DNA from: Candidatus Bathyarchaeota archaeon
GTDB taxonomy: Archaea; Thermoproteota; Bathyarchaeia; Bathyarchaeales; Bathycorpusculaceae
Direction of reading: 5' to 3'
Assembly: GCA_963717465.1 (NCBI GenBank)
Contig: OY970340.1
Span: 2,528,001 to 2,592,000, forward strand
Length of the DNA: 64,000 bases
Part shown: one piece after another, positions 1 through 64,000 of the stretch
Position numbering within the stretch: position 1 is the first letter of the stretch
Layout: every line of letters starts with the position of its first letter
Position numbers and translations under genes: made by a program
The notes under the pieces: model-generated
Databases searched by the model: none
What the model was told of the DNA's origin: nothing
What the model saw: the letters and a program-made list of their open reading frames with translations, nothing else

Positions 1-268
1 GCTTTTTGGAAGTGAATGGTGGATGGAGGACCCGCGTGGGCAGGAAATTGCGAGAATAAACGGCAACTTCGTTGAGCACACTTATGACATCTTATCACCT
101 AGGAGAGAAATTATTGCTAAAGTACATCTTAACTGGGTAACAATTCGGGATGAATACTGCATTGAAATATTTAGTCAAGATTTTGACCCTTTGCTTGTTT
201 TAGGCTTCGCAGTTGCCATGGACAACATTGAGCACAAAGAACGCGGAAAAGTGAAAATAACAATCTAA
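1..268 (+). CDS. LURP-one/scramblase-like protein, C-terminal part (5' truncated by the window)
   Basis: GNFVEHTYDI...IAKVHLNWVTIRDEYCIEI...DPLLVLGFAVAMD resembles the LURP-one/Tubby-C-like C-terminus. Confidence 0.65.
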   Translation, partial: LFGSEWWMEDPRGQEIARINGNFVEHTYDILSPRREIIAKVHLNWVTIRDEYCIEIFSQDFDPLLVLGFAVAMDNIEHKERGKVKITI

Positions 269-299
269 AAACTAAGGACTTTAAGAGAAAGCAGCAGGG

Positions 300-860
300 T
301 TAGAGAGGCAGTATGGCTTTCTTGTACATTGCGTTAACTAACTGAGCAGTCGCAGCATACCAGCAGTAGAACCCAAAGATGAGCGAAAGGCAACCGCCAA
401 ATGTTAAAGGCAGACTTGAGGATCCAAAGACGCCAATAATCCCTAACGCAATAGAAAGAATTGAAACGCCTTCAACTCCGAACATGACACTCATTGATTT
501 GGAAACTTTTTGTATTGCGGGAATAAGTAGGAAGAAGATGATTCCAGTGCCCAGTAACCACCATCCGTTCAAAGGCGAAAGTCCATGAATCCACATGGTA
601 ATAATAAATGCCAGAGATGCCGAAAGTCCCACTAAAGCTCCGAAAACCATTCCAATAGTGCCAAATAGCAAATCGCCTCTACGCAAGTCAATTACTCCAA
701 GCATAAGCAGAGGCACAGAAACCCCTAAAATCCATACACCGAGAATCGGAGCTGTATCAGGCCCAACTTGACCAGTCATAAACGCGAATATACCCATCAT
801 TATTGCCCCAACAAGGTATAATGTAGCTACTCCACCTGGAGCCCAGTTTTCTTGAGACAT
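300..860 (-). CDS. Six-TM membrane protein, probably GPR1/FUN34/YaaH (acetate channel-like) family
   Basis: 186 aa with about 6 hydrophobic segments; N-terminal WAPGG and C-terminal CWYAATAQLVNAMYKKAILPL resemble this family. Confidence 0.55.
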   Translation of the reverse strand: MSQENWAPGGVATLYLVGAIMMGIFAFMTGQVGPDTAPILGVWILGVSVPLLMLGVIDLRRGDLLFGTIGMVFGALVGLSASLAFIITMWIHGLSPLNGWWLLGTGIIFFLLIPAIQKVSKSMSVMFGVEGVSILSIALGIIGVFGSSSLPLTFGGCLSLIFGFYCWYAATAQLVNAMYKKAILPL

Positions 861-1101
861 ACCATTCTCTCCGCAATAGAATCATTTTTTAAAAGGAAAT
901 ACAGAAGATAATATTTAAGATTTCCCAACTTCCAGCAAATAAAACATAAAACCTGAAAACAAGCTCAAATATGTCTAAAACGTTCTTGCTGAGACCTAGC
1001 TAGCTATAGATGAAACTCTTTCTTACGAATTCAAAATGCCGTTAGAAAAGGCAAAAGAAAAATTATATAACCGCCCAAATTGAATATACGCGCGGTTAAA
1101 C

Positions 1102-1842
1102 ATGGATGATTTACAGAGGCAACTGATGAATTTAGCCAAGAGTTTAGGAGTCGACTACTTCGGAGTGGCAGACCTGTCCAAAGCAAAAGAATTTGTTTTA
1201 GCTCAAGGCGGCGAAGCCATTGCACGGTTTCCCCGCGCTGTTTCAATCGGCATACGTTTAATTGACGGCGTAATTGACGAATTGCCCCGTCATGAGGACT
1301 TAGCAGTTATTTTCACTTACAGAGGACTTTATAATTCAGTAAATACCAACCTTGACAAAGCAACATTATTGCTAGCCAAGAAGATTCAAGAGGCAGGTTT
1401 TAAGGCTTATCCGATTCCCGCAGCACAAAGGATAGACTCAAAGGAACTAAAAGGTGCTTTTTCACACAAGTTAGCGGCGCATCTTGCAGGGTTAGGCTGG
1501 ATCGGAAAAAGTTGTCTACTCATAACACCCGAAAGCGGACCAAGAGTAAGATGGGCAACAATACTAACTAATGCACCATTAAAAAATACTGGAAGCCAAC
1601 TCTCGGACCAGTGCGGCAACTGCAATGAATGCGTAAAAATCTGCCCTGTCACGGCTTTTACGGGGGTAAAATTCAAAGACTCCGATCCCAGAGAGGCAAG
1701 GTTCAACGCTCACAGATGCGCTGAGTATACTCATAAACGAGAATTAAGCTTGGGCGAAGGAATTTGCGGCTTATGCGTATATGCTTGCCCATACGGTAAA
1801 AAAAGAAATATTGACTCAAAATCACAAACAAATGAGAATTAG
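1102..1842 (+). CDS. Epoxyqueuosine reductase (QueG)-like 4Fe-4S protein
   Basis: SHKLAAHLAGLGWIGKS, GPRVRWATILT, CxxCxxCxxxCP and CGLCVYACPYG motifs. Confidence 0.8.
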   Translation: MDDLQRQLMNLAKSLGVDYFGVADLSKAKEFVLAQGGEAIARFPRAVSIGIRLIDGVIDELPRHEDLAVIFTYRGLYNSVNTNLDKATLLLAKKIQEAGFKAYPIPAAQRIDSKELKGAFSHKLAAHLAGLGWIGKSCLLITPESGPRVRWATILTNAPLKNTGSQLSDQCGNCNECVKICPVTAFTGVKFKDSDPREARFNAHRCAEYTHKRELSLGEGICGLCVYACPYGKKRNIDSKSQTNEN

Positions 1843-2013
1843 CCCACGCCTTATTCACCATCTCGCAAATATGCGAACGATCGACTAAAGGTCTGATGAG
1901 TTTACGATTAAATTGAGTTACTCATCTGATGCTGTAGAAAAAGCATTTTTTTGAGGATCATTTTTTCATGCGAAATAATTTGACTTTTTCCAGCCCCAAT
2001 CCAAGTTCTTAGC

Positions 2014-2652
2014 TTATTCTCTAAATATTTGTTCGAGCAGACGTCTTTCCGCTTTTCTTCTATGGGCAACCAAAGCTGAACTGTGGATATTTAGTTTCTT
2101 TGACAACTCTTCAGACGTTATCTTTCTTGGAAGGTCATAGTAACCAAATTTGTATGCAACAGACAACACTTGTTTTTGTTTTTCGGTTAGTGTACTGAGT
2201 GGCGTGTCAGACGAGAATCTTGCATCCGTTAGAGAAATTATCTTGAACTGTACCTTTAACTTCTTGATAATTGCGAGAAACTGTCTAATTCCTCTCGGGT
2301 TTCCAAAATATGCTACCCTTAACTTGTCTGAAAGAATTTCAAAGGGGACAAGCAGGTATCCTTCTTTTACTTCCGGCAAATCCTTTTGCAGTTTGCTTTT
2401 CACAAAGACTATGTAGTTTCCGCCTTTTTCCTTTTCGAGGATTTGAAACTCTATGTAAGGATTCTTTATTTGATTATTGTCAGTTATAGTAAGTTCTGGT
2501 CTAAATTCTACTCTAAAAATTCCTGCGATTTCATTTTTGCTTTGTCTGAGAAGATAAATCAGTTCTAGTTTCTTTAATTTTGGAAAATGCCATTTCTCTT
2601 TTCTTATCCGGTTTATCTCATCTATTGATAGCTCAATAATCAATCTTCGCAT
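2014..2652 (-). CDS. HTH_10 (bacterio-opsin activator-type) transcriptional regulator
   Basis: C-terminal LTEKQKQVLSVAYKFGYYDLPRKITSEELSKKLNI...HRRKAE; start moved to ATG 2652 (MRRLIIEL). Confidence 0.85.
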   Translation of the reverse strand: MRRLIIELSIDEINRIRKEKWHFPKLKKLELIYLLRQSKNEIAGIFRVEFRPELTITDNNQIKNPYIEFQILEKEKGGNYIVFVKSKLQKDLPEVKEGYLLVPFEILSDKLRVAYFGNPRGIRQFLAIIKKLKVQFKIISLTDARFSSDTPLSTLTEKQKQVLSVAYKFGYYDLPRKITSEELSKKLNIHSSALVAHRRKAERRLLEQIFRE

Positions 2653-2768
2653 AAACATGCTTTTCCATGTCAGAAGATATGTTTTTCGGATGAGGCGCAT
2701 ATATACGCTATAAGGCTTATTCTTAACAAGAAAAATATCATTCTTAAAGTAGCGCCGAGGAAAGAAGC

Positions 2769-3536
2769 TTGATTGATTATTCCAACACATTAAGGCAACC
2801 CGTTATCGAAACATCGAACCTTACCAAAATCTATAAAGAAGGAACTATCAAAGCAGTAGATGGCTTAAATCTGAGAATATGCAAAGGAGAAATCTACGCC
2901 TTAATTGGCTCAAATGGATCAGGCAAGACAACGACCATTAATATGCTTACAGGAAGCCTCTTTCCGACTTCCGGCAAGATTCATATTCTCGGCATAGAGG
3001 TTCCAAAACATCGTCGACTTGTTGCTGCTGAAATCGGCGTTGCACCGCAGGAATATGCCCTATATAGTGATTTGACTGTTGAGCAGAACGTTTGGTTTTT
3101 TGCTAAGCTGTACAGCATGCCGCGCTCTTTCTTCTTAAAGAGGCTGGATGAAATTTTGCCGATTCTAAGATTGGATGAACGAAGAAAGACTGCTGTCTCA
3201 AACTTATCTGGAGGAATGAAGCGCAGAGTAAGTATAGCCTGTGCCCTCATTCACGAACCGAAGATTGTGTTTTTTGATGAAGCAACAGTTGGCATTGACC
3301 CAGTGCTTCGCGCATTCTTTTGGGATTATTTCCGCTCATTAGCACAAGCTGGACTAACAATTGTTTTGACTTCACATGTCATGGATGAAGCTGAAAGAGC
3401 AAATAGAATAGGGCTAATGCGTACTGGTAAACTCATTGAAGAAGGAACACCGCAAGAAATCAAGCAAAGACATTCGGTTTCTTCAATAGAAGAGGTCTTT
3501 CTCAAGCTCAGCGGAGGGACAGCAACGGATGAGTAA
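2769..3536 (+). CDS. ABC-2 type transporter ATP-binding protein
   Basis: Walker A GSNGSGKT, LSGGM signature, Walker B VFFDE. Confidence 0.95.
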   Translation: MIDYSNTLRQPVIETSNLTKIYKEGTIKAVDGLNLRICKGEIYALIGSNGSGKTTTINMLTGSLFPTSGKIHILGIEVPKHRRLVAAEIGVAPQEYALYSDLTVEQNVWFFAKLYSMPRSFFLKRLDEILPILRLDERRKTAVSNLSGGMKRRVSIACALIHEPKIVFFDEATVGIDPVLRAFFWDYFRSLAQAGLTIVLTSHVMDEAERANRIGLMRTGKLIEEGTPQEIKQRHSVSSIEEVFLKLSGGTATDE

Positions 3537-4686
3537 AACCAAGAAATTTTCAGTAAGCAGGGTTTTCGCTGTAACTTGGCGGGTTTTGTTACAAGTCTTT
3601 CGCGATAGACGCACATTAGCTTTGATCATTCTTATTCCTGCGATAATCATGATAATATTTGGATTAGTTTTCGGTGGTCAAGTAAAAAATGTGCCTATAT
3701 TAGTTGATAATCAAGATGCAGGCTACCCTATTCATGTTGTAGGACAAAACTCTACGAGCGTTGATTTTGGAAAACAAGTTTTATCCCAACTGCAAACAGA
3801 CGATAGAGTTACGGTTACCGAGGGGAGCTTCGATTCAGGAAAAACAGGTGTAAACGACGGAACATACTATGCTGCAATAGAATTTCCCGCAAACTTTTCC
3901 CAAGTAATAGCCCTCAAAAATTCTGGACAGAACGTTACCGTGCCGATTACAGTGTACATCGATGGAACTAACCCGACAATTCAAGCAGACATCCTTGCTG
4001 CACTTCAAAGTTCTCTTCAAAACACATTTGGCAGCGGAGGCTTCACAATCAATCAGCAATTTGCCTTCGGTGGATTCGCATTCTCAAACTTGGATGTAAG
4101 CATTCCCTCTGTAATCTCTCTTGTGCTAACTCAAACAGTACTTCTAATTTCTCTCATAATTATAGTCAGAGAAACAACTTCAGGAACTCTATCAAGACTT
4201 TACACCATGCCGCTTTCAGGACTTGAAAGACTACTTGGATATGCAATTGCTCTGCTGATCTTAGCGTTGGCGATGACAGGTGTAGTTCTTTTTATAGGCT
4301 TAGTAATTTTTGGAGCAATCGTTCAAGGAAGCTTCATTCTTCTGTTTATGGGGGCAGTCCTCTATGCACTGCTTAACATATTCTTAGCTGTCTTCCTGTC
4401 GAACTTTGCCAAGAACGAGCTTCAAGCGGTTCAAATGGTTCCACTAATCACCCTAACAAGCATGGCTTTAAGCGGGCTGCTGATTCCAGTTGAAAGTTTC
4501 CCAGGATGGGTCCAAGTACTCGCCAAGTTTGTTCCAATGTATTATGCAAACAAGCTGTTTGAGGGCATTATGCTGAAAGGCTATGGAATAAACAACCTTA
4601 TCCCACAATTCACAGTAATCGGCGGAATAACTCTTCTGTTCTTTATTCTATCAATTTTGACTGTGAAAGACAAAATGACCGATTAA
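3529..4686 (+). CDS. ABC-2 type transporter permease
   Basis: N-terminal TM, extracellular loop, multi-TM C-terminus; overlaps the ATPase gene. Confidence 0.9.
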   Translation: MSKTKKFSVSRVFAVTWRVLLQVFRDRRTLALIILIPAIIMIIFGLVFGGQVKNVPILVDNQDAGYPIHVVGQNSTSVDFGKQVLSQLQTDDRVTVTEGSFDSGKTGVNDGTYYAAIEFPANFSQVIALKNSGQNVTVPITVYIDGTNPTIQADILAALQSSLQNTFGSGGFTINQQFAFGGFAFSNLDVSIPSVISLVLTQTVLLISLIIIVRETTSGTLSRLYTMPLSGLERLLGYAIALLILALAMTGVVLFIGLVIFGAIVQGSFILLFMGAVLYALLNIFLAVFLSNFAKNELQAVQMVPLITLTSMALSGLLIPVESFPGWVQVLAKFVPMYYANKLFEGIMLKGYGINNLIPQFTVIGGITLLFFILSILTVKDKMTD

Positions 4687-4836
4687 AAAATTATGAAAAG
4701 CGGGATCAATGTTAAGAATAAACCAATTTTCTTCTACACGCCAATACGCAGTATAACGCTATCCTAAAAACCTCATAGAAATAATAGAAAGGTCTGAAAT
4801 TACTTTCTTTTCAAAAGCGAGTTTGTTTCATCTCGG

Positions 4837-5628
4837 CTAGTGCCTGAACAGAGATTCTGGGACCCGCCGATTTGAAATAGTCCAATAGTGCAAAAACAGG
4901 GCTTGTGTCCACTTACACGATAGCTCATCAGTAGCGCAAAAACCGTGATAGTCTAATTTTCCATCAGAACTCAAGAAGCCAAGTGCAGCCACTTCCTTTT
5001 CTGAAAGGCAAATTAACACATTTATTTTTTCCAAGAATTTACTTGCAAATCTTCCTGCTTTCATAGCTGCAGCGTAAATTGGATCATCCATTCGTTCTAG
5101 GGCATCTTTGGGAGGAGTAACATTGTTCGGCAGGATTATTTTAAATTCGACTCCGCGTTTCAACGCCTCTTTGAGGTATGGCAGCGTGCTGACAAGTACT
5201 TGGTCGGATAGAATCCATATGAATTCTTTAGCCTTCTGAATCATGCTTTCAACATTAGAAAACGCAACCATTACGTCATCAACTAATTGGCTATGGCTTA
5301 ACGATGCAATACTGTACGAAAACTCCTTGGGCAAAACAGAGAGAGAATGTGTTACAAAATATTCGCGATTTTTAGAAAGAAAACTGAATCCTGCCAGCAA
5401 ATCCAACGTTTCTTCGCCATAAGTAGTCAAGCGTAGGTTGCCATCAACCCCCTTTGTTATCAGTTTTGCTTCTATAAGCCTTGAAATATTTCGCGAGGTT
5501 TCTTGGACTGTAAAATCAAGCTTCTTGGAAAGATTTGAAAGCCTTTGAGGTTTGTTCTTTAGCTCAAACAGTATGGTAAGCCTGTCTTCCCCGGCAAGCT
5601 CAAACAGAAGGTTCTGTAACTCGGTCAA
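4837..5628 (-). CDS. Winged-HTH transcriptional regulator (ArsR-like N-terminus, DUF1724/FilR1-type)
   Basis: LLFELAGEDRLTILFEL...ETSRNISRL; C-terminal SEKEVAAL...DGKLDY...W; paralog at 59690. Confidence 0.8.
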   Translation of the reverse strand: MTELQNLLFELAGEDRLTILFELKNKPQRLSNLSKKLDFTVQETSRNISRLIEAKLITKGVDGNLRLTTYGEETLDLLAGFSFLSKNREYFVTHSLSVLPKEFSYSIASLSHSQLVDDVMVAFSNVESMIQKAKEFIWILSDQVLVSTLPYLKEALKRGVEFKIILPNNVTPPKDALERMDDPIYAAAMKAGRFASKFLEKINVLICLSEKEVAALGFLSSDGKLDYHGFCATDELSCKWTQALFLHYWTISNRRVPESLFRH

Positions 5629-5806
5629 AATTAAAGCACCGACGTGTTGGATTACGGCATTTCTAATATTTATGACATTTCATAAACAGTTTTAATTTTT
5701 CATAATTACTGTTGAGGATAGTTTATGGCTTATCACAAACATCTACTAAGTGAGGCATTGAAATGGTAAAAGGAATCTCAAAGTCATCAAGCAGGAGGAT
5801 TGGCTG

Positions 5807-6379
5807 ATGAAAGTGCTGGTCTTAAACGGATCAAAGAATGAAAAAAGCGTTGTAAACACAGTTTCTGATTATCTAGTTGATTTTCTGAGAATAAAAAATG
5901 ATGAAGTTGAAGTTATGGTTCTTCGCGGAATGAAAATCGCAAGATGTTTAGGCTGCTTTGGATGCTGGGTAAAAACGCCAGGAAAATGCGTAATCAATGA
6001 TGCTGCAAGTGACTTGCCAAGAAAGATTGTTCAAAGTGACATTTTGTTTTTGTTGACGCCCGTTACCTTCGGCATGTACTCGTCAGAACTTAAAAAAGCC
6101 ATGGACAGATATGCATGCCCACTACTGCTACCCTTTTTCGAAAAAATAAACGGCCAAATTCACCACTCAATTCGATATGAAAAGAACCCGACCATGGTTG
6201 CCATAGGTGTCTTGCCAAGCTTAGATGAAGAAAGCGAAAATACATTCGCAACCTTAGTCAACAGAAACGCTATAAATCTACATACAACAGCTATTTCAAG
6301 CATAGTCTATGACACTGACAAGCCCGATGCAATCAAGCAAAAAGTGTTCTCAACTTTGTCAAAGGCAGGTGTACAATGA
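5807..6379 (+). CDS. Flavodoxin family / iron-sulfur flavoprotein-like protein
   Basis: MKVLVLNGS, CLGCFGCW..TPGKC, TPVTFG. Confidence 0.85.
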   Translation: MKVLVLNGSKNEKSVVNTVSDYLVDFLRIKNDEVEVMVLRGMKIARCLGCFGCWVKTPGKCVINDAASDLPRKIVQSDILFLLTPVTFGMYSSELKKAMDRYACPLLLPFFEKINGQIHHSIRYEKNPTMVAIGVLPSLDEESENTFATLVNRNAINLHTTAISSIVYDTDKPDAIKQKVFSTLSKAGVQ

Positions 6380-7068
6380 TGCAAAAACCAGCTCACGCAA
6401 TTCTATTGGTTGGCAGTCCAAAAGGACCAAACAGTGCATCAAATTCCCTCGGAACTTTCCTGCTCGACAAACTTCACTTGAAAGGATTGACAATCGAAAA
6501 AGCATACATTTGTCAAAATCTTGCGTCTGAAGAGAAAAAACAAAGTCTGCTTCAACTCGTTGACGAATCTGACTTGATTATTCTTGCATTTCCATTGTAC
6601 GTGGACTCTCTGCATTCACAAGTAATTGCGGCACTAGAGTTAATTGCTGAACACGAAAAAGTCAACCGCCAAAAGAGCAAGAAGCTCTTTGTTGCAATTG
6701 CAAACAGCGGCTTTCCCGAGGCAACTCAAAACAATACAGCTCTGACAGTGTGCAGATTATTCGCAAAGCAAGCAGGTTTTGACTGGGCTGGTGGGCTTGC
6801 TATGGGTGGAGGTGGCATGATACAAGGTCTGCCTCTCACTGAACTTGGTGGAAGAGTTCACAACCAAATGAAAGCTTTAGAAATTGCTGCTCAAGTCCTC
6901 GCTGAAGGAGAATCTATCCCTGATAAAGCAGTTGCGTTAATGTCAAAGCTTACTATTCCAAAATGGATGTACATATGGATAGGCAACCGCGGCTGGAAGC
7001 AGGACGCCAAGAAAAATGGTGCTTTAAAGAAAATGTATGATCAACCTTACAAGAGCGCAAATTCATGA
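6376..7068 (+). CDS. NAD(P)H-dependent FMN reductase/flavodoxin family protein
   Basis: LLVGSPK, AFPLYVDSL, NSGFPE; overlaps the preceding gene. Confidence 0.8.
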   Translation: MMQKPAHAILLVGSPKGPNSASNSLGTFLLDKLHLKGLTIEKAYICQNLASEEKKQSLLQLVDESDLIILAFPLYVDSLHSQVIAALELIAEHEKVNRQKSKKLFVAIANSGFPEATQNNTALTVCRLFAKQAGFDWAGGLAMGGGGMIQGLPLTELGGRVHNQMKALEIAAQVLAEGESIPDKAVALMSKLTIPKWMYIWIGNRGWKQDAKKNGALKKMYDQPYKSANS

Positions 7069-7240
7069 GTTACTCAGTAGAGGATAAATCGGTCTTGCTA
7101 AACAGGCTTTCGAAAGTTTCGTAGCTTTTCAGCGCTTACCTAATAAAGTAGCACTGAGCTTCCTCTTTTGCCAGTTAATGATACACGTGCTGAACTATTT
7201 CTTCTAAAAAAATAAAAAAGGGATACTTTGAGGTCCCATT

Positions 7241-7477
7241 TCATCGGCGGTGGTGTTTTAAGAACGTGAGTGTGCAGAGGGAGCCTACAATTCCAATAGC
7301 TAGCAGCCAGTATTGAACTGTTAAGTATGGACCGAGATACGTGTTGATAATCAGCAATGCGGATGCTCCAATAAAAATAATAAATATCATCAAAGCAATG
7401 TTCACTATGCTTCTGGTGATACCGCCACTTTTTTGTTCGCGTATCTCATTGTTTTGGTTAGACATCACGTTTTCCAT
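7241..7477 (-). CDS. Small two-TM membrane protein
   Basis: Two hydrophobic helices and a basic C-terminus. Confidence 0.55.
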   Translation of the reverse strand: MENVMSNQNNEIREQKSGGITRSIVNIALMIFIIFIGASALLIINTYLGPYLTVQYWLLAIGIVGSLCTLTFLKHHRR

Positions 7478-7862
7478 ACCCCTTTAGCATGTACGTCAGT
7501 ATCAATTTGAAGCCTTTGGCCTCGGTTTCATCATCTGTTGAACTTATATATAAAATCATCGCAAACATATATATATGGCAAATATAATTCTCTCATTTTT
7601 TGATTAAAAATACTTAAAGCAACTAATTTTTAATTGAATTGCAATCTAATTTTAATCAATTAACAAAAATAAAATTGTTAAATTTTCACATTCTGATTCG
7701 ACTCAAGAATTTATATCAAACAAAATTATCTAAAAACGTATCAGCATTTTTTGATAATTTGCCAAAAGAGCAACTTGGATGTGCCATTCATTGCAATAAT
7801 CAAACCATTGGTTCAGCGTGCGTTTCAAAAGATAAATAAGTGTTCAGTTCTCTTATTAGCGA

Positions 7863-8342
7863 TTGATGGTTATGGCTATTCCTGAAGACCTAATGAAAAT
7901 TCTTGGTCCAAGAGAGACTGTTGAAGTTTATATAACGCAAAAGTTTTACTCCGTTAAGATTGACATTGACTCGGTAGTTATTACTAACGAGAGGATAATC
8001 CTGCGACATCCCCACGCGCTCGGTCTAAAAAAAGACTACACTGATTACAACTACACCGACATTGAAAACGTGATTCTTGACAAGGGTATAATGCGTTCAA
8101 CAATCAGATGCACATTCAAACGCGGAGGAGAACCCCTAATACTAAATGACATCCCAAAAGCAGAGGCAGACAAAGCATACGGAATAATAAGAGAAAACAT
8201 AAGCAACATCAGAATGCCCCCTTCAGTCGAAGGAACAATGCCACAGGGAACAATGCAGCAAGCGATATACTGCAGGTTCTGCGGAGCAAAAAACAAACCA
8301 GAAGACACCAAATGCGCTAATTGCGGAGCACTCTTAAAATAA
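7863..8342 (+). CDS. Bacterial-type PH domain protein with C-terminal zinc ribbon
   Basis: VVITNERIIL PH-like motif; CRFCG...CANCG. Confidence 0.75.
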   Translation: MMVMAIPEDLMKILGPRETVEVYITQKFYSVKIDIDSVVITNERIILRHPHALGLKKDYTDYNYTDIENVILDKGIMRSTIRCTFKRGGEPLILNDIPKAEADKAYGIIRENISNIRMPPSVEGTMPQGTMQQAIYCRFCGAKNKPEDTKCANCGALLK

Positions 8343-8834
8343 AAGCGTACAACCAGTTCACCCTGCTAAAATTGAAGGAGACAAACTTTTTAGAAAACCA
8401 GATAAAGTTATGCAACAGAGCGCTGGATTTATATTAGCACACACTCGCACCCCAAAAATTCCTTGCGTTAAATTATTTCGTTAATATCATCATCTTGCCC
8501 AACTAATTTTCGTTCGACAATTTATCCAAAAACTCCTAATCCACTATTTGTGAATTACAACTTATGCATGGGTCGGGATTGGAATTTAAAAATTATTTCA
8601 CGGTAATTTGCGTAGTTGCTCCTTAATCGTCATAACGTGGTTTTTGTCCAAATCTTTTCTCTATAGCCTTATTTAATATCGAAAGCTATTTAGAAATAAA
8701 AAGGTAAAAGCCTTTGAAAAAAATGGAAATCATAAACCAAGGAACGAGTCTATTTAACACACATGTGCGCCCACGTAATGTTAATACAATGAATGTAATT
8801 TTACGGGGATGTTTTTGCTAGGAAGGTCGGCGTG

Positions 8835-10736
8835 ATGAGTAGCATTGAAAATCCGCCGGTTCTGCAAAAGTACTGGATTGCTATCCTGCTCTTAGTTTTA
8901 GTAGTGGTCTCGTTTCTCTCTACTTACATTGCTCTTTTTGCTGCTTTTGTCTTCACTTTTCTATTCCAGGCCTGATTGGCTACCGCTTCTTCAAGTTGAA
9001 ACCTCATGAATTTTGGGCTTTTGTACCGCTTTTCAGCGTCATGGTCTCTGTCGAGTTCATTTATTACCTATCCTTAGTCGTTGGTTATTCGCGTGAAACA
9101 ATTCTCTTCAGTTTTCTTGTTTTGACGGCTTTTTATGCATTAGTGGTTCACAAGAAGGGTGAGCCGATACAGCCGCCTAAGTTTCTCAACATAAAACAAA
9201 TTAAGAAGACAAGCATCTTGTTGTTTGCTGTAATTTTTGCTGTTGCACTTTTTGTTTTGTTTTTGAGTGTTTGGAGAAGCGATTCCTACGGGATTGTTTT
9301 GACGGGCTCAAACTGGCAGGACACGCCACTCCATTATGAGATTATCGAAAGTATAAACAACGGTAACTTTCCCCCTCAGATGCCTAATTTTGCTGGGGTT
9401 CCGATGACTTACTACTATTTTGTTGATTTTCACACCGCCATTATCGAGAAAGTTTTCGGTTATTTGCCTCAGCTTTTACCCTTCTTGAACGCTTGCTTCA
9501 TAGTGGTCTTTGGCCTTGCAATCTACGCTTTAGCGAGACCAAACGGCAGGCGCGGCAGCAATCATCGCTACAGTCATAGCCACCTTCGGCTGGGGCTTTA
9601 GCTACTTCGGGCTTTTCTCGGCACTTTTGACGGGACAATTCAATATGAATCAGAATTACAGTTGGCAGTACAACGGCACTTTTGGTTTGCCTCCGATATT
9701 TGACAACTTGCTTCAGCAGAGACCACTGCTCACGGGGTTGCCTGCGTTTGCTTTCGTTTTGGCCCTGTTCAGGGAGATGACTGACAAAAACAGGCTTCTT
9801 TTAGCGGGCATAATGACAGGTTTACTGTTTGAGTTCCATAACGTTGGTTTCTTGTGTTGCTACATCGCTTTCTTCGTAGCAGTCTTGCTTAATCTCAGGC
9901 GGTTCAAACTGACTAACAGTCTTTACTTTTTGTTGCCCACCGCTTTGGCCCTGCCTTTCATTCTACACTCTGGACCGCCAGTAGCCTTTTCTTTGAGCAC
10001 AGCATTTATCACCAGTTTTGCCAAGGACCCACCTGTTTTTTACCTTCTGAACCTCGGCGTTCCATTCATTTTAGCCCTTGTTTCATTCGTGAAATCCGGA
10101 AATGCTGTTTTGAAGGGCACGATGCTTTTCCTGTTAATAATACCTCTTTTCGTGTTGTTTACGCCTAACCCATGGGACATGTACAAGTTCTTCATCTTCG
10201 CCTGGATTCCAATCGCCGTTCTAGCGGGTGCCCTATTAGCTAGGACGCGGAAAATTGTGATTATAGCCGTTGTTCTGCTCTGTGTCCTTGCATCTGCAAG
10301 CGTCATCATTTACAACGTTGGAACAAGTTACACAGCGGCAAGCTGGAATGAGTATCAACTAGGGCTCTGGGTGAGAAACAACACACCACCAGACGCTGTC
10401 TTTTTAACTTACTATTCTATTCAGTGCCCACCAGCGTTCATCGGCGGCAGGCTGACTGTTTCCTCCTACATCAACTGGCCCTATGGCTGGGGCGTACCTC
10501 TCAGTCAAATTTTCCAGCGGCAAAATGACATTGACGCCGCGTACACCGGTTCACCAGCGGTCCTTGAGCAAATCATAATAAAATATAACGTCTCCTACGT
10601 GTATGTGGGCAACGATGAATTGAGCCATTATCCAGGATGCACCGCTAGGTTTGACGCGATTAACTGGTTAAAAATCGTTTACACAAACCAGAATCTAATA
10701 ATTTATCAGGTTGAATCAAACCAGACTGGATCTTAG
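8835..10736 (+). pseudogene. GT-C-like multi-TM membrane protein (DUF2298-like), split by two frameshifts or sequencing indels
   Basis: ATG 8835 (MSSIENPP), frame changes near 8960 and 9550; D-x-x-x-H...NFPP...Y-x-Y-Y-F motif; C-terminal WVRNNTPPDAVFL...YVYVG..E. Confidence 0.7.
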
Positions 10737-10770
10737 CGCGGCGTGCTTCTATGCAGTAAATCGAAATGCC

Positions 10771-11100
10771 CTAGTCTGGCTTGAGGACTGCGGTAATAGT
10801 GTGATCTTCTTTTATTTCACTGAAGGTATAATTTGCGATGGCTACGACTGATTTGCCATCTACTTGGACGACAGCTATGTTGCAATGCGGGTTAGACGTA
10901 ATAATGAATGTCGGACCTCCTCCGCGTTTAACCATGACAGCTCCCTTCGGACTTATCGCGCGGTTTTCATTTGCTGAGGCAACTATTATTTTTTTACCGC
11001 GTTTAAGCCACATGAACAGGATAACAAGAACTGCCATCACGATGATAGCAACAATATCGATAATAAGTAAAAAAAAAAGATTAAAATTTATTTGATCAGT
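10771..11100 (-). CDS. Small protein with one TM helix and a divergent InlB-B-like repeat; start uncertain
   Basis: IASANENRAISPKGAVMV..GG.PTFIIT...VQVDG..V....YTFSEIKEDHTITA matches this surface-repeat pattern. Confidence 0.5.
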   Translation of the reverse strand, partial: TDQINFNLFFLLIIDIVAIIVMAVLVILFMWLKRGKKIIVASANENRAISPKGAVMVKRGGGPTFIITSNPHCNIAVVQVDGKSVVAIANYTFSEIKEDHTITAVLKPD

Positions 11101-11120
11101 CTTAACAAACTGTATCCCTT

Positions 11121-11864
11121 TTAAACTTCTTTCCATCGTGTTTTCTTTACAGCGACAAACAATATAATCACGGTTATGCTTGTTAGGATTATCCAATTGG
11201 CTAATAGTAGACTGGTCGGAATTGTTAGGTAGCCTGTCGTTGCTTGGATAATCTGCGCTGCATAGGTAGTTGGCGACAGATAAGCAAAGTACTGGAACAT
11301 TTGTGGAATGTAAGTTATCGGGTAATATACGGGTGGCAGCGTTGTAAAGAGCAGGGAAAGCAATCGTGTGAATGCGTAGCTTTGAACTACGTCGCTTGAG
11401 ATTGTCGACAGCATGAAGCCTAAGGCTGAGGCCATAGTAAACATTAGCAAAAGTACAATAAGAATTACGGCTGTTTGAATAAGGGTCGGTCGCACATAGA
11501 TAGCGGTGAGTGCAAAAAGTATTGCTAAGCTGGGAATGGAGTATACGATTTCAGCAAGTGCCATGCCGCCCATGTACAGTCGTGAACTTGTGGGTGAACT
11601 GACCACCATGTCTTGAAGTTTGAAGTCGTTTTTTAAGTGTGAGAGGTCTGATGATAGAGCTATTCCGCTTGAGAAGAAATTCATTATCAAGCCGCCTTCA
11701 ATAGCTGTTCCAAGCAAGGCACCTCTGCTTACAAAGGTAACTACAGCCAAAAGAGATAGGGGAGAAATAACGGTGCTAATCAAGACGACAGGATAATTTT
11801 TCATTTCGTAAATCGCGTTAACTAGGATGCCTGCTAAGATTTGGCTGAGTTTGCTGCGTTTCAA
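11121..11864 (-). CDS. ABC-2 type transporter permease
   Basis: About 6 TM, PPVYYP...LSPTTY; overlaps the ATPase gene. Confidence 0.85.
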   Translation of the reverse strand: MKRSKLSQILAGILVNAIYEMKNYPVVLISTVISPLSLLAVVTFVSRGALLGTAIEGGLIMNFFSSGIALSSDLSHLKNDFKLQDMVVSSPTSSRLYMGGMALAEIVYSIPSLAILFALTAIYVRPTLIQTAVILIVLLLMFTMASALGFMLSTISSDVVQSYAFTRLLSLLFTTLPPVYYPITYIPQMFQYFAYLSPTTYAAQIIQATTGYLTIPTSLLLANWIILTSITVIILFVAVKKTRWKEV

Positions 11865-12769
11865 CTGTATTCGTCCCTTGCTTTTTGTCCTACAAGATAG
11901 AAAAAAATGTCGTCAAGTGTAATCGGGTTGATGGAAAATCGTGTTCCCTCCTCCGAGAACAATTTAGCCAAACGCAATGCTTCGTCTTCATTCGTCATAA
12001 TTTGCGCATTTCCGTGTGCATCCTTGGTTACATCTCCGTTTTTTAATGTTGGAATAGGCGCCCCTGGTGGCAGTTTTATGCTGTATTGATGTTTTGAGCT
12101 TTTTCTAAGGTCCGATAATGCACCAATAGAGACTAGTCGGCCGTCTTTGAGAATCCCTATCGCATCTGCTAGTTCTTCTGCTTCCTCTAAATAATGTGTC
12201 GTTAGAAAGATGAACCGTTCTTTGCCAAGTGCCCTGAGAATGTCCCATAACTCTCGTCTTGAAATCGGATCCAAACCAGTTGTTGGCTCGTCAAGAAAAA
12301 TGATATCTGCTTCAGATGCCATGACGGTTGCGATCAACACTTTTCTCTTAGTGCCACCTGAAAGACGACCTGTTAAAACGTTAGCGTATTCCTGCAAGCC
12401 AAGCTTTGCAAGCGACTCATCCGCAAGCCTTTTCGAGTCACTATAACTGTAGCCTCGCCAAAGAAGGTAAGAAAGCACAGTTTGCTTAGCCGTCATCCAT
12501 CTTATAGCTCTAGCTTCCTGGGGGACGATTGCGATTTTCTCACGCAACTTGCCTTCCTGCTTGAGCACGTCGATACCGTTGATGCTTGCGGTTCCAGCCG
12601 TTGGCTGAAGCTCAGTTGCCAAAATTCGAATAAGAGTCGTTTTTCCAGCGCCATTTCTACCGATTAAACCAAAAATGCCGCGGGTCTCCACTGAAAAACT
12701 GATGTTTTCTAAAGCTTTACTGCGACCTTCGTAAACCTTAGTTAATCCATTACATTCAAGCGTCCCCAT
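11861..12769 (-). CDS. ABC transporter ATP-binding protein
   Basis: GRNGAGKT, LSGG, FLDEPTTGLDP. Confidence 0.95.
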   Translation of the reverse strand: MGTLECNGLTKVYEGRSKALENISFSVETRGIFGLIGRNGAGKTTLIRILATELQPTAGTASINGIDVLKQEGKLREKIAIVPQEARAIRWMTAKQTVLSYLLWRGYSYSDSKRLADESLAKLGLQEYANVLTGRLSGGTKRKVLIATVMASEADIIFLDEPTTGLDPISRRELWDILRALGKERFIFLTTHYLEEAEELADAIGILKDGRLVSIGALSDLRKSSKHQYSIKLPPGAPIPTLKNGDVTKDAHGNAQIMTNEDEALRLAKLFSEEGTRFSINPITLDDIFFYLVGQKARDEYS

Positions 12770-12984
12770 GAAAGCTCACAAACTCCTGAAGATTAACGCA
12801 ATTTTATACCTTATTGCTTTGAGTGACGTAAAAAATGTATAATAAAAAATTTGCGATAAAAAATGCCGAGTTAACGAGCTTGATTTGTGGACTTGAATTA
12901 AGCCAAAAAATCGCAAAGACGGGCTCTCTTGATTTTGCAAAGACTTAAATCTTACGATTCCCTTCTAAGCAAGGGTTAATTAGC

Positions 12985-13827
12985 ATGAAAATCGCTAGCA
13001 AGGTATCTAAACTTCTTATTGCTTCATTAATGCTTTTGGCAGCTATAGGTTCAACAATTGCTTTGCCTAATGCATTAGCTGCGCCGACGATGAGCAGGGC
13101 AGATTCAACCATTAAGGCCACATCAAGCACTAACTGGAGCGGTTACGCGGTAACAGGAGCCACAGGTTCAGTAACTTCTGCAAACGGCTCATGGACAATA
13201 CCAACCATGACGGCAGGCGCAAGCAGCAGCACCACATATTATTCTGCTTTCTGGGTAGGTATTGACGGCTACAGTTCCAGCACAGTTGAACAAGTAGGCA
13301 CACTATCCATAACCCAAGGAAAAACCGTAACAATGTACGCTTGGTTCGAATTTTACCCAAACCCGATGTACGAAATTAACGGGTTCACGATAAAAGCTGG
13401 AGACAACATGTATGCAAGCGTGAACTATTTAGGAGCTTCAACTTCAAAGTTCAATCACAAGGCAACAGGTAGCATATTCAGCGTCACCATAACTGATGAG
13501 ACAACAGGACAAACTTATACTACTCAAACAACAGTCAACAGTGCTGCACGCTCTTCTGCAGAATGGATAGCAGAGGCACCCTCATCTAACCGAGGAATTC
13601 TACCCTTGGCAAACTTCGGCACAGTCAAGTATGGCGCAGACAACACTCAAGTCGTAGGAACATGCTATGCAACAATAAATGGAGTCAACCAACCACTAGG
13701 GTCTTTCAGTTCAGCAACGCCGATAACAATGGTCACCAGTAGTGGCGCCATTAAAGCTGCACCTTCATTAGCGCTATCATCAGATGGCACAAGCTTTTCA
13801 GTAACGTGGGAAAATGCTGGTCCGTAA
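12985..13827 (+). CDS. Secreted G1-family glutamic endopeptidase (eqolisin-like)
   Basis: Signal peptide; NWSGY, WVGIDG, VEQVGT (catalytic Gln), AWFEFYP, SAEWIAEAP (catalytic Glu). Confidence 0.9.
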   Translation: MKIASKVSKLLIASLMLLAAIGSTIALPNALAAPTMSRADSTIKATSSTNWSGYAVTGATGSVTSANGSWTIPTMTAGASSSTTYYSAFWVGIDGYSSSTVEQVGTLSITQGKTVTMYAWFEFYPNPMYEINGFTIKAGDNMYASVNYLGASTSKFNHKATGSIFSVTITDETTGQTYTTQTTVNSAARSSAEWIAEAPSSNRGILPLANFGTVKYGADNTQVVGTCYATINGVNQPLGSFSSATPITMVTSSGAIKAAPSLALSSDGTSFSVTWENAGP

Positions 13828-14050
13828 GCCAGAGCATCAATAATGATATTCACCTTTTTCTTTTTTTACGATAATTTTTAGTCTGGTATCGTTTCAATCA
13901 AATTCTAAAACAGCTAAATTGAATTCTACAATTTAATGATTGACAATTGATCTAACCCTACGACTGGTTGCATGCATAGAAAGAGATTGGTTGGGGGGAT
14001 AGAAAGCTATTAAAGAAGGAAAAATCTTTTTTATTTAATAGAGGCTTTTT

Positions 14051-15226
14051 TTGAAGAAAATAATGTTTTTAGTGTGTACTTTGTTTTTTGCAAGTTTGCT
14101 TTTAAGTTCAAGTTTTTTATGCATTAACGTTTTTGCGTCTAATAGTAATACCACGGGCACCTATGTACAAGGGACACTTTGGGATAACACAACTTGGACT
14201 GCGAAAAACAGTCCTTACATAGTATCGAACACTGTTGAAATTCCCTCGAATGCTACTTTAACTATTGAAGCAGGGGTAACAGTGACATCAGGTATGTCAG
14301 GCTCAGCTCCATTATTTTTAGTCAATGGTACTGTGATAGCAGATGGAACAGTGGATAATGAAATTGTCTTCGATGGCAGAGGAAACGCAAACTTTTTCCA
14401 GCAAAACAGTGACTCGGCCTTCATAAACTTAAGTTACTGCACAATCAGGAACGGAGATAGTTTTTTATATCAGGGGCATGGAAGCTTCAGTTTATCAAAT
14501 TCTTTACTTGATACCTTGTGTTATCAATCAATCATTAGATCTCAGCAAGACATTTACATGGTAAACAATACATTTGTCAGCACAGCGGGTTTCTACGTTG
14601 AAACATCCACCAACATTTACATGGACAACAATTTAGTTACGAGAAATGCGGGTCCGTTAATTACTATGGGTGACGGCTCAGCGATATTGCGCAATAATTC
14701 ATTTGTTAACATAAATGGGTATCTTCTAAAATTATCGCCTGAAAGCAATTATGCTAATCCGACTATCGATGCAGCAAGTAATTATTGGGGAACTACTAAC
14801 ACCACTCTTATCGATTCAATGCTTTACGATGAGCATAATGATCCAAGTTGCAATGGGCTAATAACGTACCTGCCTATTCTGCAAGTAACTGACTCTAGCA
14901 CTCCACCTGACACTTATAATTTAACGATTTACACTATCGGCGACGGAACTGTTGTTCCAGACAATTCTACCTATTTTGCTTATTCAACAGTTAATTTGAG
15001 TGCGCACAGTGCCCAAGGGTGGAGTTTTAATGGTTGGAGCGGTGATGCCTCAGGCAATGGAAACACAACTTTGATAATGGATAGCAACAAGAACGTTACA
15101 GCCACGTTCACTGAAGCTGCAACGTCTACAAATTTGAGCAGCTACGCAGCAATAGTCGCCGTATTTGTAATCGCCATAGCGGTGATACCGCTGGTTCTCT
15201 GGTGGACAAAGAACAAAACCAAATAA
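14051..15226 (+). CDS. Membrane-anchored surface glycoprotein (beta-helix-like region, InlB-B-like repeat, C-terminal TM)
   Basis: NTTWT..NSPYIV...LTIEAGV, DA..NYWG, GWSFNGWSGD...NVTATF, TM followed by Lys tail. Confidence 0.75.
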   Translation: MKKIMFLVCTLFFASLLLSSSFLCINVFASNSNTTGTYVQGTLWDNTTWTAKNSPYIVSNTVEIPSNATLTIEAGVTVTSGMSGSAPLFLVNGTVIADGTVDNEIVFDGRGNANFFQQNSDSAFINLSYCTIRNGDSFLYQGHGSFSLSNSLLDTLCYQSIIRSQQDIYMVNNTFVSTAGFYVETSTNIYMDNNLVTRNAGPLITMGDGSAILRNNSFVNINGYLLKLSPESNYANPTIDAASNYWGTTNTTLIDSMLYDEHNDPSCNGLITYLPILQVTDSSTPPDTYNLTIYTIGDGTVVPDNSTYFAYSTVNLSAHSAQGWSFNGWSGDASGNGNTTLIMDSNKNVTATFTEAATSTNLSSYAAIVAVFVIAIAVIPLVLWWTKNKTK

Positions 15227-15373
15227 CAAACCAAACAATGCTGACTTACAATATGCTAAACAACTCAGCTCTTGTTACATTCGCAAGTTACAGTGCCGAT
15301 AGGAAACGAACAAAGCTATAAGCAGCCTACTTTTTCTCTATTAATCCCAAATACTTGTGAGGCGTTTAGCGTC

Positions 15374-15851
15374 ATGCAGTTTGAACCAGTTGCACCCGAT
15401 TTAAAATTCCTGTTTCGAGTCACCGTTAACCTTGGAGAGGCAAGTTATATCAGTAAATTACCTTTCGGCGAACGCCGGGTCATTCCTCTCGCAGGAGGCA
15501 CATTAAAAAGGAGAAAGACTTTCTGGAGAGGTTCTTCTAGGTACTGATTGGCAAGTTATAAAACCTGACGGCTCCACCCTCATGCATGCCAAGTATACCT
15601 TGCGCACTAACGATAACGCTCTAATCTATATAGAAAACAAGGGGATACGCTGGAGCAGACCAGGCAAGCCAGATGTACTGGCACAACTAGCTCAGGGCAA
15701 GACGGTAGATCCAGCCGATTATTATTTCCGCACTACGCCACAGTTTGAAACTGGAGCGCAAAAATATTTATGGCTAAATAATATCATTGCGGTCTGCTCG
15801 GGAATGAGATTAGCTGACAAAGCGATTATTGATTTCTATGAAGTATTGTAG
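15374..15851 (+). pseudogene. DUF3237 family protein, frameshifted near 15505
   Basis: PFGERRVIPLAGG followed in another frame by DWQ...AKYTLRTNDNALIYIENKG...YYFRTTPQFETG; break at an A-run. Confidence 0.8.
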
Positions 15852-15995
15852 AATCAAAAATCATTAACTTGAAGGAAACAAAAGGATTTATTCAGTCAAA
15901 TCGCCAAGGCGAAATGCAGTTAATGGTTGCAATTTTACCCTTTATGATTTTATCGTGTGAGGATTGTGAGCAAGCTAATTCTTTGTTTCGGTTAT

Positions 15996-16889
15996 TCACT
16001 TTTGTTCTAGGTTCAGCTTTAGAAAGTCAATCATCATTTGCCATGCTTCAACAGCATCTGGCTTGCTGCTTAGGGTGAAGCCATGACGCGAGCCTTCAAA
16101 GCGTTTATGGGTTACAGTTACGCCTGCTTGTAGTAATTTGTCTCTGAAATCCTCATCTTCTTTGCAAAGTGAATCCTGACTTGCTGATATAATCAAAGTG
16201 GGAGGAAATGATTTTACTTGATCAACTGTAGCAAAGGCAGGTGACACCAGCGGGTTTTTCCTATCCTCTTTGTTGTTGCAGTAGGCTGCGTTGTATATTC
16301 GGCATTGTCCTGCAGGAAGTGAACCTTTTGGCTGCGGCTTAAGATAGGGGTCAGTGTAAATGTCCATCGGAGGGTAATCCAGTATCAGACATTTTATGTC
16401 CAACTCTTTGGTTTCATCCTTGAGGCATATTGCTGCACTGAGGTTGCCTCCGGCACTGTGACCGCCTACAGCGATTTTATTGGAGTCTATCCCAAGCTCT
16501 TTAGCGTGCTCCTTGGCGTACTTTACGACTCCATAGCATTCGTTTAAGGCTGTGGGAAATTCTGCTTCTGGTGAAAGACTGTAATCGATGCTCAGGATTT
16601 TCGCGTTTACTTTATCAGCGACATTCTTCATGTAGCGGTCATCCATATCCGCGTTTCCAAAAATAAATCCGCCCCCGTGAATATTGACGAAAAGGGGGAG
16701 GGTTTCAGGCCTTTGCATATTATAGGAAATTACACGAACCTTTCCAGCAATTGTATCCAAGAATTGTTCCTTGCCTGCCATACCCCTCGGATTCTTCCTC
16801 ATAACGAGAAGCCCTAACAACCTGAAGAAAATTAGTTTCCTTTTAAGCGATTTTCTTGAATATTCTTTTTCCTCTGGTATTTTACTCAT
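15996..16889 (-). CDS. Alpha/beta hydrolase, hormone-sensitive lipase (family IV esterase) type
   Basis: HGGGF, GHSAGG, D and HGF catalytic motifs. Confidence 0.92.
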   Translation of the reverse strand: MSKIPEEKEYSRKSLKRKLIFFRLLGLLVMRKNPRGMAGKEQFLDTIAGKVRVISYNMQRPETLPLFVNIHGGGFIFGNADMDDRYMKNVADKVNAKILSIDYSLSPEAEFPTALNECYGVVKYAKEHAKELGIDSNKIAVGGHSAGGNLSAAICLKDETKELDIKCLILDYPPMDIYTDPYLKPQPKGSLPAGQCRIYNAAYCNNKEDRKNPLVSPAFATVDQVKSFPPTLIISASQDSLCKEDEDFRDKLLQAGVTVTHKRFEGSRHGFTLSSKPDAVEAWQMMIDFLKLNLEQK

Positions 16890-17082
16890 AAGAACTATAT
16901 CAGTAGTTTTTTTGCATAAAAGCTTTTCAAGGATAAACCTCTAATAGGTATAATCTTCCATTAATGTTCCATCCTAAGTATCAATTTCTTTTGGCGCTTA
17001 TACCAAAGTTAGAAAGACTTTAGAAAATTTACGCGCCATTGTGATCAGACTTAAACGCATCATTAGGAATAGCAACGTGTGC

Positions 17083-18366
17083 TCAAAAACTGACGAAATT
17101 GAATTTTATTATGCATATGACTCCCCAAAGATTGACAAGTAAACTTAGTATTATGATGGCTTTTTCTTGCCAGCGAAGGTTTTCACTCATGCCTTTGGCA
17201 GTTAGTAGAATAAGGAATGGTGTAAAATCAAGGCTGAAGCGGTAACCAAACTGGGTGTATCCCACTTCGCCGTGTGTGATAAGTGGTGGCAGGATGCACA
17301 GGACAGCGATGGCCGCGTATTTGCTGAGTTTATTCCATTTGCCCACGAAAATGTAAAGGAACGCGGGAGTTGTGAAAAACAGTCCAAGTCCCATCCAGTC
17401 GGGTTTGAAATAGGGGAACGAGTTGAGCAAAATTGGCCCTTGAAATAGAATCGCGTAGAGGTTTTTGGGAATATAAGCGAAACTTAATAATCCATAAGGG
17501 TAGTTTGGGTCGCCCTTAATTATTAAGGTGTATCCGATGTCAAAAATTGTGTTGTAACGCGCAAAGTTGTACACAAGGTCCAAGATAACTGGAATGGCTA
17601 AACCCAACACGAATAAAGCCATCGGCTTGAGTCTTGACTTCCACGAATCATTTTGGTCATAAGTTAGAAACAGAAAAAAAGGAAAAGCTAAGGCTGTAGT
17701 AAGTCTTGCTAGGTAAGCGCATCCGAGAGATAACCCAACTAAAAAATTATTTTTTTTGTACAATGATAAAACTATAGCAATTGTCAGGAAGAGAACTGCT
17801 GATACCTGGGCAATGTACCATGATGAACCAACAGCGGCAGTGTACCAAAAGCAAGTCCCGAAACCGAAAAGGGCAGCAAGCCACAAAGCCTTGCTACCTT
17901 TCACTCCTGTCTTTCTAAGCATAAGCCACGTTAGCGAGACGCAAATGCTGGCAAGGATTATCGAAATCAGGCTTTCATCAACGGATGTGCCTAAGGCAGC
18001 GACAAAAGGCATGAGGATAATCGCTGGCATAGGTGGGTATACGACGTAATAGTTGCCATGCAGGGACACGAGTTCTTCAAGCGCTGTTCCTGCTCCTGTG
18101 AGATTTAGCCTGCCGTGAAGGAATGAGTAAGCCAAGTAAACGTAATGGTCTTGACCTGGCGGAGGACCCTTGCTTAAGTAGAAAACTAGAAAAGATATCA
18201 ACGCAATAAGGATGAATTTTGTTATTGTGCTTAAGGATGCGATCTTATCGTATAATTGCTGAGCAGCCTGTTTGCCTAAGAATTCTTTTCTAAGGTGCAG
18301 GTTAATCTTATGCTTGTTGGATAATCGTGGATTCTTGTTTGAAGGACTCTTCCGCAATGTCGACAT
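17083..18366 (-). CDS. GT-C fold multi-TM glycosyltransferase-like protein
   Basis: LA.SFLHGRL, YYVVYPPMPA, QFGYRFSLD; about 11 TM. Confidence 0.65.
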   Translation of the reverse strand: MSTLRKSPSNKNPRLSNKHKINLHLRKEFLGKQAAQQLYDKIASLSTITKFILIALISFLVFYLSKGPPPGQDHYVYLAYSFLHGRLNLTGAGTALEELVSLHGNYYVVYPPMPAIILMPFVAALGTSVDESLISIILASICVSLTWLMLRKTGVKGSKALWLAALFGFGTCFWYTAAVGSSWYIAQVSAVLFLTIAIVLSLYKKNNFLVGLSLGCAYLARLTTALAFPFFLFLTYDQNDSWKSRLKPMALFVLGLAIPVILDLVYNFARYNTIFDIGYTLIIKGDPNYPYGLLSFAYIPKNLYAILFQGPILLNSFPYFKPDWMGLGLFFTTPAFLYIFVGKWNKLSKYAAIAVLCILPPLITHGEVGYTQFGYRFSLDFTPFLILLTAKGMSENLRWQEKAIIILSLLVNLWGVICIIKFNFVSF

Positions 18367-18482
18367 AAATGTCTCTTTCTCAATGCATGCCTGCTCTGCC
18401 TTAACTAGGTTTCGCGCATACGTGTCCTGCTTGCAATCTTCTTGATTTTTTGATTACACATTTGCTTCCGTATTAGTTTATG

Positions 18483-19484
18483 TCATATCCACTTTTTTAG
18501 TTTGAAAATCAATGCTAGAATTAATGCAAGTGTAATCATCATAGAAATTAGTATGTAGAAACCGTACGGATCGTTAACTTCTGGGATTCCTGAGCCAAAA
18601 TTTGTACCGTAAATTCCAGCGATCAGGGTAAGTGGTAAAAAAATGGCTGAGATTATCGTTAGAATTCGGATTATGTTATTAGTAGCTACCGTTTGAACGT
18701 TAACCAAGATATCTCTAATGTTGCCCATTTCATCTCGATGAGCGTCGACAATTTCCACCAACTGAACCGTTTTGTCGTATAGGTCTCCAAAACGCGATAG
18801 ATTAACGCTTTGCACCAGTGCAAATTCTCCCCTTGTTATCCTACTCATAATTTCGCGTAATGAACTCGAACTTTGCCTAAGTGTCACTAATCGCTCTCTT
18901 ACCTTTGATACCTTTAGAAGAAAAATGCTATTAGCTTGATTTGACCTGTTTCTAAAAAAACCCAAAGCTTCCGAAGTCAAGTCTTCAATGCTTTCAAATA
19001 GTAAGTCTGAAATTGGAAAATATTCACTTGTCACCAGATCCAAGAAAATATAGAGCATAATATCAGTCGAGGGTACCAGTGAAAGCGAAAAGTAACCATG
19101 GGCGGCTATTTTCTTAAAAACAGCACATGTCAGATCAGAATAACCCTTATGCACCGTTATTATCCATCTGGAACAAACAAGCATGGCAAGGCGTTCCATC
19201 TTCCCATCAGAAACGAAACTTGCTCGACGCGGATAGTAAAGAAGACAGAAAACTCGATCTTCATGCTCATCAATTCTTGAACGTATCCCTTCTTCAGTAA
19301 GCTCTTGAATGTTATGCTCATCAATTTCGAAATACTCTCTCAACTCTTTAATTTCAGCTTCACTCGAATCCTGAGCATCTACCCATAGAACCTCATTATT
19401 CTTAATTTCTAAAGGTAAGCTCTCTAAGTCTTCTGATTGCCATCGCCCTTCAGCATGCTCCTTAAGCAAAGTTATTGTTAGCAA
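18483..19484 (-). CDS. corA: CorA family Mg/Co transporter
   Basis: IFLPLTLIAGIYGTNF (GxN motif), PE loop, two C-terminal TMs, KKWI end. Confidence 0.9.
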   Translation of the reverse strand: MLTITLLKEHAEGRWQSEDLESLPLEIKNNEVLWVDAQDSSEAEIKELREYFEIDEHNIQELTEEGIRSRIDEHEDRVFCLLYYPRRASFVSDGKMERLAMLVCSRWIITVHKGYSDLTCAVFKKIAAHGYFSLSLVPSTDIMLYIFLDLVTSEYFPISDLLFESIEDLTSEALGFFRNRSNQANSIFLLKVSKVRERLVTLRQSSSSLREIMSRITRGEFALVQSVNLSRFGDLYDKTVQLVEIVDAHRDEMGNIRDILVNVQTVATNNIIRILTIISAIFLPLTLIAGIYGTNFGSGIPEVNDPYGFYILISMMITLALILALIFKLKKWI

Positions 19485-20016
19485 TTGAAACCCTATCCTA
19501 AGTTAATGAGAATCCCCTTTCTAAACTTAATCTCATATTGGTAGATGCTGATTTTGGTCACCAGCCAATTGTCAACGTTTATTGTACATTCATTATGGTG
19601 AGTAGTGCAAATGCAACTATTCTTCTCATACTCGCATTTGACATCATAAAACTTGTTATCTGTACCTACCTGATAATCAAAAAATAGCCTAGCACAGTAG
19701 CCAAAATTAATTACCCGTACTTTTTTCCTGAAAGAGCGATGCTTTTAACAATTTTTTAATAAACAAAAAAGAGACAAAAAAAAAGTTGCTTTAGGGAAAA
19801 AATTTTTTGAGGAACTAGCACAACTAGGAGTAAGAATGAAATCTGCAGGATTCGATTTTTATTTTTCAAATAAAGCTATTCCGTGCTCCTCCATAATTCA
19901 CTTCTTTCTAGAGCTTCGACTTGTTGTTCGACTTGTAGCCCACCATAAATTGTAGTTATGGAACATTTTTGAATTCAGCGATTTTTAAACAATGCATCAT
20001 GAAAGCCAGTTCATAG

Positions 20017-20988
20017 TTATACGTAAGCGGTCTTATCTACAGCAAAAACCCAAATGAACAGAAACGAAAGTTCAGGCGGCAAGCTCAGGGCAGCAAGACC
20101 CAGCAGCAATAATAAAAATCGTGAGATAAAGAAGGGTGAAGCGAAAAAGTAGGTTGTGTAAGCTTTTCTTGTTAAATTGTAAAAGTTTTGTTGGTCGTAT
20201 TCTAACTTATCTAAGCCGATAAGCAAGGCTTGTGCTCCAATCGAGCAAGAAGTGAAAAGCAAGAACAAATATGGATTAATGTTAAAGAAGTAAATGCTAA
20301 ACAACAACAAGGCGGAGCCTAGCGCCAAAGAAATATGTTTTAGGATTAACGCGTTTTTCACACCTAATCTAACGGCTAAAGTTTGGCAATTGTAAGCTAA
20401 GTCATCTTTGTAGTCAACGACTGTATGATAGATTTCAAAACTGCAAAAGCAAAAAAACATTCCTACAAGCAAGGTGATTGTCAGAAGAGTAAAACAGTTA
20501 AATTCTGTTAACAAAATTAAGGGTCCGCCAACCCAAAGAACAAACGACGCCACTAACGGCGCTAAATATGTTTCCTTAAATCTAACCCTAAGACCACTGT
20601 AAGCTAACCAAATTAATATGTAAACGTTTGACAGCAGTATTGCAGCTAACGATTTAAAAAGAAGCAGAAAAAGAACTAGAGATATTGCGCAGAAAACAGC
20701 TGTGAGGTAAGCTGCGAGGCTTTTTGGTAATTCCTTACTTGTGATCGTGTTTTTCCATTCTGGGTCTTTTGAAGAATCACATATTGTATTAAACATGAAG
20801 CCTCCAGCCATAGCCATTACGAATGGGGCTAGCAAAAGAAATGCTGATGGCGAACTTATCGAGCCTTGGCTGTATAAAATGCAGAAGAAGGGAAAAAAAT
20901 TAAAGAGGTAACTAAAATACGGAAAAATCCTTACGGATCTGCGCAGAACATCCACAAACTTTGTGATTCGACTTAATTTAAAAGACAT
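20017..20988 (-). CDS. UbiA prenyltransferase family protein
   Basis: NTICDSSKD and DYKDD...TLAVRLG motifs; multi-TM. Confidence 0.8.
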   Translation of the reverse strand: MSFKLSRITKFVDVLRRSVRIFPYFSYLFNFFPFFCILYSQGSISSPSAFLLLAPFVMAMAGGFMFNTICDSSKDPEWKNTITSKELPKSLAAYLTAVFCAISLVLFLLLFKSLAAILLSNVYILIWLAYSGLRVRFKETYLAPLVASFVLWVGGPLILLTEFNCFTLLTITLLVGMFFCFCSFEIYHTVVDYKDDLAYNCQTLAVRLGVKNALILKHISLALGSALLLFSIYFFNINPYLFLLFTSCSIGAQALLIGLDKLEYDQQNFYNLTRKAYTTYFFASPFFISRFLLLLLGLAALSLPPELSFLFIWVFAVDKTAYV

Positions 20989-21418
20989 GGAAAACCGACA
21001 AAAATTCTTAGAACAAAGAGACCAAATATAATATTACTTTTGGCGATATTTAGCCTTTATCTAATGTAATATCGTTTCATCCTTAAGCAAAGAGAACAGG
21101 TTTCAGCCATGATTAATGCTTGGAAGTTAAAACATAATATTTGATTATTCGCGTTGACTAGTTTTAATCCATTTTATGGAACATAGAATGTTTATCGTAG
21201 GCAGGATGTTGAACTGAATTTGACAAGTTTTCCATTATAGCTTATAATTGAGCAATAGCCATTTTTTCATAGGATGCTTAGTAGTTTCGTTTTTAAAGAG
21301 CTTATTACGTTCAAGTGCATTATAGCTAAGATGAGGACCTGTTCTTAAAATAAGAGATAGAAGAGGGAATTCACGCATCCTCTATGAGCTATGTGGTTGC
21401 TGCTCTGTAGCAAGTTGG

Positions 21419-22201
21419 TTACTTGCTGTCGTCGATTGTTCTCAGCATAAGTTCTTTACCCCAAGCCTTCATGTTCAGTTTAGTACGGGAGATGGTTCCC
21501 TCAGGTATTGATGTGACATCTGTTGGTGAACTATAGAAGGGTAATGCAGAGGGACCCCTATTTGCAAGGAGACCTAGCGCCTCGTTCATGTCATAAGGCA
21601 AAAGTGTTTTCTTTTCAGCCATTGGTTTAAAGACGACCGCTGGATTTGAAATAGCAGAAGAAGGCATTTCTTCCAGTTGACCCAATGTACCGTACTTCTT
21701 TTGAAGCTCTGTCAATGGTCCAAAGTCAAGAGCCCTTGTTGGGCATACCAAGACACAAGATGGAAACTTGCCCTCCATCAACCTATCAATGCACATATCA
21801 CACTTGTATGCCTTCGAATCTGAGGCTTCAGAATCAAAACTTATGGCACCGTAGGGGCAGGCTGACCAAGCTTCCTTAAGACACGGACTATTAGCCTTGT
21901 CAGGATCAATTAGCACTGCGCCGTAGCGTGGCTCTTTGATTAGAGCACCTTTAGCAGCTGATATACAGACTGGATTTAAACAGTGATAGCACGGCGCCCA
22001 GGCAATATGCAGCTTAACATTGGTAAAATTGCCTGTCTCCCACTGAAAGAGCCGAAGCAGCTTGACGTGTAGCGGCGTTCGCTTTGTTCCGATGCACGAA
22101 AGAACACAGTTAGCGCAGCCTATGCAACGACTCTGGTCAAAGAAGAAGCCATATTGAACACCTTGCTTTATCGGAGTTGCATTTGTTGATGACATTGTCA
22201 T
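21419..22201 (-). CDS. DmsB-like 4Fe-4S electron transfer subunit
   Basis: QYGFFFDQSRCIGC..C...C, CYHC..PVC, ACPYGA, KCDMC...PSCVLVCP.RAL.FG. Confidence 0.9.
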   Translation of the reverse strand: MTMSSTNATPIKQGVQYGFFFDQSRCIGCANCVLSCIGTKRTPLHVKLLRLFQWETGNFTNVKLHIAWAPCYHCLNPVCISAAKGALIKEPRYGAVLIDPDKANSPCLKEAWSACPYGAISFDSEASDSKAYKCDMCIDRLMEGKFPSCVLVCPTRALDFGPLTELQKKYGTLGQLEEMPSSAISNPAVVFKPMAEKKTLLPYDMNEALGLLANRGPSALPFYSSPTDVTSIPEGTISRTKLNMKAWGKELMLRTIDDSK

Positions 22202-22214
22202 TCCACCTCCTCTC

Positions 22215-24749
22215 TTACAGTTTGCGCACTTCTACAAGCGCGTTTGTTGCTTCCTGCCCAGCAGCAGCAATCTGCAGGTTGGCATTGTTTAACACGTTGG
22301 AGCATCCACTATGGTCAACTCCGTGTGAATCGGGCGACCATTTAGAGTGAGAGTACATGAAGATCGACCCAGGGGTCTGCCTTGAGGTTACATATGCCGG
22401 TAACATTGTCGAGCCTCTATCATTATACACTTCGACTATATTACCATCCACAATGCCCCTTACCTTTGCGTCGGCCGGATTTATCCACACAGAATGCCTG
22501 TACACCATTCCTTCGAGCATGTGATTCTGCAGCCCTTTGCTCGCAGCAGTGAATCTGGCATGGCTATCCCTCATGACGAGCGGGTATTTTACAGCTTTGG
22601 GGTCACTATAGCCCTCTTCAGGAGGCTCATAAATAGCCATAGGAGAAATCTTGGCGCCTATTCCATAGAGCCCATATCCCTGAATCTTCGAAGCGTCAAA
22701 TGTTTCCAATTCAGCGTCATAGAATTCGATAAGGCCTGACTTTGTTTGGAATGATTGAATTCCCTCCATCTGCGAACTATAAGGAAGATATTGTGGATAC
22801 TTCAAATCGATGCGAATAATCGGATTAGCTTGCAATTGATCCCAAGAAGGAGGATTCGGAAGTACATCTTTGTCAACATCAACAGCCCAAGTCTCGTAGT
22901 TTTGCTTTAGTAAATTCTGCATTGCAGCATCCCATTTATCGTGAGCTACGTTCTGAAAGCCTGGAAGATATTTGGCAGCAAACTCTTCACCTACACCCAA
23001 TCTATTTGCCAGTTGCAATCTCACCCAATTAAAATCCCTTACTTCTCCTGGCGACTCAATTAAGCGTCTGTTATAGATCCAGCCACGCTCCTCAAAGAAA
23101 AAGTGCGAAGTATTCTCGAAGTCTTCGGCCATCGGCAATACAAGGTCTGCCAACTGACGCCAACCTTCCATGTGGCGGGCACCAGTTACAAAGAAATCCA
23201 GTGCTTTGACAACTTTTATCGCTTTGTTTACATCAACCATATTTGGACCCGGGTGGCGTGAACCTGCTTGCCATAACATGTGAATGTTTGGCGCTGGGTT
23301 ATCGATATTATTACCAATAGCGCGATAGTATTCTTCTTTGGTCAATTTTCCATTCTGGTAGTCGTCTCTCAATAGTATCGCATCGTACAGTCCAATTTCA
23401 GAGTGTTGCGTTGGAGCCCCAAAGTCTACCCAGCCTTCTTCTTGGATGCCGTAAGCTCCAGGTTGATCTGGAAAGGGCAAGGGGAACCATTGAGACTGAG
23501 AAAGGCCGCCTCCTCCAGAAGATCCTCCAGAGACTCCGATATTCCCAGTCATAGCTTGCAGGTAAATCGCAGCTCGAGCTGGGTTCCATCCTCTCGCTTG
23601 TCTTTGGCCACCAAGCCCAAAAAGTAAGCAAGCGGGCTTACTACTCGCATACAACCTTGCAAATGCTCTGATTGTTTCTGCTGGCACTCCACAGATTTGG
23701 GCAGCCCATTCTGGGGTTCTATCTATTGCACCATCCGGTCCAACTGTCTTTCCAAGGATATAGTCCTTCCATTTTTGGAATCCTGTTGGCTCAACGAACT
23801 TTGATACGTACTCAATATTGTATAGTTTTTCCTTGAATAGGACGTTGGCGATGGCGAGCATCATTGTTATGTCGGTGCATGGTCTTATTGGGATCCATTG
23901 GTCTGCCCAGGTTGCACCAGCGTTAGTTAGCTTTATATCGATAGCTATAATTGGAATTCCTTTTTCTTTAGCTAATGAGAGCCAAAATAACCATGATTTA
24001 GAAACCAAAGCTGTAGAACCAGCTGTAGGATCTAAGGCCCACGTTACAATTAGCTTGGAATTAAGAAGGTCGCTGTAAATGGCGCCTGATTCAAATGGGT
24101 TGCCTAACACTTCTGCGTGTGCCAACATGTTGTTTGAAGAAGAAGAACATCCCCAGCCACCGTTACAAGCAATTCCGTACATCATAAGCCAGGGTTCGTT
24201 ATGGCCAGAACAAACTCCTCCAGTCTCGACTGAGTGGTCTCCATACTTGGCTTTGCACTTCTGGATCTGATCTACCAGGATGTCGATGGCTTCGTCCCAG
24301 GTAATCCTTACAAATTTTGGATTGTTAGGATCGGCTCTAGGTCCTGTCCTTTTCATCGGGTAAAGGATTCTGGTGGGGGACTTTAATTCCCAGGGAAGAA
24401 CCCAAGTGTGTCCCCAAGGGATTCCCCGAATTCGTCCTTTCTGCAGATCCTCTACGGGAAGATAGGCGTCTTCTCTAGCTATTGTTGGGTTCACTAGATC
24501 TTCTGGTATAACACCGACTGGAACTCCATCTTTGATGACAACTTGTGCGGCGCCAGAGCCGGTACCCATGAGTATCACATAATAGGATTTAGTCTCGCCG
24601 ACATGTGCTTCGACAAGTTGTTTGATGATTGCATCGGCCCTCGCTTCTACCTCGGGTGAGAGAGGTGGCACGTATGAGAGCGTCTGGGGATGGTCTGCTA
24701 CAGTCTGGGTTGCGGTCGTGGATTGTGCAATAATTTTCTTCTCAGTCAT
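22215..24749 (-). CDS. DMSO-reductase family molybdopterin oxidoreductase, catalytic subunit
   Basis: RILYPMKR, ITWDEA, WIPIRP.TD, TPEWAAQICGVP, ADLVLP, WINPADA..RGI..G..VEV.N.RG. Confidence 0.92.
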   Translation of the reverse strand: MTEKKIIAQSTTATQTVADHPQTLSYVPPLSPEVEARADAIIKQLVEAHVGETKSYYVILMGTGSGAAQVVIKDGVPVGVIPEDLVNPTIAREDAYLPVEDLQKGRIRGIPWGHTWVLPWELKSPTRILYPMKRTGPRADPNNPKFVRITWDEAIDILVDQIQKCKAKYGDHSVETGGVCSGHNEPWLMMYGIACNGGWGCSSSSNNMLAHAEVLGNPFESGAIYSDLLNSKLIVTWALDPTAGSTALVSKSWLFWLSLAKEKGIPIIAIDIKLTNAGATWADQWIPIRPCTDITMMLAIANVLFKEKLYNIEYVSKFVEPTGFQKWKDYILGKTVGPDGAIDRTPEWAAQICGVPAETIRAFARLYASSKPACLLFGLGGQRQARGWNPARAAIYLQAMTGNIGVSGGSSGGGGLSQSQWFPLPFPDQPGAYGIQEEGWVDFGAPTQHSEIGLYDAILLRDDYQNGKLTKEEYYRAIGNNIDNPAPNIHMLWQAGSRHPGPNMVDVNKAIKVVKALDFFVTGARHMEGWRQLADLVLPMAEDFENTSHFFFEERGWIYNRRLIESPGEVRDFNWVRLQLANRLGVGEEFAAKYLPGFQNVAHDKWDAAMQNLLKQNYETWAVDVDKDVLPNPPSWDQLQANPIIRIDLKYPQYLPYSSQMEGIQSFQTKSGLIEFYDAELETFDASKIQGYGLYGIGAKISPMAIYEPPEEGYSDPKAVKYPLVMRDSHARFTAASKGLQNHMLEGMVYRHSVWINPADAKVRGIVDGNIVEVYNDRGSTMLPAYVTSRQTPGSIFMYSHSKWSPDSHGVDHSGCSNVLNNANLQIAAAGQEATNALVEVRKL

Positions 24750-24762
24750 TATGACCCTCTTT

Positions 24763-25830
24763 TTACTTGAATTGGGATTTTATAGGAGGCATATTGACAG
24801 TCGTCACGATGCCAGGCGGTGCTTCAACCACGTTTGGAATGGCATTTACGCAAATGTTAGCATTGTAACCTGGAGAGACAACTGCATAGTTTTCCTTGGC
24901 AAAGCGAATGTCAATATCCAGTGGTGCATCACCTTCAACTACAACATGCCAGCCCGAATCAAAGTCACGGAACTTTAATGCTGGTTCAAGATCCCTTGTT
25001 ATGTACCAAGTAGGACGGAAGGTTATCAGAGGTTTCCCATTACGCATGCCATTGATTTCAAATCGCCATGCTCCCACTGTGCCAGCCTGAATTGTAGAAA
25101 CTCCGATTTTAACTGTTTTAACTGCAGCTGATACTGTTCCAGCTGATTTTATTTCATCAATGGGTACTGAGAATGCCTTTGCTAATTGCCGAAAAGATTG
25201 ACCAAATTGATAACTGAGGCTCTCGGCAACGCCGCTCAGATCCATGGTTTTGGGATCACTGCCAAACATCATATCCATCAGTTCTGGTGATGCACGAGTT
25301 GTCATGTCAGCAAACTCTTCAATTAGCAAGTGATCAAGCCTACGTTCCATAGTGATAATAGCAAGCGGGAAGACCTCTGTAATAAAACCGGGACTTGCAC
25401 CAGTGGCGTAGAGTGATGTTTTGCCACGAGCACAAGCATCCTCAATCTGGCGTCGTATATCCTGATCTATGCTTTCTGGGTCATGGTAATCTGTGTAAGT
25501 TGTGACGATATTTATTCCAGATTCTAAGAGCCGGCACATCTCATCAAGATCGGCCCCTCCGGTCATTGGCATGTATGAAACGCAATCAGGCTTGGCGGCG
25601 ATAATATCTTCAATGTTTCGGGTTGCGGTGATTCCTGTTGGTTCAACACCGCACAGTTCACCTGCATCACGTCCCTCCTTTTCCTCTGAGTACACATATA
25701 CGCCGACTAAGTCGTATTGCGGATGTTCAATTATGTATTTTAATGCGCGCATCCCTGTATGACCTGTTCCCCATTGTGCAACACGATAGCGAGTTTTGGA
25801 AATTTTTTTCATCTCAGACATAACAAACAC
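24763..25830 (-). CDS. Dihydrodipicolinate reductase-like / 2,4-diaminopentanoate (amine) dehydrogenase family protein
   Basis: RVAQWGTGHTG Rossmann motif, GRDAGEL.G, TGASPGF, VNAIPNVVEAPPGIVT. Confidence 0.8.
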   Translation of the reverse strand: MFVMSEMKKISKTRYRVAQWGTGHTGMRALKYIIEHPQYDLVGVYVYSEEKEGRDAGELCGVEPTGITATRNIEDIIAAKPDCVSYMPMTGGADLDEMCRLLESGINIVTTYTDYHDPESIDQDIRRQIEDACARGKTSLYATGASPGFITEVFPLAIITMERRLDHLLIEEFADMTTRASPELMDMMFGSDPKTMDLSGVAESLSYQFGQSFRQLAKAFSVPIDEIKSAGTVSAAVKTVKIGVSTIQAGTVGAWRFEINGMRNGKPLITFRPTWYITRDLEPALKFRDFDSGWHVVVEGDAPLDIDIRFAKENYAVVSPGYNANICVNAIPNVVEAPPGIVTTVNMPPIKSQFK

Positions 25831-26173
25831 CTATTATGTTGTTATTTTTGACTACTTACTTATAAAATGTTGCACTATACGGTATATTTAAAATAATCAC
25901 ACGAGTAGACCAATTTTAGGGCTTCCATATTGGTTTTCGAAATCCGAACAAATTCTTTTAGTTTAAATATCCATTAAAGTAATGGTAAATCCTAAGTGTA
26001 CGAGTTTTCAAAAAGAGCTTAATTTGAGGATAAAATGTGAAAATACCTGCATTTTAACTCTAAAAGAGCCTCGGGCTAGCTTCACACTCGCGTTTTACTC
26101 GCAAGATGCAATATGGAGTTTTCTTGTTACTCTGCAGTTAACTCGACTTTGGAAGGAAGCGTCTGCCGCGCGC

Positions 26174-26728
26174 TTATTTCCTGAGTTTCAACAGGTAACC
26201 TTTCTGCGCAGAAATATTCTCCAACATCGAATGCATGATTTTAGCTTTCTCCTTTAGCGGCATGCCTCTTGATTGATCTTTTGCCATGGTGAGAGCCTCC
26301 TGAAGTTCATCAACTTCTAATACTGTCGCTGCGATGCAGTAGTAACTCTTGGAACGTCCATCATCGAACTCCTGCAACATTTCCTCTAGAAAGTTCTCCC
26401 TCATTTTTTGATACTTCTCGAACTCTGGCAAGCCATGCTCAATAATAAAGGCAATGTTTTCTACAAGCTTTTGGTAGCAAACAAATGAGTCGCTTCTCTT
26501 GCTGAATTCTCTAAATTTTTTCCACCTAACACAAGTGTCTTTTTCATCACAAAACCCGCAAAAGCATACATGTTTCTTCTTGACAGCGCAATTATGGAAA
26601 GGGCATGCGACATTCATCCGGGATCCACTCTTGCATCCTCCACATTTGCTTTTAGTTTTTCTATGGTAAGCCGGACACAGCCTGCAAGATAAACCGCAAA
26701 TACCAACTTCAACATACTGTAAGCTCAT
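26174..26728 (-). CDS. DUF3795 family Cys-rich protein
   Basis: CGLSCRLCP...CGGC...C...C...CGFC...C. Confidence 0.75.
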   Translation of the reverse strand: MSLQYVEVGICGLSCRLCPAYHRKTKSKCGGCKSGSRMNVACPFHNCAVKKKHVCFCGFCDEKDTCVRWKKFREFSKRSDSFVCYQKLVENIAFIIEHGLPEFEKYQKMRENFLEEMLQEFDDGRSKSYYCIAATVLEVDELQEALTMAKDQSRGMPLKEKAKIMHSMLENISAQKGYLLKLRK

Positions 26729-26847
26729 TTTGACTCAGATGACTAGTTGATTCGTTGACAATAAGAATTATACCTAATTCGGAAATCGCTGAGGAAAAAA
26801 AGCTTATTTTTGACAATTTCTTAAAAATAGCTCAAATTGAGGTTAAT

Positions 26848-26924
26848 TGGAGCCTCGGGCGGGATTTGGACCCGCGACCATTACCTTACCAAGGTAACGC
26901 CCCACCGGGCTAGGCTACCGAGGC
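26848..26924 (-). tRNA. tRNA-Thr(GGT), copy 1, CCA encoded
   Basis: Reverse complement folds as a cloverleaf: GCCTCGG/CCGAGGC acceptor stem, TTACC-TTGGTAA-GGTAA anticodon arm, TCCA end. Confidence 0.93.
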
Positions 26925-27001
26925 AGCAAGGAAGGCAATTTTGTCAACTGGTTCACTCAAAGTTTATATGGTCTAAACGAGGTTATTTGGGAGTGCTGCT
27001 T

Positions 27002-27226
27002 ATGGTAGAAATTAAGGGTAGAAAGTTCACAGTGATATTGAGAGAGGAATCTGAAGGCGGCTACTCAGCGCAATGCATTGAGCTTCCAGGCGCAATTAGT
27101 GAAGGAGAAAACCGTAAAGAAGCTCTTGCTAACATTAAAGAGGCTATCGAAGGTTACTTGGAAGCTTTCCCTGAAGAAATCAATCAGCTTAAGAGGAAGA
27201 AAGAGCTGGTAGAAATAACTGTCTGA
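27002..27226 (+). CDS. hicB: HicB family antitoxin (short form)
   Basis: GGYSAQCIELPGAISEGENRKEALANIKEAIEGYLE; true start ATG 27002. Confidence 0.92.
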   Translation: MVEIKGRKFTVILREESEGGYSAQCIELPGAISEGENRKEALANIKEAIEGYLEAFPEEINQLKRKKELVEITV

Positions 27227-27230
27227 GAAA

Positions 27231-27440
27231 TTGCCGACAGTTTCTTGGCGAAAAGTCATCAGCGTGCTCACTAATCAGGGTTTCAAAGTTGTAGGTCAAA
27301 AAGGTAGTCATATTTTTCTGACTGATGGTAAATATAAGCTGACTGTTCCGCGGCATGACCCCATTAAGAAAGGCACGCTTTTAGCAATTATTCAGCAGGC
27401 AGGTTTAACAAGAGAGGAATTTCTTGAACTGATAAAGTAA
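27231..27440 (+). CDS. hicA: HicA family mRNA interferase toxin
   Basis: GF....QKGSH....TVPRH..IKKGTL.AI..QAGL; the frame is open upstream to CTG 27219 (SEKLP). Confidence 0.92.
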   Translation: MPTVSWRKVISVLTNQGFKVVGQKGSHIFLTDGKYKLTVPRHDPIKKGTLLAIIQQAGLTREEFLELIK

Positions 27441-27447
27441 TTCTGTT

Positions 27448-27524
27448 TGGAGCCTCGGGCGGGATTTGGACCCGCGACCATTACCTTACCAAGGTAACGC
27501 CCCACCGGGCTAGGCTACCGAGGC
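27448..27524 (-). tRNA. tRNA-Thr(GGT), copy 2, identical to copy 1
   Basis: Same sequence as 26848-26924, exactly 600 bp away. Confidence 0.93.
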
Positions 27525-27680
27525 AACCTTTGTGTTTCCCGTGAAAGAACAACGATTAGCAATAAAATGCTTACGGTTCAACTTCCTGAAGAAAATAACT
27601 GATTCTGATTAATGCCTAAAAATCTAGGAAAACTTCATATTAATACGGTCATACAAAGAATACGCTCTAAAAGCAGAATT

Positions 27681-27768
27681 GCAGGGGTCTCCAAGTCTGG
27701 TCAAAGGAGTAGGGCTTAGGACCCTATCGCGCAGGCGTTCGTGGGTTCAAATCCCACCCTCTGCACCA
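27681..27768 (+). tRNA. tRNA-Leu(TAG), CCA encoded
   Basis: GCAGGGG...TAGGG-CTTAGGA-CCCTA anticodon arm, long variable arm, GGTTCAAATCC, ACCA end. Confidence 0.95.
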
Positions 27769-27926
27769 TATATAAATAAAACAGCCTAGGGTTCTCACTG
27801 ACGATGATTTTTTTGTTTTGCTTGTTAGAGTTAACTTGCTCTTCATCATTCAGCCCACTGTGGGCTGCACAACTTATTTTGAGTTTGTCTAATCAAGATA
27901 AGCCGTTCAGTAATGTTTGAGCGTGG

Positions 27927-28913
27927 TCATTTTTTATCTAATGCTCCCTGGCAGCTTGACCCTGCTCCGGCGGTACACGCAAAACAGTGATTATCAAAAG
28001 TTATATCGCTGTTTTCAAGTTTTGATGCATTAAATTTACTAATCGATAGAGCTGCATTATTTTTGCCTTTTATGGGCATATTTAAAGCCTGATTAAAATC
28101 GCAATCGTATAGTTTGCCGTCATAGCCAACGCTCAAAGTTGTGCGGCACATCATTTTTTCGACAGTTAACGGGTTAAAGCTATCCTCTAGCAGCTTTAGG
28201 TATTTTTCATATTCGCCGCTTGCTTTAATTTGTGCTTTAAACCTATTAATCGGTGAATTGGTAATGGTTAGAAGCCTGTTAAAAACAACGTTGTGATCTT
28301 CTTTGAGCCTTTCAGTGTAGGCAGCTTGGAGGTCAGCTTGTTTTCCAGAAAGAAAAGCGCCCAAGGGATTATAAACCAAATCTAACTTTAAATCCTCGCT
28401 TTTGCCGTATCCCAAGCTATTAAGCATCTGCAAAGCTTTGATGCTTTTTTCATAAACACCTTTTCCTCTTTGGGCTTCTACATTTTCTTTACCGTAGCAG
28501 GGCATGGAGCAAATAAGGTGTACTTTGTTTTTTGCTAGGAATTTGGGCAGGTGTTCTTTGCCTTTTAAGAAATATACTGTTAGGTTGGACCGAACCATGA
28601 TTTCTTTTACGAGCGGTTTGGCCTTTTGAATTAGGTATTCAAAATCCTGGTTAAGCTCAGGTGCACCGCCTGTTATGTCTAAAGTTAAACCTTTGTTCGT
28701 TGCTAAGAAATGCAATATGTCGTCTATTGTTTTGCGCTGCATCACTTTTTTGCCTTCAGGCGAAGCGTCAATGTGACAGTGTTTGCAAGTTTGGTTGCAG
28801 AGATTTCCCATGTTTACCTGAAGAATTGTTAGTTTGCCTCTTTGTGTCAGGATTTTTTTATCCGGTTCTTTGAAGGTTGCATTTAAGACCTTATTGAAAG
28901 ATTTCATTTCCAA
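27927..28913 (-). CDS. arsS: ArsS-like radical SAM / Cys-rich domain protein (DUF3641)
   Basis: LQVNMGNLCNQTCKHCH, DITGGAPEL, LYDCDFN, HCFACTAGAGSSCQGAL. Confidence 0.85.
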   Translation of the reverse strand: MEMKSFNKVLNATFKEPDKKILTQRGKLTILQVNMGNLCNQTCKHCHIDASPEGKKVMQRKTIDDILHFLATNKGLTLDITGGAPELNQDFEYLIQKAKPLVKEIMVRSNLTVYFLKGKEHLPKFLAKNKVHLICSMPCYGKENVEAQRGKGVYEKSIKALQMLNSLGYGKSEDLKLDLVYNPLGAFLSGKQADLQAAYTERLKEDHNVVFNRLLTITNSPINRFKAQIKASGEYEKYLKLLEDSFNPLTVEKMMCRTTLSVGYDGKLYDCDFNQALNMPIKGKNNAALSISKFNASKLENSDITFDNHCFACTAGAGSSCQGALDKK

Positions 28914-29159
28914 ACATTCTGCCCTCTATTGGATTACTTAATAAACAGTGGGTAAAGTTTACGGTTATAAACTTAATGTTTAACAAAAATGAAAAAAATT
29001 AGCAATTGTACGATTGACGATTGACACGATTGAGGCAGCACCCACCACTATTAATCTCCAAATTATTTCGGAACTTTCTTCCAGTCACCCTTTTAAGCCA
29101 AAGACTGTTTACGCGTTGTCGGAAGCCAGAGCATCTTGAATGTGCAACTGACACCACAA

Positions 29160-29957
29160 TTGAAGAAAATCTACATTGAACCGACTAACCAGTGCAAGAT
29201 CAGAGCGTTATGCTGATATTCGGTTAGGAGCAACCTTGCCAGTGGTGCTCGGAAACCTCATAGCCTTTCACGATGCAGTCTACGAAACAGGCATTCCCAA
29301 GGATTGCTTTATCGATACCGAGACTAAACTTGGAATTGCATTTGTCGCAATGAAACGCAATATCGCTGATCTACCCGCCTTAATAGACATTGGACTTCGA
29401 TTCGGCGCAAAACAATTCCTAATGACAAACGTCTTGCCTTACACTAAGGACATGGTCGACGAAACACTGTACAACCAGGCACTATCCAACGAAACTAGCT
29501 TTATGAATATGAGTCTGCCGCGAATGGATGTTAACGAGGCTACTTACACTCCAATCATTCAGGCTGTACGCAAACTTAACGGTGCCTGGCCAAGCGGCAG
29601 TTCTGAAAACAAGATAAATAACTGCCCATTCATAACCAACGGGGCTGAACGATAAGATGGGATGGCAACATAAGCCCATGCTTACCTCTACTACATGAAC
29701 AAGTCAGTTACCGCAGCCACTCATCCAACAGGAGTGAACGTTTCTCACGCCCATGGAAAATCGGAAACATCATGGAACACAGCTTGAAGGATCTCTGGGA
29801 AACACCAGAGCACCTAGCATTTCGTAGGCGCGTGGAAAACTGGGACTTTGCACCATGCCTTGGCTACGGCGGCTGCAGCATGCAACAGAAAAACGAAGAG
29901 GACTGCTATGGTAATGGATTCCCAACCTGTGGCAACTGCCTGTGGGCCAAGGAGTAA
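29160..29957 (+). pseudogene. Radical SAM/SPASM protein remnant (internal deletion plus frameshifts)
   Basis: LKKIYIEPTNQC stops after the first Cys and joins a later region; SPASM pieces CPF, DGNISPC, IGNI...LKDLW, C....C...DC.....TC..CLWA lie in shifting frames. Confidence 0.75.
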
Positions 29958-30067
29958 TTCAATGCCCATAAATAACACAAAGCACAGACGCTGCACTAAA
30001 GGCAGGCTGCAAGGAACAGTAGCGAAAGCTAAGTGAGCGATGTTTTCATGCATAACATATTGTTTTG

Positions 30068-30818
30068 TTATCCGAATTTGCCGTTAATGTAATTGTATGT
30101 TAACTCGCTTTTAGGATTATTAAAAAGAGTCTTGGTCTCATTGTACTCAACCAGTTCACCTACATACATAAAAGCTGTATAATTGGAAACACGCGCAGCT
30201 TGCTGCAAATTGTGAGTCACAATAATAACTGTGTACTTCCCTTTGAGTTCTCCAACAAGAGATTCAATACGTGATGTCGGCCGGATCCAAAGCACTACAC
30301 GGTTCATCCATCAAAATCACTTCAGGCTCAACTGCCAAGGCGCGCGCAATACAAAGTCGTTGCTGCTGTCCACCAGAAAGAGAAAACGCGCTCTCATTAA
30401 GGCGATCCTTAACTTCATCCCACAATGCGGCTCCCCGAAGGCTTTTCTCTACAGCCTCATTGAGTTTGCCTCCTTTAGCGGTATTATGGATGCGTGGACC
30501 ATAGGCGACATTGTCGAAAATGCTTTTTGGAAAGGGGTTAGGCTTCTGAAATACCATGCCAATCCTACGTCTCAAATCATAAACGTTACTGCCATCATCA
30601 TAGATGTTTTGGCCATCAAAAATTATCTCGCCTGACGTTCGGCAACCAGTGATAAGATCGTTCATTCTATTGATGGAGCGTATAAGGGTGGATTTGCCGC
30701 ATCCTGAGGGACCCATAATCGCCGTTACAGCTTTCTCTTTAACGTCAAAATCTACATCTTTCAAAACGTGATTACTCTTGAACCAAAGGTTGAATTTTTT
30801 TGTTTGAACGTTTCCCAA
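30068..30818 (-). CDS. pstB: Phosphate ABC transporter ATPase PstB, frameshifted near 30280
   Basis: [55 protein letters not shown]; continues in another frame with TSRIE...[12 protein letters not shown]...YINGKFG. Confidence 0.93.
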
Positions 30819-31033
30819 ACTTTTTCTCCCCTGCCATAAAGAGGCTCGGCCGATGTTAGGCACTCAAGGATTGCTTTCTGTGACAAAAAAAGGCTCTCTA
30901 ATGTAAATATTGGTTTCCACAATAGGCGTCATAGAATATAATTTGATATATAATCTCTTTAGACAAGGGTTTTATTACATAATTCAATAGGGCAAATATA
31001 CTTGTCTATCAAGTTTTAAGAGAAGGGCTTGGG

Positions 31034-31240
31034 TTGTGGCAAGATAACCAGGACACTGAAAGACGAAAAACCCAGTTTACAGGCGGCTTGGAAAGGGAGG
31101 AAGGGATATCGTCCAAAATGGACATTGATGACAACGCCAACCTAAGGTTAATTATTGAAAGCATAAGAAAAACAGCTGAATGCGCTGCAGATACCGCCGA
31201 GATAGGGCCTAATTTAACTGTCAATATAATTCTTGTGTGA
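31034..31240 (+). pseudogene. Internally deleted AbrB-PhoU regulator remnant
   Basis: RKTQFTGG joined directly to LRLIIESIRKTAECAADTAE, matching both ends of the PhoU at 52050. Confidence 0.8.
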
Positions 31241-31246
31241 AAAAAA

Positions 31247-31819
31247 ATGGCCGAACAAAAAGTTAATTTTTTTGCCACTTTTTATATTAGGCTAAAAAAT
31301 TTTCTCACTAATAGAAAATTCATCACCGATGTAGTTGTTAGATTGGTCATAACTTTTGGAGTTATACTGATTATCGGAGGACTTTACACACTCTTAATGC
31401 TGACAAACCAAGTTTCTCAATCAAGTTCTGCGATTGATTCAGTCCTAACGGTGATATGGTGGATTCCTGGAATCCCTTTATTCTTGGCCGACGTTTACGA
31501 CACTACCGTTACAACCATCGGGATAATTTCTTTCGTTTTGGGGATTGACCTATTTCTTGTTGGATTAGGGCTTTGGGTAAGACACCCTCTTGCACGTTTG
31601 ACTGCAATAATAATATTTGGTCTTGGTGCCTTTTTTCAACTTGTTGAATTTTTCTATATTGGTTATATGGGTATTCCCAGCTATTCTACTCCGACTATTT
31701 TTGCACTAATTGTGGAAGTGATTTTGCTTTATTTTTTACTTTCCAGATTTGACTCGAAAAATCGTTTAAAAGATGAAAAACTCGCTAATTTAGAGAAAAG
31801 TAAACCCTCATATGCTTAA
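31247..31819 (+). CDS. Four-TM membrane protein
   Basis: Hydrophobic helices; LFLVGLGLWVRHPLAR motif. Confidence 0.7.
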   Translation: MAEQKVNFFATFYIRLKNFLTNRKFITDVVVRLVITFGVILIIGGLYTLLMLTNQVSQSSSAIDSVLTVIWWIPGIPLFLADVYDTTVTTIGIISFVLGIDLFLVGLGLWVRHPLARLTAIIIFGLGAFFQLVEFFYIGYMGIPSYSTPTIFALIVEVILLYFLLSRFDSKNRLKDEKLANLEKSKPSYA

Positions 31820-31839
31820 AGATCAACGTTTACTTCGAT

Positions 31840-34019
31840 TTAGCTTCTTTGATTATAGTAAGCAAGATAATATTGAACAAATAATTGTAAATCCTCAAAG
31901 TTTAATACGCCATCATGATTCAAATCGCATCTTGGATTTAGGAAACCAGTCTGATAATGAATTACGTAATAATGGACGAAATATTGAAGGTCTGCAAAGT
32001 TTACTTTTCCATCTTGGTTTAAATCGGCTTGGTAGTATACTGTTAAGTTGGAGAAATTTTGGAGTCCGTTGTATGTTGCTGTGACTGCCCAGTTTCCCAT
32101 GTTATCGGAGGTGTAATTGCCACTTGTCCATGAGCCACCAGCTCCAGAAGTTATGCTCCACAAGCACGATGCAGTGGCATCCCAAGAATTGCCATAACTA
32201 TCGATTGCAGTGGTTGTATAAATTTGGCCGCAACCGGCATTTATTGAGGCGGTATCTGGGCTGATGGTGATGCTTTGAGCTGTTGCATGGTTAACGCTTA
32301 AAGAGGTTGTGGATAGTAAATTGTTTAAAATGCCTGTGATTGTCCAGTTCCTGCTTTAGCTGCAGTATATGTGTTGCCTGTCCAGTTGCCGCCAGCCTGA
32401 GGGTCAATATTCCAAGCTGTTGAGGTGGTTACATCCCACGAATTACCATAAGGGTCGTAGGCAGTGGCGTTGAAAAGTTGGCTTTGACCGGCAGTAATTG
32501 ATGAGTTTTGAGGAGATATAGCTATGTTAGAGGCTGATGCATGCATAACGTTAAGCTGTGCAGTGCCTGAGGTGTTGCCTAATGAAGCGGTGATAGCCCA
32601 AACCCCGGCCATGGCCGAAGTATACACGTTTCCTGACCAAGATCCGCCAGCACCAGCACTTGTACTCCAAGAAGTTGAATTAGTCACATCCCATGTGTTC
32701 CCGTAAATGTCTGAGGCAGTTGCTGTAAAAGATATTGAAGAACCAGCAGATATTGAAGTATTGTGTGAAGAAATTGTGACGCTGTAAACGTTAGCATAGC
32801 TTACGGTTAAAGTGGTCGTTCCAATTATACCCGAATAATTACCAGTTACTGTCCAAATGCCAGCTTTCACACATGAGTAAACATTCCCGCTCCATGCACC
32901 GCCAGCTGCTGATGTTATACTCCATGATGTTGAACCTGTGACATCCCAAGTATTCCCATAGAAGTCGGAAGCGGTAGCAGTAAACGTTACCTGAGAGCCT
33001 GCTGCAAAGGTTGGATTAGTTGGGGTAATGGTTAGGTAAGATGGGGTGGAATGTGTTACGGTTAAGGAAGCAGTATCAGAATACCCTAGATAAGTTCCTG
33101 TTACGATCCAAGTTCCCACTTTGGCTGAGGTGTAAACATTATTTGACCAAGAACCGCCAGCATTTGCATCTATTTGCCAGTTTGTCAAATTAGTAACATC
33201 CCAGATATTACCAAAAGAATCTTGAGCAGTTGCTGTGAAAGTTACCGAGTTCCCAGCTGATACAGATGGGGTTTTTGGACTTAATGTTATGCTGATAGCT
33301 GTTGACGGATTAACCGTTAAAGACGCTTGGGCAACAAACGTTCCCTCATACGTTCCCTCGTATATCGCTGTGTAAACTGCTGTAACTGTAAAGGTTCCAG
33401 CCTTTGCGGATGTGAAAGTTGAGCCGGACCAAGTGCCTCCTGAACCGTAACTAACAAACCATTGAGTTGAACTGGAAACATCCCATGAGTTGCCAAAGCT
33501 GTCATCCGCTGTAGCGGTGTACGTTTGCTTAGAGCCAGCAGTGATAGTCGCAGTTTTTGGAGAGATTTGAAGTTGAACAGGTGTGGATGGAGTAACAGTT
33601 ATTTGACTGGATGTCGCTGACATAGATCCATCGGTAACTGTGATATTTTGGGAGCCAGCTGTAACCAGATTGAAACCTGAAAACGTATGCACACCGTTGT
33701 CGCCTGAACTACCAGTTGTGAAGGTATAGGTGCTCGTGGAGACATAGGGTAAGGTTGCTTTTGGATCACTTGATGTGAAATAAACTTTACCTGTGTAGTT
33801 AGTCCAGACCTGCCCGCTAGCATAATAAACCGTAACGGTTATGTCACTGAAACTTTGGCCAGCAGTAACAGAAGTTGGGCAACCGGTTATTGTAAAGTGA
33901 TAAGTTGCAGTAGCTGCCATGACAGTAGCGCCTTGAGGCGCAATTAAAGATTCACCTACGTAAATGGTTGACAACAATATTAAGAATAATAGTACAATAA
34001 CTCGTATAACATTCCTCAT
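31840..34019 (-). CDS. Secreted protein with six Ig-like repeats and a C-terminal dockerin-like module, frameshifted near 32345
   Basis: Signal peptide; ~85-aa repeats I.P....AG...F.ATA.D..GN.WDV....W.....GG.W; DLNQDGKVNFADLQYFV and DLNHDGVLNFEDLQLFV. Confidence 0.8.
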
Positions 34020-34192
34020 GGCAAGCCCTCGCTTTGCTAAGCTTCTTCTCACATTCTCTCTCTTTTCATGAAAGCGGTGACTTGGGTATTTACCGCTTTC
34101 CTACTTAGTATAAGGGGAGTCTAGTATGAGATTATGAGAAAAATAGTCACCACATAGAAATATAAAAAAATAAATAGACTATATTTGCCGAT

Positions 34193-34780
34193 TTAGCTAT
34201 ATTTCGATTGGGCAAATGCGACATATGCATGTACGTATATTTGAAGGTCTGTGAAGTCGATTTTTCCGTCGTTGTTCAGGTCGCAAGCTTGGGTGGCTGG
34301 AGTGAGCGCATGTATTTGGTTGTAGTTTATGTAGGCCTTAACAAAGTAAACTGTGTCTTGGAAGTTTACATTTCCGTCATGGTTAAAGTCCAAGTTGTAT
34401 AACGTTAAGCTGATTGTAGAACTGCTGGCTCCATTGTTTGTGTCACCGTTATAGTTGGCTGTTATTGTTACGTTGCCTGTTTGGGTATCATTGTAAGTGA
34501 CAGATGATTGCCCGGCAGTTACTTGTGTTGTTGTACTGTTGAATTCGCCTGTGGTACTATTTGTCGCCCATGTTATGGTGCCAGTAGGGTTTGTTCCGGT
34601 TATGGTGGCGGTTAAGGTAATTGTCGAATTGGCGTTAAGGTATAAGGGATTGCAGTAACACGAAATTTGGGTGCTACTTGCTGCTTGTTCAGTCGCTGCG
34701 GCGAAATGGTTTAATGAAATTACAGGGATACTTAAAAAAAGAAGCAAGAATATTGCCGTTGTAATTATTTTGTTTTTCAT
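34193..34780 (-). CDS. Secreted Ig-like (Big_3-like) domain plus dockerin-like protein
   Basis: Signal peptide; TLTATI...PTGTITW...ITANYNGDTN; DFNHDGNVNFQD and DLNNDGKIDFTD. Confidence 0.8.
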   Translation of the reverse strand: MKNKIITTAIFLLLFLSIPVISLNHFAAATEQAASSTQISCYCNPLYLNANSTITLTATITGTNPTGTITWATNSTTGEFNSTTTQVTAGQSSVTYNDTQTGNVTITANYNGDTNNGASSSTISLTLYNLDFNHDGNVNFQDTVYFVKAYINYNQIHALTPATQACDLNNDGKIDFTDLQIYVHAYVAFAQSKYS

Positions 34781-34944
34781 TTTATTTTTTCTCCGATGTA
34801 TGTCAAGAGTGTTGAATCAATATTTGATATTTGTCGCTATAGAAAAATGGTATCAAGTAGTTTCGCTTAAACGCTATTTAGATAATAGGTCTAAAAAGCT
34901 TAAAACTAAATAGCTTATATGACTGATTTTAAGACTATGATTCA

Positions 34945-36489
34945 TTAGGGATTGATTAGAAAATTTGCTGCTGACTCAGGCGATAATGGAGCGGAAGAGT
35001 TTGTGAGCAAACAAACATACGCCGTTGCTTCTCCTGGGAATGCCCATAACGGGATAGTGACGGCGGCATCTATAATGGTGAGGTTTCCGCCCAGTTGAGT
35101 TATCGGTATAGTTGAAGAGGCGATAGGTACACTTGCGTTGTCAAATATTGTGATACACAACCCGGTGAACGGCGCAATCATATCATCGTTGTTTATAGTA
35201 AGTTGTATGGACATTGTTTCGCCTACGTTAACACTAGTAGGGATGGTAATATTTTCGACTTCGCTAAGATAAGTAAAAGTGAAGCTTTCGGTATCGCTTA
35301 CGGGTGCTATTTGACCTAGAACTGTAGCTGATGCTGTTATGGACCAATTTCCAAACAAGTTTTCCGTTGGGTTAGGGTCAGGAAGTCTAAAGTTGGTATA
35401 TGCTATGCCTGTTCCATTTGTAACGTTGCTTACAGTAGATATAAGCGAGCCGTTCGGGCATTGTATACTAAAATCCACGAGGGCACCTGGCACGGAAACA
35501 TTCTGGTCAGTAGCCAACCCATAAATTTGAACAAGTTGCAAAGGTCCATACGTATCGGCATCAGTGAAAACTTGGAGATTGAATGATTGAACCACGTTTA
35601 TTATTGCACTCGCACTATCCGCGGTATCATTGGCGGTGATTATCAGTATTATACGAAAGGTGCCTTCAACCGAAGCGTTAAATGTTGTAATTTCGCCGGT
35701 TAAAGATGTAAATGTTGTTCCGTTGAGGTACTCGACACCCCATAAGTAGTCGGTTATGTTGAGGGTTTGATTATTTTCATATCCTGGCTGTGACGAGTTT
35801 GCATTTAATGTTACGGTTGAACCTATCAAGAAAATTGATCCGTCAGCTGGAGAGAACCTGGCTACTGGATTCTGGATTGATGAATTTTGCGAAGGAGACG
35901 ACGAAACAAAAATTGCGTTTGCGTAGGCAAATCCTGTGGATGTTCCAGTTGGATAGATATTTCCGATTGTCGGAGATACCAAATAGAACAATTGACCTGA
36001 GGGACTAATATCGAAAGTAATGTTGCTTTGACCACTGCCGATGACCTGGAAAATAATTTGCCCTAAGACCACGTCGTTATCTGGTTCAATAGTGGCAGAT
36101 GCATTAGCTGTATCCAAGATTGTTTGAGCAAAGTCATATTCTGAACTATTAACTGCAACATCAGTAGATACAAGGTGACTGCCCCAACATGAACCATCTG
36201 CAGTGGAAACAATATCAAGAACTGCAGGATTGTAAATTACGCCGTATGTTGCACCATCGATACCGCCTGAAACAAAACTCGCATTATCCAACCTCACATC
36301 AACAGTAAACTGCGAGCCAATCGCAGCCTGAGGTATATAGGATGTTACAGATGACCCAGCATCACCAGTTGGCACAATACTAAGCACAGGCGTTGTACCA
36401 CTCTCGTCAGCTTTGATTTGATAAGCAAAGAATATAGAGAAGCCTATGATCAGTAGCATGCCTAAGCAAATAACACATTTCCGTTTCAT
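34945..36489 (-). CDS. Secreted cohesin-like protein with a PKD-like domain and the shared C-terminal beta-sandwich pair
   Basis: GSQFTVDVRLDN..GATYGVIYNPAVL...VLGQIIFQVIGSGQSNITFD; NPVARF...TLNA.SS...YLW. Confidence 0.75.
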   Translation of the reverse strand: MKRKCVICLGMLLIIGFSIFFAYQIKADESGTTPVLSIVPTGDAGSSVTSYIPQAAIGSQFTVDVRLDNASFVSGGIDGATYGVIYNPAVLDIVSTADGSCWGSHLVSTDVAVNSSEYDFAQTILDTANASATIEPDNDVVLGQIIFQVIGSGQSNITFDISPSGQLFYLVSPTIGNIYPTGTSTGFAYANAIFVSSSPSQNSSIQNPVARFSPADGSIFLIGSTVTLNANSSQPGYENNQTLNITDYLWGVEYLNGTTFTSLTGEITTFNASVEGTFRIILIITANDTADSASAIINVVQSFNLQVFTDADTYGPLQLVQIYGLATDQNVSVPGALVDFSIQCPNGSLISTVSNVTNGTGIAYTNFRLPDPNPTENLFGNWSITASATVLGQIAPVSDTESFTFTYLSEVENITIPTSVNVGETMSIQLTINNDDMIAPFTGLCITIFDNASVPIASSTIPITQLGGNLTIIDAAVTIPLWAFPGEATAYVCLLTNSSAPLSPESAANFLINP

Positions 36490-36653
36490 TTAGGGAACCC
36501 CCTCTGACGTTCTTTTTATTAAATTGGTTACCGATGCGTGGAGTGCGTGGCTTGCTGTTTTTGAGTGTAAGAAATTGATAAGCCTAACATCCCAAGTAAA
36601 AGTGTTGCCTAGGAATTCTTTTTTAGACATGTTTTGTCTTCCGTTTTGATATT

Positions 36654-37994
36654 TTAAGCTGTAATTTGGAAGTTTGCTGTTTGTTGTGGGCAAACAGGAA
36701 CGCCTCCAGTAAGGGGATTTTGTGTTAGGACGTTAACGTATATTGTTGCTGTTCCTGTAAAAGCCCATGTTGGAATGGATATCTGGGTTGTAAATGTATT
36801 TCCTGTTATGCAGTTGGAGTTTATCAGGACGGTGCTTATGGGGACGCTTGCATTGTCATATACGGTAATAGAGACAATCGACCAAGTTGAGTTTTCGAGG
36901 TTTGGTAGAGTTATACTGACAGACATTGTAGACCCTCTGGCAATGGTCGCTGGTAAGGTGATGCCGATTTGAGTGGTTACAACTGTATTATACGTGAAAT
37001 AGACTGTATCGCTTGCGACGACTTGAGCAACTTGCACTGAGGCAAGAACTGACCATATTCCAAAATTGTTAGTGCCGTTATCAGGTGTTCTATACGATTG
37101 ATATGCGATTCCTGATGAGTTTGTTAATGATGATGTGATGGATATAATTGTTCCATTCGGATCACAAACCGTGAATACAACCTGCTCGGGATTTGTTACG
37201 GGTTTACCGTTCTCTGTTACAAGAGCATACAATTGTATTAATTCACCTGGAACGAAGCCGGGGCTTGTCGCGTTGGGTCCTATTCCGCCTTTATTGGTAA
37301 ATACATCAATGGCGACAGATGGACTTGGCGAAGGAGACGGACTCGGAGAAGGAGAAGGGCTTGCAGATGGACTTGGCGAAGGAGACGGACTCGGAGAAGG
37401 AGAAGCGTTGTAAATTGCGTTTGCATAGATAAACCCTGAAGGTGCCCCAGTTGGATAGATGTTTCCAGTTGTCGGAGATGACAAATAGAACAATTGACCT
37501 GAGGGACTAATATCGAAAGTAATGTTGCTTTGACCACTGCCGATGACCTGGAAAATAATTTGCCCTAAGACCACGTCGTTATCTGGTTCAATAGTGGCAG
37601 ATGCATTAGCTGTATTCAGGATCGATTGAGCAAAGTCATATTCTGAACTATTAACTGCAACATCAGTAGATACAAGGTGACTGCCCCAACATGAACCGTC
37701 AGCAGTGGAAACAATATCAAGAACTGCAGGATTGTAAATTACGCCGTATGTTGCACCATCGATACCGCCTGAAACAAAACTCGCATTATCCAACCTCACA
37801 TCAACAGTAAACTGCGAGCCAATCGCAGCCTGAGGTATATAGGATGTTACAGATGACCCAGCATCACCAGTTGGCACAATACTAAGCACAGGCGTCGTGC
37901 CACTTTCGTCAGCCGCAATCAGATGAATAAAAGAGAACACAGAAAAAATTATAACTACTATTACAGCTAAAGCAAAGATGATTTTCCGTTTCAT
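36654..37994 (-). CDS. Secreted cohesin-like protein with a Pro/Ser linker and the shared C-terminal pair
   Basis: Cohesin-like module nearly identical to that of 34945; (SP)n linker. Confidence 0.75.
   Translation of the reverse strand: MKRKIIFALAVIVVIIFSVFSFIHLIAADESGTTPVLSIVPTGDAGSSVTSYIPQAAIGSQFTVDVRLDNASFVSGGIDGATYGVIYNPAVLDIVSTADGSCWGSHLVSTDVAVNSSEYDFAQSILNTANASATIEPDNDVVLGQIIFQVIGSGQSNITFDISPSGQLFYLSSPTTGNIYPTGAPSGFIYANAIYNASPSPSPSPSPSPSASPSPSPSPSPSPSPSVAIDVFTNKGGIGPNATSPGFVPGELIQLYALVTENGKPVTNPEQVVFTVCDPNGTIISITSSLTNSSGIAYQSYRTPDNGTNNFGIWSVLASVQVAQVVASDTVYFTYNTVVTTQIGITLPATIARGSTMSVSITLPNLENSTWSIVSITVYDNASVPISTVLINSNCITGNTFTTQISIPTWAFTGTATIYVNVLTQNPLTGGVPVCPQQTANFQITA
37316..37405. 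repeat. 48-bp-period tandem duplication encoding the SP linker
   Basis: 42-bp stretch at 37316-37357 repeated at 37364-37405. Confidence 0.9.
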
Positions 37995-38274
37995 TCAAGA
38001 GTCTCCTGTTTGACAAAGGAGGCTTTGCCGAAGGTGAATTTTACCAGACATAACCAATTTATGGTATCTATTGGCAGATTGAAGCCTCTCCCTTTGGTTG
38101 GAGAGTAATTGGCTGTTAACTATTTTACCTTAGCCAAATAGAATATGTAGACAATATAGTTTAATTTTAAACTCGTTTTCATGTTGTTTCGTGGAGTAGC
38201 TAGTAAGCTATTTTTTGATAGGCAATAGTTTGAGTTTTAGGTTGTTTATTGATTTAGCCCATCTTAAATTGAGT

Positions 38275-38991
38275 TTATTTTCTGCGATTTTTTTTACTTT
38301 TTTTGTTTTTAGTTAATACCAGTAAGATGGCTACGGCGATAATTATTGCTGGTATGGCAAAGAGGGCTATGGATTCTAAGAGGTTTGAAGATGATGCTCC
38401 TTTGGCATAAATTGCGCCTGCAGTGATTAATCCTTGAGCTGTACCTATGTCTTGACCTGATGGAGTAGCGATATAGAGCAAGTTGTTTCCGCTAAGATCA
38501 AAGAATATGTTGCTTTGACCAGTGCCAACAACTTGGAAAGTGATCTGGCCTAAGACTACCGCGTTATATGGCTCAATAGTGGCCGAAGCATTGGTTGTAT
38601 TCACGATTATTTGGTTGAAGCTAAAGCATGAATCATTATTTTGTGGGAAGACGTCAGCGAAAATGGCGCTGTCATTGCCGCCCCAGCATGCCCCATCTGA
38701 ACTGGAGACAAATTTTAGAACTGAAGGGTTCCAGGTAACAGCGTAAGTTGCGCCGCTGACACCGCCTGAAACAAAACTCGCATTATCCAATCTAATATCA
38801 ACAGTAAACTGCGAGCCAATCGCAGCCTGAGGTATATAGGATGTTACAGATGACCCAGCATCACCAGTTGGCACAATACTAAGCACAGGCGTCGTGCCAC
38901 TTTCGTCAGCCGCAATCAGATGAATAAAAGAGAACACAGAAAAAATTATAACCACTATTACAGCTAAAGCAAAGATGCTCTTGTGTCTCAT
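38275..38991 (-). CDS. Single cohesin-like module with C-terminal TM anchor
   Basis: Signal peptide, cohesin-like module, TM followed by KNKKSKKNRRK. Confidence 0.78.
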   Translation of the reverse strand: MRHKSIFALAVIVVIIFSVFSFIHLIAADESGTTPVLSIVPTGDAGSSVTSYIPQAAIGSQFTVDIRLDNASFVSGGVSGATYAVTWNPSVLKFVSSSDGACWGGNDSAIFADVFPQNNDSCFSFNQIIVNTTNASATIEPYNAVVLGQITFQVVGTGQSNIFFDLSGNNLLYIATPSGQDIGTAQGLITAGAIYAKGASSSNLLESIALFAIPAIIIAVAILLVLTKNKKSKKNRRK

Positions 38992-39238
38992 CTAAGAGTC
39001 TCCTTTTTAACTAAAAGGTCAAAGGCGAATTTCATCAGACATAATCTAGCGACAGAATTTTTTGGCATATTCAGTCCTCTCCCCTTTGGGAAAAGATGGA
39101 TCGTTAAATTATTTTACCTTAGCCATATAGAATATGTAAAAAATATAGTTTATTTTGGCTGTATTTTTGCTTGTGATTAGCAAGTTATTGTTTGATAGGC
39201 TATGGTTTGAGTTTTAGGTTGCTTATTGATTTGGCGAT

Positions 39239-40396
39239 TTAAAAAAAGTTAATTTTTGGGGTTTTTCTTTTTTTATTTAACATTATCGCTATGGCTATGA
39301 CAATAATTATTGCTGCTGCGATTGGCAAAATTATGAATTCTATGAGGTTTGAAGAGTTGCCTTTTGTTGTGTCGGGTGTGTCAGTTGGCGATGCTGTTGT
39401 TGTTGGTGATGGCGTTGGTGTTGGCGTAGATAGTTGATTTGTTCTGCCGACTACAAGTGAAGTCCCATTCAAGGCTGCTGCTGGAATATTTCCTGTAACT
39501 GTATCTGGCGAAGTAAACATAGTAGCGACTAATACCCAGTTGATCCCATTCCAGTACTCAATCTGGCTGAGGCTGTTGAATGCTTGGTTTGTTATGCTGA
39601 CTTTTGCGTTGACATTTGAGCTCAAGGCTCCGCTGCTGGAGGTAACAGTTACATCGTAAAAGACTGCGTCGTTAAGGGATACGGGGTTTGTACCCGATGG
39701 CTGAGTGCTTTCATAGTTGGTTGAGGTAACAGTGACTTGCGCGCCATTGGGAAGTGTAGATAAGGAACCGGTGATTGTAACGCTGACACCTGTTGTTGCC
39801 GATTCGTCTACAATTGCCGAATTATTGCTGACCGGTATTGTTTCAGTAGTGGTGGTTGCTACTGTTATGGTTGCGTTGACTGCCGTGCTTGGCATGGCTT
39901 GTGTGTCGATGGTGTTGTAAATGTTTGTTTGACCGAACGTTATTTGTGATGTTCCTATTTGGAGTACGGTGAATGTTAGTGTTAACAGAACGCCGCTGCC
40001 ACTTACGCCTGCTTCTGCGTATGTTCCGTTAGGCAGTTCGTATTGTGCATCTGCTACTTCTGAAATGTATCCTTGGTAAATAGTTTGGTAGGAGGGGACT
40101 GGAGCAGAGACGAATATAGTTTTTCCTGCTTGTTGGAGGAACGGACCTTCAGTAACACTTGTCAGGTTGAGCATTGATGGATTGAATGTTATATTTTCTA
40201 GGTCCCATGACCAAAGGTCTTGAACGTTGTTTATTGTAATGTTAGCTTGTATGCTGTTCCCTATGTTTGCGTTGATATTTTGTGTGTTGGAGTCAACTGT
40301 TATTGTGGGTGTTGTGGTTGCTTGGGTAATGTTGATTGTGTAAGCGCTTGTTAGTATGAGTACAACTAAAAACAAGGCTACTATAAATTTTTTCAT
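39239..40396 (-). CDS. Cohesin-like protein (second subtype) with an extra domain, PT linker and TM anchor
   Basis: ITINNVQDLWSW...FNPSMLNLTSVTEGPFL...GVSGSGVLLTLTFTV...GTSQITF; TM followed by KKRK. Confidence 0.8.
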   Translation of the reverse strand: MKKFIVALFLVVLILTSAYTINITQATTTPTITVDSNTQNINANIGNSIQANITINNVQDLWSWDLENITFNPSMLNLTSVTEGPFLQQAGKTIFVSAPVPSYQTIYQGYISEVADAQYELPNGTYAEAGVSGSGVLLTLTFTVLQIGTSQITFGQTNIYNTIDTQAMPSTAVNATITVATTTTETIPVSNNSAIVDESATTGVSVTITGSLSTLPNGAQVTVTSTNYESTQPSGTNPVSLNDAVFYDVTVTSSSGALSSNVNAKVSITNQAFNSLSQIEYWNGINWVLVATMFTSPDTVTGNIPAAALNGTSLVVGRTNQLSTPTPTPSPTTTASPTDTPDTTKGNSSNLIEFIILPIAAAIIIVIAIAIMLNKKRKTPKINFF

Positions 40397-40528
40397 GCGT
40401 TATTCCTCTCCCTTTGTTTTCTATTGTTTGGGTGCGGTTATTCAGGGTATCGAAAATAGTGTATTGAGTTCTGTGTTATCTATATAGAAAGAGAAAACCT
40501 TTGGTTTGGAGGGTTTGGATTAGGGTGG

Positions 40529-41824
40529 TTATTTTTTTCTTAGCCAGAAAGTTGATCCGCCTACCGCTAGGATGGTAACGATTATTATTATTCCTAGGTC
40601 CAGTGGTGCCAGATCAATGTTGGATGTCGAATCTGAACTGTATCCAGTTGATGAAGAGGGAACGTAAATGTTGTAGGTTGTGGTATCTGTGAGGTTTTCA
40701 GGATCAACGACTGTTAAGGTTACGTTGTAGTGACCGCCTGTGGAGAATGTATATGTTCCGTTTATGCCGCTGAAGGACTTCTGGGCATATTCAGACCCAA
40801 GGCTATCAAGATTTGTAATAGTCCATAGGTATTGTGTTATGGTTATGTTGTTTGTTTCACTACTTTGTGAGCCGTCTAAGGTCACTGTTTGGTTTAATTG
40901 GATAGTTTCTCCCTGAGTTATTCCTGTGATGACGGCGTTGGGTGTGGAGGTGTTTTGAACTATTATAGTTATGTTAGCGGTGCTGATGCCGTTTGAATCG
41001 GTGACGGTTAATGTAACGTTGTATATGCCTATCGTGTTGAAGGTCCAGGTTACCGTTTTGTTATTGCCTATCATTGTTTGTGATGTCCCATTGTTAAATG
41101 TCCATGTGTAATTGGCGTTGGGGTCTGCTGAAAATGATTGTGTGCCGTTTAATGTGACTGGGGTTCCGGCGGTTACTGTTTGTGAGGGTCCGGCGTTTGC
41201 TGTTGGCTTTCCGCAGTTGCATGAGACTACTGCATTTGTAAAAGTAAATCCTGTTGGATTGCTGTCAGAAAGGGGGTATATGTTTGTTGGCAGATAACTG
41301 GTCGGGGATGATAAATAGAACAGGATGTTTCCGCTATTGTCGAAAGCTATGTTGCTTTGTCCACCGCCAATAACTTGGAAGGTGATTTGTCCTAAGACTA
41401 CCGCGTTGTCTGGTTCAATTGTGGCTAATGGATTGGCTGTATCCATGATTGATTGGGCGAAATCGAATTCTGAATTATTAAGTGCAACATCGGTAAATGC
41501 ACTTTTGCTCCCCCAGCATGCACCATCTGCGGTGGAAACCATTTCAAGAATTGCAGGATTCCAGGTGATTCCGTAAGTTGCGCCACTGATGCCTGCTGTG
41601 ATGCTTTGGGCATTGTCAAGTCGGATGTCTACTGTGAACTGGGAGCCAATAGTATTTTCTTGAAAGTTGTTGTTGTTTGTTGTTCCTGAAAGAACGATGC
41701 TTAATGTTGGTGTTTGCTGTGTTTGGGCTTTTGTTATATTTGTTGTAGAGATTAGAATTAAGGTTAGGGTTAAGAGTGTTAGTAGTAGGATGATTGGGGT
41801 TTCTTTCTTTTTGTTTTTTTTCAT
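40529..41824 (-). CDS. Cohesin-like module plus two PKD domains plus TM anchor
   Basis: Cohesin-like N-terminus; PTANAGP...VTLNG..S...YTWTF...G.YNVTLTVTD occurs twice; TM followed by RKK. Confidence 0.82.
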   Translation of the reverse strand: MKKNKKKETPIILLLTLLTLTLILISTTNITKAQTQQTPTLSIVLSGTTNNNNFQENTIGSQFTVDIRLDNAQSITAGISGATYGITWNPAILEMVSTADGACWGSKSAFTDVALNNSEFDFAQSIMDTANPLATIEPDNAVVLGQITFQVIGGGQSNIAFDNSGNILFYLSSPTSYLPTNIYPLSDSNPTGFTFTNAVVSCNCGKPTANAGPSQTVTAGTPVTLNGTQSFSADPNANYTWTFNNGTSQTMIGNNKTVTWTFNTIGIYNVTLTVTDSNGISTANITIIVQNTSTPNAVITGITQGETIQLNQTVTLDGSQSSETNNITITQYLWTITNLDSLGSEYAQKSFSGINGTYTFSTGGHYNVTLTVVDPENLTDTTTYNIYVPSSSTGYSSDSTSNIDLAPLDLGIIIIVTILAVGGSTFWLRKK

Positions 41825-41831
41825 TTTGTTT

Positions 41832-42911
41832 TTATGAGCTCCAATATTGTAGGTAGTATTTTACGAAGAGCTGTAGGTCTGCAAAGTTTATTTTTCCATC
41901 GTTGTTGAAATCGATTGCCGCAGTGTAGGCTCCGTTTTGGTAATAATTGATGTAATCACGCACGAAAATTTGCAGATCTGCAAAGTTTACGATTCCGTCG
42001 CCGTTGAGGTCGCCAAATTGGGCAACTTGGAAGGTTGTGGTTTGCGACCCTTGGGTTCCTACGTAGGTTCCTGATGAGTAAGCTGCATATGGATAGTTTG
42101 CTGTTGAGTAAACGGTGTAGTTTCCTAGGACGCAGTTACCTTGGTTGGGAAGTCTGAAGGTAAAGTTGTAGTAATGGTCAACTCCGTTTAGGCTGTAGGT
42201 AGTTGGGGCAGTGCCTGGGAATGGTGTGCCGCCTGTTATCGTGAATTGGAAGGTTTTTTCCATGGCCAATGGGACTCCGCCGTTGCTTGGCCAGTCTGAG
42301 TATACGTTTACGTAAGCGTATACTGTTCCGTAATGCGCCCAGGAATCGATGAGGAAGTTTGTTTGAATGAATGAGGATGAATATGCGCCTACGTTTAGTG
42401 TGGCGTAAGATAGCGCGATTGGTACCCCGTTGCTGTCGAACATGTTTACCGTTACGAGCATTGGTTGGATTGTGCCTTCGTTGTTTATTACTTGGACGTA
42501 GTATGATGGGGTTTCTTGGTTGGAAGCTGTTGGCATTGGTATGCTTGTGATTTGGTTACCTCCAGCATTGCATAAGTAGGATGCGTTTATGTCTGCTGGT
42601 ATGTTGTATGGTATGACGTTACCTGTGCTGATAGTTCTTACTACAAGGGTGTTTCCGTTAGGGTCTTGAATTTGTACTCCTGCTAAACCGTCGTTTGGAT
42701 AAAAGTTGGTGCCTGCGTTGTAGTTCATGCTTCCGATGAATGTTACGATAGAGTATCTATCGTACAGACTGCTGTCATTGTAAGCCGTTATAGTGCTTGC
42801 TGTGCTAGCCGTTAAAGTTAAAGTTAAAGTAGGGGTTTGTGCTCTTACCAACGTTACTGCCATAGGGGCTATTATTAAGCATAATAAAATGGAAATAAGT
42901 TCTTTTCTCAT
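41832..42911 (-). CDS. Secreted beta-rich protein with C-terminal dockerin-like module
   Basis: GDLNGDGIVNFADLQIFV and DFNNDGKINFADLQLFV. Confidence 0.82.
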   Translation of the reverse strand: MRKELISILLCLIIAPMAVTLVRAQTPTLTLTLTASTASTITAYNDSSLYDRYSIVTFIGSMNYNAGTNFYPNDGLAGVQIQDPNGNTLVVRTISTGNVIPYNIPADINASYLCNAGGNQITSIPMPTASNQETPSYYVQVINNEGTIQPMLVTVNMFDSNGVPIALSYATLNVGAYSSSFIQTNFLIDSWAHYGTVYAYVNVYSDWPSNGGVPLAMEKTFQFTITGGTPFPGTAPTTYSLNGVDHYYNFTFRLPNQGNCVLGNYTVYSTANYPYAAYSSGTYVGTQGSQTTTFQVAQFGDLNGDGIVNFADLQIFVRDYINYYQNGAYTAAIDFNNDGKINFADLQLFVKYYLQYWSS

Positions 42912-43305
42912 TTTGTCAACTCCCTTCTAAGTAGGGTTTCTTGACTGGACTATTTAGCGTATCCGAAATATTATATTGAGACCTAAATTGACTCTATATA
43001 GAGAGCCATTGCTAAATGAAAAAAGGGGCAAGGAGTAATTCAGTTGTTTCATCTGGAATTCACGCTAATTTTTTTATTTGTTTAAGTTCGGCAAATAATT
43101 CTAAAGTTGATAAGTAACTTGCCGAAATTGATTATGTAATAATTTGTTGCTATTAGTCACGTGGATTTGCTTGCTTGTTTTTTCCGTTTGAGTGATTGTA
43201 GAGAAGTAGTATGATTGACTTTTGGTTTATTAAGCAATGATAAGAAGTTGTATTTTGCTCATTTATTTAAAAAAAAAAGAAAAAGGGTTGGTTGTTTTGT
43301 TTTGT

Positions 43306-45546
43306 TTAGCTTGGTGTGTAACCGATTGTGAAGGTTCCATCGGATTCTGGGCAGTATGGTAAAGCTCCGTTAGCTGAGTTTGCTGGATTAGCGTTGAATA
43401 TGTTCACGTGAACTGTTGCAGTTCCACCGAATGCATAGATTGGGATTGGCAGAGTGATTGATCCAGAAGATACTGTGCTGCTTGCGATTCCGCTAACGCC
43501 TGCGACTGTTGAGCTTTCTTCACCTGAGTAGACTGGTACGCCGTTAGCATCTGTGACTGTGTAGGTTATGTAGTAGAGTTGGGTGCTTTGGGAGATTGTT
43601 GTGATTGGAATGCTTAAGGTTGCATGGTCTCTACCTCTGGCAACTAATGAACTAACTGATACTTGACCTAAGGTAAGAGTGTAGCCGTATTGGAAGTTGA
43701 ACGAACTGCTTACAATGACCTGAGCGACATCGACGGTTGCGGTAACTTCGTAGGTTCCGAATGACATTACTCCACTGCCGTCGTTTGGTAGACGGTATTG
43801 TACAACTGCGATACCAGAGCCATTTGTATATTCAACGAATGTAGCGATAACGTCAGTTGAATTGTAGATGGTGAATGTTACTAGTTTGTCTGTTACTTCT
43901 CCGCCGTTGAATTCAACGAATGCTGCGAGATTCATTATTTGCTGTGGTGCATAAGAATCAACTGTTGTAGTGCTGTTGAAAATTCCCTGGCCTGTTGGAG
44001 ATTTGTATGGAAACGCTGTTGTGGTTGCATTGTTAACTATGTAGAGGTTTATTTGTGCGCCGGCAGAGGTTGGTGAGATTATGCCTGGTGCGATTGTTAG
44101 TGTGGCTGTGTTGGTGTTCACGTAGCTTGAATCAGTTGTTGTTGCGGTTGAAACTGTCAAGGATACAACTATGTTTCCGTTAACCACTGAGGGTGCATTG
44201 AATGAAATGCTACTTCCTGTTCCTGTTGCGATTGTTGTTCCACCGTTTGTTACTGTCCATGAGTATCCGGTGATTGGTACAGTGGGGTTAACTGGGTTCG
44301 CTAATGGGTCATATCCTGGGACTGAGGATAGTGCATTCATCGTGAATGGTTGACCTGCTATGTATGTGGAGCTTCCTTCATTGGTGATGACTGCTGTTGG
44401 GGCTTGTGCTGCTGGTGCTGTGCTTCCGATGTACATGAAGTTGTTTAATGCATTAACGGGTTCACTAATCTCATTGTTGTTGACTAGGGTTGGGATGCCT
44501 GGTGACAGAGTGATTGCACTATTGGCGTAGTTGATTACTTCGAAGGTTAAGGTGCACATTACGCCTGCTGTGTTTGTGGCTGTTGTGTTAGAGAGGTATA
44601 TGTCGCTAATTCCTTGTTGTACTGTACCTGCAATGTTGTCAATGAAGCCGGGTACGAATAAGGTTGAGCTGCCGTTATAGAGGCCTGGTGCAGCGTTCAT
44701 GTAGGATCCTTCAGTTATGGTTTCGAGCTGAAGGACTGCTGGATTCCAGCTGACGCCGATGTTCCATGCCCAAACTGGTTCGTTTAATTCATTGTTCATG
44801 TATAAGTCAACGCTGAAAGTGTTGTTTATCGGATTTGTTCCACTTGGGAATTGGTATGATGCTTGGTTTGTTGTGCCGCCCGTGCCGCTGAGGACTGCGC
44901 TAATTGTGGTTATCTGTAGGTTGTAGATCGCGTTTGCATAGGCAAATCCTGAAGATGTCCCGGTTGGATAAAGGTTTGTGGATGTTGCTGTTGTTGTGGT
45001 TCCAGTGGTTGCCACTAAGTAGAACGGATTGTTACCGGTAGTATCGAAAGTAATGTTGCTTTGACCGCTGGCAATGACTTGGAATGTGATTTGGCCTAAG
45101 ACTACAGCGTTACCTGGTGAAATTGTGGCAGATGCATTAGATGTATTCGCGATTGTTTGAGCAAAGTCATATTCATTACTTCCAGTTGCAACGTCTGCAG
45201 ATACTAGTTTGCTAGTCCAGCATGAGCCGTCGTTACTAGACACAAATTGAAGGACTGCTGGATTGTAAATTATTCCGTATGTTGCTCCACTGATGCCGCC
45301 TGAAATATAGCTTGCATTATCGAGTCTGATGTCAACGGTAAACTGCGAGCCGATTGCTGATTGTGGTATGTACGATGTTACCGATGACCCAGCAGCGCCA
45401 GTTGGCACAATGCTGAGTACTGGTATTGTGCCGCTTTCGTTTTGAGCTTTGACTGCGGGCACAATAGCCATTAGCATTGACATGACCATAAAAAGGGCCA
45501 AGACCAAAGCTAATATGGATTTGGTTTTAAACATTTTTAGTTTCAT
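43306..45546 (-). CDS. Scaffoldin-like secreted protein with two cohesin-like modules, a PKD-like domain and the shared C-terminal pair
   Basis: First module GSQFTVDIRLDN...; second module TFSVDLYMNN...WAWNIGVSWNPAVLQLETITEG...VMCTLTFEV. Confidence 0.78.
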   Translation of the reverse strand: MKLKMFKTKSILALVLALFMVMSMLMAIVPAVKAQNESGTIPVLSIVPTGAAGSSVTSYIPQSAIGSQFTVDIRLDNASYISGGISGATYGIIYNPAVLQFVSSNDGSCWTSKLVSADVATGSNEYDFAQTIANTSNASATISPGNAVVLGQITFQVIASGQSNITFDTTGNNPFYLVATTGTTTTATSTNLYPTGTSSGFAYANAIYNLQITTISAVLSGTGGTTNQASYQFPSGTNPINNTFSVDLYMNNELNEPVWAWNIGVSWNPAVLQLETITEGSYMNAAPGLYNGSSTLFVPGFIDNIAGTVQQGISDIYLSNTTATNTAGVMCTLTFEVINYANSAITLSPGIPTLVNNNEISEPVNALNNFMYIGSTAPAAQAPTAVITNEGSSTYIAGQPFTMNALSSVPGYDPLANPVNPTVPITGYSWTVTNGGTTIATGTGSSISFNAPSVVNGNIVVSLTVSTATTTDSSYVNTNTATLTIAPGIISPTSAGAQINLYIVNNATTTAFPYKSPTGQGIFNSTTTVDSYAPQQIMNLAAFVEFNGGEVTDKLVTFTIYNSTDVIATFVEYTNGSGIAVVQYRLPNDGSGVMSFGTYEVTATVDVAQVIVSSSFNFQYGYTLTLGQVSVSSLVARGRDHATLSIPITTISQSTQLYYITYTVTDANGVPVYSGEESSTVAGVSGIASSTVSSGSITLPIPIYAFGGTATVHVNIFNANPANSANGALPYCPESDGTFTIGYTPS

Positions 45547-45589
45547 TGTTTATTTCTCTCTCCTTTCATGATTTGAAAAAAGTAGGGGA

Positions 45590-47161
45590 TTATTGTCCCA
45601 CTACCAAGGGGTTTACGTAGAGTGGGTTGTAGACTATGTAGTAATTCACGTAGGTTTTCACGAATCCTTGTAGGTCTGCAAAGTTTACTTTGCCGTCAGC
45701 GTTAAAGTCACAGTATGGGTTGTATGCTCCTTTAGTGTAGTATGCGATATAGTTGGCTACGAAGTATTGAAGGTCAGCAAAGTTCACTTTACCGTCAGGA
45801 ATAGCCTGAGTCTGAGTTGACAGAAGACCCTGAGATGGACCATAGGTGTTCAAGTTGGAGTCAATCGGTAGTTGACCTGCCATGTCACAGCGATCCAGCG
45901 GGATATAGCCTTGATCAGCAACAAAGTTGCTTGCACCTGAACCAACTGCAGTTGCCGTAGGATTTGCACCTCCAGTTGTCGTGTTATCAGCCATCATGTA
46001 AGCTATCCAAACACCGGTCACTAAGCTTTGAGGATTGCTTGTAACTGGTACATTTGGAAGGTCTTCCCATAGCCATCTCCATGCAAAGTACGGATCAGTT
46101 GCAGCGTAGCCTTTAATGCCTGAGTAAGCCCAGATAACGTTTGCTTGACTGCATACAGTGTAAGGACTCCAAACGGGTGCTACTGTCCATTGACCAACTG
46201 TGCCAGACGGCCCGTAATAGTGTATCATAGTGCTTCCAGAGCTTCCGTCGCTACCACTTCCGGTTGGCTGTTGAGTGTTGAAGGCAATGTTTGCTGGAAT
46301 AACTTGACCATAGGTTTGTAAGTAGCCTAAGGATAAGAAGCCTACAGAGCCTGAAGTAGTGTCAACTGCTTGCCATTCTTGATAGTTTGTCTGTTCATAA
46401 GTGTAAGTTGCCATGTTTTCTGAACCATCAGCAGTTCCACTTGTCTTGTGAACAAAGGTAAAGCCGTTTGGTGAGGCAAAGTATGTGTTGAAGCAGTCCA
46501 TAGTTCCACTGGTTGGGTCTCTAACTATGCGGGTGATTGGCTCAGTTAATTCAGCTGATGTCAAGCCTGCGGTTGAGATGCTTTGGTTAGTCAAGAAGTC
46601 ACCCCATGTATTGAAGTAACCTGGAGCAACGTTGCCCTGACCGCCTATGGTTGTATTACTCTGGACATTGTTTGCGAATGGTGTAGTGTCTGAGAAGAGC
46701 AAAGCAATTTGGTAAGTAGTGAAATTCGTTGGGAGCCAAGACATGTCTGGACTAAAAATCGGAACAACACTGTCAACACCGACAGCATAGATTTGCAAGT
46801 TGATCAGAGCAGAATTTTTCCACTCGGCAGAACTGCTTGCTGGAGGCTTTGACATTTCGCCAATATCTGCTGTTCCAGCGGCTAGTGCCGGCATGGCAGT
46901 TCCACTACCCTGCTGGGCTATGTTTATTGTACTAATGGCATAACCACCAGTAACAGATGAGCTCAAACTGGCCCAATAACTGCCAAAGCTGTTTGATTCT
47001 TCAACTGCAATTGGTCCAACTGTGCTTGAACCAACTATCGTCAGCGTATTTGCTTGGTATAAATTGCCACTTGTTGATGCGTTAGCCATTGCGCTTGCTA
47101 CAGAAAATGCTAAGATTGCTACCACTAATGTAGATAAAATTATTTTTTGGTTTAAATTCAA
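45590..47161 (-). CDS. pstS: Phosphate-binding protein PstS fused to a C-terminal dockerin-like module
   Basis: LTIVGSSTV, QGSG.....A.GTADIG.MS, VGVD, RDPTSGT...F, VGFLSLGY; C-terminal PDGKVNFADLQYFV and DFNADGKVNFADLQGFV; start TTG 47161 after AAAGGAG. Confidence 0.85.
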   Translation of the reverse strand: MNLNQKIILSTLVVAILAFSVASAMANASTSGNLYQANTLTIVGSSTVGPIAVEESNSFGSYWASLSSSVTGGYAISTINIAQQGSGTAMPALAAGTADIGEMSKPPASSSAEWKNSALINLQIYAVGVDSVVPIFSPDMSWLPTNFTTYQIALLFSDTTPFANNVQSNTTIGGQGNVAPGYFNTWGDFLTNQSISTAGLTSAELTEPITRIVRDPTSGTMDCFNTYFASPNGFTFVHKTSGTADGSENMATYTYEQTNYQEWQAVDTTSGSVGFLSLGYLQTYGQVIPANIAFNTQQPTGSGSDGSSGSTMIHYYGPSGTVGQWTVAPVWSPYTVCSQANVIWAYSGIKGYAATDPYFAWRWLWEDLPNVPVTSNPQSLVTGVWIAYMMADNTTTGGANPTATAVGSGASNFVADQGYIPLDRCDMAGQLPIDSNLNTYGPSQGLLSTQTQAIPDGKVNFADLQYFVANYIAYYTKGAYNPYCDFNADGKVNFADLQGFVKTYVNYYIVYNPLYVNPLVVGQ

Positions 47162-47269
47162 TTTTAAACTTCTCCTTTCTCTCTTTAAACAATTGAACGA
47201 TTGCTCGTTCAAGCATCAATTAAAGGCAAAAAGAATATCTTTCTTGCCGACGTAGTTTATATTTAACAA

Positions 47270-47287
47270 TTTAGACTATAGTCTAAA
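47270..47287. promoter_or_regulatory. 18-bp perfect palindrome TTTAGACTATAGTCTAAA between the divergent pstS and pstC genes; candidate operator
   Basis: Exact inverted repeat, with an extra half-site TTAGACTATA at 47320-47329. Confidence 0.55.
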
Positions 47288-47408
47288 AAAGTAACAACTA
47301 GAAAACAAGTAATCCCTAATTAGACTATAAATAATAAATAGATAAACAATATCTGTCCATTTTCAGTCTTTTCAACTATATGAGGAGACTAGGGAAGCAG
47401 AATTATTA

Positions 47409-48284
47409 ATGGACTATAAAAGATTAAGAGAAAATCTAATCAGACACGGCTTATTTATCTGCGCTGTTTCTTCAATCGTAATAGTGTTCACCATCGTAGC
47501 CCTCATTTTGAATTACGGATACCCAGATTTTTCCCAATGGTTTGCCACCGGGTTCTATGCGTCAAGCTGGAATTCATACATTTGGCCCTTCATATGGGGT
47601 TCATTATACGTCTCCTTAGGAGGGACAGCCTTGGGCCTTGTAATAGGTATACCTTGCGCAATTTACATGGCGGAATTTGCAAATATACGCGTAAGAAACA
47701 TTTTGAAGCCATCTTTGGAGGTTTTAAACGGCTTCCCTTCAATCATAATAGGAATCATAGGCCTTACTCTTCTAGTAGACCAACCAGAGCTACCTCACCA
47801 ACTTCAAGGTCAAGGAACCATCCTTTTCGCATGGATAATTCTGGGAATAATGGCAATACCATTAATCGCCAGCCTCGCAGAGGATGCTATAAGATCTGTT
47901 CCTTATGAACTAAAAGAAGCCTCCCTTGGATTAGGCGCCACACGCTGGCAAACAGTAACAAACGTTTTGGTGCCTGACGCAATGTCCGGCATTTTAACGG
48001 CAACTTTGTTAGCATTTGGCAGTGGAATAGGCGAAACCATTGCCGTCTATTACGTTGTCGGACAACAAACAGGTAGCGCTCCAGCCTTTCTTTTTAATCC
48101 AATAACACGAAGCAACACGCTCACCGTTTTAATGTATATGAGCAAAGGAGACCAGGGGTTAGTGCCAGGAAACCCGGGAACAAATCTAGTTTTTGCAATA
48201 GCCATTATAGTATTAATCATAACAGCCGCAATAAACATTATCATAAGAAGGTTATCTTCCCGTAATAAAAAATCAGGCGGATAA
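47409..48284 (+). CDS. pstC: Phosphate ABC transporter permease PstC
   Basis: AIYMAEFA, LKPSLEVLNGFPSIIIG, EASLGLGATRWQT, GETIAV. Confidence 0.92.
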   Translation: MDYKRLRENLIRHGLFICAVSSIVIVFTIVALILNYGYPDFSQWFATGFYASSWNSYIWPFIWGSLYVSLGGTALGLVIGIPCAIYMAEFANIRVRNILKPSLEVLNGFPSIIIGIIGLTLLVDQPELPHQLQGQGTILFAWIILGIMAIPLIASLAEDAIRSVPYELKEASLGLGATRWQTVTNVLVPDAMSGILTATLLAFGSGIGETIAVYYVVGQQTGSAPAFLFNPITRSNTLTVLMYMSKGDQGLVPGNPGTNLVFAIAIIVLIITAAINIIIRRLSSRNKKSGG

Positions 48285-48311
48285 ACTCCAAAAAAGCAGG
48301 AGGCAGAAAAA

Positions 48312-49673
48312 TTGAAACTACAACTTAGAAAAACGATAACAAGTACAATCAAATACTTCAAAAAAAAGGAAAGAGCAAGCTTGCTATCGGGGAGCCTTCT
48401 ATTTATTTCGGGCGTTATCGCTATAGTCCCAGGAATACTCCACCTTTACAGCAATGTCCTAACTCAACCCATAAGCCTAATACAATTTGACACATCGGTT
48501 ACCGAAACAGCAATCTCATTGCTCTTAATACTTCCAAGTCTAGTTCTTTTTTGCATAGCATACATGCTTTGGGAAAATCATTCCTTAGGCTGGAAACTAT
48601 CTACAGGAACCGCTGTGCTGACTGCAGTATTAGCCTTTGCCGGGTATGTGCCTCTTGAATTTGCACTATCAATATCAGCCCTAAGTGCTATTGCAGCAAT
48701 AATTGAATTTCGAAATAAGAATAAAATGAAAGATTCACCGATTGTAATTGAAAAGTTGGCAATGTTCGGACTTAAACTTTCTGGGCTCTTCTGCATGGTT
48801 CTCTTAGTAGGGATAATTTTTTATATAGTCATCCGAGGTTCACCTGTTTTATCCGTCGAGTTCGTAACTGGCAGCAATTGGGTTTGGAGCAATGGCTTTG
48901 AATTCGTGGCAGGTACGACAAGTTTAGGAGGAGGAATAAGAGACTCTATAATTGGCACATTTCTGTTTGTTGCTGTAAGCGAAGTCATAGCTATTCCACT
49001 GGGCGTTGGAGCAGCCATTTACCTATCTGAGTACTCCAAACAAAATAGGATCGTTAATGTTATTCGTTTTTTCATTGAGATACTTGCAGGGGTGCCCTCC
49101 ATAATTATTGGATTGGTTGGGGTCGTCATCTTCGCAACGGAATTAAAATGGGCTTATACTTTGCTTGGAGGCGGAATAGCATTAGCAATGATGATTTTGC
49201 CATTTAACATTCGAGTTACGGAAGAAGCCTTGAAGTCAGTCCCGTCATCTTTCAGAGAAGCCTCTTTTGCCCTTGGAGCGACACAATGGCAAACCGTAAG
49301 AAGGGCAGTGCTTTTCGCAGCGTTACCAGGAATAATAACGGGTATTTTGCTAGGAGTAGGAGGAGTCATGGGAGAAACAATGATTTTAGTGCTTATCGGC
49401 TCTGAAACAAGTGCAAACTTCGTAGGCGCAGCAACTTCGATATCGTATTTGGCAAACATCGAAAGATTTTTCTTATCGCCATGTCCAGCCCTAACCATAT
49501 TTATAAACAACGTCTATAACGTAAGCACCAATACTCGACTTACCAACCAAACATTTCAGTTGGGGTCCTTGGCTTTTGCTGGCGCAACCGTCCTAATCGC
49601 GTTATATCTAGCCATCTGCATTATTGCAATGGTAGCAAGAAACTACTTAAACAAGAAAATAAAAGGGCAATAA
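48312..49673 (+). CDS. pstA: Phosphate ABC transporter permease PstA with an N-terminal membrane extension
   Basis: PLGVGAAIYLSEY, LAGVPSIIIGL, REASFALGATQWQT, GET; about 145 extra N-terminal residues. Confidence 0.92.
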   Translation: MKLQLRKTITSTIKYFKKKERASLLSGSLLFISGVIAIVPGILHLYSNVLTQPISLIQFDTSVTETAISLLLILPSLVLFCIAYMLWENHSLGWKLSTGTAVLTAVLAFAGYVPLEFALSISALSAIAAIIEFRNKNKMKDSPIVIEKLAMFGLKLSGLFCMVLLVGIIFYIVIRGSPVLSVEFVTGSNWVWSNGFEFVAGTTSLGGGIRDSIIGTFLFVAVSEVIAIPLGVGAAIYLSEYSKQNRIVNVIRFFIEILAGVPSIIIGLVGVVIFATELKWAYTLLGGGIALAMMILPFNIRVTEEALKSVPSSFREASFALGATQWQTVRRAVLFAALPGIITGILLGVGGVMGETMILVLIGSETSANFVGAATSISYLANIERFFLSPCPALTIFINNVYNVSTNTRLTNQTFQLGSLAFAGATVLIALYLAICIIAMVARNYLNKKIKGQ

Positions 49674-49693
49674 AGAAAGAGAAAGACGAAAAA

Positions 49694-51070
49694 ATGAAAA
49701 AACTGTCAACAAACAAAAAAATTCTCAACATCCTATTAATTCTACTTCTCAGCCCATTCTTAACTCAAATAGTCCAAACAACTCACGCCCAAACCATAAA
49801 CCAAAACAATTGGGCAATAACTTTACAAGCCCAAAAAGCTGGACAAAACTCACCCAGCAACGTATTTGCCCCTTTTGACCAAATTCAACTGACCACAAAT
49901 GTGACATACAACAATGCCCCGCAACCAGACGTTTTAGTAACCTTCCAAGTCCAAGGTCCCTTTGGCTCGATTGATTTAATTAATATTACAAGAATCCAAA
50001 TGACAGACTCAAACGGCCAAGCAGGATTCTCATTCCGTTTACCAGACGAAAGCGAAAACCAATCCTTACTTGCAGGCACCTGGCAAGCCTCTGCTACAAT
50101 ACAAACAACCAACAATACATTGCAGCAAACCACAACGTTTACCACTCAATGGCCCATGCAAATAACATCAATGAACATTGCGACGGCACAGGGCCAAACA
50201 GTCTTTGCTCCAGGCAGTCCAGTCACAGTCCAACTGGCAATTAACAACACAGGGCAAGCCCAACCCGTAAACATAACACTCACTATGCAAGATGCAACAG
50301 GAAACATACTAGACCAAACCGAACTTCAAAATACTCAAATCGAAGACCAAACCAGTCTAACCCAAGTTCAAGGCACCATACAAATTCCAGACAACATAAC
50401 TTCAGGCGAAATAGCAGTTAACGCAGCGATATACTACGGAAACTATCAAAACACAGACATACCAATAGCTGCAAGCCAAACCGCCTACTTTGCAATCGGT
50501 GGCAGCGTAACCACACCAACTACAACTTCAACTCAAAACGCCATAAGCCTTTTCTCATGGCTTCTCATTTTCACAGGACTCGCCACATTCACGGCACTAA
50601 CACTTTTTCTTAGAAGAAAACATCTACCTAAAATAGGCGCAAAAACACCGTCTCCCATGCCGAGCTCAATCATAATAACTCCGTCAATAGGAGCAACCTT
50701 AGAGCAACCTTTGCAAACAACACCCGAAGGAGCCAAAACTAGTGAACCAGCATCGATACTAAGTCCGCTCCAGCAAGCTCTAAGATCCCAAGTACAGACT
50801 CAATTAAACCAAATCTCAGAAAGCGCAAACAGAATCCAAGCCTTGAAAGAAGAACTTGATTTAGAGAAAGAGAATTTATCCAAAGACTTGAGCCTACTCA
50901 GAAAAACAGTTGAAGAACAGCAAAAAATAGTAAAGAGCTACTTCGACGAAGTAACCTCAGAAATTGAAAAAATGGAAGACATCTTAAAAGATAAAGAAGA
51001 AAAAACAAAGAACAAAAATAAGACTAATTCAAACGGAAAAAGAAGTGAAACAAACAGCAATAATAAATGA
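49694..51070 (+). CDS. Single-pass protein: shared extracellular beta-sandwich pair, TM, cytoplasmic Pro-rich linker and coiled coil
   Basis: Signal peptide; FAPFDQIQL...VTF.V..P...TDSNG.A.F.FRLP; TM followed by RRK; heptad-rich E/K tail. Confidence 0.75.
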   Translation: MKKLSTNKKILNILLILLLSPFLTQIVQTTHAQTINQNNWAITLQAQKAGQNSPSNVFAPFDQIQLTTNVTYNNAPQPDVLVTFQVQGPFGSIDLINITRIQMTDSNGQAGFSFRLPDESENQSLLAGTWQASATIQTTNNTLQQTTTFTTQWPMQITSMNIATAQGQTVFAPGSPVTVQLAINNTGQAQPVNITLTMQDATGNILDQTELQNTQIEDQTSLTQVQGTIQIPDNITSGEIAVNAAIYYGNYQNTDIPIAASQTAYFAIGGSVTTPTTTSTQNAISLFSWLLIFTGLATFTALTLFLRRKHLPKIGAKTPSPMPSSIIITPSIGATLEQPLQTTPEGAKTSEPASILSPLQQALRSQVQTQLNQISESANRIQALKEELDLEKENLSKDLSLLRKTVEEQQKIVKSYFDEVTSEIEKMEDILKDKEEKTKNKNKTNSNGKRSETNSNNK

Positions 51071-51250
51071 ATTCCCTTATAAAACTGATTTTGCAGTCAA
51101 CGCAATTAATTCAGATGCATTTTCGGCCAATAAGGGATAGCAACAAACAAGGAATATTGAATTCTTCTATATAGATTATGTGAAATATTATGGAAAAGAT
51201 AATCAGCAGACGCCAAAAACATCATTTGAACATTCAAGGGAGGGGAGAAG

Positions 51251-51829
51251 GTGAAAGAAACCCACGAAGGAAAATCCCACAAGAAATTACTTGCAATAAT
51301 TTTAGCGCTTGCAATTGTTACAATCACAATTATAAGCCTAATCGTTGTAATCCTCGCTGAACCAAAGTTAGCAACAGACGTACAATATCTATCTCCAACA
51401 AGTTATCCAGTGGGATCAACTGTAAGTACTGTGCTGGTTGTTTATGACCCGGGAGCGGACAATTCAGGAAAAAGCGTAGCGAGCCAAATAGCAAGTAACC
51501 TTCAGGCTCAAGGATACTATGTTGACTTGGCAGGCATCGACAGCTCAGTGGCAAAAGGCAACCTCGCCCAATTTACAGTCATAGTAGTTGGAGGCCCATT
51601 AGATAACAACGGGATGGCATCAAGTAAAGTCCAATCATACCTAAGAACCTTGGCTCCAGCAAATGGAACGAAAGTAGGCGTTTTTGGAGTTGGCAATTAC
51701 ATAGTGTTTAACAACAAGATAGCACCATTACCAGGCGGCAGCACTTTAGCAATTAAAGAAATACACGAGATAGATTTAAGCCAAGATACTACCCAAAGCG
51801 CTGAATTTATTACTCAACTGCTCAGCTAA
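51251..51829 (+). CDS. Membrane-anchored flavodoxin-like protein
   Basis: N-terminal TM; VLVVYDPG....KSVASQIA, IVVGGP, VGVFG. Confidence 0.7.
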   Translation: MKETHEGKSHKKLLAIILALAIVTITIISLIVVILAEPKLATDVQYLSPTSYPVGSTVSTVLVVYDPGADNSGKSVASQIASNLQAQGYYVDLAGIDSSVAKGNLAQFTVIVVGGPLDNNGMASSKVQSYLRTLAPANGTKVGVFGVGNYIVFNNKIAPLPGGSTLAIKEIHEIDLSQDTTQSAEFITQLLS

Positions 51830-52049
51830 TAAGTGCAAAAAATATTTTAACACCGAAAAGTTACCCATAGGGTTACAGGCGATAACAGGTTTGGCATCAA
51901 GGCATTGATACCTCCAAGTTCCTATCTGAAGAGTAAGAACCTTCATCTAAAACGTGTTCTACCATATCGCAATAGTATATATAACTTAACGTAAACTATA
52001 TAGAGAACATATTTATCAACGGCGAACCTTCGAGATAAACCAAAACTAA

Positions 52050-53105
52050 ATGGTATTTATATTGCAGCCCTCAAAAGTAAGCGAAGAATTAAGGAAGATT
52101 CAATTCACCGGCGGGTCAACATACATCATTTCATTACCAAAAAGATGGATAGAACAGAATCAACTGCAGCGAGGAAGCATGATCCGCCTAAGAGAAGAAG
52201 ACGGCGGCACCTTATCAATCGAACCTAACAGTGCAAGAATTCAAGATGAACAAAATGAAGCTTTTATCAAAATATCAGCTAAAGATTCCTCAGATCTAAT
52301 CATTCGAAAAATAATTTCCGCCTATCTAGTGGGCTTTAGCATAATTCATTTAAAAGCTGAAAGTCAAAAGCAAATTTCGTCAAAACAAAGATATGAAATT
52401 AAGAATTTTTCAAGACGCATGCTAGTTGGAACAGAAATTGTAACTGATACAGCTCAAGAGCTTACTATGCAAGTGCTCCTAAGTTATCCAGAACTCTCCG
52501 TTCAAAGCGCCTTGAATCGAATGAGTATAATAACAGCATCCATGCACAGAGATGCCATGACTGCGCTTAAATGTCTTGATTATCAGCAAGCCAAAGAAGT
52601 AATAATAACCGATAATGAAGTTGACCGATTCAGTCTCTACGTTGTAAGACAGCTTAAGACCGCAATTCAAAACCCAAGAATCATAAAAGAAATAGGTTTA
52701 CAAAACGCAAGAGACTGCTTAGGATACCGTTTAGTAGTTAAATCAGTTGAAAGAGCAGCAGACCACGCATCAAACATTGCAGAAAACATTCTAGCTTTGC
52801 AAAAGCCTCCAGAAAAAGACCTAGCTGAAAAACTTGAAAAAATGAGTACCATTGCAATTTCAATGTTTGAAACGGCCATAGAAGCACTATTCAGACAGGA
52901 TTACAACCTCGCAGAAAGCATCATTGAAAAAATCAAAGACGTTGAAAACATAGAACGTGACGCAGTTATTTTATCACATAAAATAGAAAGTGAACAATTA
53001 GTCTATCTTAGGCTGGCAATCGAAAGCATCCGCAGAACAGCCGAATATGCAAGCGACATCGCCGAATTTGTCCTAAACCTAACAATTAAATCAATTCTAA
53101 ATTAA
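52050..53105 (+). CDS. phoU: Archaeal phosphate uptake regulator (AbrB/SpoVT N-terminal domain plus PhoU repeats)
   Basis: RKIQFTGGSTYIISLPKRW; DNEVDRF; VERAADHASNIA; IRRTAEYASDIAE. Confidence 0.92.
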   Translation: MVFILQPSKVSEELRKIQFTGGSTYIISLPKRWIEQNQLQRGSMIRLREEDGGTLSIEPNSARIQDEQNEAFIKISAKDSSDLIIRKIISAYLVGFSIIHLKAESQKQISSKQRYEIKNFSRRMLVGTEIVTDTAQELTMQVLLSYPELSVQSALNRMSIITASMHRDAMTALKCLDYQQAKEVIITDNEVDRFSLYVVRQLKTAIQNPRIIKEIGLQNARDCLGYRLVVKSVERAADHASNIAENILALQKPPEKDLAEKLEKMSTIAISMFETAIEALFRQDYNLAESIIEKIKDVENIERDAVILSHKIESEQLVYLRLAIESIRRTAEYASDIAEFVLNLTIKSILN

Positions 53106-53662
53106 CTCACACAAGATAGAAATAAAAAAAACAGATTCTAATAATTGGCAGCCTACATTCACAAGAAACAAGAGAAAATCAAGTTCTCCATTTGAAGATT
53201 TTCATTCAAGGCGCTCCTCTTCCTTAAGAATTTTGTGCCTCAAATTCATCACTAAGCAAGCGATAGTTTGGACAACATTTTAGCCCTTATAAGCCTTTGT
53301 TGTCGCTGCATTGATACAGCACATTTTTAATAATCAAAAGCAAGCAAAGGATTTGCAATAAACCTTAAGGGTGTTAAAAATGATAAAGAACATTGAAAAA
53401 ACATCCGACAACCACAAGAATCAATCTTTCACATCCATGGTTTACATGCCGCGGGTTCATGACGTGCGTTCCCCATGCCAATGGCTTGAAAACTGCCACT
53501 CGGGAAAATGCCTTGCGTTAACTAAAATTAACGGCAACTTTTACTGCGCGCGACCAGGCCAAATCCACACATAGAAACTTTCTCAAATGAAATAGTAAGA
53601 ATTAAATTTCGAAAACAATAAACTGTTGAAACAAGTCTTCTCAACTGCTGGGATTTAGGGAT

Positions 53663-54148
53663 ATGAAACAAAGGGAATCATGCGAAAACACTGATTATAC
53701 AGACGGCTTTAAGATTTCTCGAGAAAAGGATGGCTCTTTTGTAGCTGTTAAAGGTAAATATAGACTCAAGGCAAAATCTGCCAAAGAAATCAAAGAGTTA
53801 ATACAGAACTTCCATGAACCGTCTGCTGACAAAACAATAAAACATACAGCTAAGGCAGGAAGCTCTCATGATGAATGCGTGAGAACTATTGCTGAAGATC
53901 TTAAAAAAGACAATTGGCTGGTTAGGGCGAACACTGAAGGCTATGAAAAACCCGTAGAAATCGGCGACCGCATCCCCGATATAGTGGCACATAAAGGTTG
54001 CCAAAAAAGGATCTGCCAAATAGTATCCAAAAAAGACTTTGAAGGAGACATAGCAAATTACCGAGACTTTAGAAACTACTGCAAAGACTACGACTTTCAA
54101 TTATACATTGTTGACAAGAATGGCAAACCAAAAAACGTTGAGTTCTAA
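53663..54148 (+). CDS. Hypothetical protein; C-terminal half has a possible PD-(D/E)xK-like fold
   Basis: 161-aa ORF; H...V..IA..L...W.V.AN..G...P....IPDIVA. Confidence 0.5.
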   Translation: MKQRESCENTDYTDGFKISREKDGSFVAVKGKYRLKAKSAKEIKELIQNFHEPSADKTIKHTAKAGSSHDECVRTIAEDLKKDNWLVRANTEGYEKPVEIGDRIPDIVAHKGCQKRICQIVSKKDFEGDIANYRDFRNYCKDYDFQLYIVDKNGKPKNVEF

Positions 54149-54273
54149 TTTCAAAAACTGCATCGGCATGCGGCACTTGACCGCAGGCAAATGTCACTAT
54201 CGCTTTGTCCGTAGCTAGCACAAAACGTGCTCTTGCCATATGAAAGAAAACAAAAAAAAGGAGAAGTGTACGT

Positions 54274-55500
54274 TTACTTTGGAGCTGGCGGCGAACTACT
54301 TTTCCGTCTCAACATCACCAGCGCCAGCAAAACAACCACTACTACAACAACTACAACCGCAATCGCCCAGTATGGAAATGAACTAGAAGAACTCGCATTC
54401 GAGCCGCTAGGACTTGAAGAAGCGGTTGGGCTCGCAGTCGGAGTCGGCGTTGTACTGCCAGATGCCGTTGCAATTGAAGAATCAGAGAACACCATCAGTT
54501 CGCTGTCAGTGGATCCGAATGTTTCACCCTTGCCAGAATCATAAACCGCCTGATAACCGTAGATGCTGGCTGGAAGATTTGCAATCACCTGGTATGTGCT
54601 GTCCGATATTACTTGACCGCCGATGAATATCCATCCTTTACCCGAATCATACGCTGCATTTGAGAAACCTCCTGTTACGCCAGTTATGTTTGCTACCACA
54701 TTATAGTTGCTGTCATCTATGGCTGAAACGACGTAGCCGCTGTTATAAGTGAGTGCGAATATTTCGTTTTTGACTGGATCATAAGCTAAAGCATATGCGG
54801 TCATGTTTATGGTTTTAACCACCGTGTCGTTATTATCCGATATAACTGCTATACCGCCTGGCAAACCCTCAACGCCGCTATATGCAACAAAGATTTCGCC
54901 CGTGCCATTATCATAAACCAAACTTCCAAGACCTCCTCCCACGCCTATACTTGTAAAGACGATGTTGCTGCTATCGTTTATGACGTAGACACTCGAAGTG
55001 TAACCGTAAGTATCGGTTACGAATATCTCGCCTTTACCAGAATCGTAAGCCATCTGCCCAGGTTGGCTCGGAAAGAGGTCTGCTGAGTCTCCTGGTGAAG
55101 AATATGTTATGCTATCGACGATGCTGTTGTTGCTGTCCGAGATAACCGTGATCAGTGGATTAGTGTATTCTGATGGTGAAGCGCTCCCTGAAGAGGCAAA
55201 TATTTCGCCTTTGCCCGAATCATACACTAAGCCATTATTATAACTGTTTGTAACTCCTATGGTTATGTTTGCAGGAGCCTTGTTTGTGGTGTCATTAATA
55301 ACTGAGACAAAGCCATCGCCGTATATATCACCATATTGCGCGAAAATTTCGCCTGTATTGTTATCATAAGCCAAGTTGCCTGTGAGTGCTATCGTACGAG
55401 TTGGCGTAAGCGTTGAAGTCGCACTTGCAAAATTTACTGATGACAAAGCAAAAACTGCAATGAATAATATACCTAATATTTCCCAAATTTTATACTTCAT
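54274..55500 (-). CDS. YncE-like beta-propeller surface protein with TM anchor
   Basis: About 7 repeats of (L/M)(A/V)YD.GKGEIFV...V.VI.DS.N; ST-rich linker; poly-Val TM followed by RRK. Confidence 0.82.
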   Translation of the reverse strand: MKYKIWEILGILFIAVFALSSVNFASATSTLTPTRTIALTGNLAYDNNTGEIFAQYGDIYGDGFVSVINDTTNKAPANITIGVTNSYNNGLVYDSGKGEIFASSGSASPSEYTNPLITVISDSNNSIVDSITYSSPGDSADLFPSQPGQMAYDSGKGEIFVTDTYGYTSSVYVINDSSNIVFTSIGVGGGLGSLVYDNGTGEIFVAYSGVEGLPGGIAVISDNNDTVVKTINMTAYALAYDPVKNEIFALTYNSGYVVSAIDDSNYNVVANITGVTGGFSNAAYDSGKGWIFIGGQVISDSTYQVIANLPASIYGYQAVYDSGKGETFGSTDSELMVFSDSSIATASGSTTPTPTASPTASSSPSGSNASSSSSFPYWAIAVVVVVVVVVLLALVMLRRKSSSPPAPK

Positions 55501-55679
55501 GAGCTATCCTTCCCTTGCCTTTTGAAGCGAACATTATTAATTTAAGGCTTACGCTTGAATGTATATGACGGACCAAAAATAAATTTTAGATGCCTCACAA
55601 AATGCCTAGCAAAAATATTGCAAAATTTACTCTCAAACTTGCTAGCTCAAGAACCTAAAAAAACAAAAAAACGAGGTTT

Positions 55680-56147
55680 TTAGCTGTTGCCATTAATTAT
55701 GATGTTTACGCTAAAGGTTGTGACACCGCTGATAGTAGATAATATGCTAAGGGTTAGCGTCGCGTTCGTTACTTGATTAGCGGCTAATGTTGCTCCTTCG
55801 CGGTTCCAAGATAAAGTAAGTGGTCCATTAGCAGTTGTCGGATTCCAGTTAGTGCTTGTTAGATTCAAAGTGAGTTGAGTATTACCAACATTTTTGATAT
55901 AAATAATTTCGGTTACGGAATTCCCTGCGGTAACGTTGCCCCAATTTATCGATGACAAAGACTGAGTGCACGCGCTGTCAGAGTAAACTCTCAAAGTCCC
56001 AGTTGCTAGAACTCCGCTTGACGGAATATTTGCCGATGAAACTGGCGCCCCTGAAGAAAGAACAGCCAACACCATACCAATTGTCACTGCAGTAACAGCA
56101 ATTAACACAATCCATTTTTTTAAGTTCAAGTCTTCCTTCTCCTGCAT
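55680..56147 (-). CDS. Small secreted beta-rich protein
   Basis: Hydrophobic N-terminus; VYSD..CT...I.WG....G......YIKN.GN. Confidence 0.6.
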   Translation of the reverse strand: MQEKEDLNLKKWIVLIAVTAVTIGMVLAVLSSGAPVSSANIPSSGVLATGTLRVYSDSACTQSLSSINWGNVTAGNSVTEIIYIKNVGNTQLTLNLTSTNWNPTTANGPLTLSWNREGATLAANQVTNATLTLSILSTISGVTTFSVNIIINGNS

Positions 56148-57005
56148 ACATCTTTATGAAATCAGTCAATAAACATTAGTGTACAAATAAAAAACGGATA
56201 AACACAAAAACAATAAAGCGCTTAGAAGCTTGGGGAACAATACTTAAGGAAGGCAAAACTGGCGATAAACTCACTGGCTTAACAAGTTCAAATTTTAACC
56301 CTCCTTGCGTCAACATAATGGTTTAATTTGCATTATCTGTAGCTTAATGATCGGTAACGCATGTAGAGTAAATAACGCCCAGGCAGAATCTAAACAATTA
56401 CCTAATTAATTGGTTATTTCAAGTTTTGATTTGAATACTTATTCAATATCTATAACAATTTTAGACAAAACGATATTTTTTAAGCAAGACTCACAATTAC
56501 TTATTTAGGAAGAAAGATCAATGTCAAAAGAAGAGTTTTGGATTCCACTGTCGCATGGAACAATTTCACGGTTTCAGAATTAGAGGAGATTATTGGCCTT
56601 GCATGGCCTTAGAACAGCTAGGCATCGCCAAGACGAGAACATGATTGCATCTATTAAACGAGATATAAGTCTAAGAGAAAAGAAATTTAAGAAAAATGAT
56701 GAAGGCTTGAGGTCAATATCTAGAACTCAACCATTTGAAGAAAGCCTGTTAGTTGCAAATGTTTAATCGTTTAAAGCATTACTAGCCACCTACTAACTCA
56801 TTGAACCCCAAAATAAATCAATCTAGAGTAAACAATGCATGCAGAAACAGAGCATAGAGCAAGCAGTTACATTAATAATTGCAAAAATATTCTAAAAAAT
56901 CACTTTTCAAAAAATCTTGTGACTGCAAGTTTGTTGCCACATAAGAATAAATTACTTGCATTTCTAAAATAAAATAGAAGTTGCCAAATAGATGGAGGTG
57001 ATTTT

Positions 57006-57275
57006 TTGGATCAGGAAAAAGAATGCGGTCATGGTCCATGGGAAGGCCACGGCATGATGCCTTGGCAAAAGCCTGAGATGGGCATGGGCATGATGGGTAT
57101 GAAGATGGGCATGTTGCTGTCGGGTATGCGTTGCCCAGTTTGTGGTGAAATGTTGCTTAAGCCGACAAAGGAAGAATTGATTGCAATGATGGAGCGCAGA
57201 AAGAAAAGGCTTGGGGCAGTAATCAGCCACCTAGACAAGGAAATTGAGAAATTGAAAGCATCTCCAGAAATGTAG
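57006..57275 (+). CDS. Small Met/Gly-rich protein with CxxC and a C-terminal coiled coil
   Basis: GGAGG upstream of TTG; MGMGMMGMKMGM, CPVCG, coiled-coil tail. Confidence 0.6.
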   Translation: MDQEKECGHGPWEGHGMMPWQKPEMGMGMMGMKMGMLLSGMRCPVCGEMLLKPTKEELIAMMERRKKRLGAVISHLDKEIEKLKASPEM

Positions 57276-57399
57276 CGAAAAATCCTTAACTTATATTCTT
57301 CGTGTCCTTTCACCTAGTTTTTACATTTTTTAGCAATATAGCATTCTTCTAAATTATCCTGCAATAAGATAACAAATGAGGATAGGTCTAACTATTTTC

Positions 57400-57822
57400 T
57401 CAATTGAATTTTATTAAAGAAGAAGAGGGTTGAGCCGTTCGTGTGTTGCTATCTTTCCTATCGATCCCGCTTAATCCTATGTAAAGTAATGAAATAATAG
57501 GCACAATGAAGCCGAAGGCTGCACTTGACTGAAGTGTATATCCCCAAATGTCAAAGCCTATTGTTGAAGCGCTGGTTATTATAATTGCCCAGAAACCCCA
57601 CGATTGATTGCTCAAAAGACCAAAAGCTGCAACGAGTCCAAATACACCCAGTGTAGAAAACATCACGAACAAGAATACTGAGGTTTCATAGGTTACTTGA
57701 TTATTTAAAAACTTTAAAAACTGGCCCATTCCACTAGGCATTCCGGCTACAGAAAAAAACAGTCTTCCTATAGACTGAAAGACCCATAGGAGTGCGATAA
57801 AAACAGCACCTTTCCTATGCAT
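57400..57822 (-). CDS. Four-TM membrane protein
   Basis: Hydrophobic helices; likely start ATG 57822. Confidence 0.65.
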   Translation of the reverse strand: MHRKGAVFIALLWVFQSIGRLFFSVAGMPSGMGQFLKFLNNQVTYETSVFLFVMFSTLGVFGLVAAFGLLSNQSWGFWAIIITSASTIGFDIWGYTLQSSAAFGFIVPIISLLYIGLSGIDRKDSNTRTAQPSSSLIKFN

Positions 57823-57877
57823 TGCAGAATTTCTGCTGCGATTTGCGGAGGAAAGGCTTTCGTGCAGATTTATCATA

Positions 57878-58430
57878 TCACAGTTCACCTCCAAGCTCAT
57901 CATTCACAAAATCTAAAATTGGCACGACTGCTTCTTTTCTATTCCAATCCACTGTTTTGTGCAAAAATGCAAGTTGTTTTTTAGATTTTTCGTCTTTATT
58001 TAACCAAACATCGAATCTGAGCTTTCTAATGGGACCAAAGTTCATTAGGAATTTATCTTTGAAGTCTAACTTGCTGTAGTCGTAAGCGCCAGGCAGGGGG
58101 AAATACTTAATCTTACGTCTAATTTCAGATGGAAGACTTAAATCGATTGCCGTTTGTTGTTTTGGGTAAATCTCAGACTCGCCTGTTGAGGCAAAAACAA
58201 CGACGTTCTTCTTGCTCATCAAGCTCCAATTGTGCTTTATGAATTCGATTCCTTTGATTTTTCCCCTATGAACAAACGACCCAAATATTACCGTTGCGCA
58301 ACTGTCAAGAGTGGAAGAGTTAAAGTTTGAAACATTAAACATTCTTGCGCCCAATTCTTCTTAAATCCATTTAGCATAGCGCTTGGTCGTTCCGTACTTA
58401 GATCTGTAGACGACGATTATGTCCCTTCTT
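57878..58430 (-). pseudogene. Flavodoxin (HemG/Flavodoxin_5-like) domain interrupted by an in-frame TAA at 58361-58363
   Basis: IIVVYRSKYGTTKRYAKWI*EELG...VIFGSFVHRGKI...VVVFASTG reads in a single frame. Confidence 0.75.
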
Positions 58431-59383
58431 TTTGATTTTCCAACGGTATCAGTTTCTTTTTCATCATTGGTTTTTGCCCGCCATAAATGAGTTCTACTTG
58501 GCAATTTTGTCCTAATCAGATAGAAGAGACCGGCGTATGCAAGTATCGCTAGCACTGGAAAAATTACTATTCCTGTTGTTCCAGATCCTATAGTTACCGT
58601 TGGATCGCGATTAATTACTTCGATGACTGCACTTGCGTTGACTGCAGTGGCAAGCGTGATGAAGAAGCCGAAGAAAAGCAACAGCAAGGGATAAGCCTTT
58701 TTTGGCTTAGACAGCAAGAGCAAGAGTGACAGAAAGCCAACAGGAATTGTAATTCCAAGATCCATGAATTTTACCATCCACCAGGAGGTCGGTGTTGCCA
58801 GGTAATCGCCTGTCAATGTATTGCCAGTTGAAATAACTTGAGCAACTTGGGAGACCCACATAAATGCAAACATTAGCAGGAAAACTGACATAATCCCAAC
58901 GTATATTCGAAGTACTTTAGGATTGAAGATAGGAGCATCTTTACTTGTAAATCTAGTTAGTGTACCTATGAGTAATATTAAGCCGCCCACCGTCAAAAGA
59001 AGGAACAAGCCACAGAATGCTTCAGAATTCCCAACATATGCAGGATTTCCCCATTCCTGTCCTATACCATATTCCAGTCCAGAGTACATCAGCATAATTG
59101 GCGACAAAATCAAGAAGTACTTAGAACCATCTTTTTTTAGAAAGTCGAGGATTTCACCCGTAATTAAAATTGGCACAAGAACGATTAAGTTCGTAATGTC
59201 GAAAGCTTCTGTTTGCCAAATTCCGGATAATGATGTTCTATAATGAATAACATTGAGCATTGCTGGTCCTAAAAGCGCTATCAATACAAGAGTTACAGCA
59301 CAAACAAACGCGGTAATACCTACTACTTGACGTGGAATCAAATCATCGTTCTCAGCTGTCAATGACTTACTTCCTCCTTTCAA
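58361..59383 (-). CDS. Multi-TM membrane protein whose tail runs in frame into the flavodoxin N-terminus
   Basis: About 8 TM; MDLG...P motif. Confidence 0.7.
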   Translation of the reverse strand: MKGGSKSLTAENDDLIPRQVVGITAFVCAVTLVLIALLGPAMLNVIHYRTSLSGIWQTEAFDITNLIVLVPILITGEILDFLKKDGSKYFLILSPIMLMYSGLEYGIGQEWGNPAYVGNSEAFCGLFLLLTVGGLILLIGTLTRFTSKDAPIFNPKVLRIYVGIMSVFLLMFAFMWVSQVAQVISTGNTLTGDYLATPTSWWMVKFMDLGITIPVGFLSLLLLLSKPKKAYPLLLLFFGFFITLATAVNASAVIEVINRDPTVTIGSGTTGIVIFPVLAILAYAGLFYLIRTKLPSRTHLWRAKTNDEKETDTVGKSKRRDIIVVYRSKYGTTKRYAKWI

Positions 59384-59609
59384 TTAGTTTTTTTATCTCA
59401 TTTTCAGTGATGCAAACTCTTAGAATCCCCTTGTCGCCAATAACCTCTAGAACAATGCCTTCGGCAAGTCTCGCGCTTTGAAAATGTCCAATTGTGCCTT
59501 CAACCAGCACATTTTCTTGGGAGGCATTCGTCATGCTGACGCTTTTGAGGTTAACTTTTGATTTAAGTTGGATTGAGAACGAACATTCTTTAGTTAAACT
59601 ATTTTTCAT
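59367..59609 (-). CDS. Small hypothetical protein, first gene of the operon
   Basis: 80-aa ORF overlapping the next gene. Confidence 0.65.
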   Translation of the reverse strand: MKNSLTKECSFSIQLKSKVNLKSVSMTNASQENVLVEGTIGHFQSARLAEGIVLEVIGDKGILRVCITENEIKKLIERRK

Positions 59610-59689
59610 AGCATTTTCCTCAAGTAAAGCTAAGGGTTAAGAAAAAGTGATTAGGTTTATTCGACAAGCATGTTTAATATTACACATTA

Positions 59690-60469
59690 ATGTGTAAGTT
59701 GAGGAGAAGATTGAAGTTGGGAAATGCTCAAGGGTTACAGAATTTGTTTTTTGATTTGGCAAGTGAAAGCCGGCTTGGAATTCTTTACGAGCTGAAAGGG
59801 CAGCATATGAAAATGAATGATTTGGCTCGGAAGATGGATTTGACGGCCACTGAAGCTTCAAGGCAACTGCAACGCTTAAGCGAGGCACGGCTGGTTGAGA
59901 AGCAGCCTGAAGGCACCTACGCCCTTACTGAGTACTGCAAGCTTATATTGCAGTTATCTCCTGCTCTCGAATTTGTTTTTAACCACAAAGAGTATTTTCT
60001 TACTAGAGACATTTGGCGGCTTCCTCATGAATTCCTCAATCGGATTGGCGAATTATCGGCAACCACTTTAGAAACTAATGTTGCTGATGCAATCAACCAC
60101 GGGCAGCAGATGGTAAAAAACGCAGAGGAATATGTGTGGACGCTACGTGACAAATCCTTTGATTCCATGGGTCCATTGATGCTTGATAGGTATACCGGCG
60201 GCGTAAAGTCATTCAAATTCATGTTCGCAGAAGGTTTACGTTCACGTTACAAGCCATCTCAAGGACGACCTGAAATTGAAGAGAGAATACTACCAAAAAT
60301 TCCCGCAATAATAGTTTGCACAGAAAAAGAAGCGGCAGTGTGCCTGCTTACTTCCGATGGACGAGCAGACTACTCAGGTTTCTTCGGCAAAGACTCTATG
60401 TCCAAGAAATGGGTGCATGAGCTCTTCCTCCACTTTTGGAAAATCGGAAAACGGGTTTTCTCAACCTGA
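59690..60469 (+). CDS. Winged-HTH regulator, paralog of 4837-5628
   Basis: LQNLFFDLASESRLGIL...EASRQLQRL; TEKEAAV...DGRADY. Confidence 0.8.
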   Translation: MCKLRRRLKLGNAQGLQNLFFDLASESRLGILYELKGQHMKMNDLARKMDLTATEASRQLQRLSEARLVEKQPEGTYALTEYCKLILQLSPALEFVFNHKEYFLTRDIWRLPHEFLNRIGELSATTLETNVADAINHGQQMVKNAEEYVWTLRDKSFDSMGPLMLDRYTGGVKSFKFMFAEGLRSRYKPSQGRPEIEERILPKIPAIIVCTEKEAAVCLLTSDGRADYSGFFGKDSMSKKWVHELFLHFWKIGKRVFST

Positions 60470-60556
60470 CTAAACAAAAAATAGTATTCCCTAGCACTAA
60501 ATCTATTAGTGAAATTCTTAATCGTTTGAAAATTTAGGCAAATTAGAGCACTGCTT

Positions 60557-61039
60557 CTAGTCCCGGTTTAATTCTTTTAGTAGGGCTTTAGCGTTGGGTG
60601 AAAGCTCAGGCTTATTTTTTCCGCCTATTAACAAGAACAATGAGCCTATAGTGATTAATGCTAGCCCGAAAAATGCCACACTTATCGCTGGTAAAACTTC
60701 GAAGGTGAGCCCGAAAGTGAAAAAAATCATCGCAACGCCCATGATAACCATTATCCAGTTGTTCATGGAAGCTGTTGAGTACAGGGCGAATTCTTTTTTT
60801 CCTGTATCAGTCACAAGGAAATAACCGTGCTTCTCCTCTATCATGCCGGCGCTGATTAAGTAGTTCCAATCATAGTGAAAATGTCCATCAGACTTGTAGC
60901 CAATTGCAGAGCTGATGCTTGACTTGACGCCTGGTTCAGCTTTGATTCTGCTGCTTGGCGCTGAATAGATGAAATAGAGCAGTTTAGTTCTTGGCGACTG
61001 AATATCCGCACTTATTCCACGAGACTTTGCCAACTGCAT
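60557..61039 (-). CDS. Winged-helix-like N-terminal domain plus two TM helices (putative membrane-bound regulator)
   Basis: GHFHYDWNYLISAGMIEE..G...VTDTGK wing motif followed by two hydrophobic helices. Confidence 0.6.
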   Translation of the reverse strand: MQLAKSRGISADIQSPRTKLLYFIYSAPSSRIKAEPGVKSSISSAIGYKSDGHFHYDWNYLISAGMIEEKHGYFLVTDTGKKEFALYSTASMNNWIMVIMGVAMIFFTFGLTFEVLPAISVAFFGLALITIGSLFLLIGGKNKPELSPNAKALLKELNRD

Positions 61040-61247
61040 CCACTACCTAAAGCTAAGCAGCAAAGATGGAAATAAATAACGCTCCTGTTTTTGCATGCTT
61101 CTATCAAGATGAATTATTTCTTTATGACTCTAACTCTTAGAGTTATGACTCTAAACATTAGTGCACGTTTGGAGCTGATTTCTAAATGTTAGGGCTATAT
61201 CCTCCATGCTACAAGTATACTTCCCAAAAATAGGAGAAGCAAAAAAA

Positions 61248-61943
61248 ATGAACGTAAATTTCGAATACAGCAAAACTCTGGCTGGTGAAGCGTCAATATT
61301 ACTCTTGCTCAGCATCATTCCTTACGTTGGCTGGATATTAGGCATAATCGGCATAGTTTTACTCCTAAACGCCATGAAAGAACTCTCAAACTACTACCAA
61401 GACCAAGAAATCTACCAAAACTCCCTAACAGGCGTCAAACATTACATTATCGCCTTGATTGCAAGTGGAGCAGCTATTGCATCAATAGTTGTTGGCATCG
61501 GGACTGCTACAGGCTTTACGTTTAAAGGTAGTTTTTTAACAACAGTAAATTTCGGAGTTGGTGTAGCAGCTTTTCTAATAGGAATCATCATTGCTGTTGT
61601 ATTCTACGTACTCGGAGCGTCTTATCTTAGAAGAACCTTCAATACGCTCGCTCAGAAATCAGAAGAACCATCATTTGCCACGGCGGGAACTTTACTTTGG
61701 TGGGGAGCTGTACTTACCATAATCCTAGTCGGCCTAATACTGATATTAATCGCTTGGATATTTGCAATAATAGGCTTCTTCAGAATGAAATCTCAACAAC
61801 ACCAACAATATCAACAATACAATCCACAACAGAATAGTTACACTCAACCTCCAACACAACCAGAGCAAGCAAAACCAATAGAAAATAAGTCAACAGAAAA
61901 GAAGCACTTGCCTCCAAATAATATTATGGAGATAGTTTTATGA
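61248..61943 (+). CDS. DUF996 family membrane protein
   Basis: GIIGIVLLL.AMK.LS.YY, F.TAG.L...GA.LTIILVG...AWI..IIGFF. Confidence 0.85.
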   Translation: MNVNFEYSKTLAGEASILLLLSIIPYVGWILGIIGIVLLLNAMKELSNYYQDQEIYQNSLTGVKHYIIALIASGAAIASIVVGIGTATGFTFKGSFLTTVNFGVGVAAFLIGIIIAVVFYVLGASYLRRTFNTLAQKSEEPSFATAGTLLWWGAVLTIILVGLILILIAWIFAIIGFFRMKSQQHQQYQQYNPQQNSYTQPPTQPEQAKPIENKSTEKKHLPPNNIMEIVL

Positions 61944-62500
61944 CCGAACAAAATGAGGCTGAAAGTGGCAATTACTGGAAGAGGTTCATAAGGAAACATT
62001 GGGCTATCTTTATAGTCTTTGTAGTGGCAGCCATTTTGGCTATTGTGGGCGGATTGGTTGTCTTTTTATGGTTCGTAGGTAATGCTCAATCAACTGGATT
62101 AGTTCCCTCAGTCCTCAGTTTGTGGACGATGAACAATGTTGTGCTTTTTATCCTGAATGCCATCTTTTGGGAACTTATCCTGATTGGAATACCCATAGCT
62201 ATAGGTGCATTGATAGGCTGGCTATGGTGGAAAAGACTACCATGGGAAGAGAAGAAAGGCGACAAATCCAGAAGTCGCTCAAGAGATTCAAGCGGAGGAT
62301 TTTCACTGCTACTGTTCATCGCATTCGCCATTAAAGTATACGTTGACGGAAACTGGAATACAGCCATATCAACGTTTACAGTCAACTACGTCGTAAACTC
62401 AGTAATTATGATACTAGTCTGGATAGCTGCAATATTCGCAATACCTGCAATAGTTGGACTCGTCTGGTGGATATATCACGACGAGAACAAAAAATCTTAA
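61940..62500 (+). CDS. Four-TM membrane protein
   Basis: Trp-rich hydrophobic helices; overlaps the DUF996 gene. Confidence 0.7.
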   Translation: MTEQNEAESGNYWKRFIRKHWAIFIVFVVAAILAIVGGLVVFLWFVGNAQSTGLVPSVLSLWTMNNVVLFILNAIFWELILIGIPIAIGALIGWLWWKRLPWEEKKGDKSRSRSRDSSGGFSLLLFIAFAIKVYVDGNWNTAISTFTVNYVVNSVIMILVWIAAIFAIPAIVGLVWWIYHDENKKS

Positions 62501-62561
62501 CCTTTTTCAATTAGGTAAAAAAAACCCTGCTGAATTAAAAAAAGAAAACTTGAAAAAAAGG

Positions 62562-63744
62562 TTATAGTTCTTCTTGTGGCAAACCAATCTTGCGTAGGTA
62601 ATCCTTGGCGTATTTTGGGTTGTATGCAAGCAGTTCTTTGCTTCTAAGCAGTCTTCGCTCAAGTCTATCCAAAGCTACCCTAAAAGTTGTTTCTATTCCC
62701 CAACCTTCGCCAGTGCTGAAAAATGAACCTTTTACTGTTCGAAACTGCAGCCTACAATGTATAAGTGGTGTTCCTCGAAGGCTCGTTGTGCCATGAGTTT
62801 TCATGTAAACAAACAATGTTCCCTGCGAAAAAGCATCCTGATACTTTCGACTGAAAGAATCAAATTCATCCATCATAAAACTCTGTTGATCAGGCGTGAT
62901 CTGAAGCCCTTTTAACCCAAACTGCACAGAAATCTTTTTGCGCTCAATTTCAAGCTGAGAAATCAACTCCAAAAAATCCAGCTTAGTCACGATTCCGACT
63001 AACTTATCGTTTAAGACGACAGCTAAACAGGAAATGTTGTGGTCATGCATCTTCTTCTCAGCTTCCTTTAAGCTTGTTTCGGGTTGAACAGTAATTACAG
63101 GACTAGTCATTATTCCCTTAGCAGGAATAGTTAACGTCTGAACCTTCTCCCCCACTACGTCACCAAGCGTTTGACGCGTTTGCGGTTGCAAAATATCTTC
63201 AAGAATATCCTGAATGCTCACAATACCCACAAGCTTTCCATTTTCCATAACTGGCACATGCGAGATTCCATACTCACGCAGCAAACTGAGCACTGCTCCA
63301 ACAGAACGATTCGCCTCAATCGTTTGCGGTGCACGAGTCATAATTTTTGAAATCTCAGTTTTTCCCCACTCCTGAGTAACCGCAGCATGAATAACATTCT
63401 CATCCGTGACAAAACCGACAACTTTCTCCTTTTCGACTATATGGAAGCTGCCTGATTCCACTTTCAATCATAAGCTTAGCTAATTTACTAATCGAATAAT
63501 CTAAGGTTACCCGTGGTGCAGCCTGCATTAGATTCTTCACTTTGCTTGTTGCAGGGTCAAGTCTTGACCTAATAATATATCGTCTTGTGATCACGCCTGT
63601 GTATCGACCCTTTTCATCAGTCACGGCCAAAACAGGAGGGATATCATTCTTGAACGGTTCAAGACAGCGCGATAACGTCTCATTTTCGTGCACCATACTA
63701 AATTGCTTTGTGTAAATGCTTTTTGCAAGAACTTGAGCCAACAT
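62562..63744 (-). CDS. Four-CBS-domain protein with C-terminal HPF/RaiA-like domain, frameshifted near 63440
   Basis: Repeated IM..P....LPV...KLVGIV CBS motifs; C-terminal CRLQFRT..GSF.STGEGW......VALDRLERRL. Confidence 0.8.
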
Positions 63745-64000
63745 TTTGTTACCTCAGAAGTCTAATGGTTAAAAGCACAACTAACTGGTTTAATTGAGGA
63801 AATTTTTGTTAGTTTAAAGCATAACTTGTCAGGGGTTGAGAAATTAGTTGGTAAAACGAATTGGAAAGGGTATGATAAAACATGCATAGAGTTTTTAACC
63901 TCACAAAAAAAGGGAACTGAACATACATATAAGTGTTTTTTGAAAAAGATTTTAGAGTTTAACTAACATGACTGTATGCCTAAGAAGAGAGCTTTGTTAC

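Follow-up and report, generated by a model that had tools for sequence, protein, structure and literature searches.

Cohesin-dockerin recognition is species-specific in cellulosomes. Among archaea, to our knowledge, cohesin-dockerin pairs have had no assigned job since they were first noticed, and we know of no cargo for the minimal pair of Archaeoglobus fulgidus. That archaeal pairs bind is stated, through cited work, by Chadwick et al. 2022 (PMC9012536), whose passages on ANME archaea describe dockerins on ABC substrate-binding proteins (NikA/OppA, TroA) together with multi-cohesin scaffold-like proteins. An entry of its S4 Data, the ANME-2a protein HOHHFJHI_01811, joins a TIGR02136 PstS to a type I dockerin, and cohesin- and dockerin-containing proteins of ANME archaea were also described by Timmers et al. 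2017 (PMC5244752). In the passages of these two papers on the ANME systems, neither a PstS-dockerin nor a phosphate linkage is discussed. The original prediction for the locus considered here included the claim that no such system had been described, which these published dockerin-bearing ABC binding proteins contradict. The principle is already known from ANME archaea; we found no publication on the Bathyarchaeia locus in the literature searched, whose coverage lay outside subscription journals.

We analysed a window of 64,000 nt (positions 2,528,001-2,592,000 of contig OY970340.1) from the 3.05 Mb genome of Candidatus Bathyarchaeota archaeon GCA_963717465.1, in which a cluster of secreted-protein genes is embedded in a second pst locus (Table 1). 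Like the ANME systems, as far as the passages cited describe them, it is a non-cellulosomal archaeal display read from genes alone, with a dockerin on an ABC binding protein and cohesin scaffolds in the same genome. It differs from what those passages describe in that its genes form a single cluster, compact and conserved, with pstSCAB and phoU interspersed, and in having a candidate motif shared with phosphate genes, no more than two cohesins in any chain (of two types, by the locus profile and the tree) and a shared MG2-IgC module. With the clostridial cellulosomes (C. thermocellum CipA/SdbA, A. cellulolyticus ScaB) it has in common the predicted cohesin fold, dockerins of two loop-helix repeats, anchoring cohesins on the membrane side, adaptor proteins, a predicted species-specific pattern of recognition and, in the relatives G399 and G411, a second, orthogonal dockerin type; unlike them, it has no glycoside hydrolase, recognised cellulose-binding module or long cohesin array, and it carries a transport binding protein and Ig-type proteins as cargo. 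The A. fulgidus cohesin 2XDH is likewise archaeal, non-cellulosomal and of the same fold, but here there is a ten-gene cluster with transporter-linked cargo. The locus has pstC, pstA, pstB, phoU and the PstS phosphate-site motifs of canonical PstSCAB-PhoU (TIGR02136/TIGR00975), from which it differs in that its strongly diverged PstS carries a dockerin and not an N-terminal anchor, its PstA is extended, and it coexists with a canonical Pst system.

Table 1. Features of the locus (positions counted from the first letter of the window).
Feature	Position	Strand	Evidence
pstB, phosphate ABC ATPase	30068..30818	-	TIGR00972 292 bits on 5' part; frame broken near 30278
Candidate phosphate-regulon motif, best site, between pstB and phoU remnant	30947..30962	-	weight-matrix score
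AbrB-PhoU gene remnant	31034..31240	+	translation, tblastn
DUF7144-like small membrane protein	31247..31819	+	PF23636 E 2e-4, below cut-off
Secreted Ig-like repeat protein, dockerin at C-terminus	31840..34019	-	repeats and dockerin; frameshift near 32346
Secreted Big_3 Ig domain and dockerin, 195 aa	34193..34780	-	PF16640 39 bits, PF00404 32 bits
Scaffold without anchor: homogenised-type cohesin, PKD-like domain, MG2-IgC module	34945..36489	-	
Scaffold without anchor: homogenised-type cohesin, Ser/Pro linker, MG2-IgC module	36654..37994	-	
Short membrane anchor with homogenised-type cohesin and C-terminal TM helix	38275..38991	-	
Membrane anchor, cohesin (second type) - spacer domain - Pro/Thr linker - TM helix	39239..40396	-	
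Core membrane anchor with homogenised-type cohesin, two PKD domains and TM helix, WLRKK tail	40529..41824	-	
Candidate adaptor with truncated MG2, IgC, one further domain and dockerin	41832..42911	-	PF00404 35 bits; IgC match
Largest scaffold, cohesin (homogenised) - cohesin (second type) - PKD-like - MG2-IgC, no anchor	43306..45546	-	
PstS-like phosphate-binding protein, cleavable-type signal peptide, C-terminal dockerin	45590..47161	-	PF12849 30.9 bits
Inverted repeat immediately 5' of pstS ribosome-binding site	47193..47212	-	conserved, 18/19 loci
pstC permease, divergent from pstS	47409..48284	+	TIGR02138 193.9 bits, cut-off 196.45
pstA permease with ~150-aa extra hydrophobic N-terminal extension	48312..49673	+	TIGR00974 213.8 bits
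MG2-IgC module, then TM helix and charged tail predicted to be cytoplasmic	49694..51070	+	orthologue after pstA in most loci
Membrane-anchored flavodoxin-like protein, motif site upstream	51251..51829	+	weak flavodoxin matches; motif score 11.7
Intact AbrB-PhoU regulator, motif site upstream	52050..53105	+	PF01895, PF04014
Five motif-bearing intergenic regions	34781-34944, 37995-38274, 38992-39238, 40397-40528, 42912-43305	.	scores above the genome's 95th percentile

Eleven minus-strand ORFs lie at 31840-47161 and represent ten genes, because 32325-34019 and 31840-32355 are a single gene split by the frameshift, whose product aligns across the break with the 1344-aa G016 orthologue. Ten consecutive secreted proteins had been predicted here and are confirmed (one frameshifted), with an N-terminal hydrophobic segment in all ten. 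The two frames of pstB are 80-87% identical to G020 pstB. Decay of the locus as the cause of the two frameshifts was set aside, because breaks occur in 13 of 36 conserved loci of the same assembly, pstB included (12 of the 35 others), which is an upper bound. In the phoU remnant, an internal deletion that keeps the frame has fused the first residues to the last ~55, at a position where relatives have phoU intact. The predicted flanks, pstB and the phoU remnant on one side and pstC, pstA and phoU on the other, were found, although they do not adjoin the cluster or each other throughout: the DUF7144-like gene (one copy in the genome, kept in the locus, 21 homologues among the fetched loci) separates remnant and cluster, and two further genes separate pstA and phoU. 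One of these two, 49694, comes after pstA in most loci and belongs to the system, although it lies outside the ten genes of the prediction. No catalytic family was found by Pfam in the ten proteins or by NCBIfam in the eight scanned, in agreement with the prediction.

A six-frame Pfam search gave seven cohesin matches in six proteins, four of them over the PF00963 cut-off; the Pfam protein scan matched three of the six proteins, none over cut-off, and a locus-built profile recovered all seven modules, the number first proposed. Searched against solved structures, this profile matched the scaffoldin ScaB at 1e-13 and A. fulgidus 2XDH at E 8e-4. We modelled one module, the first cohesin of 43306 (pLDDT 77). 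The model has the nine-stranded beta-sandwich of cohesins, and every one of its 20 best fold matches is a cohesin (Z 15.2-9.7; the best with Z 15.2 and rmsd 2.4 over 135 residues; 2XDH with Z 13.2), which supports a true cohesin fold for the modules. Three cohesin proteins (38275, 39239, 40529) have a C-terminal TM helix, the counterpart of the cell-surface anchoring cohesins of cellulosomes, and three (34945, 36654, 43306) have no anchor; orthologues of 39239 end in a PEF motif. With two cohesins as the most that any chain bears, multivalency like that of a scaffoldin would require the chains to oligomerise.

The four predicted dockerin proteins, PstS among them, all match PF00404: three exceed the cut-off in the protein scan, and PstS is below it there (18.9 bits) and over it in the six-frame search (23.2 bits). 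The best solved match of the locus dockerin profile is a dockerin (2y3n_B, 2e-9), and duplicated calcium-loop and helix segments are present in 41832, 34193 and 31840, as expected of dockerin-type modules. In PstS the first calcium loop is degenerate, so that two intact loops are not found; judged by a sequence pattern made for this analysis, two canonical calcium loops occur in none of the 77 PstS-dockerin homologues, one in 21 and none in 56. The complex prediction of the first 43306 cohesin with the PstS dockerin scored 0.07 (mark 0.32), a value that speaks neither for nor against binding. The 3.05 Mb genome has four ORFs with a strict dockerin motif, all in the cluster, and seven of its eight cohesin matches are there as well, a concentration that is not due to chance. 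Three of the four dockerin proteins are Ig-type and not phosphate proteins, and no catalytic family that would mark a polysaccharide-degrading enzyme was found in the four by Pfam and NCBIfam.

PstS scores below the cut-off of TIGR02136 (46.1 against 206.6 bits) and above that of PF12849 (27), and aligns to the solved PstS 4jwo, 4h1x and 4gd5. All three phosphate-site motifs (GSST, GSG, R..SGT), whose residues we take to contact phosphate, are present in a pstCAB context; they are all kept in 67 of 79 PstS-domain homologues, and 77 of the 79 bear a dockerin. Fourteen dockerin-PstS form one clade (SH-aLRT 99) with signal ends of the Ala-x-Ala type. By comparison, around the seven PstS of this family that lack a dockerin, the 7-19 kb read contain neither cohesin nor dockerin genes, and six of these seven PstS retain the N-terminal hydrophobic segment. 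The best reading of these sequences is an anchor trade-off, in which a dockerin would stand in place of the membrane anchor. Of the 22 PstA proteins of the loci, 20 have the hydrophobic extension and two are truncated frames; HHalign (probability 0.9%) led us to reject homology between this extension and the DUF7144-like protein. The predicted fold of the pstS leader is no more stable than those of shuffled sequences (z -1.68), and no Rfam family was found at 28000-56000, inverted repeat included.

The cohesins and dockerins are homogenised within each genome, the pattern expected of cognate partners, which supports co-evolution of the two modules and gives indirect support to their binding; gene conversion alone could also produce it. 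Five of the seven cohesins form a genome-specific clade (SH-aLRT 100), with 50-95% identity to one another and 29-39% to the G020 orthologues; the 36654 cohesin is 95% identical in DNA to that of 34945. In the MG2-IgC parts the relation is reversed (29-39% within the genome, 48-57% to G020 orthologues). The dockerins of PstS and adaptor are 45% identical within genomes and 33% between them (nine genomes, exact permutation p 5.5e-6, a value inflated by kinship), and unrelated dockerin proteins have genome-specific residue patterns in common.

We trained the candidate phosphate-regulon motif on the pstB, phoU and ppk1 promoters. A weight matrix was used because the exact 8-mer ATAGTCTA showed no enrichment across the genome (19 non-coding sites found, 45 expected). 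The best site ranks first of 1289 intergenic regions when it is in the training set, and 9-14 with G000 left out. Five of seven intergenic regions of the cluster exceed the genome's 95th percentile, against 0.24 expected (1000 shuffles), and when training leaves out G000, 3-4 of 8 reach the top 5%. Of 63 scaffold intergenic regions 24 have the motif, where shuffles gave 1.9; in eight further genomes it was found in 18 of 46 scaffold regions against 2.8, and in cassettes without pst genes in none of 13. It is weak at the pstS promoter (6-7 of 14 and 1 of 9), and it is AT-rich and could coincide with core promoter elements. The gene at 52050, one of the two with a motif site upstream beyond pstA, encodes an AbrB-PhoU protein that is a candidate reader of the motif. 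A sigma-70 promoter scan was disregarded, the host being an archaeon. No phosphate-regulon motif for Bathyarchaeia is described in the literature searched, and the sequencing-run search returned no RNA run with the locus and one DNA run, at a small share (0.13). A link of the cluster to phosphate, as first proposed, is supported by the conserved pst linkage and this shared promoter motif. The claim that it is dedicated to phosphate capture is overstated: only one of the four dockerin proteins is phosphate-related, the cassette occurs without pst genes in other Bathyarchaeia, and canonical anchored PstS is also present in 21 of the 24 genomes with the system. Taken as a whole, the original prediction finds partial support.

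We consider a phosphate-regulated surface tether, with the dockerin replacing the membrane anchor of PstS, to be the reading with a fair balance of probability in its favour. Precisely, an accessory PstS would be exported with a signal peptide that is presumably cleaved, leaving it with no membrane anchor, and its C-terminal dockerin would plug into the genome-specific cohesin type on the membrane anchors 38275 and 40529 and the unanchored scaffolds 34945, 36654 and 43306. This would keep PstS, which we infer to bind phosphate, on the cell and close to its own PstCAB permease, and the three Ig-type dockerin proteins would use the same sockets. The cluster is probably induced together with pst and ppk genes through the shared promoter motif, presumably on phosphate starvation and with AbrB-PhoU as the putative regulator. 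The loci of G399 and G411 are minimal: besides PstS-dockerin they have an adaptor with both cohesin and dockerin, one or two membrane cohesins, and nothing else of the scaffold. Three or four genes can therefore suffice for tethering, and tethering leaves the other scaffold genes unexplained. Further points against this reading are that a single dockerin protein of the four is a phosphate protein, the lost first calcium loop and low TIGR02136 score of PstS, the weakness of the motif at the pstS promoter and the broken frame of pstB, the last set beside the many breaks elsewhere in the assembly.

A second explanation, which we regard as serious though unlikely, is a phosphate-starvation surface coat or adhesive mesh whose main product would be a cross-linked layer of Ig-type proteins, held by cohesin-dockerin pairs and MG2-IgC self-association, with PstS as one passenger in many copies, possibly away from the membrane. 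The three anchorless cohesin proteins do share the MG2-IgC module with dockerin protein 41832 and TM protein 49694, the same three protein classes recur in cassettes without pst genes, and the scaffold genes bear motif sites of their own. The dockerin cargo of relatives consists of Ig repeats, InlB-type repeats, beta-propellers and beta-helices, and no phosphatase, phytase or nuclease was found among 46 neighbouring proteins, a chosen subset of mostly dockerin cargo. However, fold searches returned MG2-IgC as two generic Ig-like sandwiches, with no sign of self-association and no archaeal S-layer protein prominent; the top Foldseek row was V. cholerae RbmA (TM about 0.33), the sequence search of solved structures gave weak matches and Atlas look-ups gave unnamed clusters. 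The module is also missing from G399 and G411 and from 95 of 120 genomes of the genus, so it is not the genus's main S-layer; an S-layer preprint names a Bathyarchaeia S-layer protein. A bolder form, to which we give somewhat less credit still, makes MG2-IgC a second, orthogonal self-association module that, with the cohesin-dockerin link, would polymerise unanchored scaffolds, adaptor and a TM nucleator into a branched extracellular mesh, made only in phosphate starvation and holding many PstS as a phosphate-concentrating layer. If true, this would be an archaeal surface organelle that is inducible and species-keyed, controlled by a phosphate-regulon box not yet described in archaea.

The linkage of scaffold and pst genes is real. 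In the 120 genomes of the genus, dockerin-PstS occurs in 24 and the scaffold module in 25, and all 24 overlap; since relatives are not independent, this co-occurrence and the permutation figure above are overstated. A membrane-anchored cohesin gene, the 40529 orthologue with its TM tail, accompanies PstS-dockerin in 21 of 22 loci read; against the tether, the 20 kb read for a second copy of PstS-dockerin (G510:C1 near 531,600) contain no cohesin gene. The cassette is older and carries other cargo elsewhere: in G217, G128, G059, G042, G165 and G005 it stands without pst genes, beside a ligase-like gene or other transporters. These cassettes, together with the canonical PstS kept in most genomes with the system, would fit a co-inherited island in which an old surface cassette came to lie in a pst locus and PstS gained its dockerin by domain shuffling, with no functional coupling or common regulation. 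We hold this improbable, since gene order and pst linkage, the synteny on which the original prediction was staked, are conserved at different places on the chromosome in 22 genomes from four genera, the dockerin is kept in nearly all PstS homologues, and the motif is found only in pst-linked cassettes. Most improbable of all are dockerin-like tails that have lost cohesin binding and act as calcium-independent aromatic helices on membrane or S-layer, for although the helices are rich in Phe, Tyr and Trp and the calcium loops are decayed, most of all in PstS, this is opposed by the residue patterns shared across unrelated dockerin proteins, the parallel homogenisation of one cohesin type and the gathering of nearly all cohesins and all dockerins of the genome in one place.

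The phosphate-regulated tether gives a compact case with a defined cargo (PstS), defined membrane sockets and natural minimal versions in G399 and G411, and the genome-specific recognition residues and the candidate phosphate-regulon motif make the locus tractable. If it is true, cells that lack an outer membrane would have dockerins, in addition to lipid anchors and N-terminal helices, as a third means of retaining their ABC binding proteins, and about one in five members of the genus would spend roughly 15 kb of surface-protein genes on it.

The genome holding the window is a single contig of 3.05 Mb, in which the region 31840-47161 is occupied by eleven ORFs, all on the minus strand. The original prediction placed here ten consecutive secreted genes, and this number stands with the correction that two of the eleven ORFs are halves of one frameshifted gene. 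Pfam searches bore out the rest of its description, that is, six proteins with seven cohesins and four proteins, PstS included, with a dockerin at the C-terminal end; also as claimed, the protein family scans found no catalytic family in the cluster proteins. Precisely, the six-frame search put four of the seven cohesin matches above the Pfam cut-off and the protein scan none. Genome-wide, the cluster holds all four ORFs with a strict dockerin motif and 7 of 8 cohesin matches, and no dockerin gene was found outside it. The frame of pstB is broken by a frameshift. Since as many as 13 of the 36 conserved loci tested in this assembly have frame breaks or stops, pstB among them, the two cluster frameshifts (pstB and the Ig-repeat gene) may be assembly errors, and genes of this genome should be called pseudogenes only with support from reads. 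The intact phoU groups with a different homologue set than the phoU remnant; sequence comparison suggests that the copy at the ancestral position was replaced by the one at 52050.

Features of the locus and related observations (window coordinates unless a genome or locus handle is given)
Feature	Position (strand)	Class	Description
phoU remnant	31034-31240 (+)		Ancestral phoU position; in-frame internal deletion of ~290 codons
Ig-repeat protein	31840-34019 (-)	Dockerin cargo	
34193	34193-34780 (-)	Dockerin cargo	
34945	34945-36489 (-)	Unanchored cohesin scaffold	
36654	36654-37994 (-)	Unanchored cohesin scaffold	
38275	38275-38991 (-)	Membrane-anchored	Cohesin-TM
39239	39239-40396 (-)	Membrane-anchored	Second cohesin type, TM
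40529 (core anchor)	40529-41824 (-)	Membrane-anchored	Cohesin-PKD-PKD-TM
41832 (candidate adaptor)	41832-42911 (-)	Dockerin cargo	
43306	43306-45546 (-)	Unanchored cohesin scaffold	
pstS	45590-47161 (-)	Dockerin cargo	
Inverted repeat	47193-47212 (-)		GAACG-N4-10-CGTTC, directly before the pstS ribosome-binding site
pstA, N-terminal extension	48312-48770 (+)		Hydrophobic, ~150 aa
49694	49694-51070 (+)	Membrane-anchored	MG2-IgC-TM
AbrB-PhoU (intact phoU)	52050-53105 (+)		Regulator gene
54274	54274-55500 (-)		Adjoins the locus; secreted, repeat-rich, Ser/Thr linker, C-terminal TM helix; no Pfam family above cut-off
Lone cohesin-TM gene	G000:C1:1183394-1184116 (+)		Distant from the cluster; gives the genome's strongest cohesin match to Pfam
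Large secreted-type proteins	G000:C1:2243488-2257146 and 2932290-2935310		Share the Ig-like repeat of the repeat-dockerin gene, without dockerins
PstS-dockerin paralogue	L035:4878-7388 (-) (G004)		Fused to two downstream cohesins, as is protein P0078
Mannosyltransferase genes	L037:16268-17479 (G016); L102:11252-12565 (G504)		PIG-V-like, within the locus
Cassette	L045:8190-15109 (G005)		Adjoins a Peripla_BP_2 binding protein and prenyltransferase-repeat proteins, one dockerin-bearing

The cohesin and dockerin modules are real, and the profile searches and structure prediction that the original prediction called for returned a cohesin fold and a match to a solved dockerin. The first cohesin of 43306, the one modelled among seven (pLDDT 77), had only cohesins as its top 20 fold matches, one from A. 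fulgidus among them (best Z 15.2, rmsd 2.4 over 135 residues), and the cohesin profile of the locus matched the scaffoldin ScaB at 1e-13. Against solved structures, the best match of the dockerin profile was a dockerin, followed by EF-hand proteins. In PstS the first calcium loop of the dockerin is lost; by our own pattern, 56 of 77 homologues have no canonical calcium loop and 21 have one. The two-domain MG2-IgC module, whose fold is two generic Ig-like sandwiches, is common to the three unanchored cohesin proteins and 49694, and is partly present in 41832.

The locus is real and conserved: the predicted pst-cohesin linkage recurs in 22 genomes of four genera, which were picked by match and not at random. 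Starting at pstS-dockerin, the recurring order runs through the scaffold, the adaptor, the core anchor and additional cohesin genes to a DUF7144-like gene, then phoU and pstB, the latter divergent; pstC, pstA and the gene for MG2-IgC-TM are divergent from pstS. Genes that we take, from sequence patterns and recall, to be ppk1-like and of further polyphosphate types often follow. The core anchor, TM tail included, is present in 21 of the 22 loci (in G504 the contig ends). Two loci (G399, G411) are minimal: beside PstS-dockerin they have one or two membrane cohesins and a cohesin-dockerin adaptor whose dockerin is of another type. Among 120 genomes of the genus, all 24 matched by the PstS-dockerin profile are among the 25 matched by the MG2-IgC profile (the extra one is G005), in a comparison limited by profiles partly built from the same genomes, by incomplete genomes and by the non-independence of kin. 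One genome (G510) has a second PstS-dockerin copy without a cohesin neighbour. The PIG-V-like mannosyltransferases of two relatives perhaps glycosylate the surface proteins.

The 14 dockerin-PstS compared form one clade, with signal ends, judged by eye, of Ala-x-Ala type. Seven PstS of the same family lack the dockerin: none of them has a cohesin or dockerin gene within the 7-19 kb compared, and six retain an N-terminal hydrophobic segment, the seventh having a truncated start; as read from sequence, the dockerin appears to replace the PstS membrane anchor. Of 79 PstS-domain matches in the protein collection, 77 carry a dockerin and 67 have all three phosphate-site motifs intact; the others without the full motif set are mostly truncated proteins. 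PstA is about 450 aa long in this system vs 277 aa, without extension, in anchored-PstS operons; through the extension the permease might be linked to an anchor. In the G004 paralogue, the phosphate-site motifs are degenerate; carrying two cohesins, such a protein could chain on itself. Outside the locus, the window's genome encodes a canonical pst operon, another PstS of canonical type and a PiT transporter, and canonical PstS occurs in 21 of the 24 genomes with the dockerin-PstS system (97 of 120 across the genus). The system is supplementary to canonical phosphate uptake.

In a quick tree of 100 cohesins, five of the seven from this genome fall in a genome-specific clade (SH-aLRT 100), with similar clades in other genomes or sister groups. 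These five are 50-95% identical mutually vs 29-39% to orthologous positions in G020, whereas the MG2-IgC parts of the same proteins show 29-39% between paralogues vs 48-57% between orthologues. PstS and adaptor dockerins share 45% identity within genomes and 33% between (nine genomes; exact permutation p 5.5e-6). When the matches to each of 10 PstS dockerins are ranked, the cognate adaptor comes first for 4 and within the top two for 7, but tenth in G255. Such within-genome likeness is what a species-specific binding pair would be expected to show; gene conversion in the absence of selection is a possible source.

In a sample of 251 genomes from the class, 34 have MG2-IgC matches. Cohesin-dockerin cassettes lacking pst genes occur in three genomes (G217, G128, G059), and in G217 a large adjoining protein weakly matches a family-5 binding protein; the G005 cassette is possibly a cobalamin or iron version. 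On these sequence comparisons, the cassette predates its use for phosphate. Dockerin cargo in relatives includes Ig repeats, InlB-type repeats, beta-propellers and beta-helices, with no phosphatase or nuclease family in the subset scanned.

A candidate AT-rich motif of 16 bases, roughly [CG][TA]AAATAGA[CT]TATATA, was trained on 20 promoters (pstB, phoU, ppk1, canonical pstS) and no scaffold gene. It put 24-25 of 63 scaffold intergenic regions above the 95th percentile of the window's genome (shuffles averaged 1.9 with a maximum of 6, the permuted matrix 3.1 with a maximum of 10), 5 of 7 in the window cluster, 12 of 85 other regions, several being phosphate or cluster genes on inspection, and none of 13 regions in cassettes without pst genes. 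Training without this genome placed 4, 4 and 3 of the 8 cluster regions (three motif widths) in the top 5% of 1289, and ppk1, phoU and pstB still ranked high. In eight further genomes it passed in 18 of 46 scaffold regions vs 2.8 in shuffles, in 8 of 10 phosphate promoters, in 4 of 36 others and in only 1 of 9 pstS promoters. The cluster is probably phosphate-regulated, and we infer AbrB-PhoU as candidate regulator acting at the motif. The pstS-leader inverted repeat, present in 18 of 19 loci with a nearly invariant stem and a variable loop, has no Rfam match and may be an RNA hairpin or a DNA operator.

Our literature search found no paper on this pst-linked locus. The original prediction knew of no description of such a system, which overstates the case: for ANME archaea, Chadwick et al. 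2022 (PMC9012536) report ABC binding proteins that carry dockerins as well as scaffoldin-like proteins, and their S4 Data include an ANME-2a PstS with a type I dockerin. Cohesin/dockerin domains are noted, with function stated as unknown, in Timmers et al. 2017 (PMC5244752), and an S-layer preprint, whose supplement may bear on MG2-IgC, mentions a Bathyarchaeia S-layer protein.

We consider as the most likely mechanism, and a reasonably probable one, that under phosphate limitation the cell would make the accessory PstS, whose dockerin would clip it onto membrane cohesins near PstCAB and also onto scaffold subunits. A mesh, which follows from an inferred association of the unanchored scaffolds through MG2-IgC with 41832 or 49694, is less likely. 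That the locus is an uncoupled island is quite improbable, and that the dockerins are non-binding tails more improbable still. With PstS tethered to membrane cohesins and scaffolds, the system would work in the manner of a cellulosome anchor; it is not itself a cellulosome.

Follow-up and report, generated by a model that had tools for sequence, protein, structure and literature searches.

A divergent PstS-type protein with a C-terminal dockerin in a conserved pst-cohesin gene block of Bathyarchaeia

Described systems closest to the locus

Substrate-binding proteins fused to a dockerin have been described in ANME by Chadwick et al. (2022; PMC9012536), who named fusions of the NikA/OppA and TroA types and in whose paper archaeal cohesin-dockerin pairs are reported to bind. 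The S4 Data of that paper include HOHHFJHI_01811, in which an archaeal PstS (TIGR02136, 252.9 bits, aa 2-279) precedes a type I dockerin (cd14256, aa 284-339), the same domain order as in the protein described here. The PstS-dockerin architecture is therefore already on record, and the novelty which an earlier note on this DNA had implied for the fusion was overstated. HOHHFJHI_01811 is, however, a typical PstS family member and its dockerin match, at only 56 aa, is too short to accommodate a long insertion, whereas the Bathyarchaeia protein is a divergent PstS joined without a linker to a dockerin which contains a 26-aa insertion. Chadwick et al. considered that the presence of cohesins and dockerins alone leaves their implications unclear, and called for pairing experiments. 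The passages of PMC9012536 considered here contain no discussion of PstS, of anchor replacement or of a cohesin cluster at a pst locus, while in the present locus PstS sits among its candidate partners. No literature on a Bathyarchaeia pst-cohesin cluster was found in a search whose coverage excluded most subscription journals and bioRxiv supplements. What makes the locus valuable is less the fusion as such than its context, which is complete, conserved and testable; because a cargo of clear function, its transporter, its regulator and all candidate partners lie together in a conserved block whose recognition code varies naturally between loci, pairing is directly testable with small recombinant domains.

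The bindosome of Saccharolobus solfataricus, as presented in PMC13705601, is a functional analogue in which archaeal ABC binding proteins share a surface structure and are not individually anchored. It differs in relying on class III signal peptides and a type IV filament machine, whereas the present system uses cohesin-dockerin modules and no filament machine of that sort was seen in the window, by which we mean the whole stretch of 64,000 nt that was analyzed (Candidatus Bathyarchaeota archaeon, GCA_963717465.1, contig OY970340.1, positions 2,528,001 to 2,592,000, forward strand). The clostridial type I dockerin-cohesin complex (2vn5) and the Archaeoglobus fulgidus pair resemble the present system in the duplicated loop-helix with internal symmetry, in variable positions 10/11 and 17/18 and in having TM-anchored and multi-cohesin partners. 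Here, in contrast, the cargo is a transporter binding protein and no enzyme, the dockerin has a split loop 1 and long Tyr-rich helices, and proteins in the window carry at most two cohesins each. Nor does the locus resemble a cellulosome with dockerin-bearing glycoside hydrolases on a scaffoldin, since in each of the four dockerin proteins detected in the genome the dockerin accompanies PstS or Ig-like modules. The dual binding mode of dockerins is covered in PMC12484212.

The PstS-type protein and its dockerin

The features of the locus are collected in Table 1. The arrangement of an AGGAGA motif followed by TTG or ATG is common to most of the 41 homologous upstream regions, so the longer start at 47212 proposed by the ORF finder is unlikely. 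The conserved inverted repeat ahead of the gene could be either an operator or an RNA hairpin. Neither this repeat nor the 18-bp palindrome had a second good copy across the genome, and a Pho-box regulon could therefore not be shown; positions 47000-47500 gave no matches to Rfam.

Table 1. Features of the pstS-dockerin locus, numbered from the first nucleotide of the window.
Feature	Position	Strand	Remarks
pstB	30068..30863	-	Frame broken near 30280
Ig-repeat + dockerin gene	31840..34052	-	Two ORFs here, one ORF in locus L002
Small secreted Ig-like + dockerin protein	34193..34780	-	
Cohesin-PKD-like-MG2-like/Ig	34945..36489	-	
Cohesin-(SP)n linker-MG2-like/Ig	36654..37994	-	
Short cohesin, C-terminal TM	38275..38991	-	
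Cohesin, C-terminal TM	39239..40396	-	Over Pfam cut-off; ortholog of most constant anchored cohesin
Cohesin-PKD-PKD, C-terminal TM	40529..41824	-	
Secreted MG2-like/Ig protein with canonical dockerin	41832..42911	-	Pfam E 1.2e-8
Secreted two-cohesin protein, C-terminal MG2-like/Ig module	43306..45546	-	No TM
pstS-dockerin gene	45590..47161	-	523 aa, TTG start
Dockerin, aa 426-511	45629..45886	-	Two symmetric loop-helix repeats; joined to PBP without linker
26-aa insertion, aa 430-455 (Q430-P455)	45797..45874	-	In first Ca loop; conserved, modelled as ordered
PstS-type PBP domain, aa 36-423	45893..47056	-	Fold, profile, motifs
Signal peptide, aa 1-28	47078..47161	-	Without Cys, ends A-N-A; putative cleavage
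Shine-Dalgarno-like AGGAGA	47171..47176	-	Precedes TTG at 47161
Inverted repeat TGAACGA-N4-TCGTTCA	47194..47211	-	Conserved; probable leader of pstS-dockerin gene
Perfect 18-bp palindrome	47270..47287	.	Divergent promoter region, upstream of TATA-like box
pstC	47409..48284	+	TIGR02138, 193.9 bits, cut-off 196.45
pstA with N-terminal membrane extension	48312..49673	+	TIGR00974, 213.8 bits, over cut-off
MG2-like/Ig module + TM + C-terminal tail	49694..51070	+	Candidate membrane anchor of MG2-Ig proteins
AbrB/MazE-PhoU regulator (phoU)	52050..53105	+	Beyond pstC/pstA

The binding domain is made up of lobe I (about aa 36-128 and 357-423) with lobe II between, and contains the motifs GSST (44-47), GSG (85-87), D99, S104, R214 and SGT (218-220). 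Among 78 homologs these residues were retained almost without exception, each motif position in 70-78 sequences (S45 in 73, T47 in 70, S86 in 73, D99 and R214 in 74 each, S218 and G219 in all 78 and T220 in 76). The positions of GSST, GSG, D99 and R..SGT are presumably the phosphate ligands, judging from E. coli PstS. The protein matched Pfam PBP_like_2 (E 2.8e-7, 31 bits) above the cut-off of 27, while TIGR02136 gave E 3.5e-12 but only 46.1 bits against a cut-off of 206.6, for which reason we regard it as a divergent PstS-like subfamily and not as a formal member of TIGR02136. A phmmer search of the PDB with the single protein returned only two dockerin chains (E 1.1) and PstS matches needed a profile; with a profile of 74 family members all seven matches were to phosphate binders or V. 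cholerae PstS.

The AlphaFold2 model of the whole protein (pLDDT 87.8, pTM 0.87) was compared with 48,161 chains, of which PstS chains occupied ranks 1-13 (Z 15.9-23.8). The best match was 4omb (Z 23.8, rmsd 3.5, 276 aligned residues), Foldseek retrieved 4jwo at E 7e-13, and other anion binders ranked below the PstS chains (sulfate, Z 13.4; tungstate/molybdate, 11.2-12.6). The protein thus shares with the PstS family (P. aeruginosa 4omb, Planctomyces 4jwo, C. perfringens 4gd5) the fold at Z 22.6-23.8, the GSST, GSG and R..SGT motifs and pstC, pstA, pstB and phoU as neighbours, but differs in its identity of only 18-22% to the best PstS structures, its several insertions, its score below the TIGR02136 cut-off, its C-terminal dockerin and the lack of a lipobox. 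A tungstate/molybdate or sulfate binder was ruled out by the fold ranks, the motifs and the pstC/pstA context, and the domain probably binds phosphate between its two lobes, as judged from sequence and model. Another weak PBP match in this genome sits in a separate ABC operon.

At the N-terminus an n-region is followed by a hydrophobic stretch (19-residue KD 2.44) and by A26-N27-A28, Cys being absent from residues 1-45, and the C-terminal 60 residues contain no TM segment (best 19-residue KD 0.66). Residue 28 was Ala in 55 of the 78 homologs, after a polar c-region. Of the 45 dockerin-bearing PstS whose N-termini are complete, 43 have an AxA-type site after the hydrophobic core, versus 4 of 24 dockerin-less PstS (22 from the class search and two from this genome), although the rule was ad hoc and written after the sequences were seen, and the dockerin-bearing set is a single clade. 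By this ad hoc score a tripartite signal with the AxA pattern is present and conserved in the family; hydrophobicity by itself does not set the two groups apart. The comparison suggests that the protein is exported by Sec and cleaved by signal peptidase I.

With the PBP fold extending to about residue 423 and the first Asp of the dockerin only three residues further on, no linker separates the two domains. The dockerin scored 18.9 bits with Pfam Dockerin_1 (PF00404) in the protein search and 23.2 in the genome-level search (cut-off 22.9), and 22.9 bits with the GC-type dockerin model NF041540, below its cut-off of 29. When this region was folded alone (pLDDT 87.1), the top 9 of 48,161 chains were dockerins, the best being 2vn5_B (rmsd 2.3 over 56/56 residues) at Z 6.1, which is middling for a small domain; Foldseek gave no match at E<=0.001 with this model and its two best rows were dockerin complexes. 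The insertion is flanked by D426-M-A-G429 and D456-G-K-V-N-F-A-D463, faces a pure gap in the alignment with the dockerin of the neighbouring gene and was modelled with a pLDDT of about 90. Conserved residues in this region (G429 in 77 of 78 homologs, L437 and Q450 in 76, T451 in 75, P455 in 77) indicate a real, conserved element and no chance event, albeit one whose length differs between loci and which in locus L081 has a short counterpart inserted at the equivalent site of loop 2. Loop 2 here has canonical Ca ligands; loop 1 keeps D1, D5, N9 and D12 with Ala at position 3. Across the 78 homologs loop-1 D1 is kept in 71 and D12 in 77 and position 3 is Ala or Thr, with erosion at loop-1 position 5 (Asp in only 41/78) and loop-2 position 12 (Ser in 21/78). 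Both the PstS identity and a dockerin capable of function are well supported. The earlier note had read from the letters a signal peptide free of a lipobox Cys, a PstS-type binding domain, the lack of a C-terminal TM and a terminal dockerin-like module with about 25 additional residues in its first Ca loop, and each of these readings was borne out.

The dockerin also appears to form a unit with lobe I. Ten of the 143 proteins from a wide search carry PstS lobe I and this type of dockerin without lobe II, six of them followed by cohesins, and the recurrence of this pair indicates that lobe I and dockerin travel as one module; the GSG motif was eroded in the seven lobe-I-only proteins whose sequences were inspected. 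Given a pTM of 0.87 over 523 residues, the model appears to pack the dockerin tightly onto the PBP. Judging by both this packing and the reuse of the pair, the dockerin and its insertion probably form a rigid unit with lobe I that leaves lobe II free to close, and the insertion may act as a clamp between dockerin and lobe I. X-module-dockerin dyads such as C. thermocellum CipA XDoc, in which the preceding domain rigidly supports the dockerin, are an analogue of this module, and R. flavefaciens CttA XDoc carries insertions. The support in those dyads is an Ig-like X module, whereas here it would be PstS lobe I through a predicted contact; the XDoc structure 5g5d matched the lone dockerin model weakly (Z 3.3).

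The gene block and its conservation

The pstS-dockerin gene and the pstC-pstA pair run in opposite directions from a divergent promoter region. Downstream of pstS-dockerin lie six cohesin genes, half of them encoding a C-terminal TM, together with three further dockerin genes and a pstB gene with a broken frame. All four dockerins of the genome and six of its seven Pfam cohesin matches fall in this locus, in which four of seven cohesin domains sit on proteins without TM. The break in pstB may be real or an assembly error, sequencing-run matches at the frame breaks of pstB and of the Ig-repeat-dockerin gene (near 32325) being scattered short pieces from three DNA runs with small shares, with no RNA run among those listed; as the frame is broken, the system may lean on the genome's other pstB or be decaying here.

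The family search retrieved 81 proteins, and 78 of the 80 non-self matches end in the dockerin. In one of the two exceptions the dockerin precedes two cohesins and in the other there is no dockerin and the end is unrelated. All named relatives are Candidatus Bathyarchaeota. Distribution is patchy (18/401 genomes of the order, 14/88 in the genus), with a full-length match in 3/301 genomes of the class. Among loci with enough flanking sequence, after 6 duplicates and 22 dockerin-less loci had been dropped, divergent pstC/pstA genes were found in 48/48, a cohesin gene next to pstS-dockerin in 45/46 and a TM-bearing cohesin downstream in 31/32. The gene directly downstream usually encodes a cohesin protein without TM. 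Three compact loci (L029, L044 and L087) have no MG2-Ig proteins and are reduced to PstS-dockerin, pstCA/B and a set of two or three cohesin genes, and some members of the family are PstS-dockerin-cohesin-cohesin fusions (L001, P0064, P0083).

PstS-dockerin is probably the binding protein of an accessory Pst phosphate ABC importer. Two further PstS with N-terminal anchor-like helices are encoded in this genome, one of them belonging to a complete pstSCAB-phoU operon whose pstB is intact, and all 10 of the other carrier genomes that were checked, out of 17 found, had at least one stronger PBP_like_2 match elsewhere. Because carriers have these further PstS-type genes, the dockerin would replace the anchor of PstS-dockerin itself and not the ordinary Pst system. 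The earlier proposal of a dockerin in place of a lipid or TM anchor would accordingly apply to this protein but not to the cell, which has two PstS with anchor-like helices.

Recognition residues and proposed surface retention

In type I dockerins positions 10/11 and 17/18 are recognition residues. When the PstS dockerin was compared with the paralogous MG-dockerin at positions 10, 11, 13 and 14, the match was 0.65 within loci versus 0.28 after shuffling (23 loci; p 0.0003, all p-values being overstated because the loci are kin). Matching within loci also extended to positions 17, 18 and 20 and was not seen at 15, 19 and 21. Identical residues were encoded by identical codons at a rate of 0.47 within and 0.49 between loci, which ruled out gene conversion as the source of the matching dockerins; parallel change in two paralogous dockerins without homogenisation of the DNA is what a shared partner would cause. 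In 18 loci with all genes the distance in dockerin code correlated most closely with the anchored cohesin (r 0.48, partial 0.45), and tracked pstC (0.07), pstA (0.19) and the PstS body (0.24) weakly. A PKD domain of the same block nevertheless tracked the code (partial 0.34) as strongly as the cohesin of its own gene did (0.33), so the correlation with the cohesin is only suggestive and linkage contributes to it. The last cohesin of the next gene showed no correlation with the code (partial 0.03). A complex prediction for the dockerin (aa 421-514) with the cohesin of 39239-40396 scored 0.04 against a mark of 0.32, a value that speaks neither for nor against their binding.

The explanation we favour, to which we would give a probability of about 70%, is that PstS is secreted and that TM-anchored cohesins encoded in its own gene block hold it through its dockerin. 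The protein would leave the cell by the Sec route and be freed by signal peptidase I, after which its C-terminal dockerin would bind cohesins encoded in the same gene block. Because three cohesins of the locus carry a C-terminal TM helix, it could stay at the surface without an anchor of its own, there to capture phosphate and hand it to the divergently encoded PstC/PstA permease. The insertion-bearing dockerin and lobe I would move as a rigid unit while lobe II closes, and several PstS copies could be displayed on cohesins at once. As the dockerins of the locus share one code, PstS and the three other dockerin proteins probably compete for the seven cohesin domains. Synteny, the signal-peptide contrast and co-varying recognition residues lend comparative support to retention on neighbouring TM-anchored cohesins, which on the sequence evidence is the best reading.

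With four of the seven cohesin domains, and usually the adjacent downstream cohesin protein, lacking a TM, the cleaved protein might dock mainly on multi-cohesin MG2-Ig proteins that are not anchored, ending up in an outer layer or matrix at a distance from the membrane that would keep it from reaching PstC/PstA, and serve as a phosphate sponge or mineral adhesin relaying to an ordinary anchored PstS. The presence of another PstS-type gene in this genome and in all ten other carriers checked would fit such a role, as would the lobe-I-only derivatives, which show that the module can be structural. We consider it unlikely, since a dedicated pstC/pstA pair adjoins the gene in 48/48 loci and since compact loci L044, L087 and L029 retain short TM cohesins without MG2-Ig proteins. 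Alternatively the N-terminal helix, whose hydrophobicity is close to that of the anchors in dockerin-less PstS, could itself be an uncleaved anchor, as it apparently is in other PstS of the class, with the dockerin facing outward to recruit cohesin scaffold proteins; the PstS-dockerin-cohesin-cohesin fusions would agree with this. Such an arrangement is improbable in view of the frequent Ala at position 28 (55/78) after a polar c-region and the AxA contrast (43/45 vs 4/24), and the TM-anchored cohesins present in 31/32 loci would be superfluous for an anchored dockerin.

It could further be argued that the dockerin is degenerate, that it only stabilises lobe I or drives self-association without binding any cohesin, and that the cohesin genes are linked to it by history. 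Eroded Ca ligands, the long loop-1 insertion, a weak Pfam score and the linkage effects revealed by the PKD control are all in keeping with this. We think it improbable nonetheless, as the fold matches dockerins over its whole length, loop-1 D1 (71/78) and D12 (77/78) are kept, and a shared partner is suggested by parallel, position-specific change that affects both repeats of the two paralogs although their codons are no more alike within loci than between them.

Retention on TM-anchored cohesins, if true, would add non-covalent docking to lipid anchors, TM anchors and the bindosome as a means of holding archaeal ABC binding proteins, and would make the family a source of new orthogonal cohesin-dockerin pairs for protein scaffolding. 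A wider and much more tentative proposal, which we think doubtful as a whole, is that the whole 23-kb block, flanked by pstB at one end and by pstCA-phoU at the opposite end, encodes a multi-tier surface scaffold induced by phosphate starvation, a 'cellulosome for phosphate'. In such a scaffold TM cohesins and the MG2-Ig-TM protein would be the anchors, cohesin-MG2-Ig and MG2-Ig-dockerin proteins (in compact loci, cohesin-dockerin adaptors) would extend it, and many rigid PstS-dockerin units would funnel phosphate to the dedicated PstCA. This would be a cohesin-dockerin machine devoted to the capture of an inorganic nutrient, with a locus-specific recognition code. Atlas searches with the MG2-Ig modules returned unnamed clusters or minority-family leads (0.82 and 0.91). 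A PEF-like motif was present in 26 of 66 TM-bearing cohesin anchors.

Elements upstream of the pstS-dockerin gene

A motif scan of homologous upstream regions returned a match of at least 16 bits to the inverted repeat TGAACGA-N4-TCGTTCA in 37 of 41 cases, and the motif in the upstream regions of pstS-dockerin homologues had an IC of 21 vs approx. 9.8 for shuffled sequence. The loop was frequently GNRA-like across these regions, a scan of the genome found one good copy of the repeat, and an Rfam search over the surrounding region (window 47000-47500) gave 0 matches. The repeat is a candidate for either an operator or a leader RNA hairpin. A promoter-like block nearby, which in the source genome takes the form of a perfect 18-bp palindrome at 47270-47287, is a candidate site for the AbrB-PhoU regulator encoded in the window.

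Positions of features in the window
Feature	Position	Strand	Remark
Molybdopterin oxidoreductase-like gene and Fe-S subunit gene	21419-24749		assigned by sequence reading only
pstB	30068-30863		one frame break in assembled sequence
68-aa remnant resembling PhoU C-terminus	31034-31240	+	adjoins pstB
Ig-repeat-dockerin gene	31840-34052		one frame break in assembled sequence; single ORF in related locus L002
CohA-type cohesins (five)	34945-45546
Genes with MG2-like + Ig module (five)	34945-36489, 36654-37994, 41832-42911, 43306-45546, 49694-51070
Inverted repeat TGAACGA-N4-TCGTTCA	47194-47211		just upstream of pstS-dockerin Shine-Dalgarno site
Promoter-like block CTATAGnCTAAA..TAAACTAC.TCG..AGATAT	47235-47290		kept in most related loci
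PstA	48312-49673		additional N-terminal membrane region, ~140 aa

Cohesins and a shared module

Since five CohA-type cohesins of the source genome formed a clade of their own in the tree (support 99) and two of them are nearly identical, duplication or homogenisation inside the genome is suggested. Five genes of the block share an MG2-like + Ig module, one copy being TM-anchored, one carrying a dockerin and three carrying cohesins; the rest of the genome gave only one weak partial match to this module. A single cohesin-TM gene was found beyond the locus (contig C1 of source genome G000, 1183394-1184119). In relatives, a PEF-like motif stands at the end of many anchored cohesins, and the source genome has an exosortase/archaeosortase-family match at C1:1909632-1910448.

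PstS variants in related genomes

PstS lobe I was also found joined to a dockerin with lobe II absent in ten proteins (P0081, P0120, P0127, P0134, P0135, P0136, P0143, P0148, P0149 and P0179), which look secreted and in most of which 1-3 cohesins then follow. PstS-dockerin-cohesin-cohesin fusions exist in related locus L001 (9968-12481) and in homologues P0064 and P0083, and some genomes bear a second PstS-dockerin copy, as in related locus L074. The extra membrane region of PstA is likewise present in L001 and L002.
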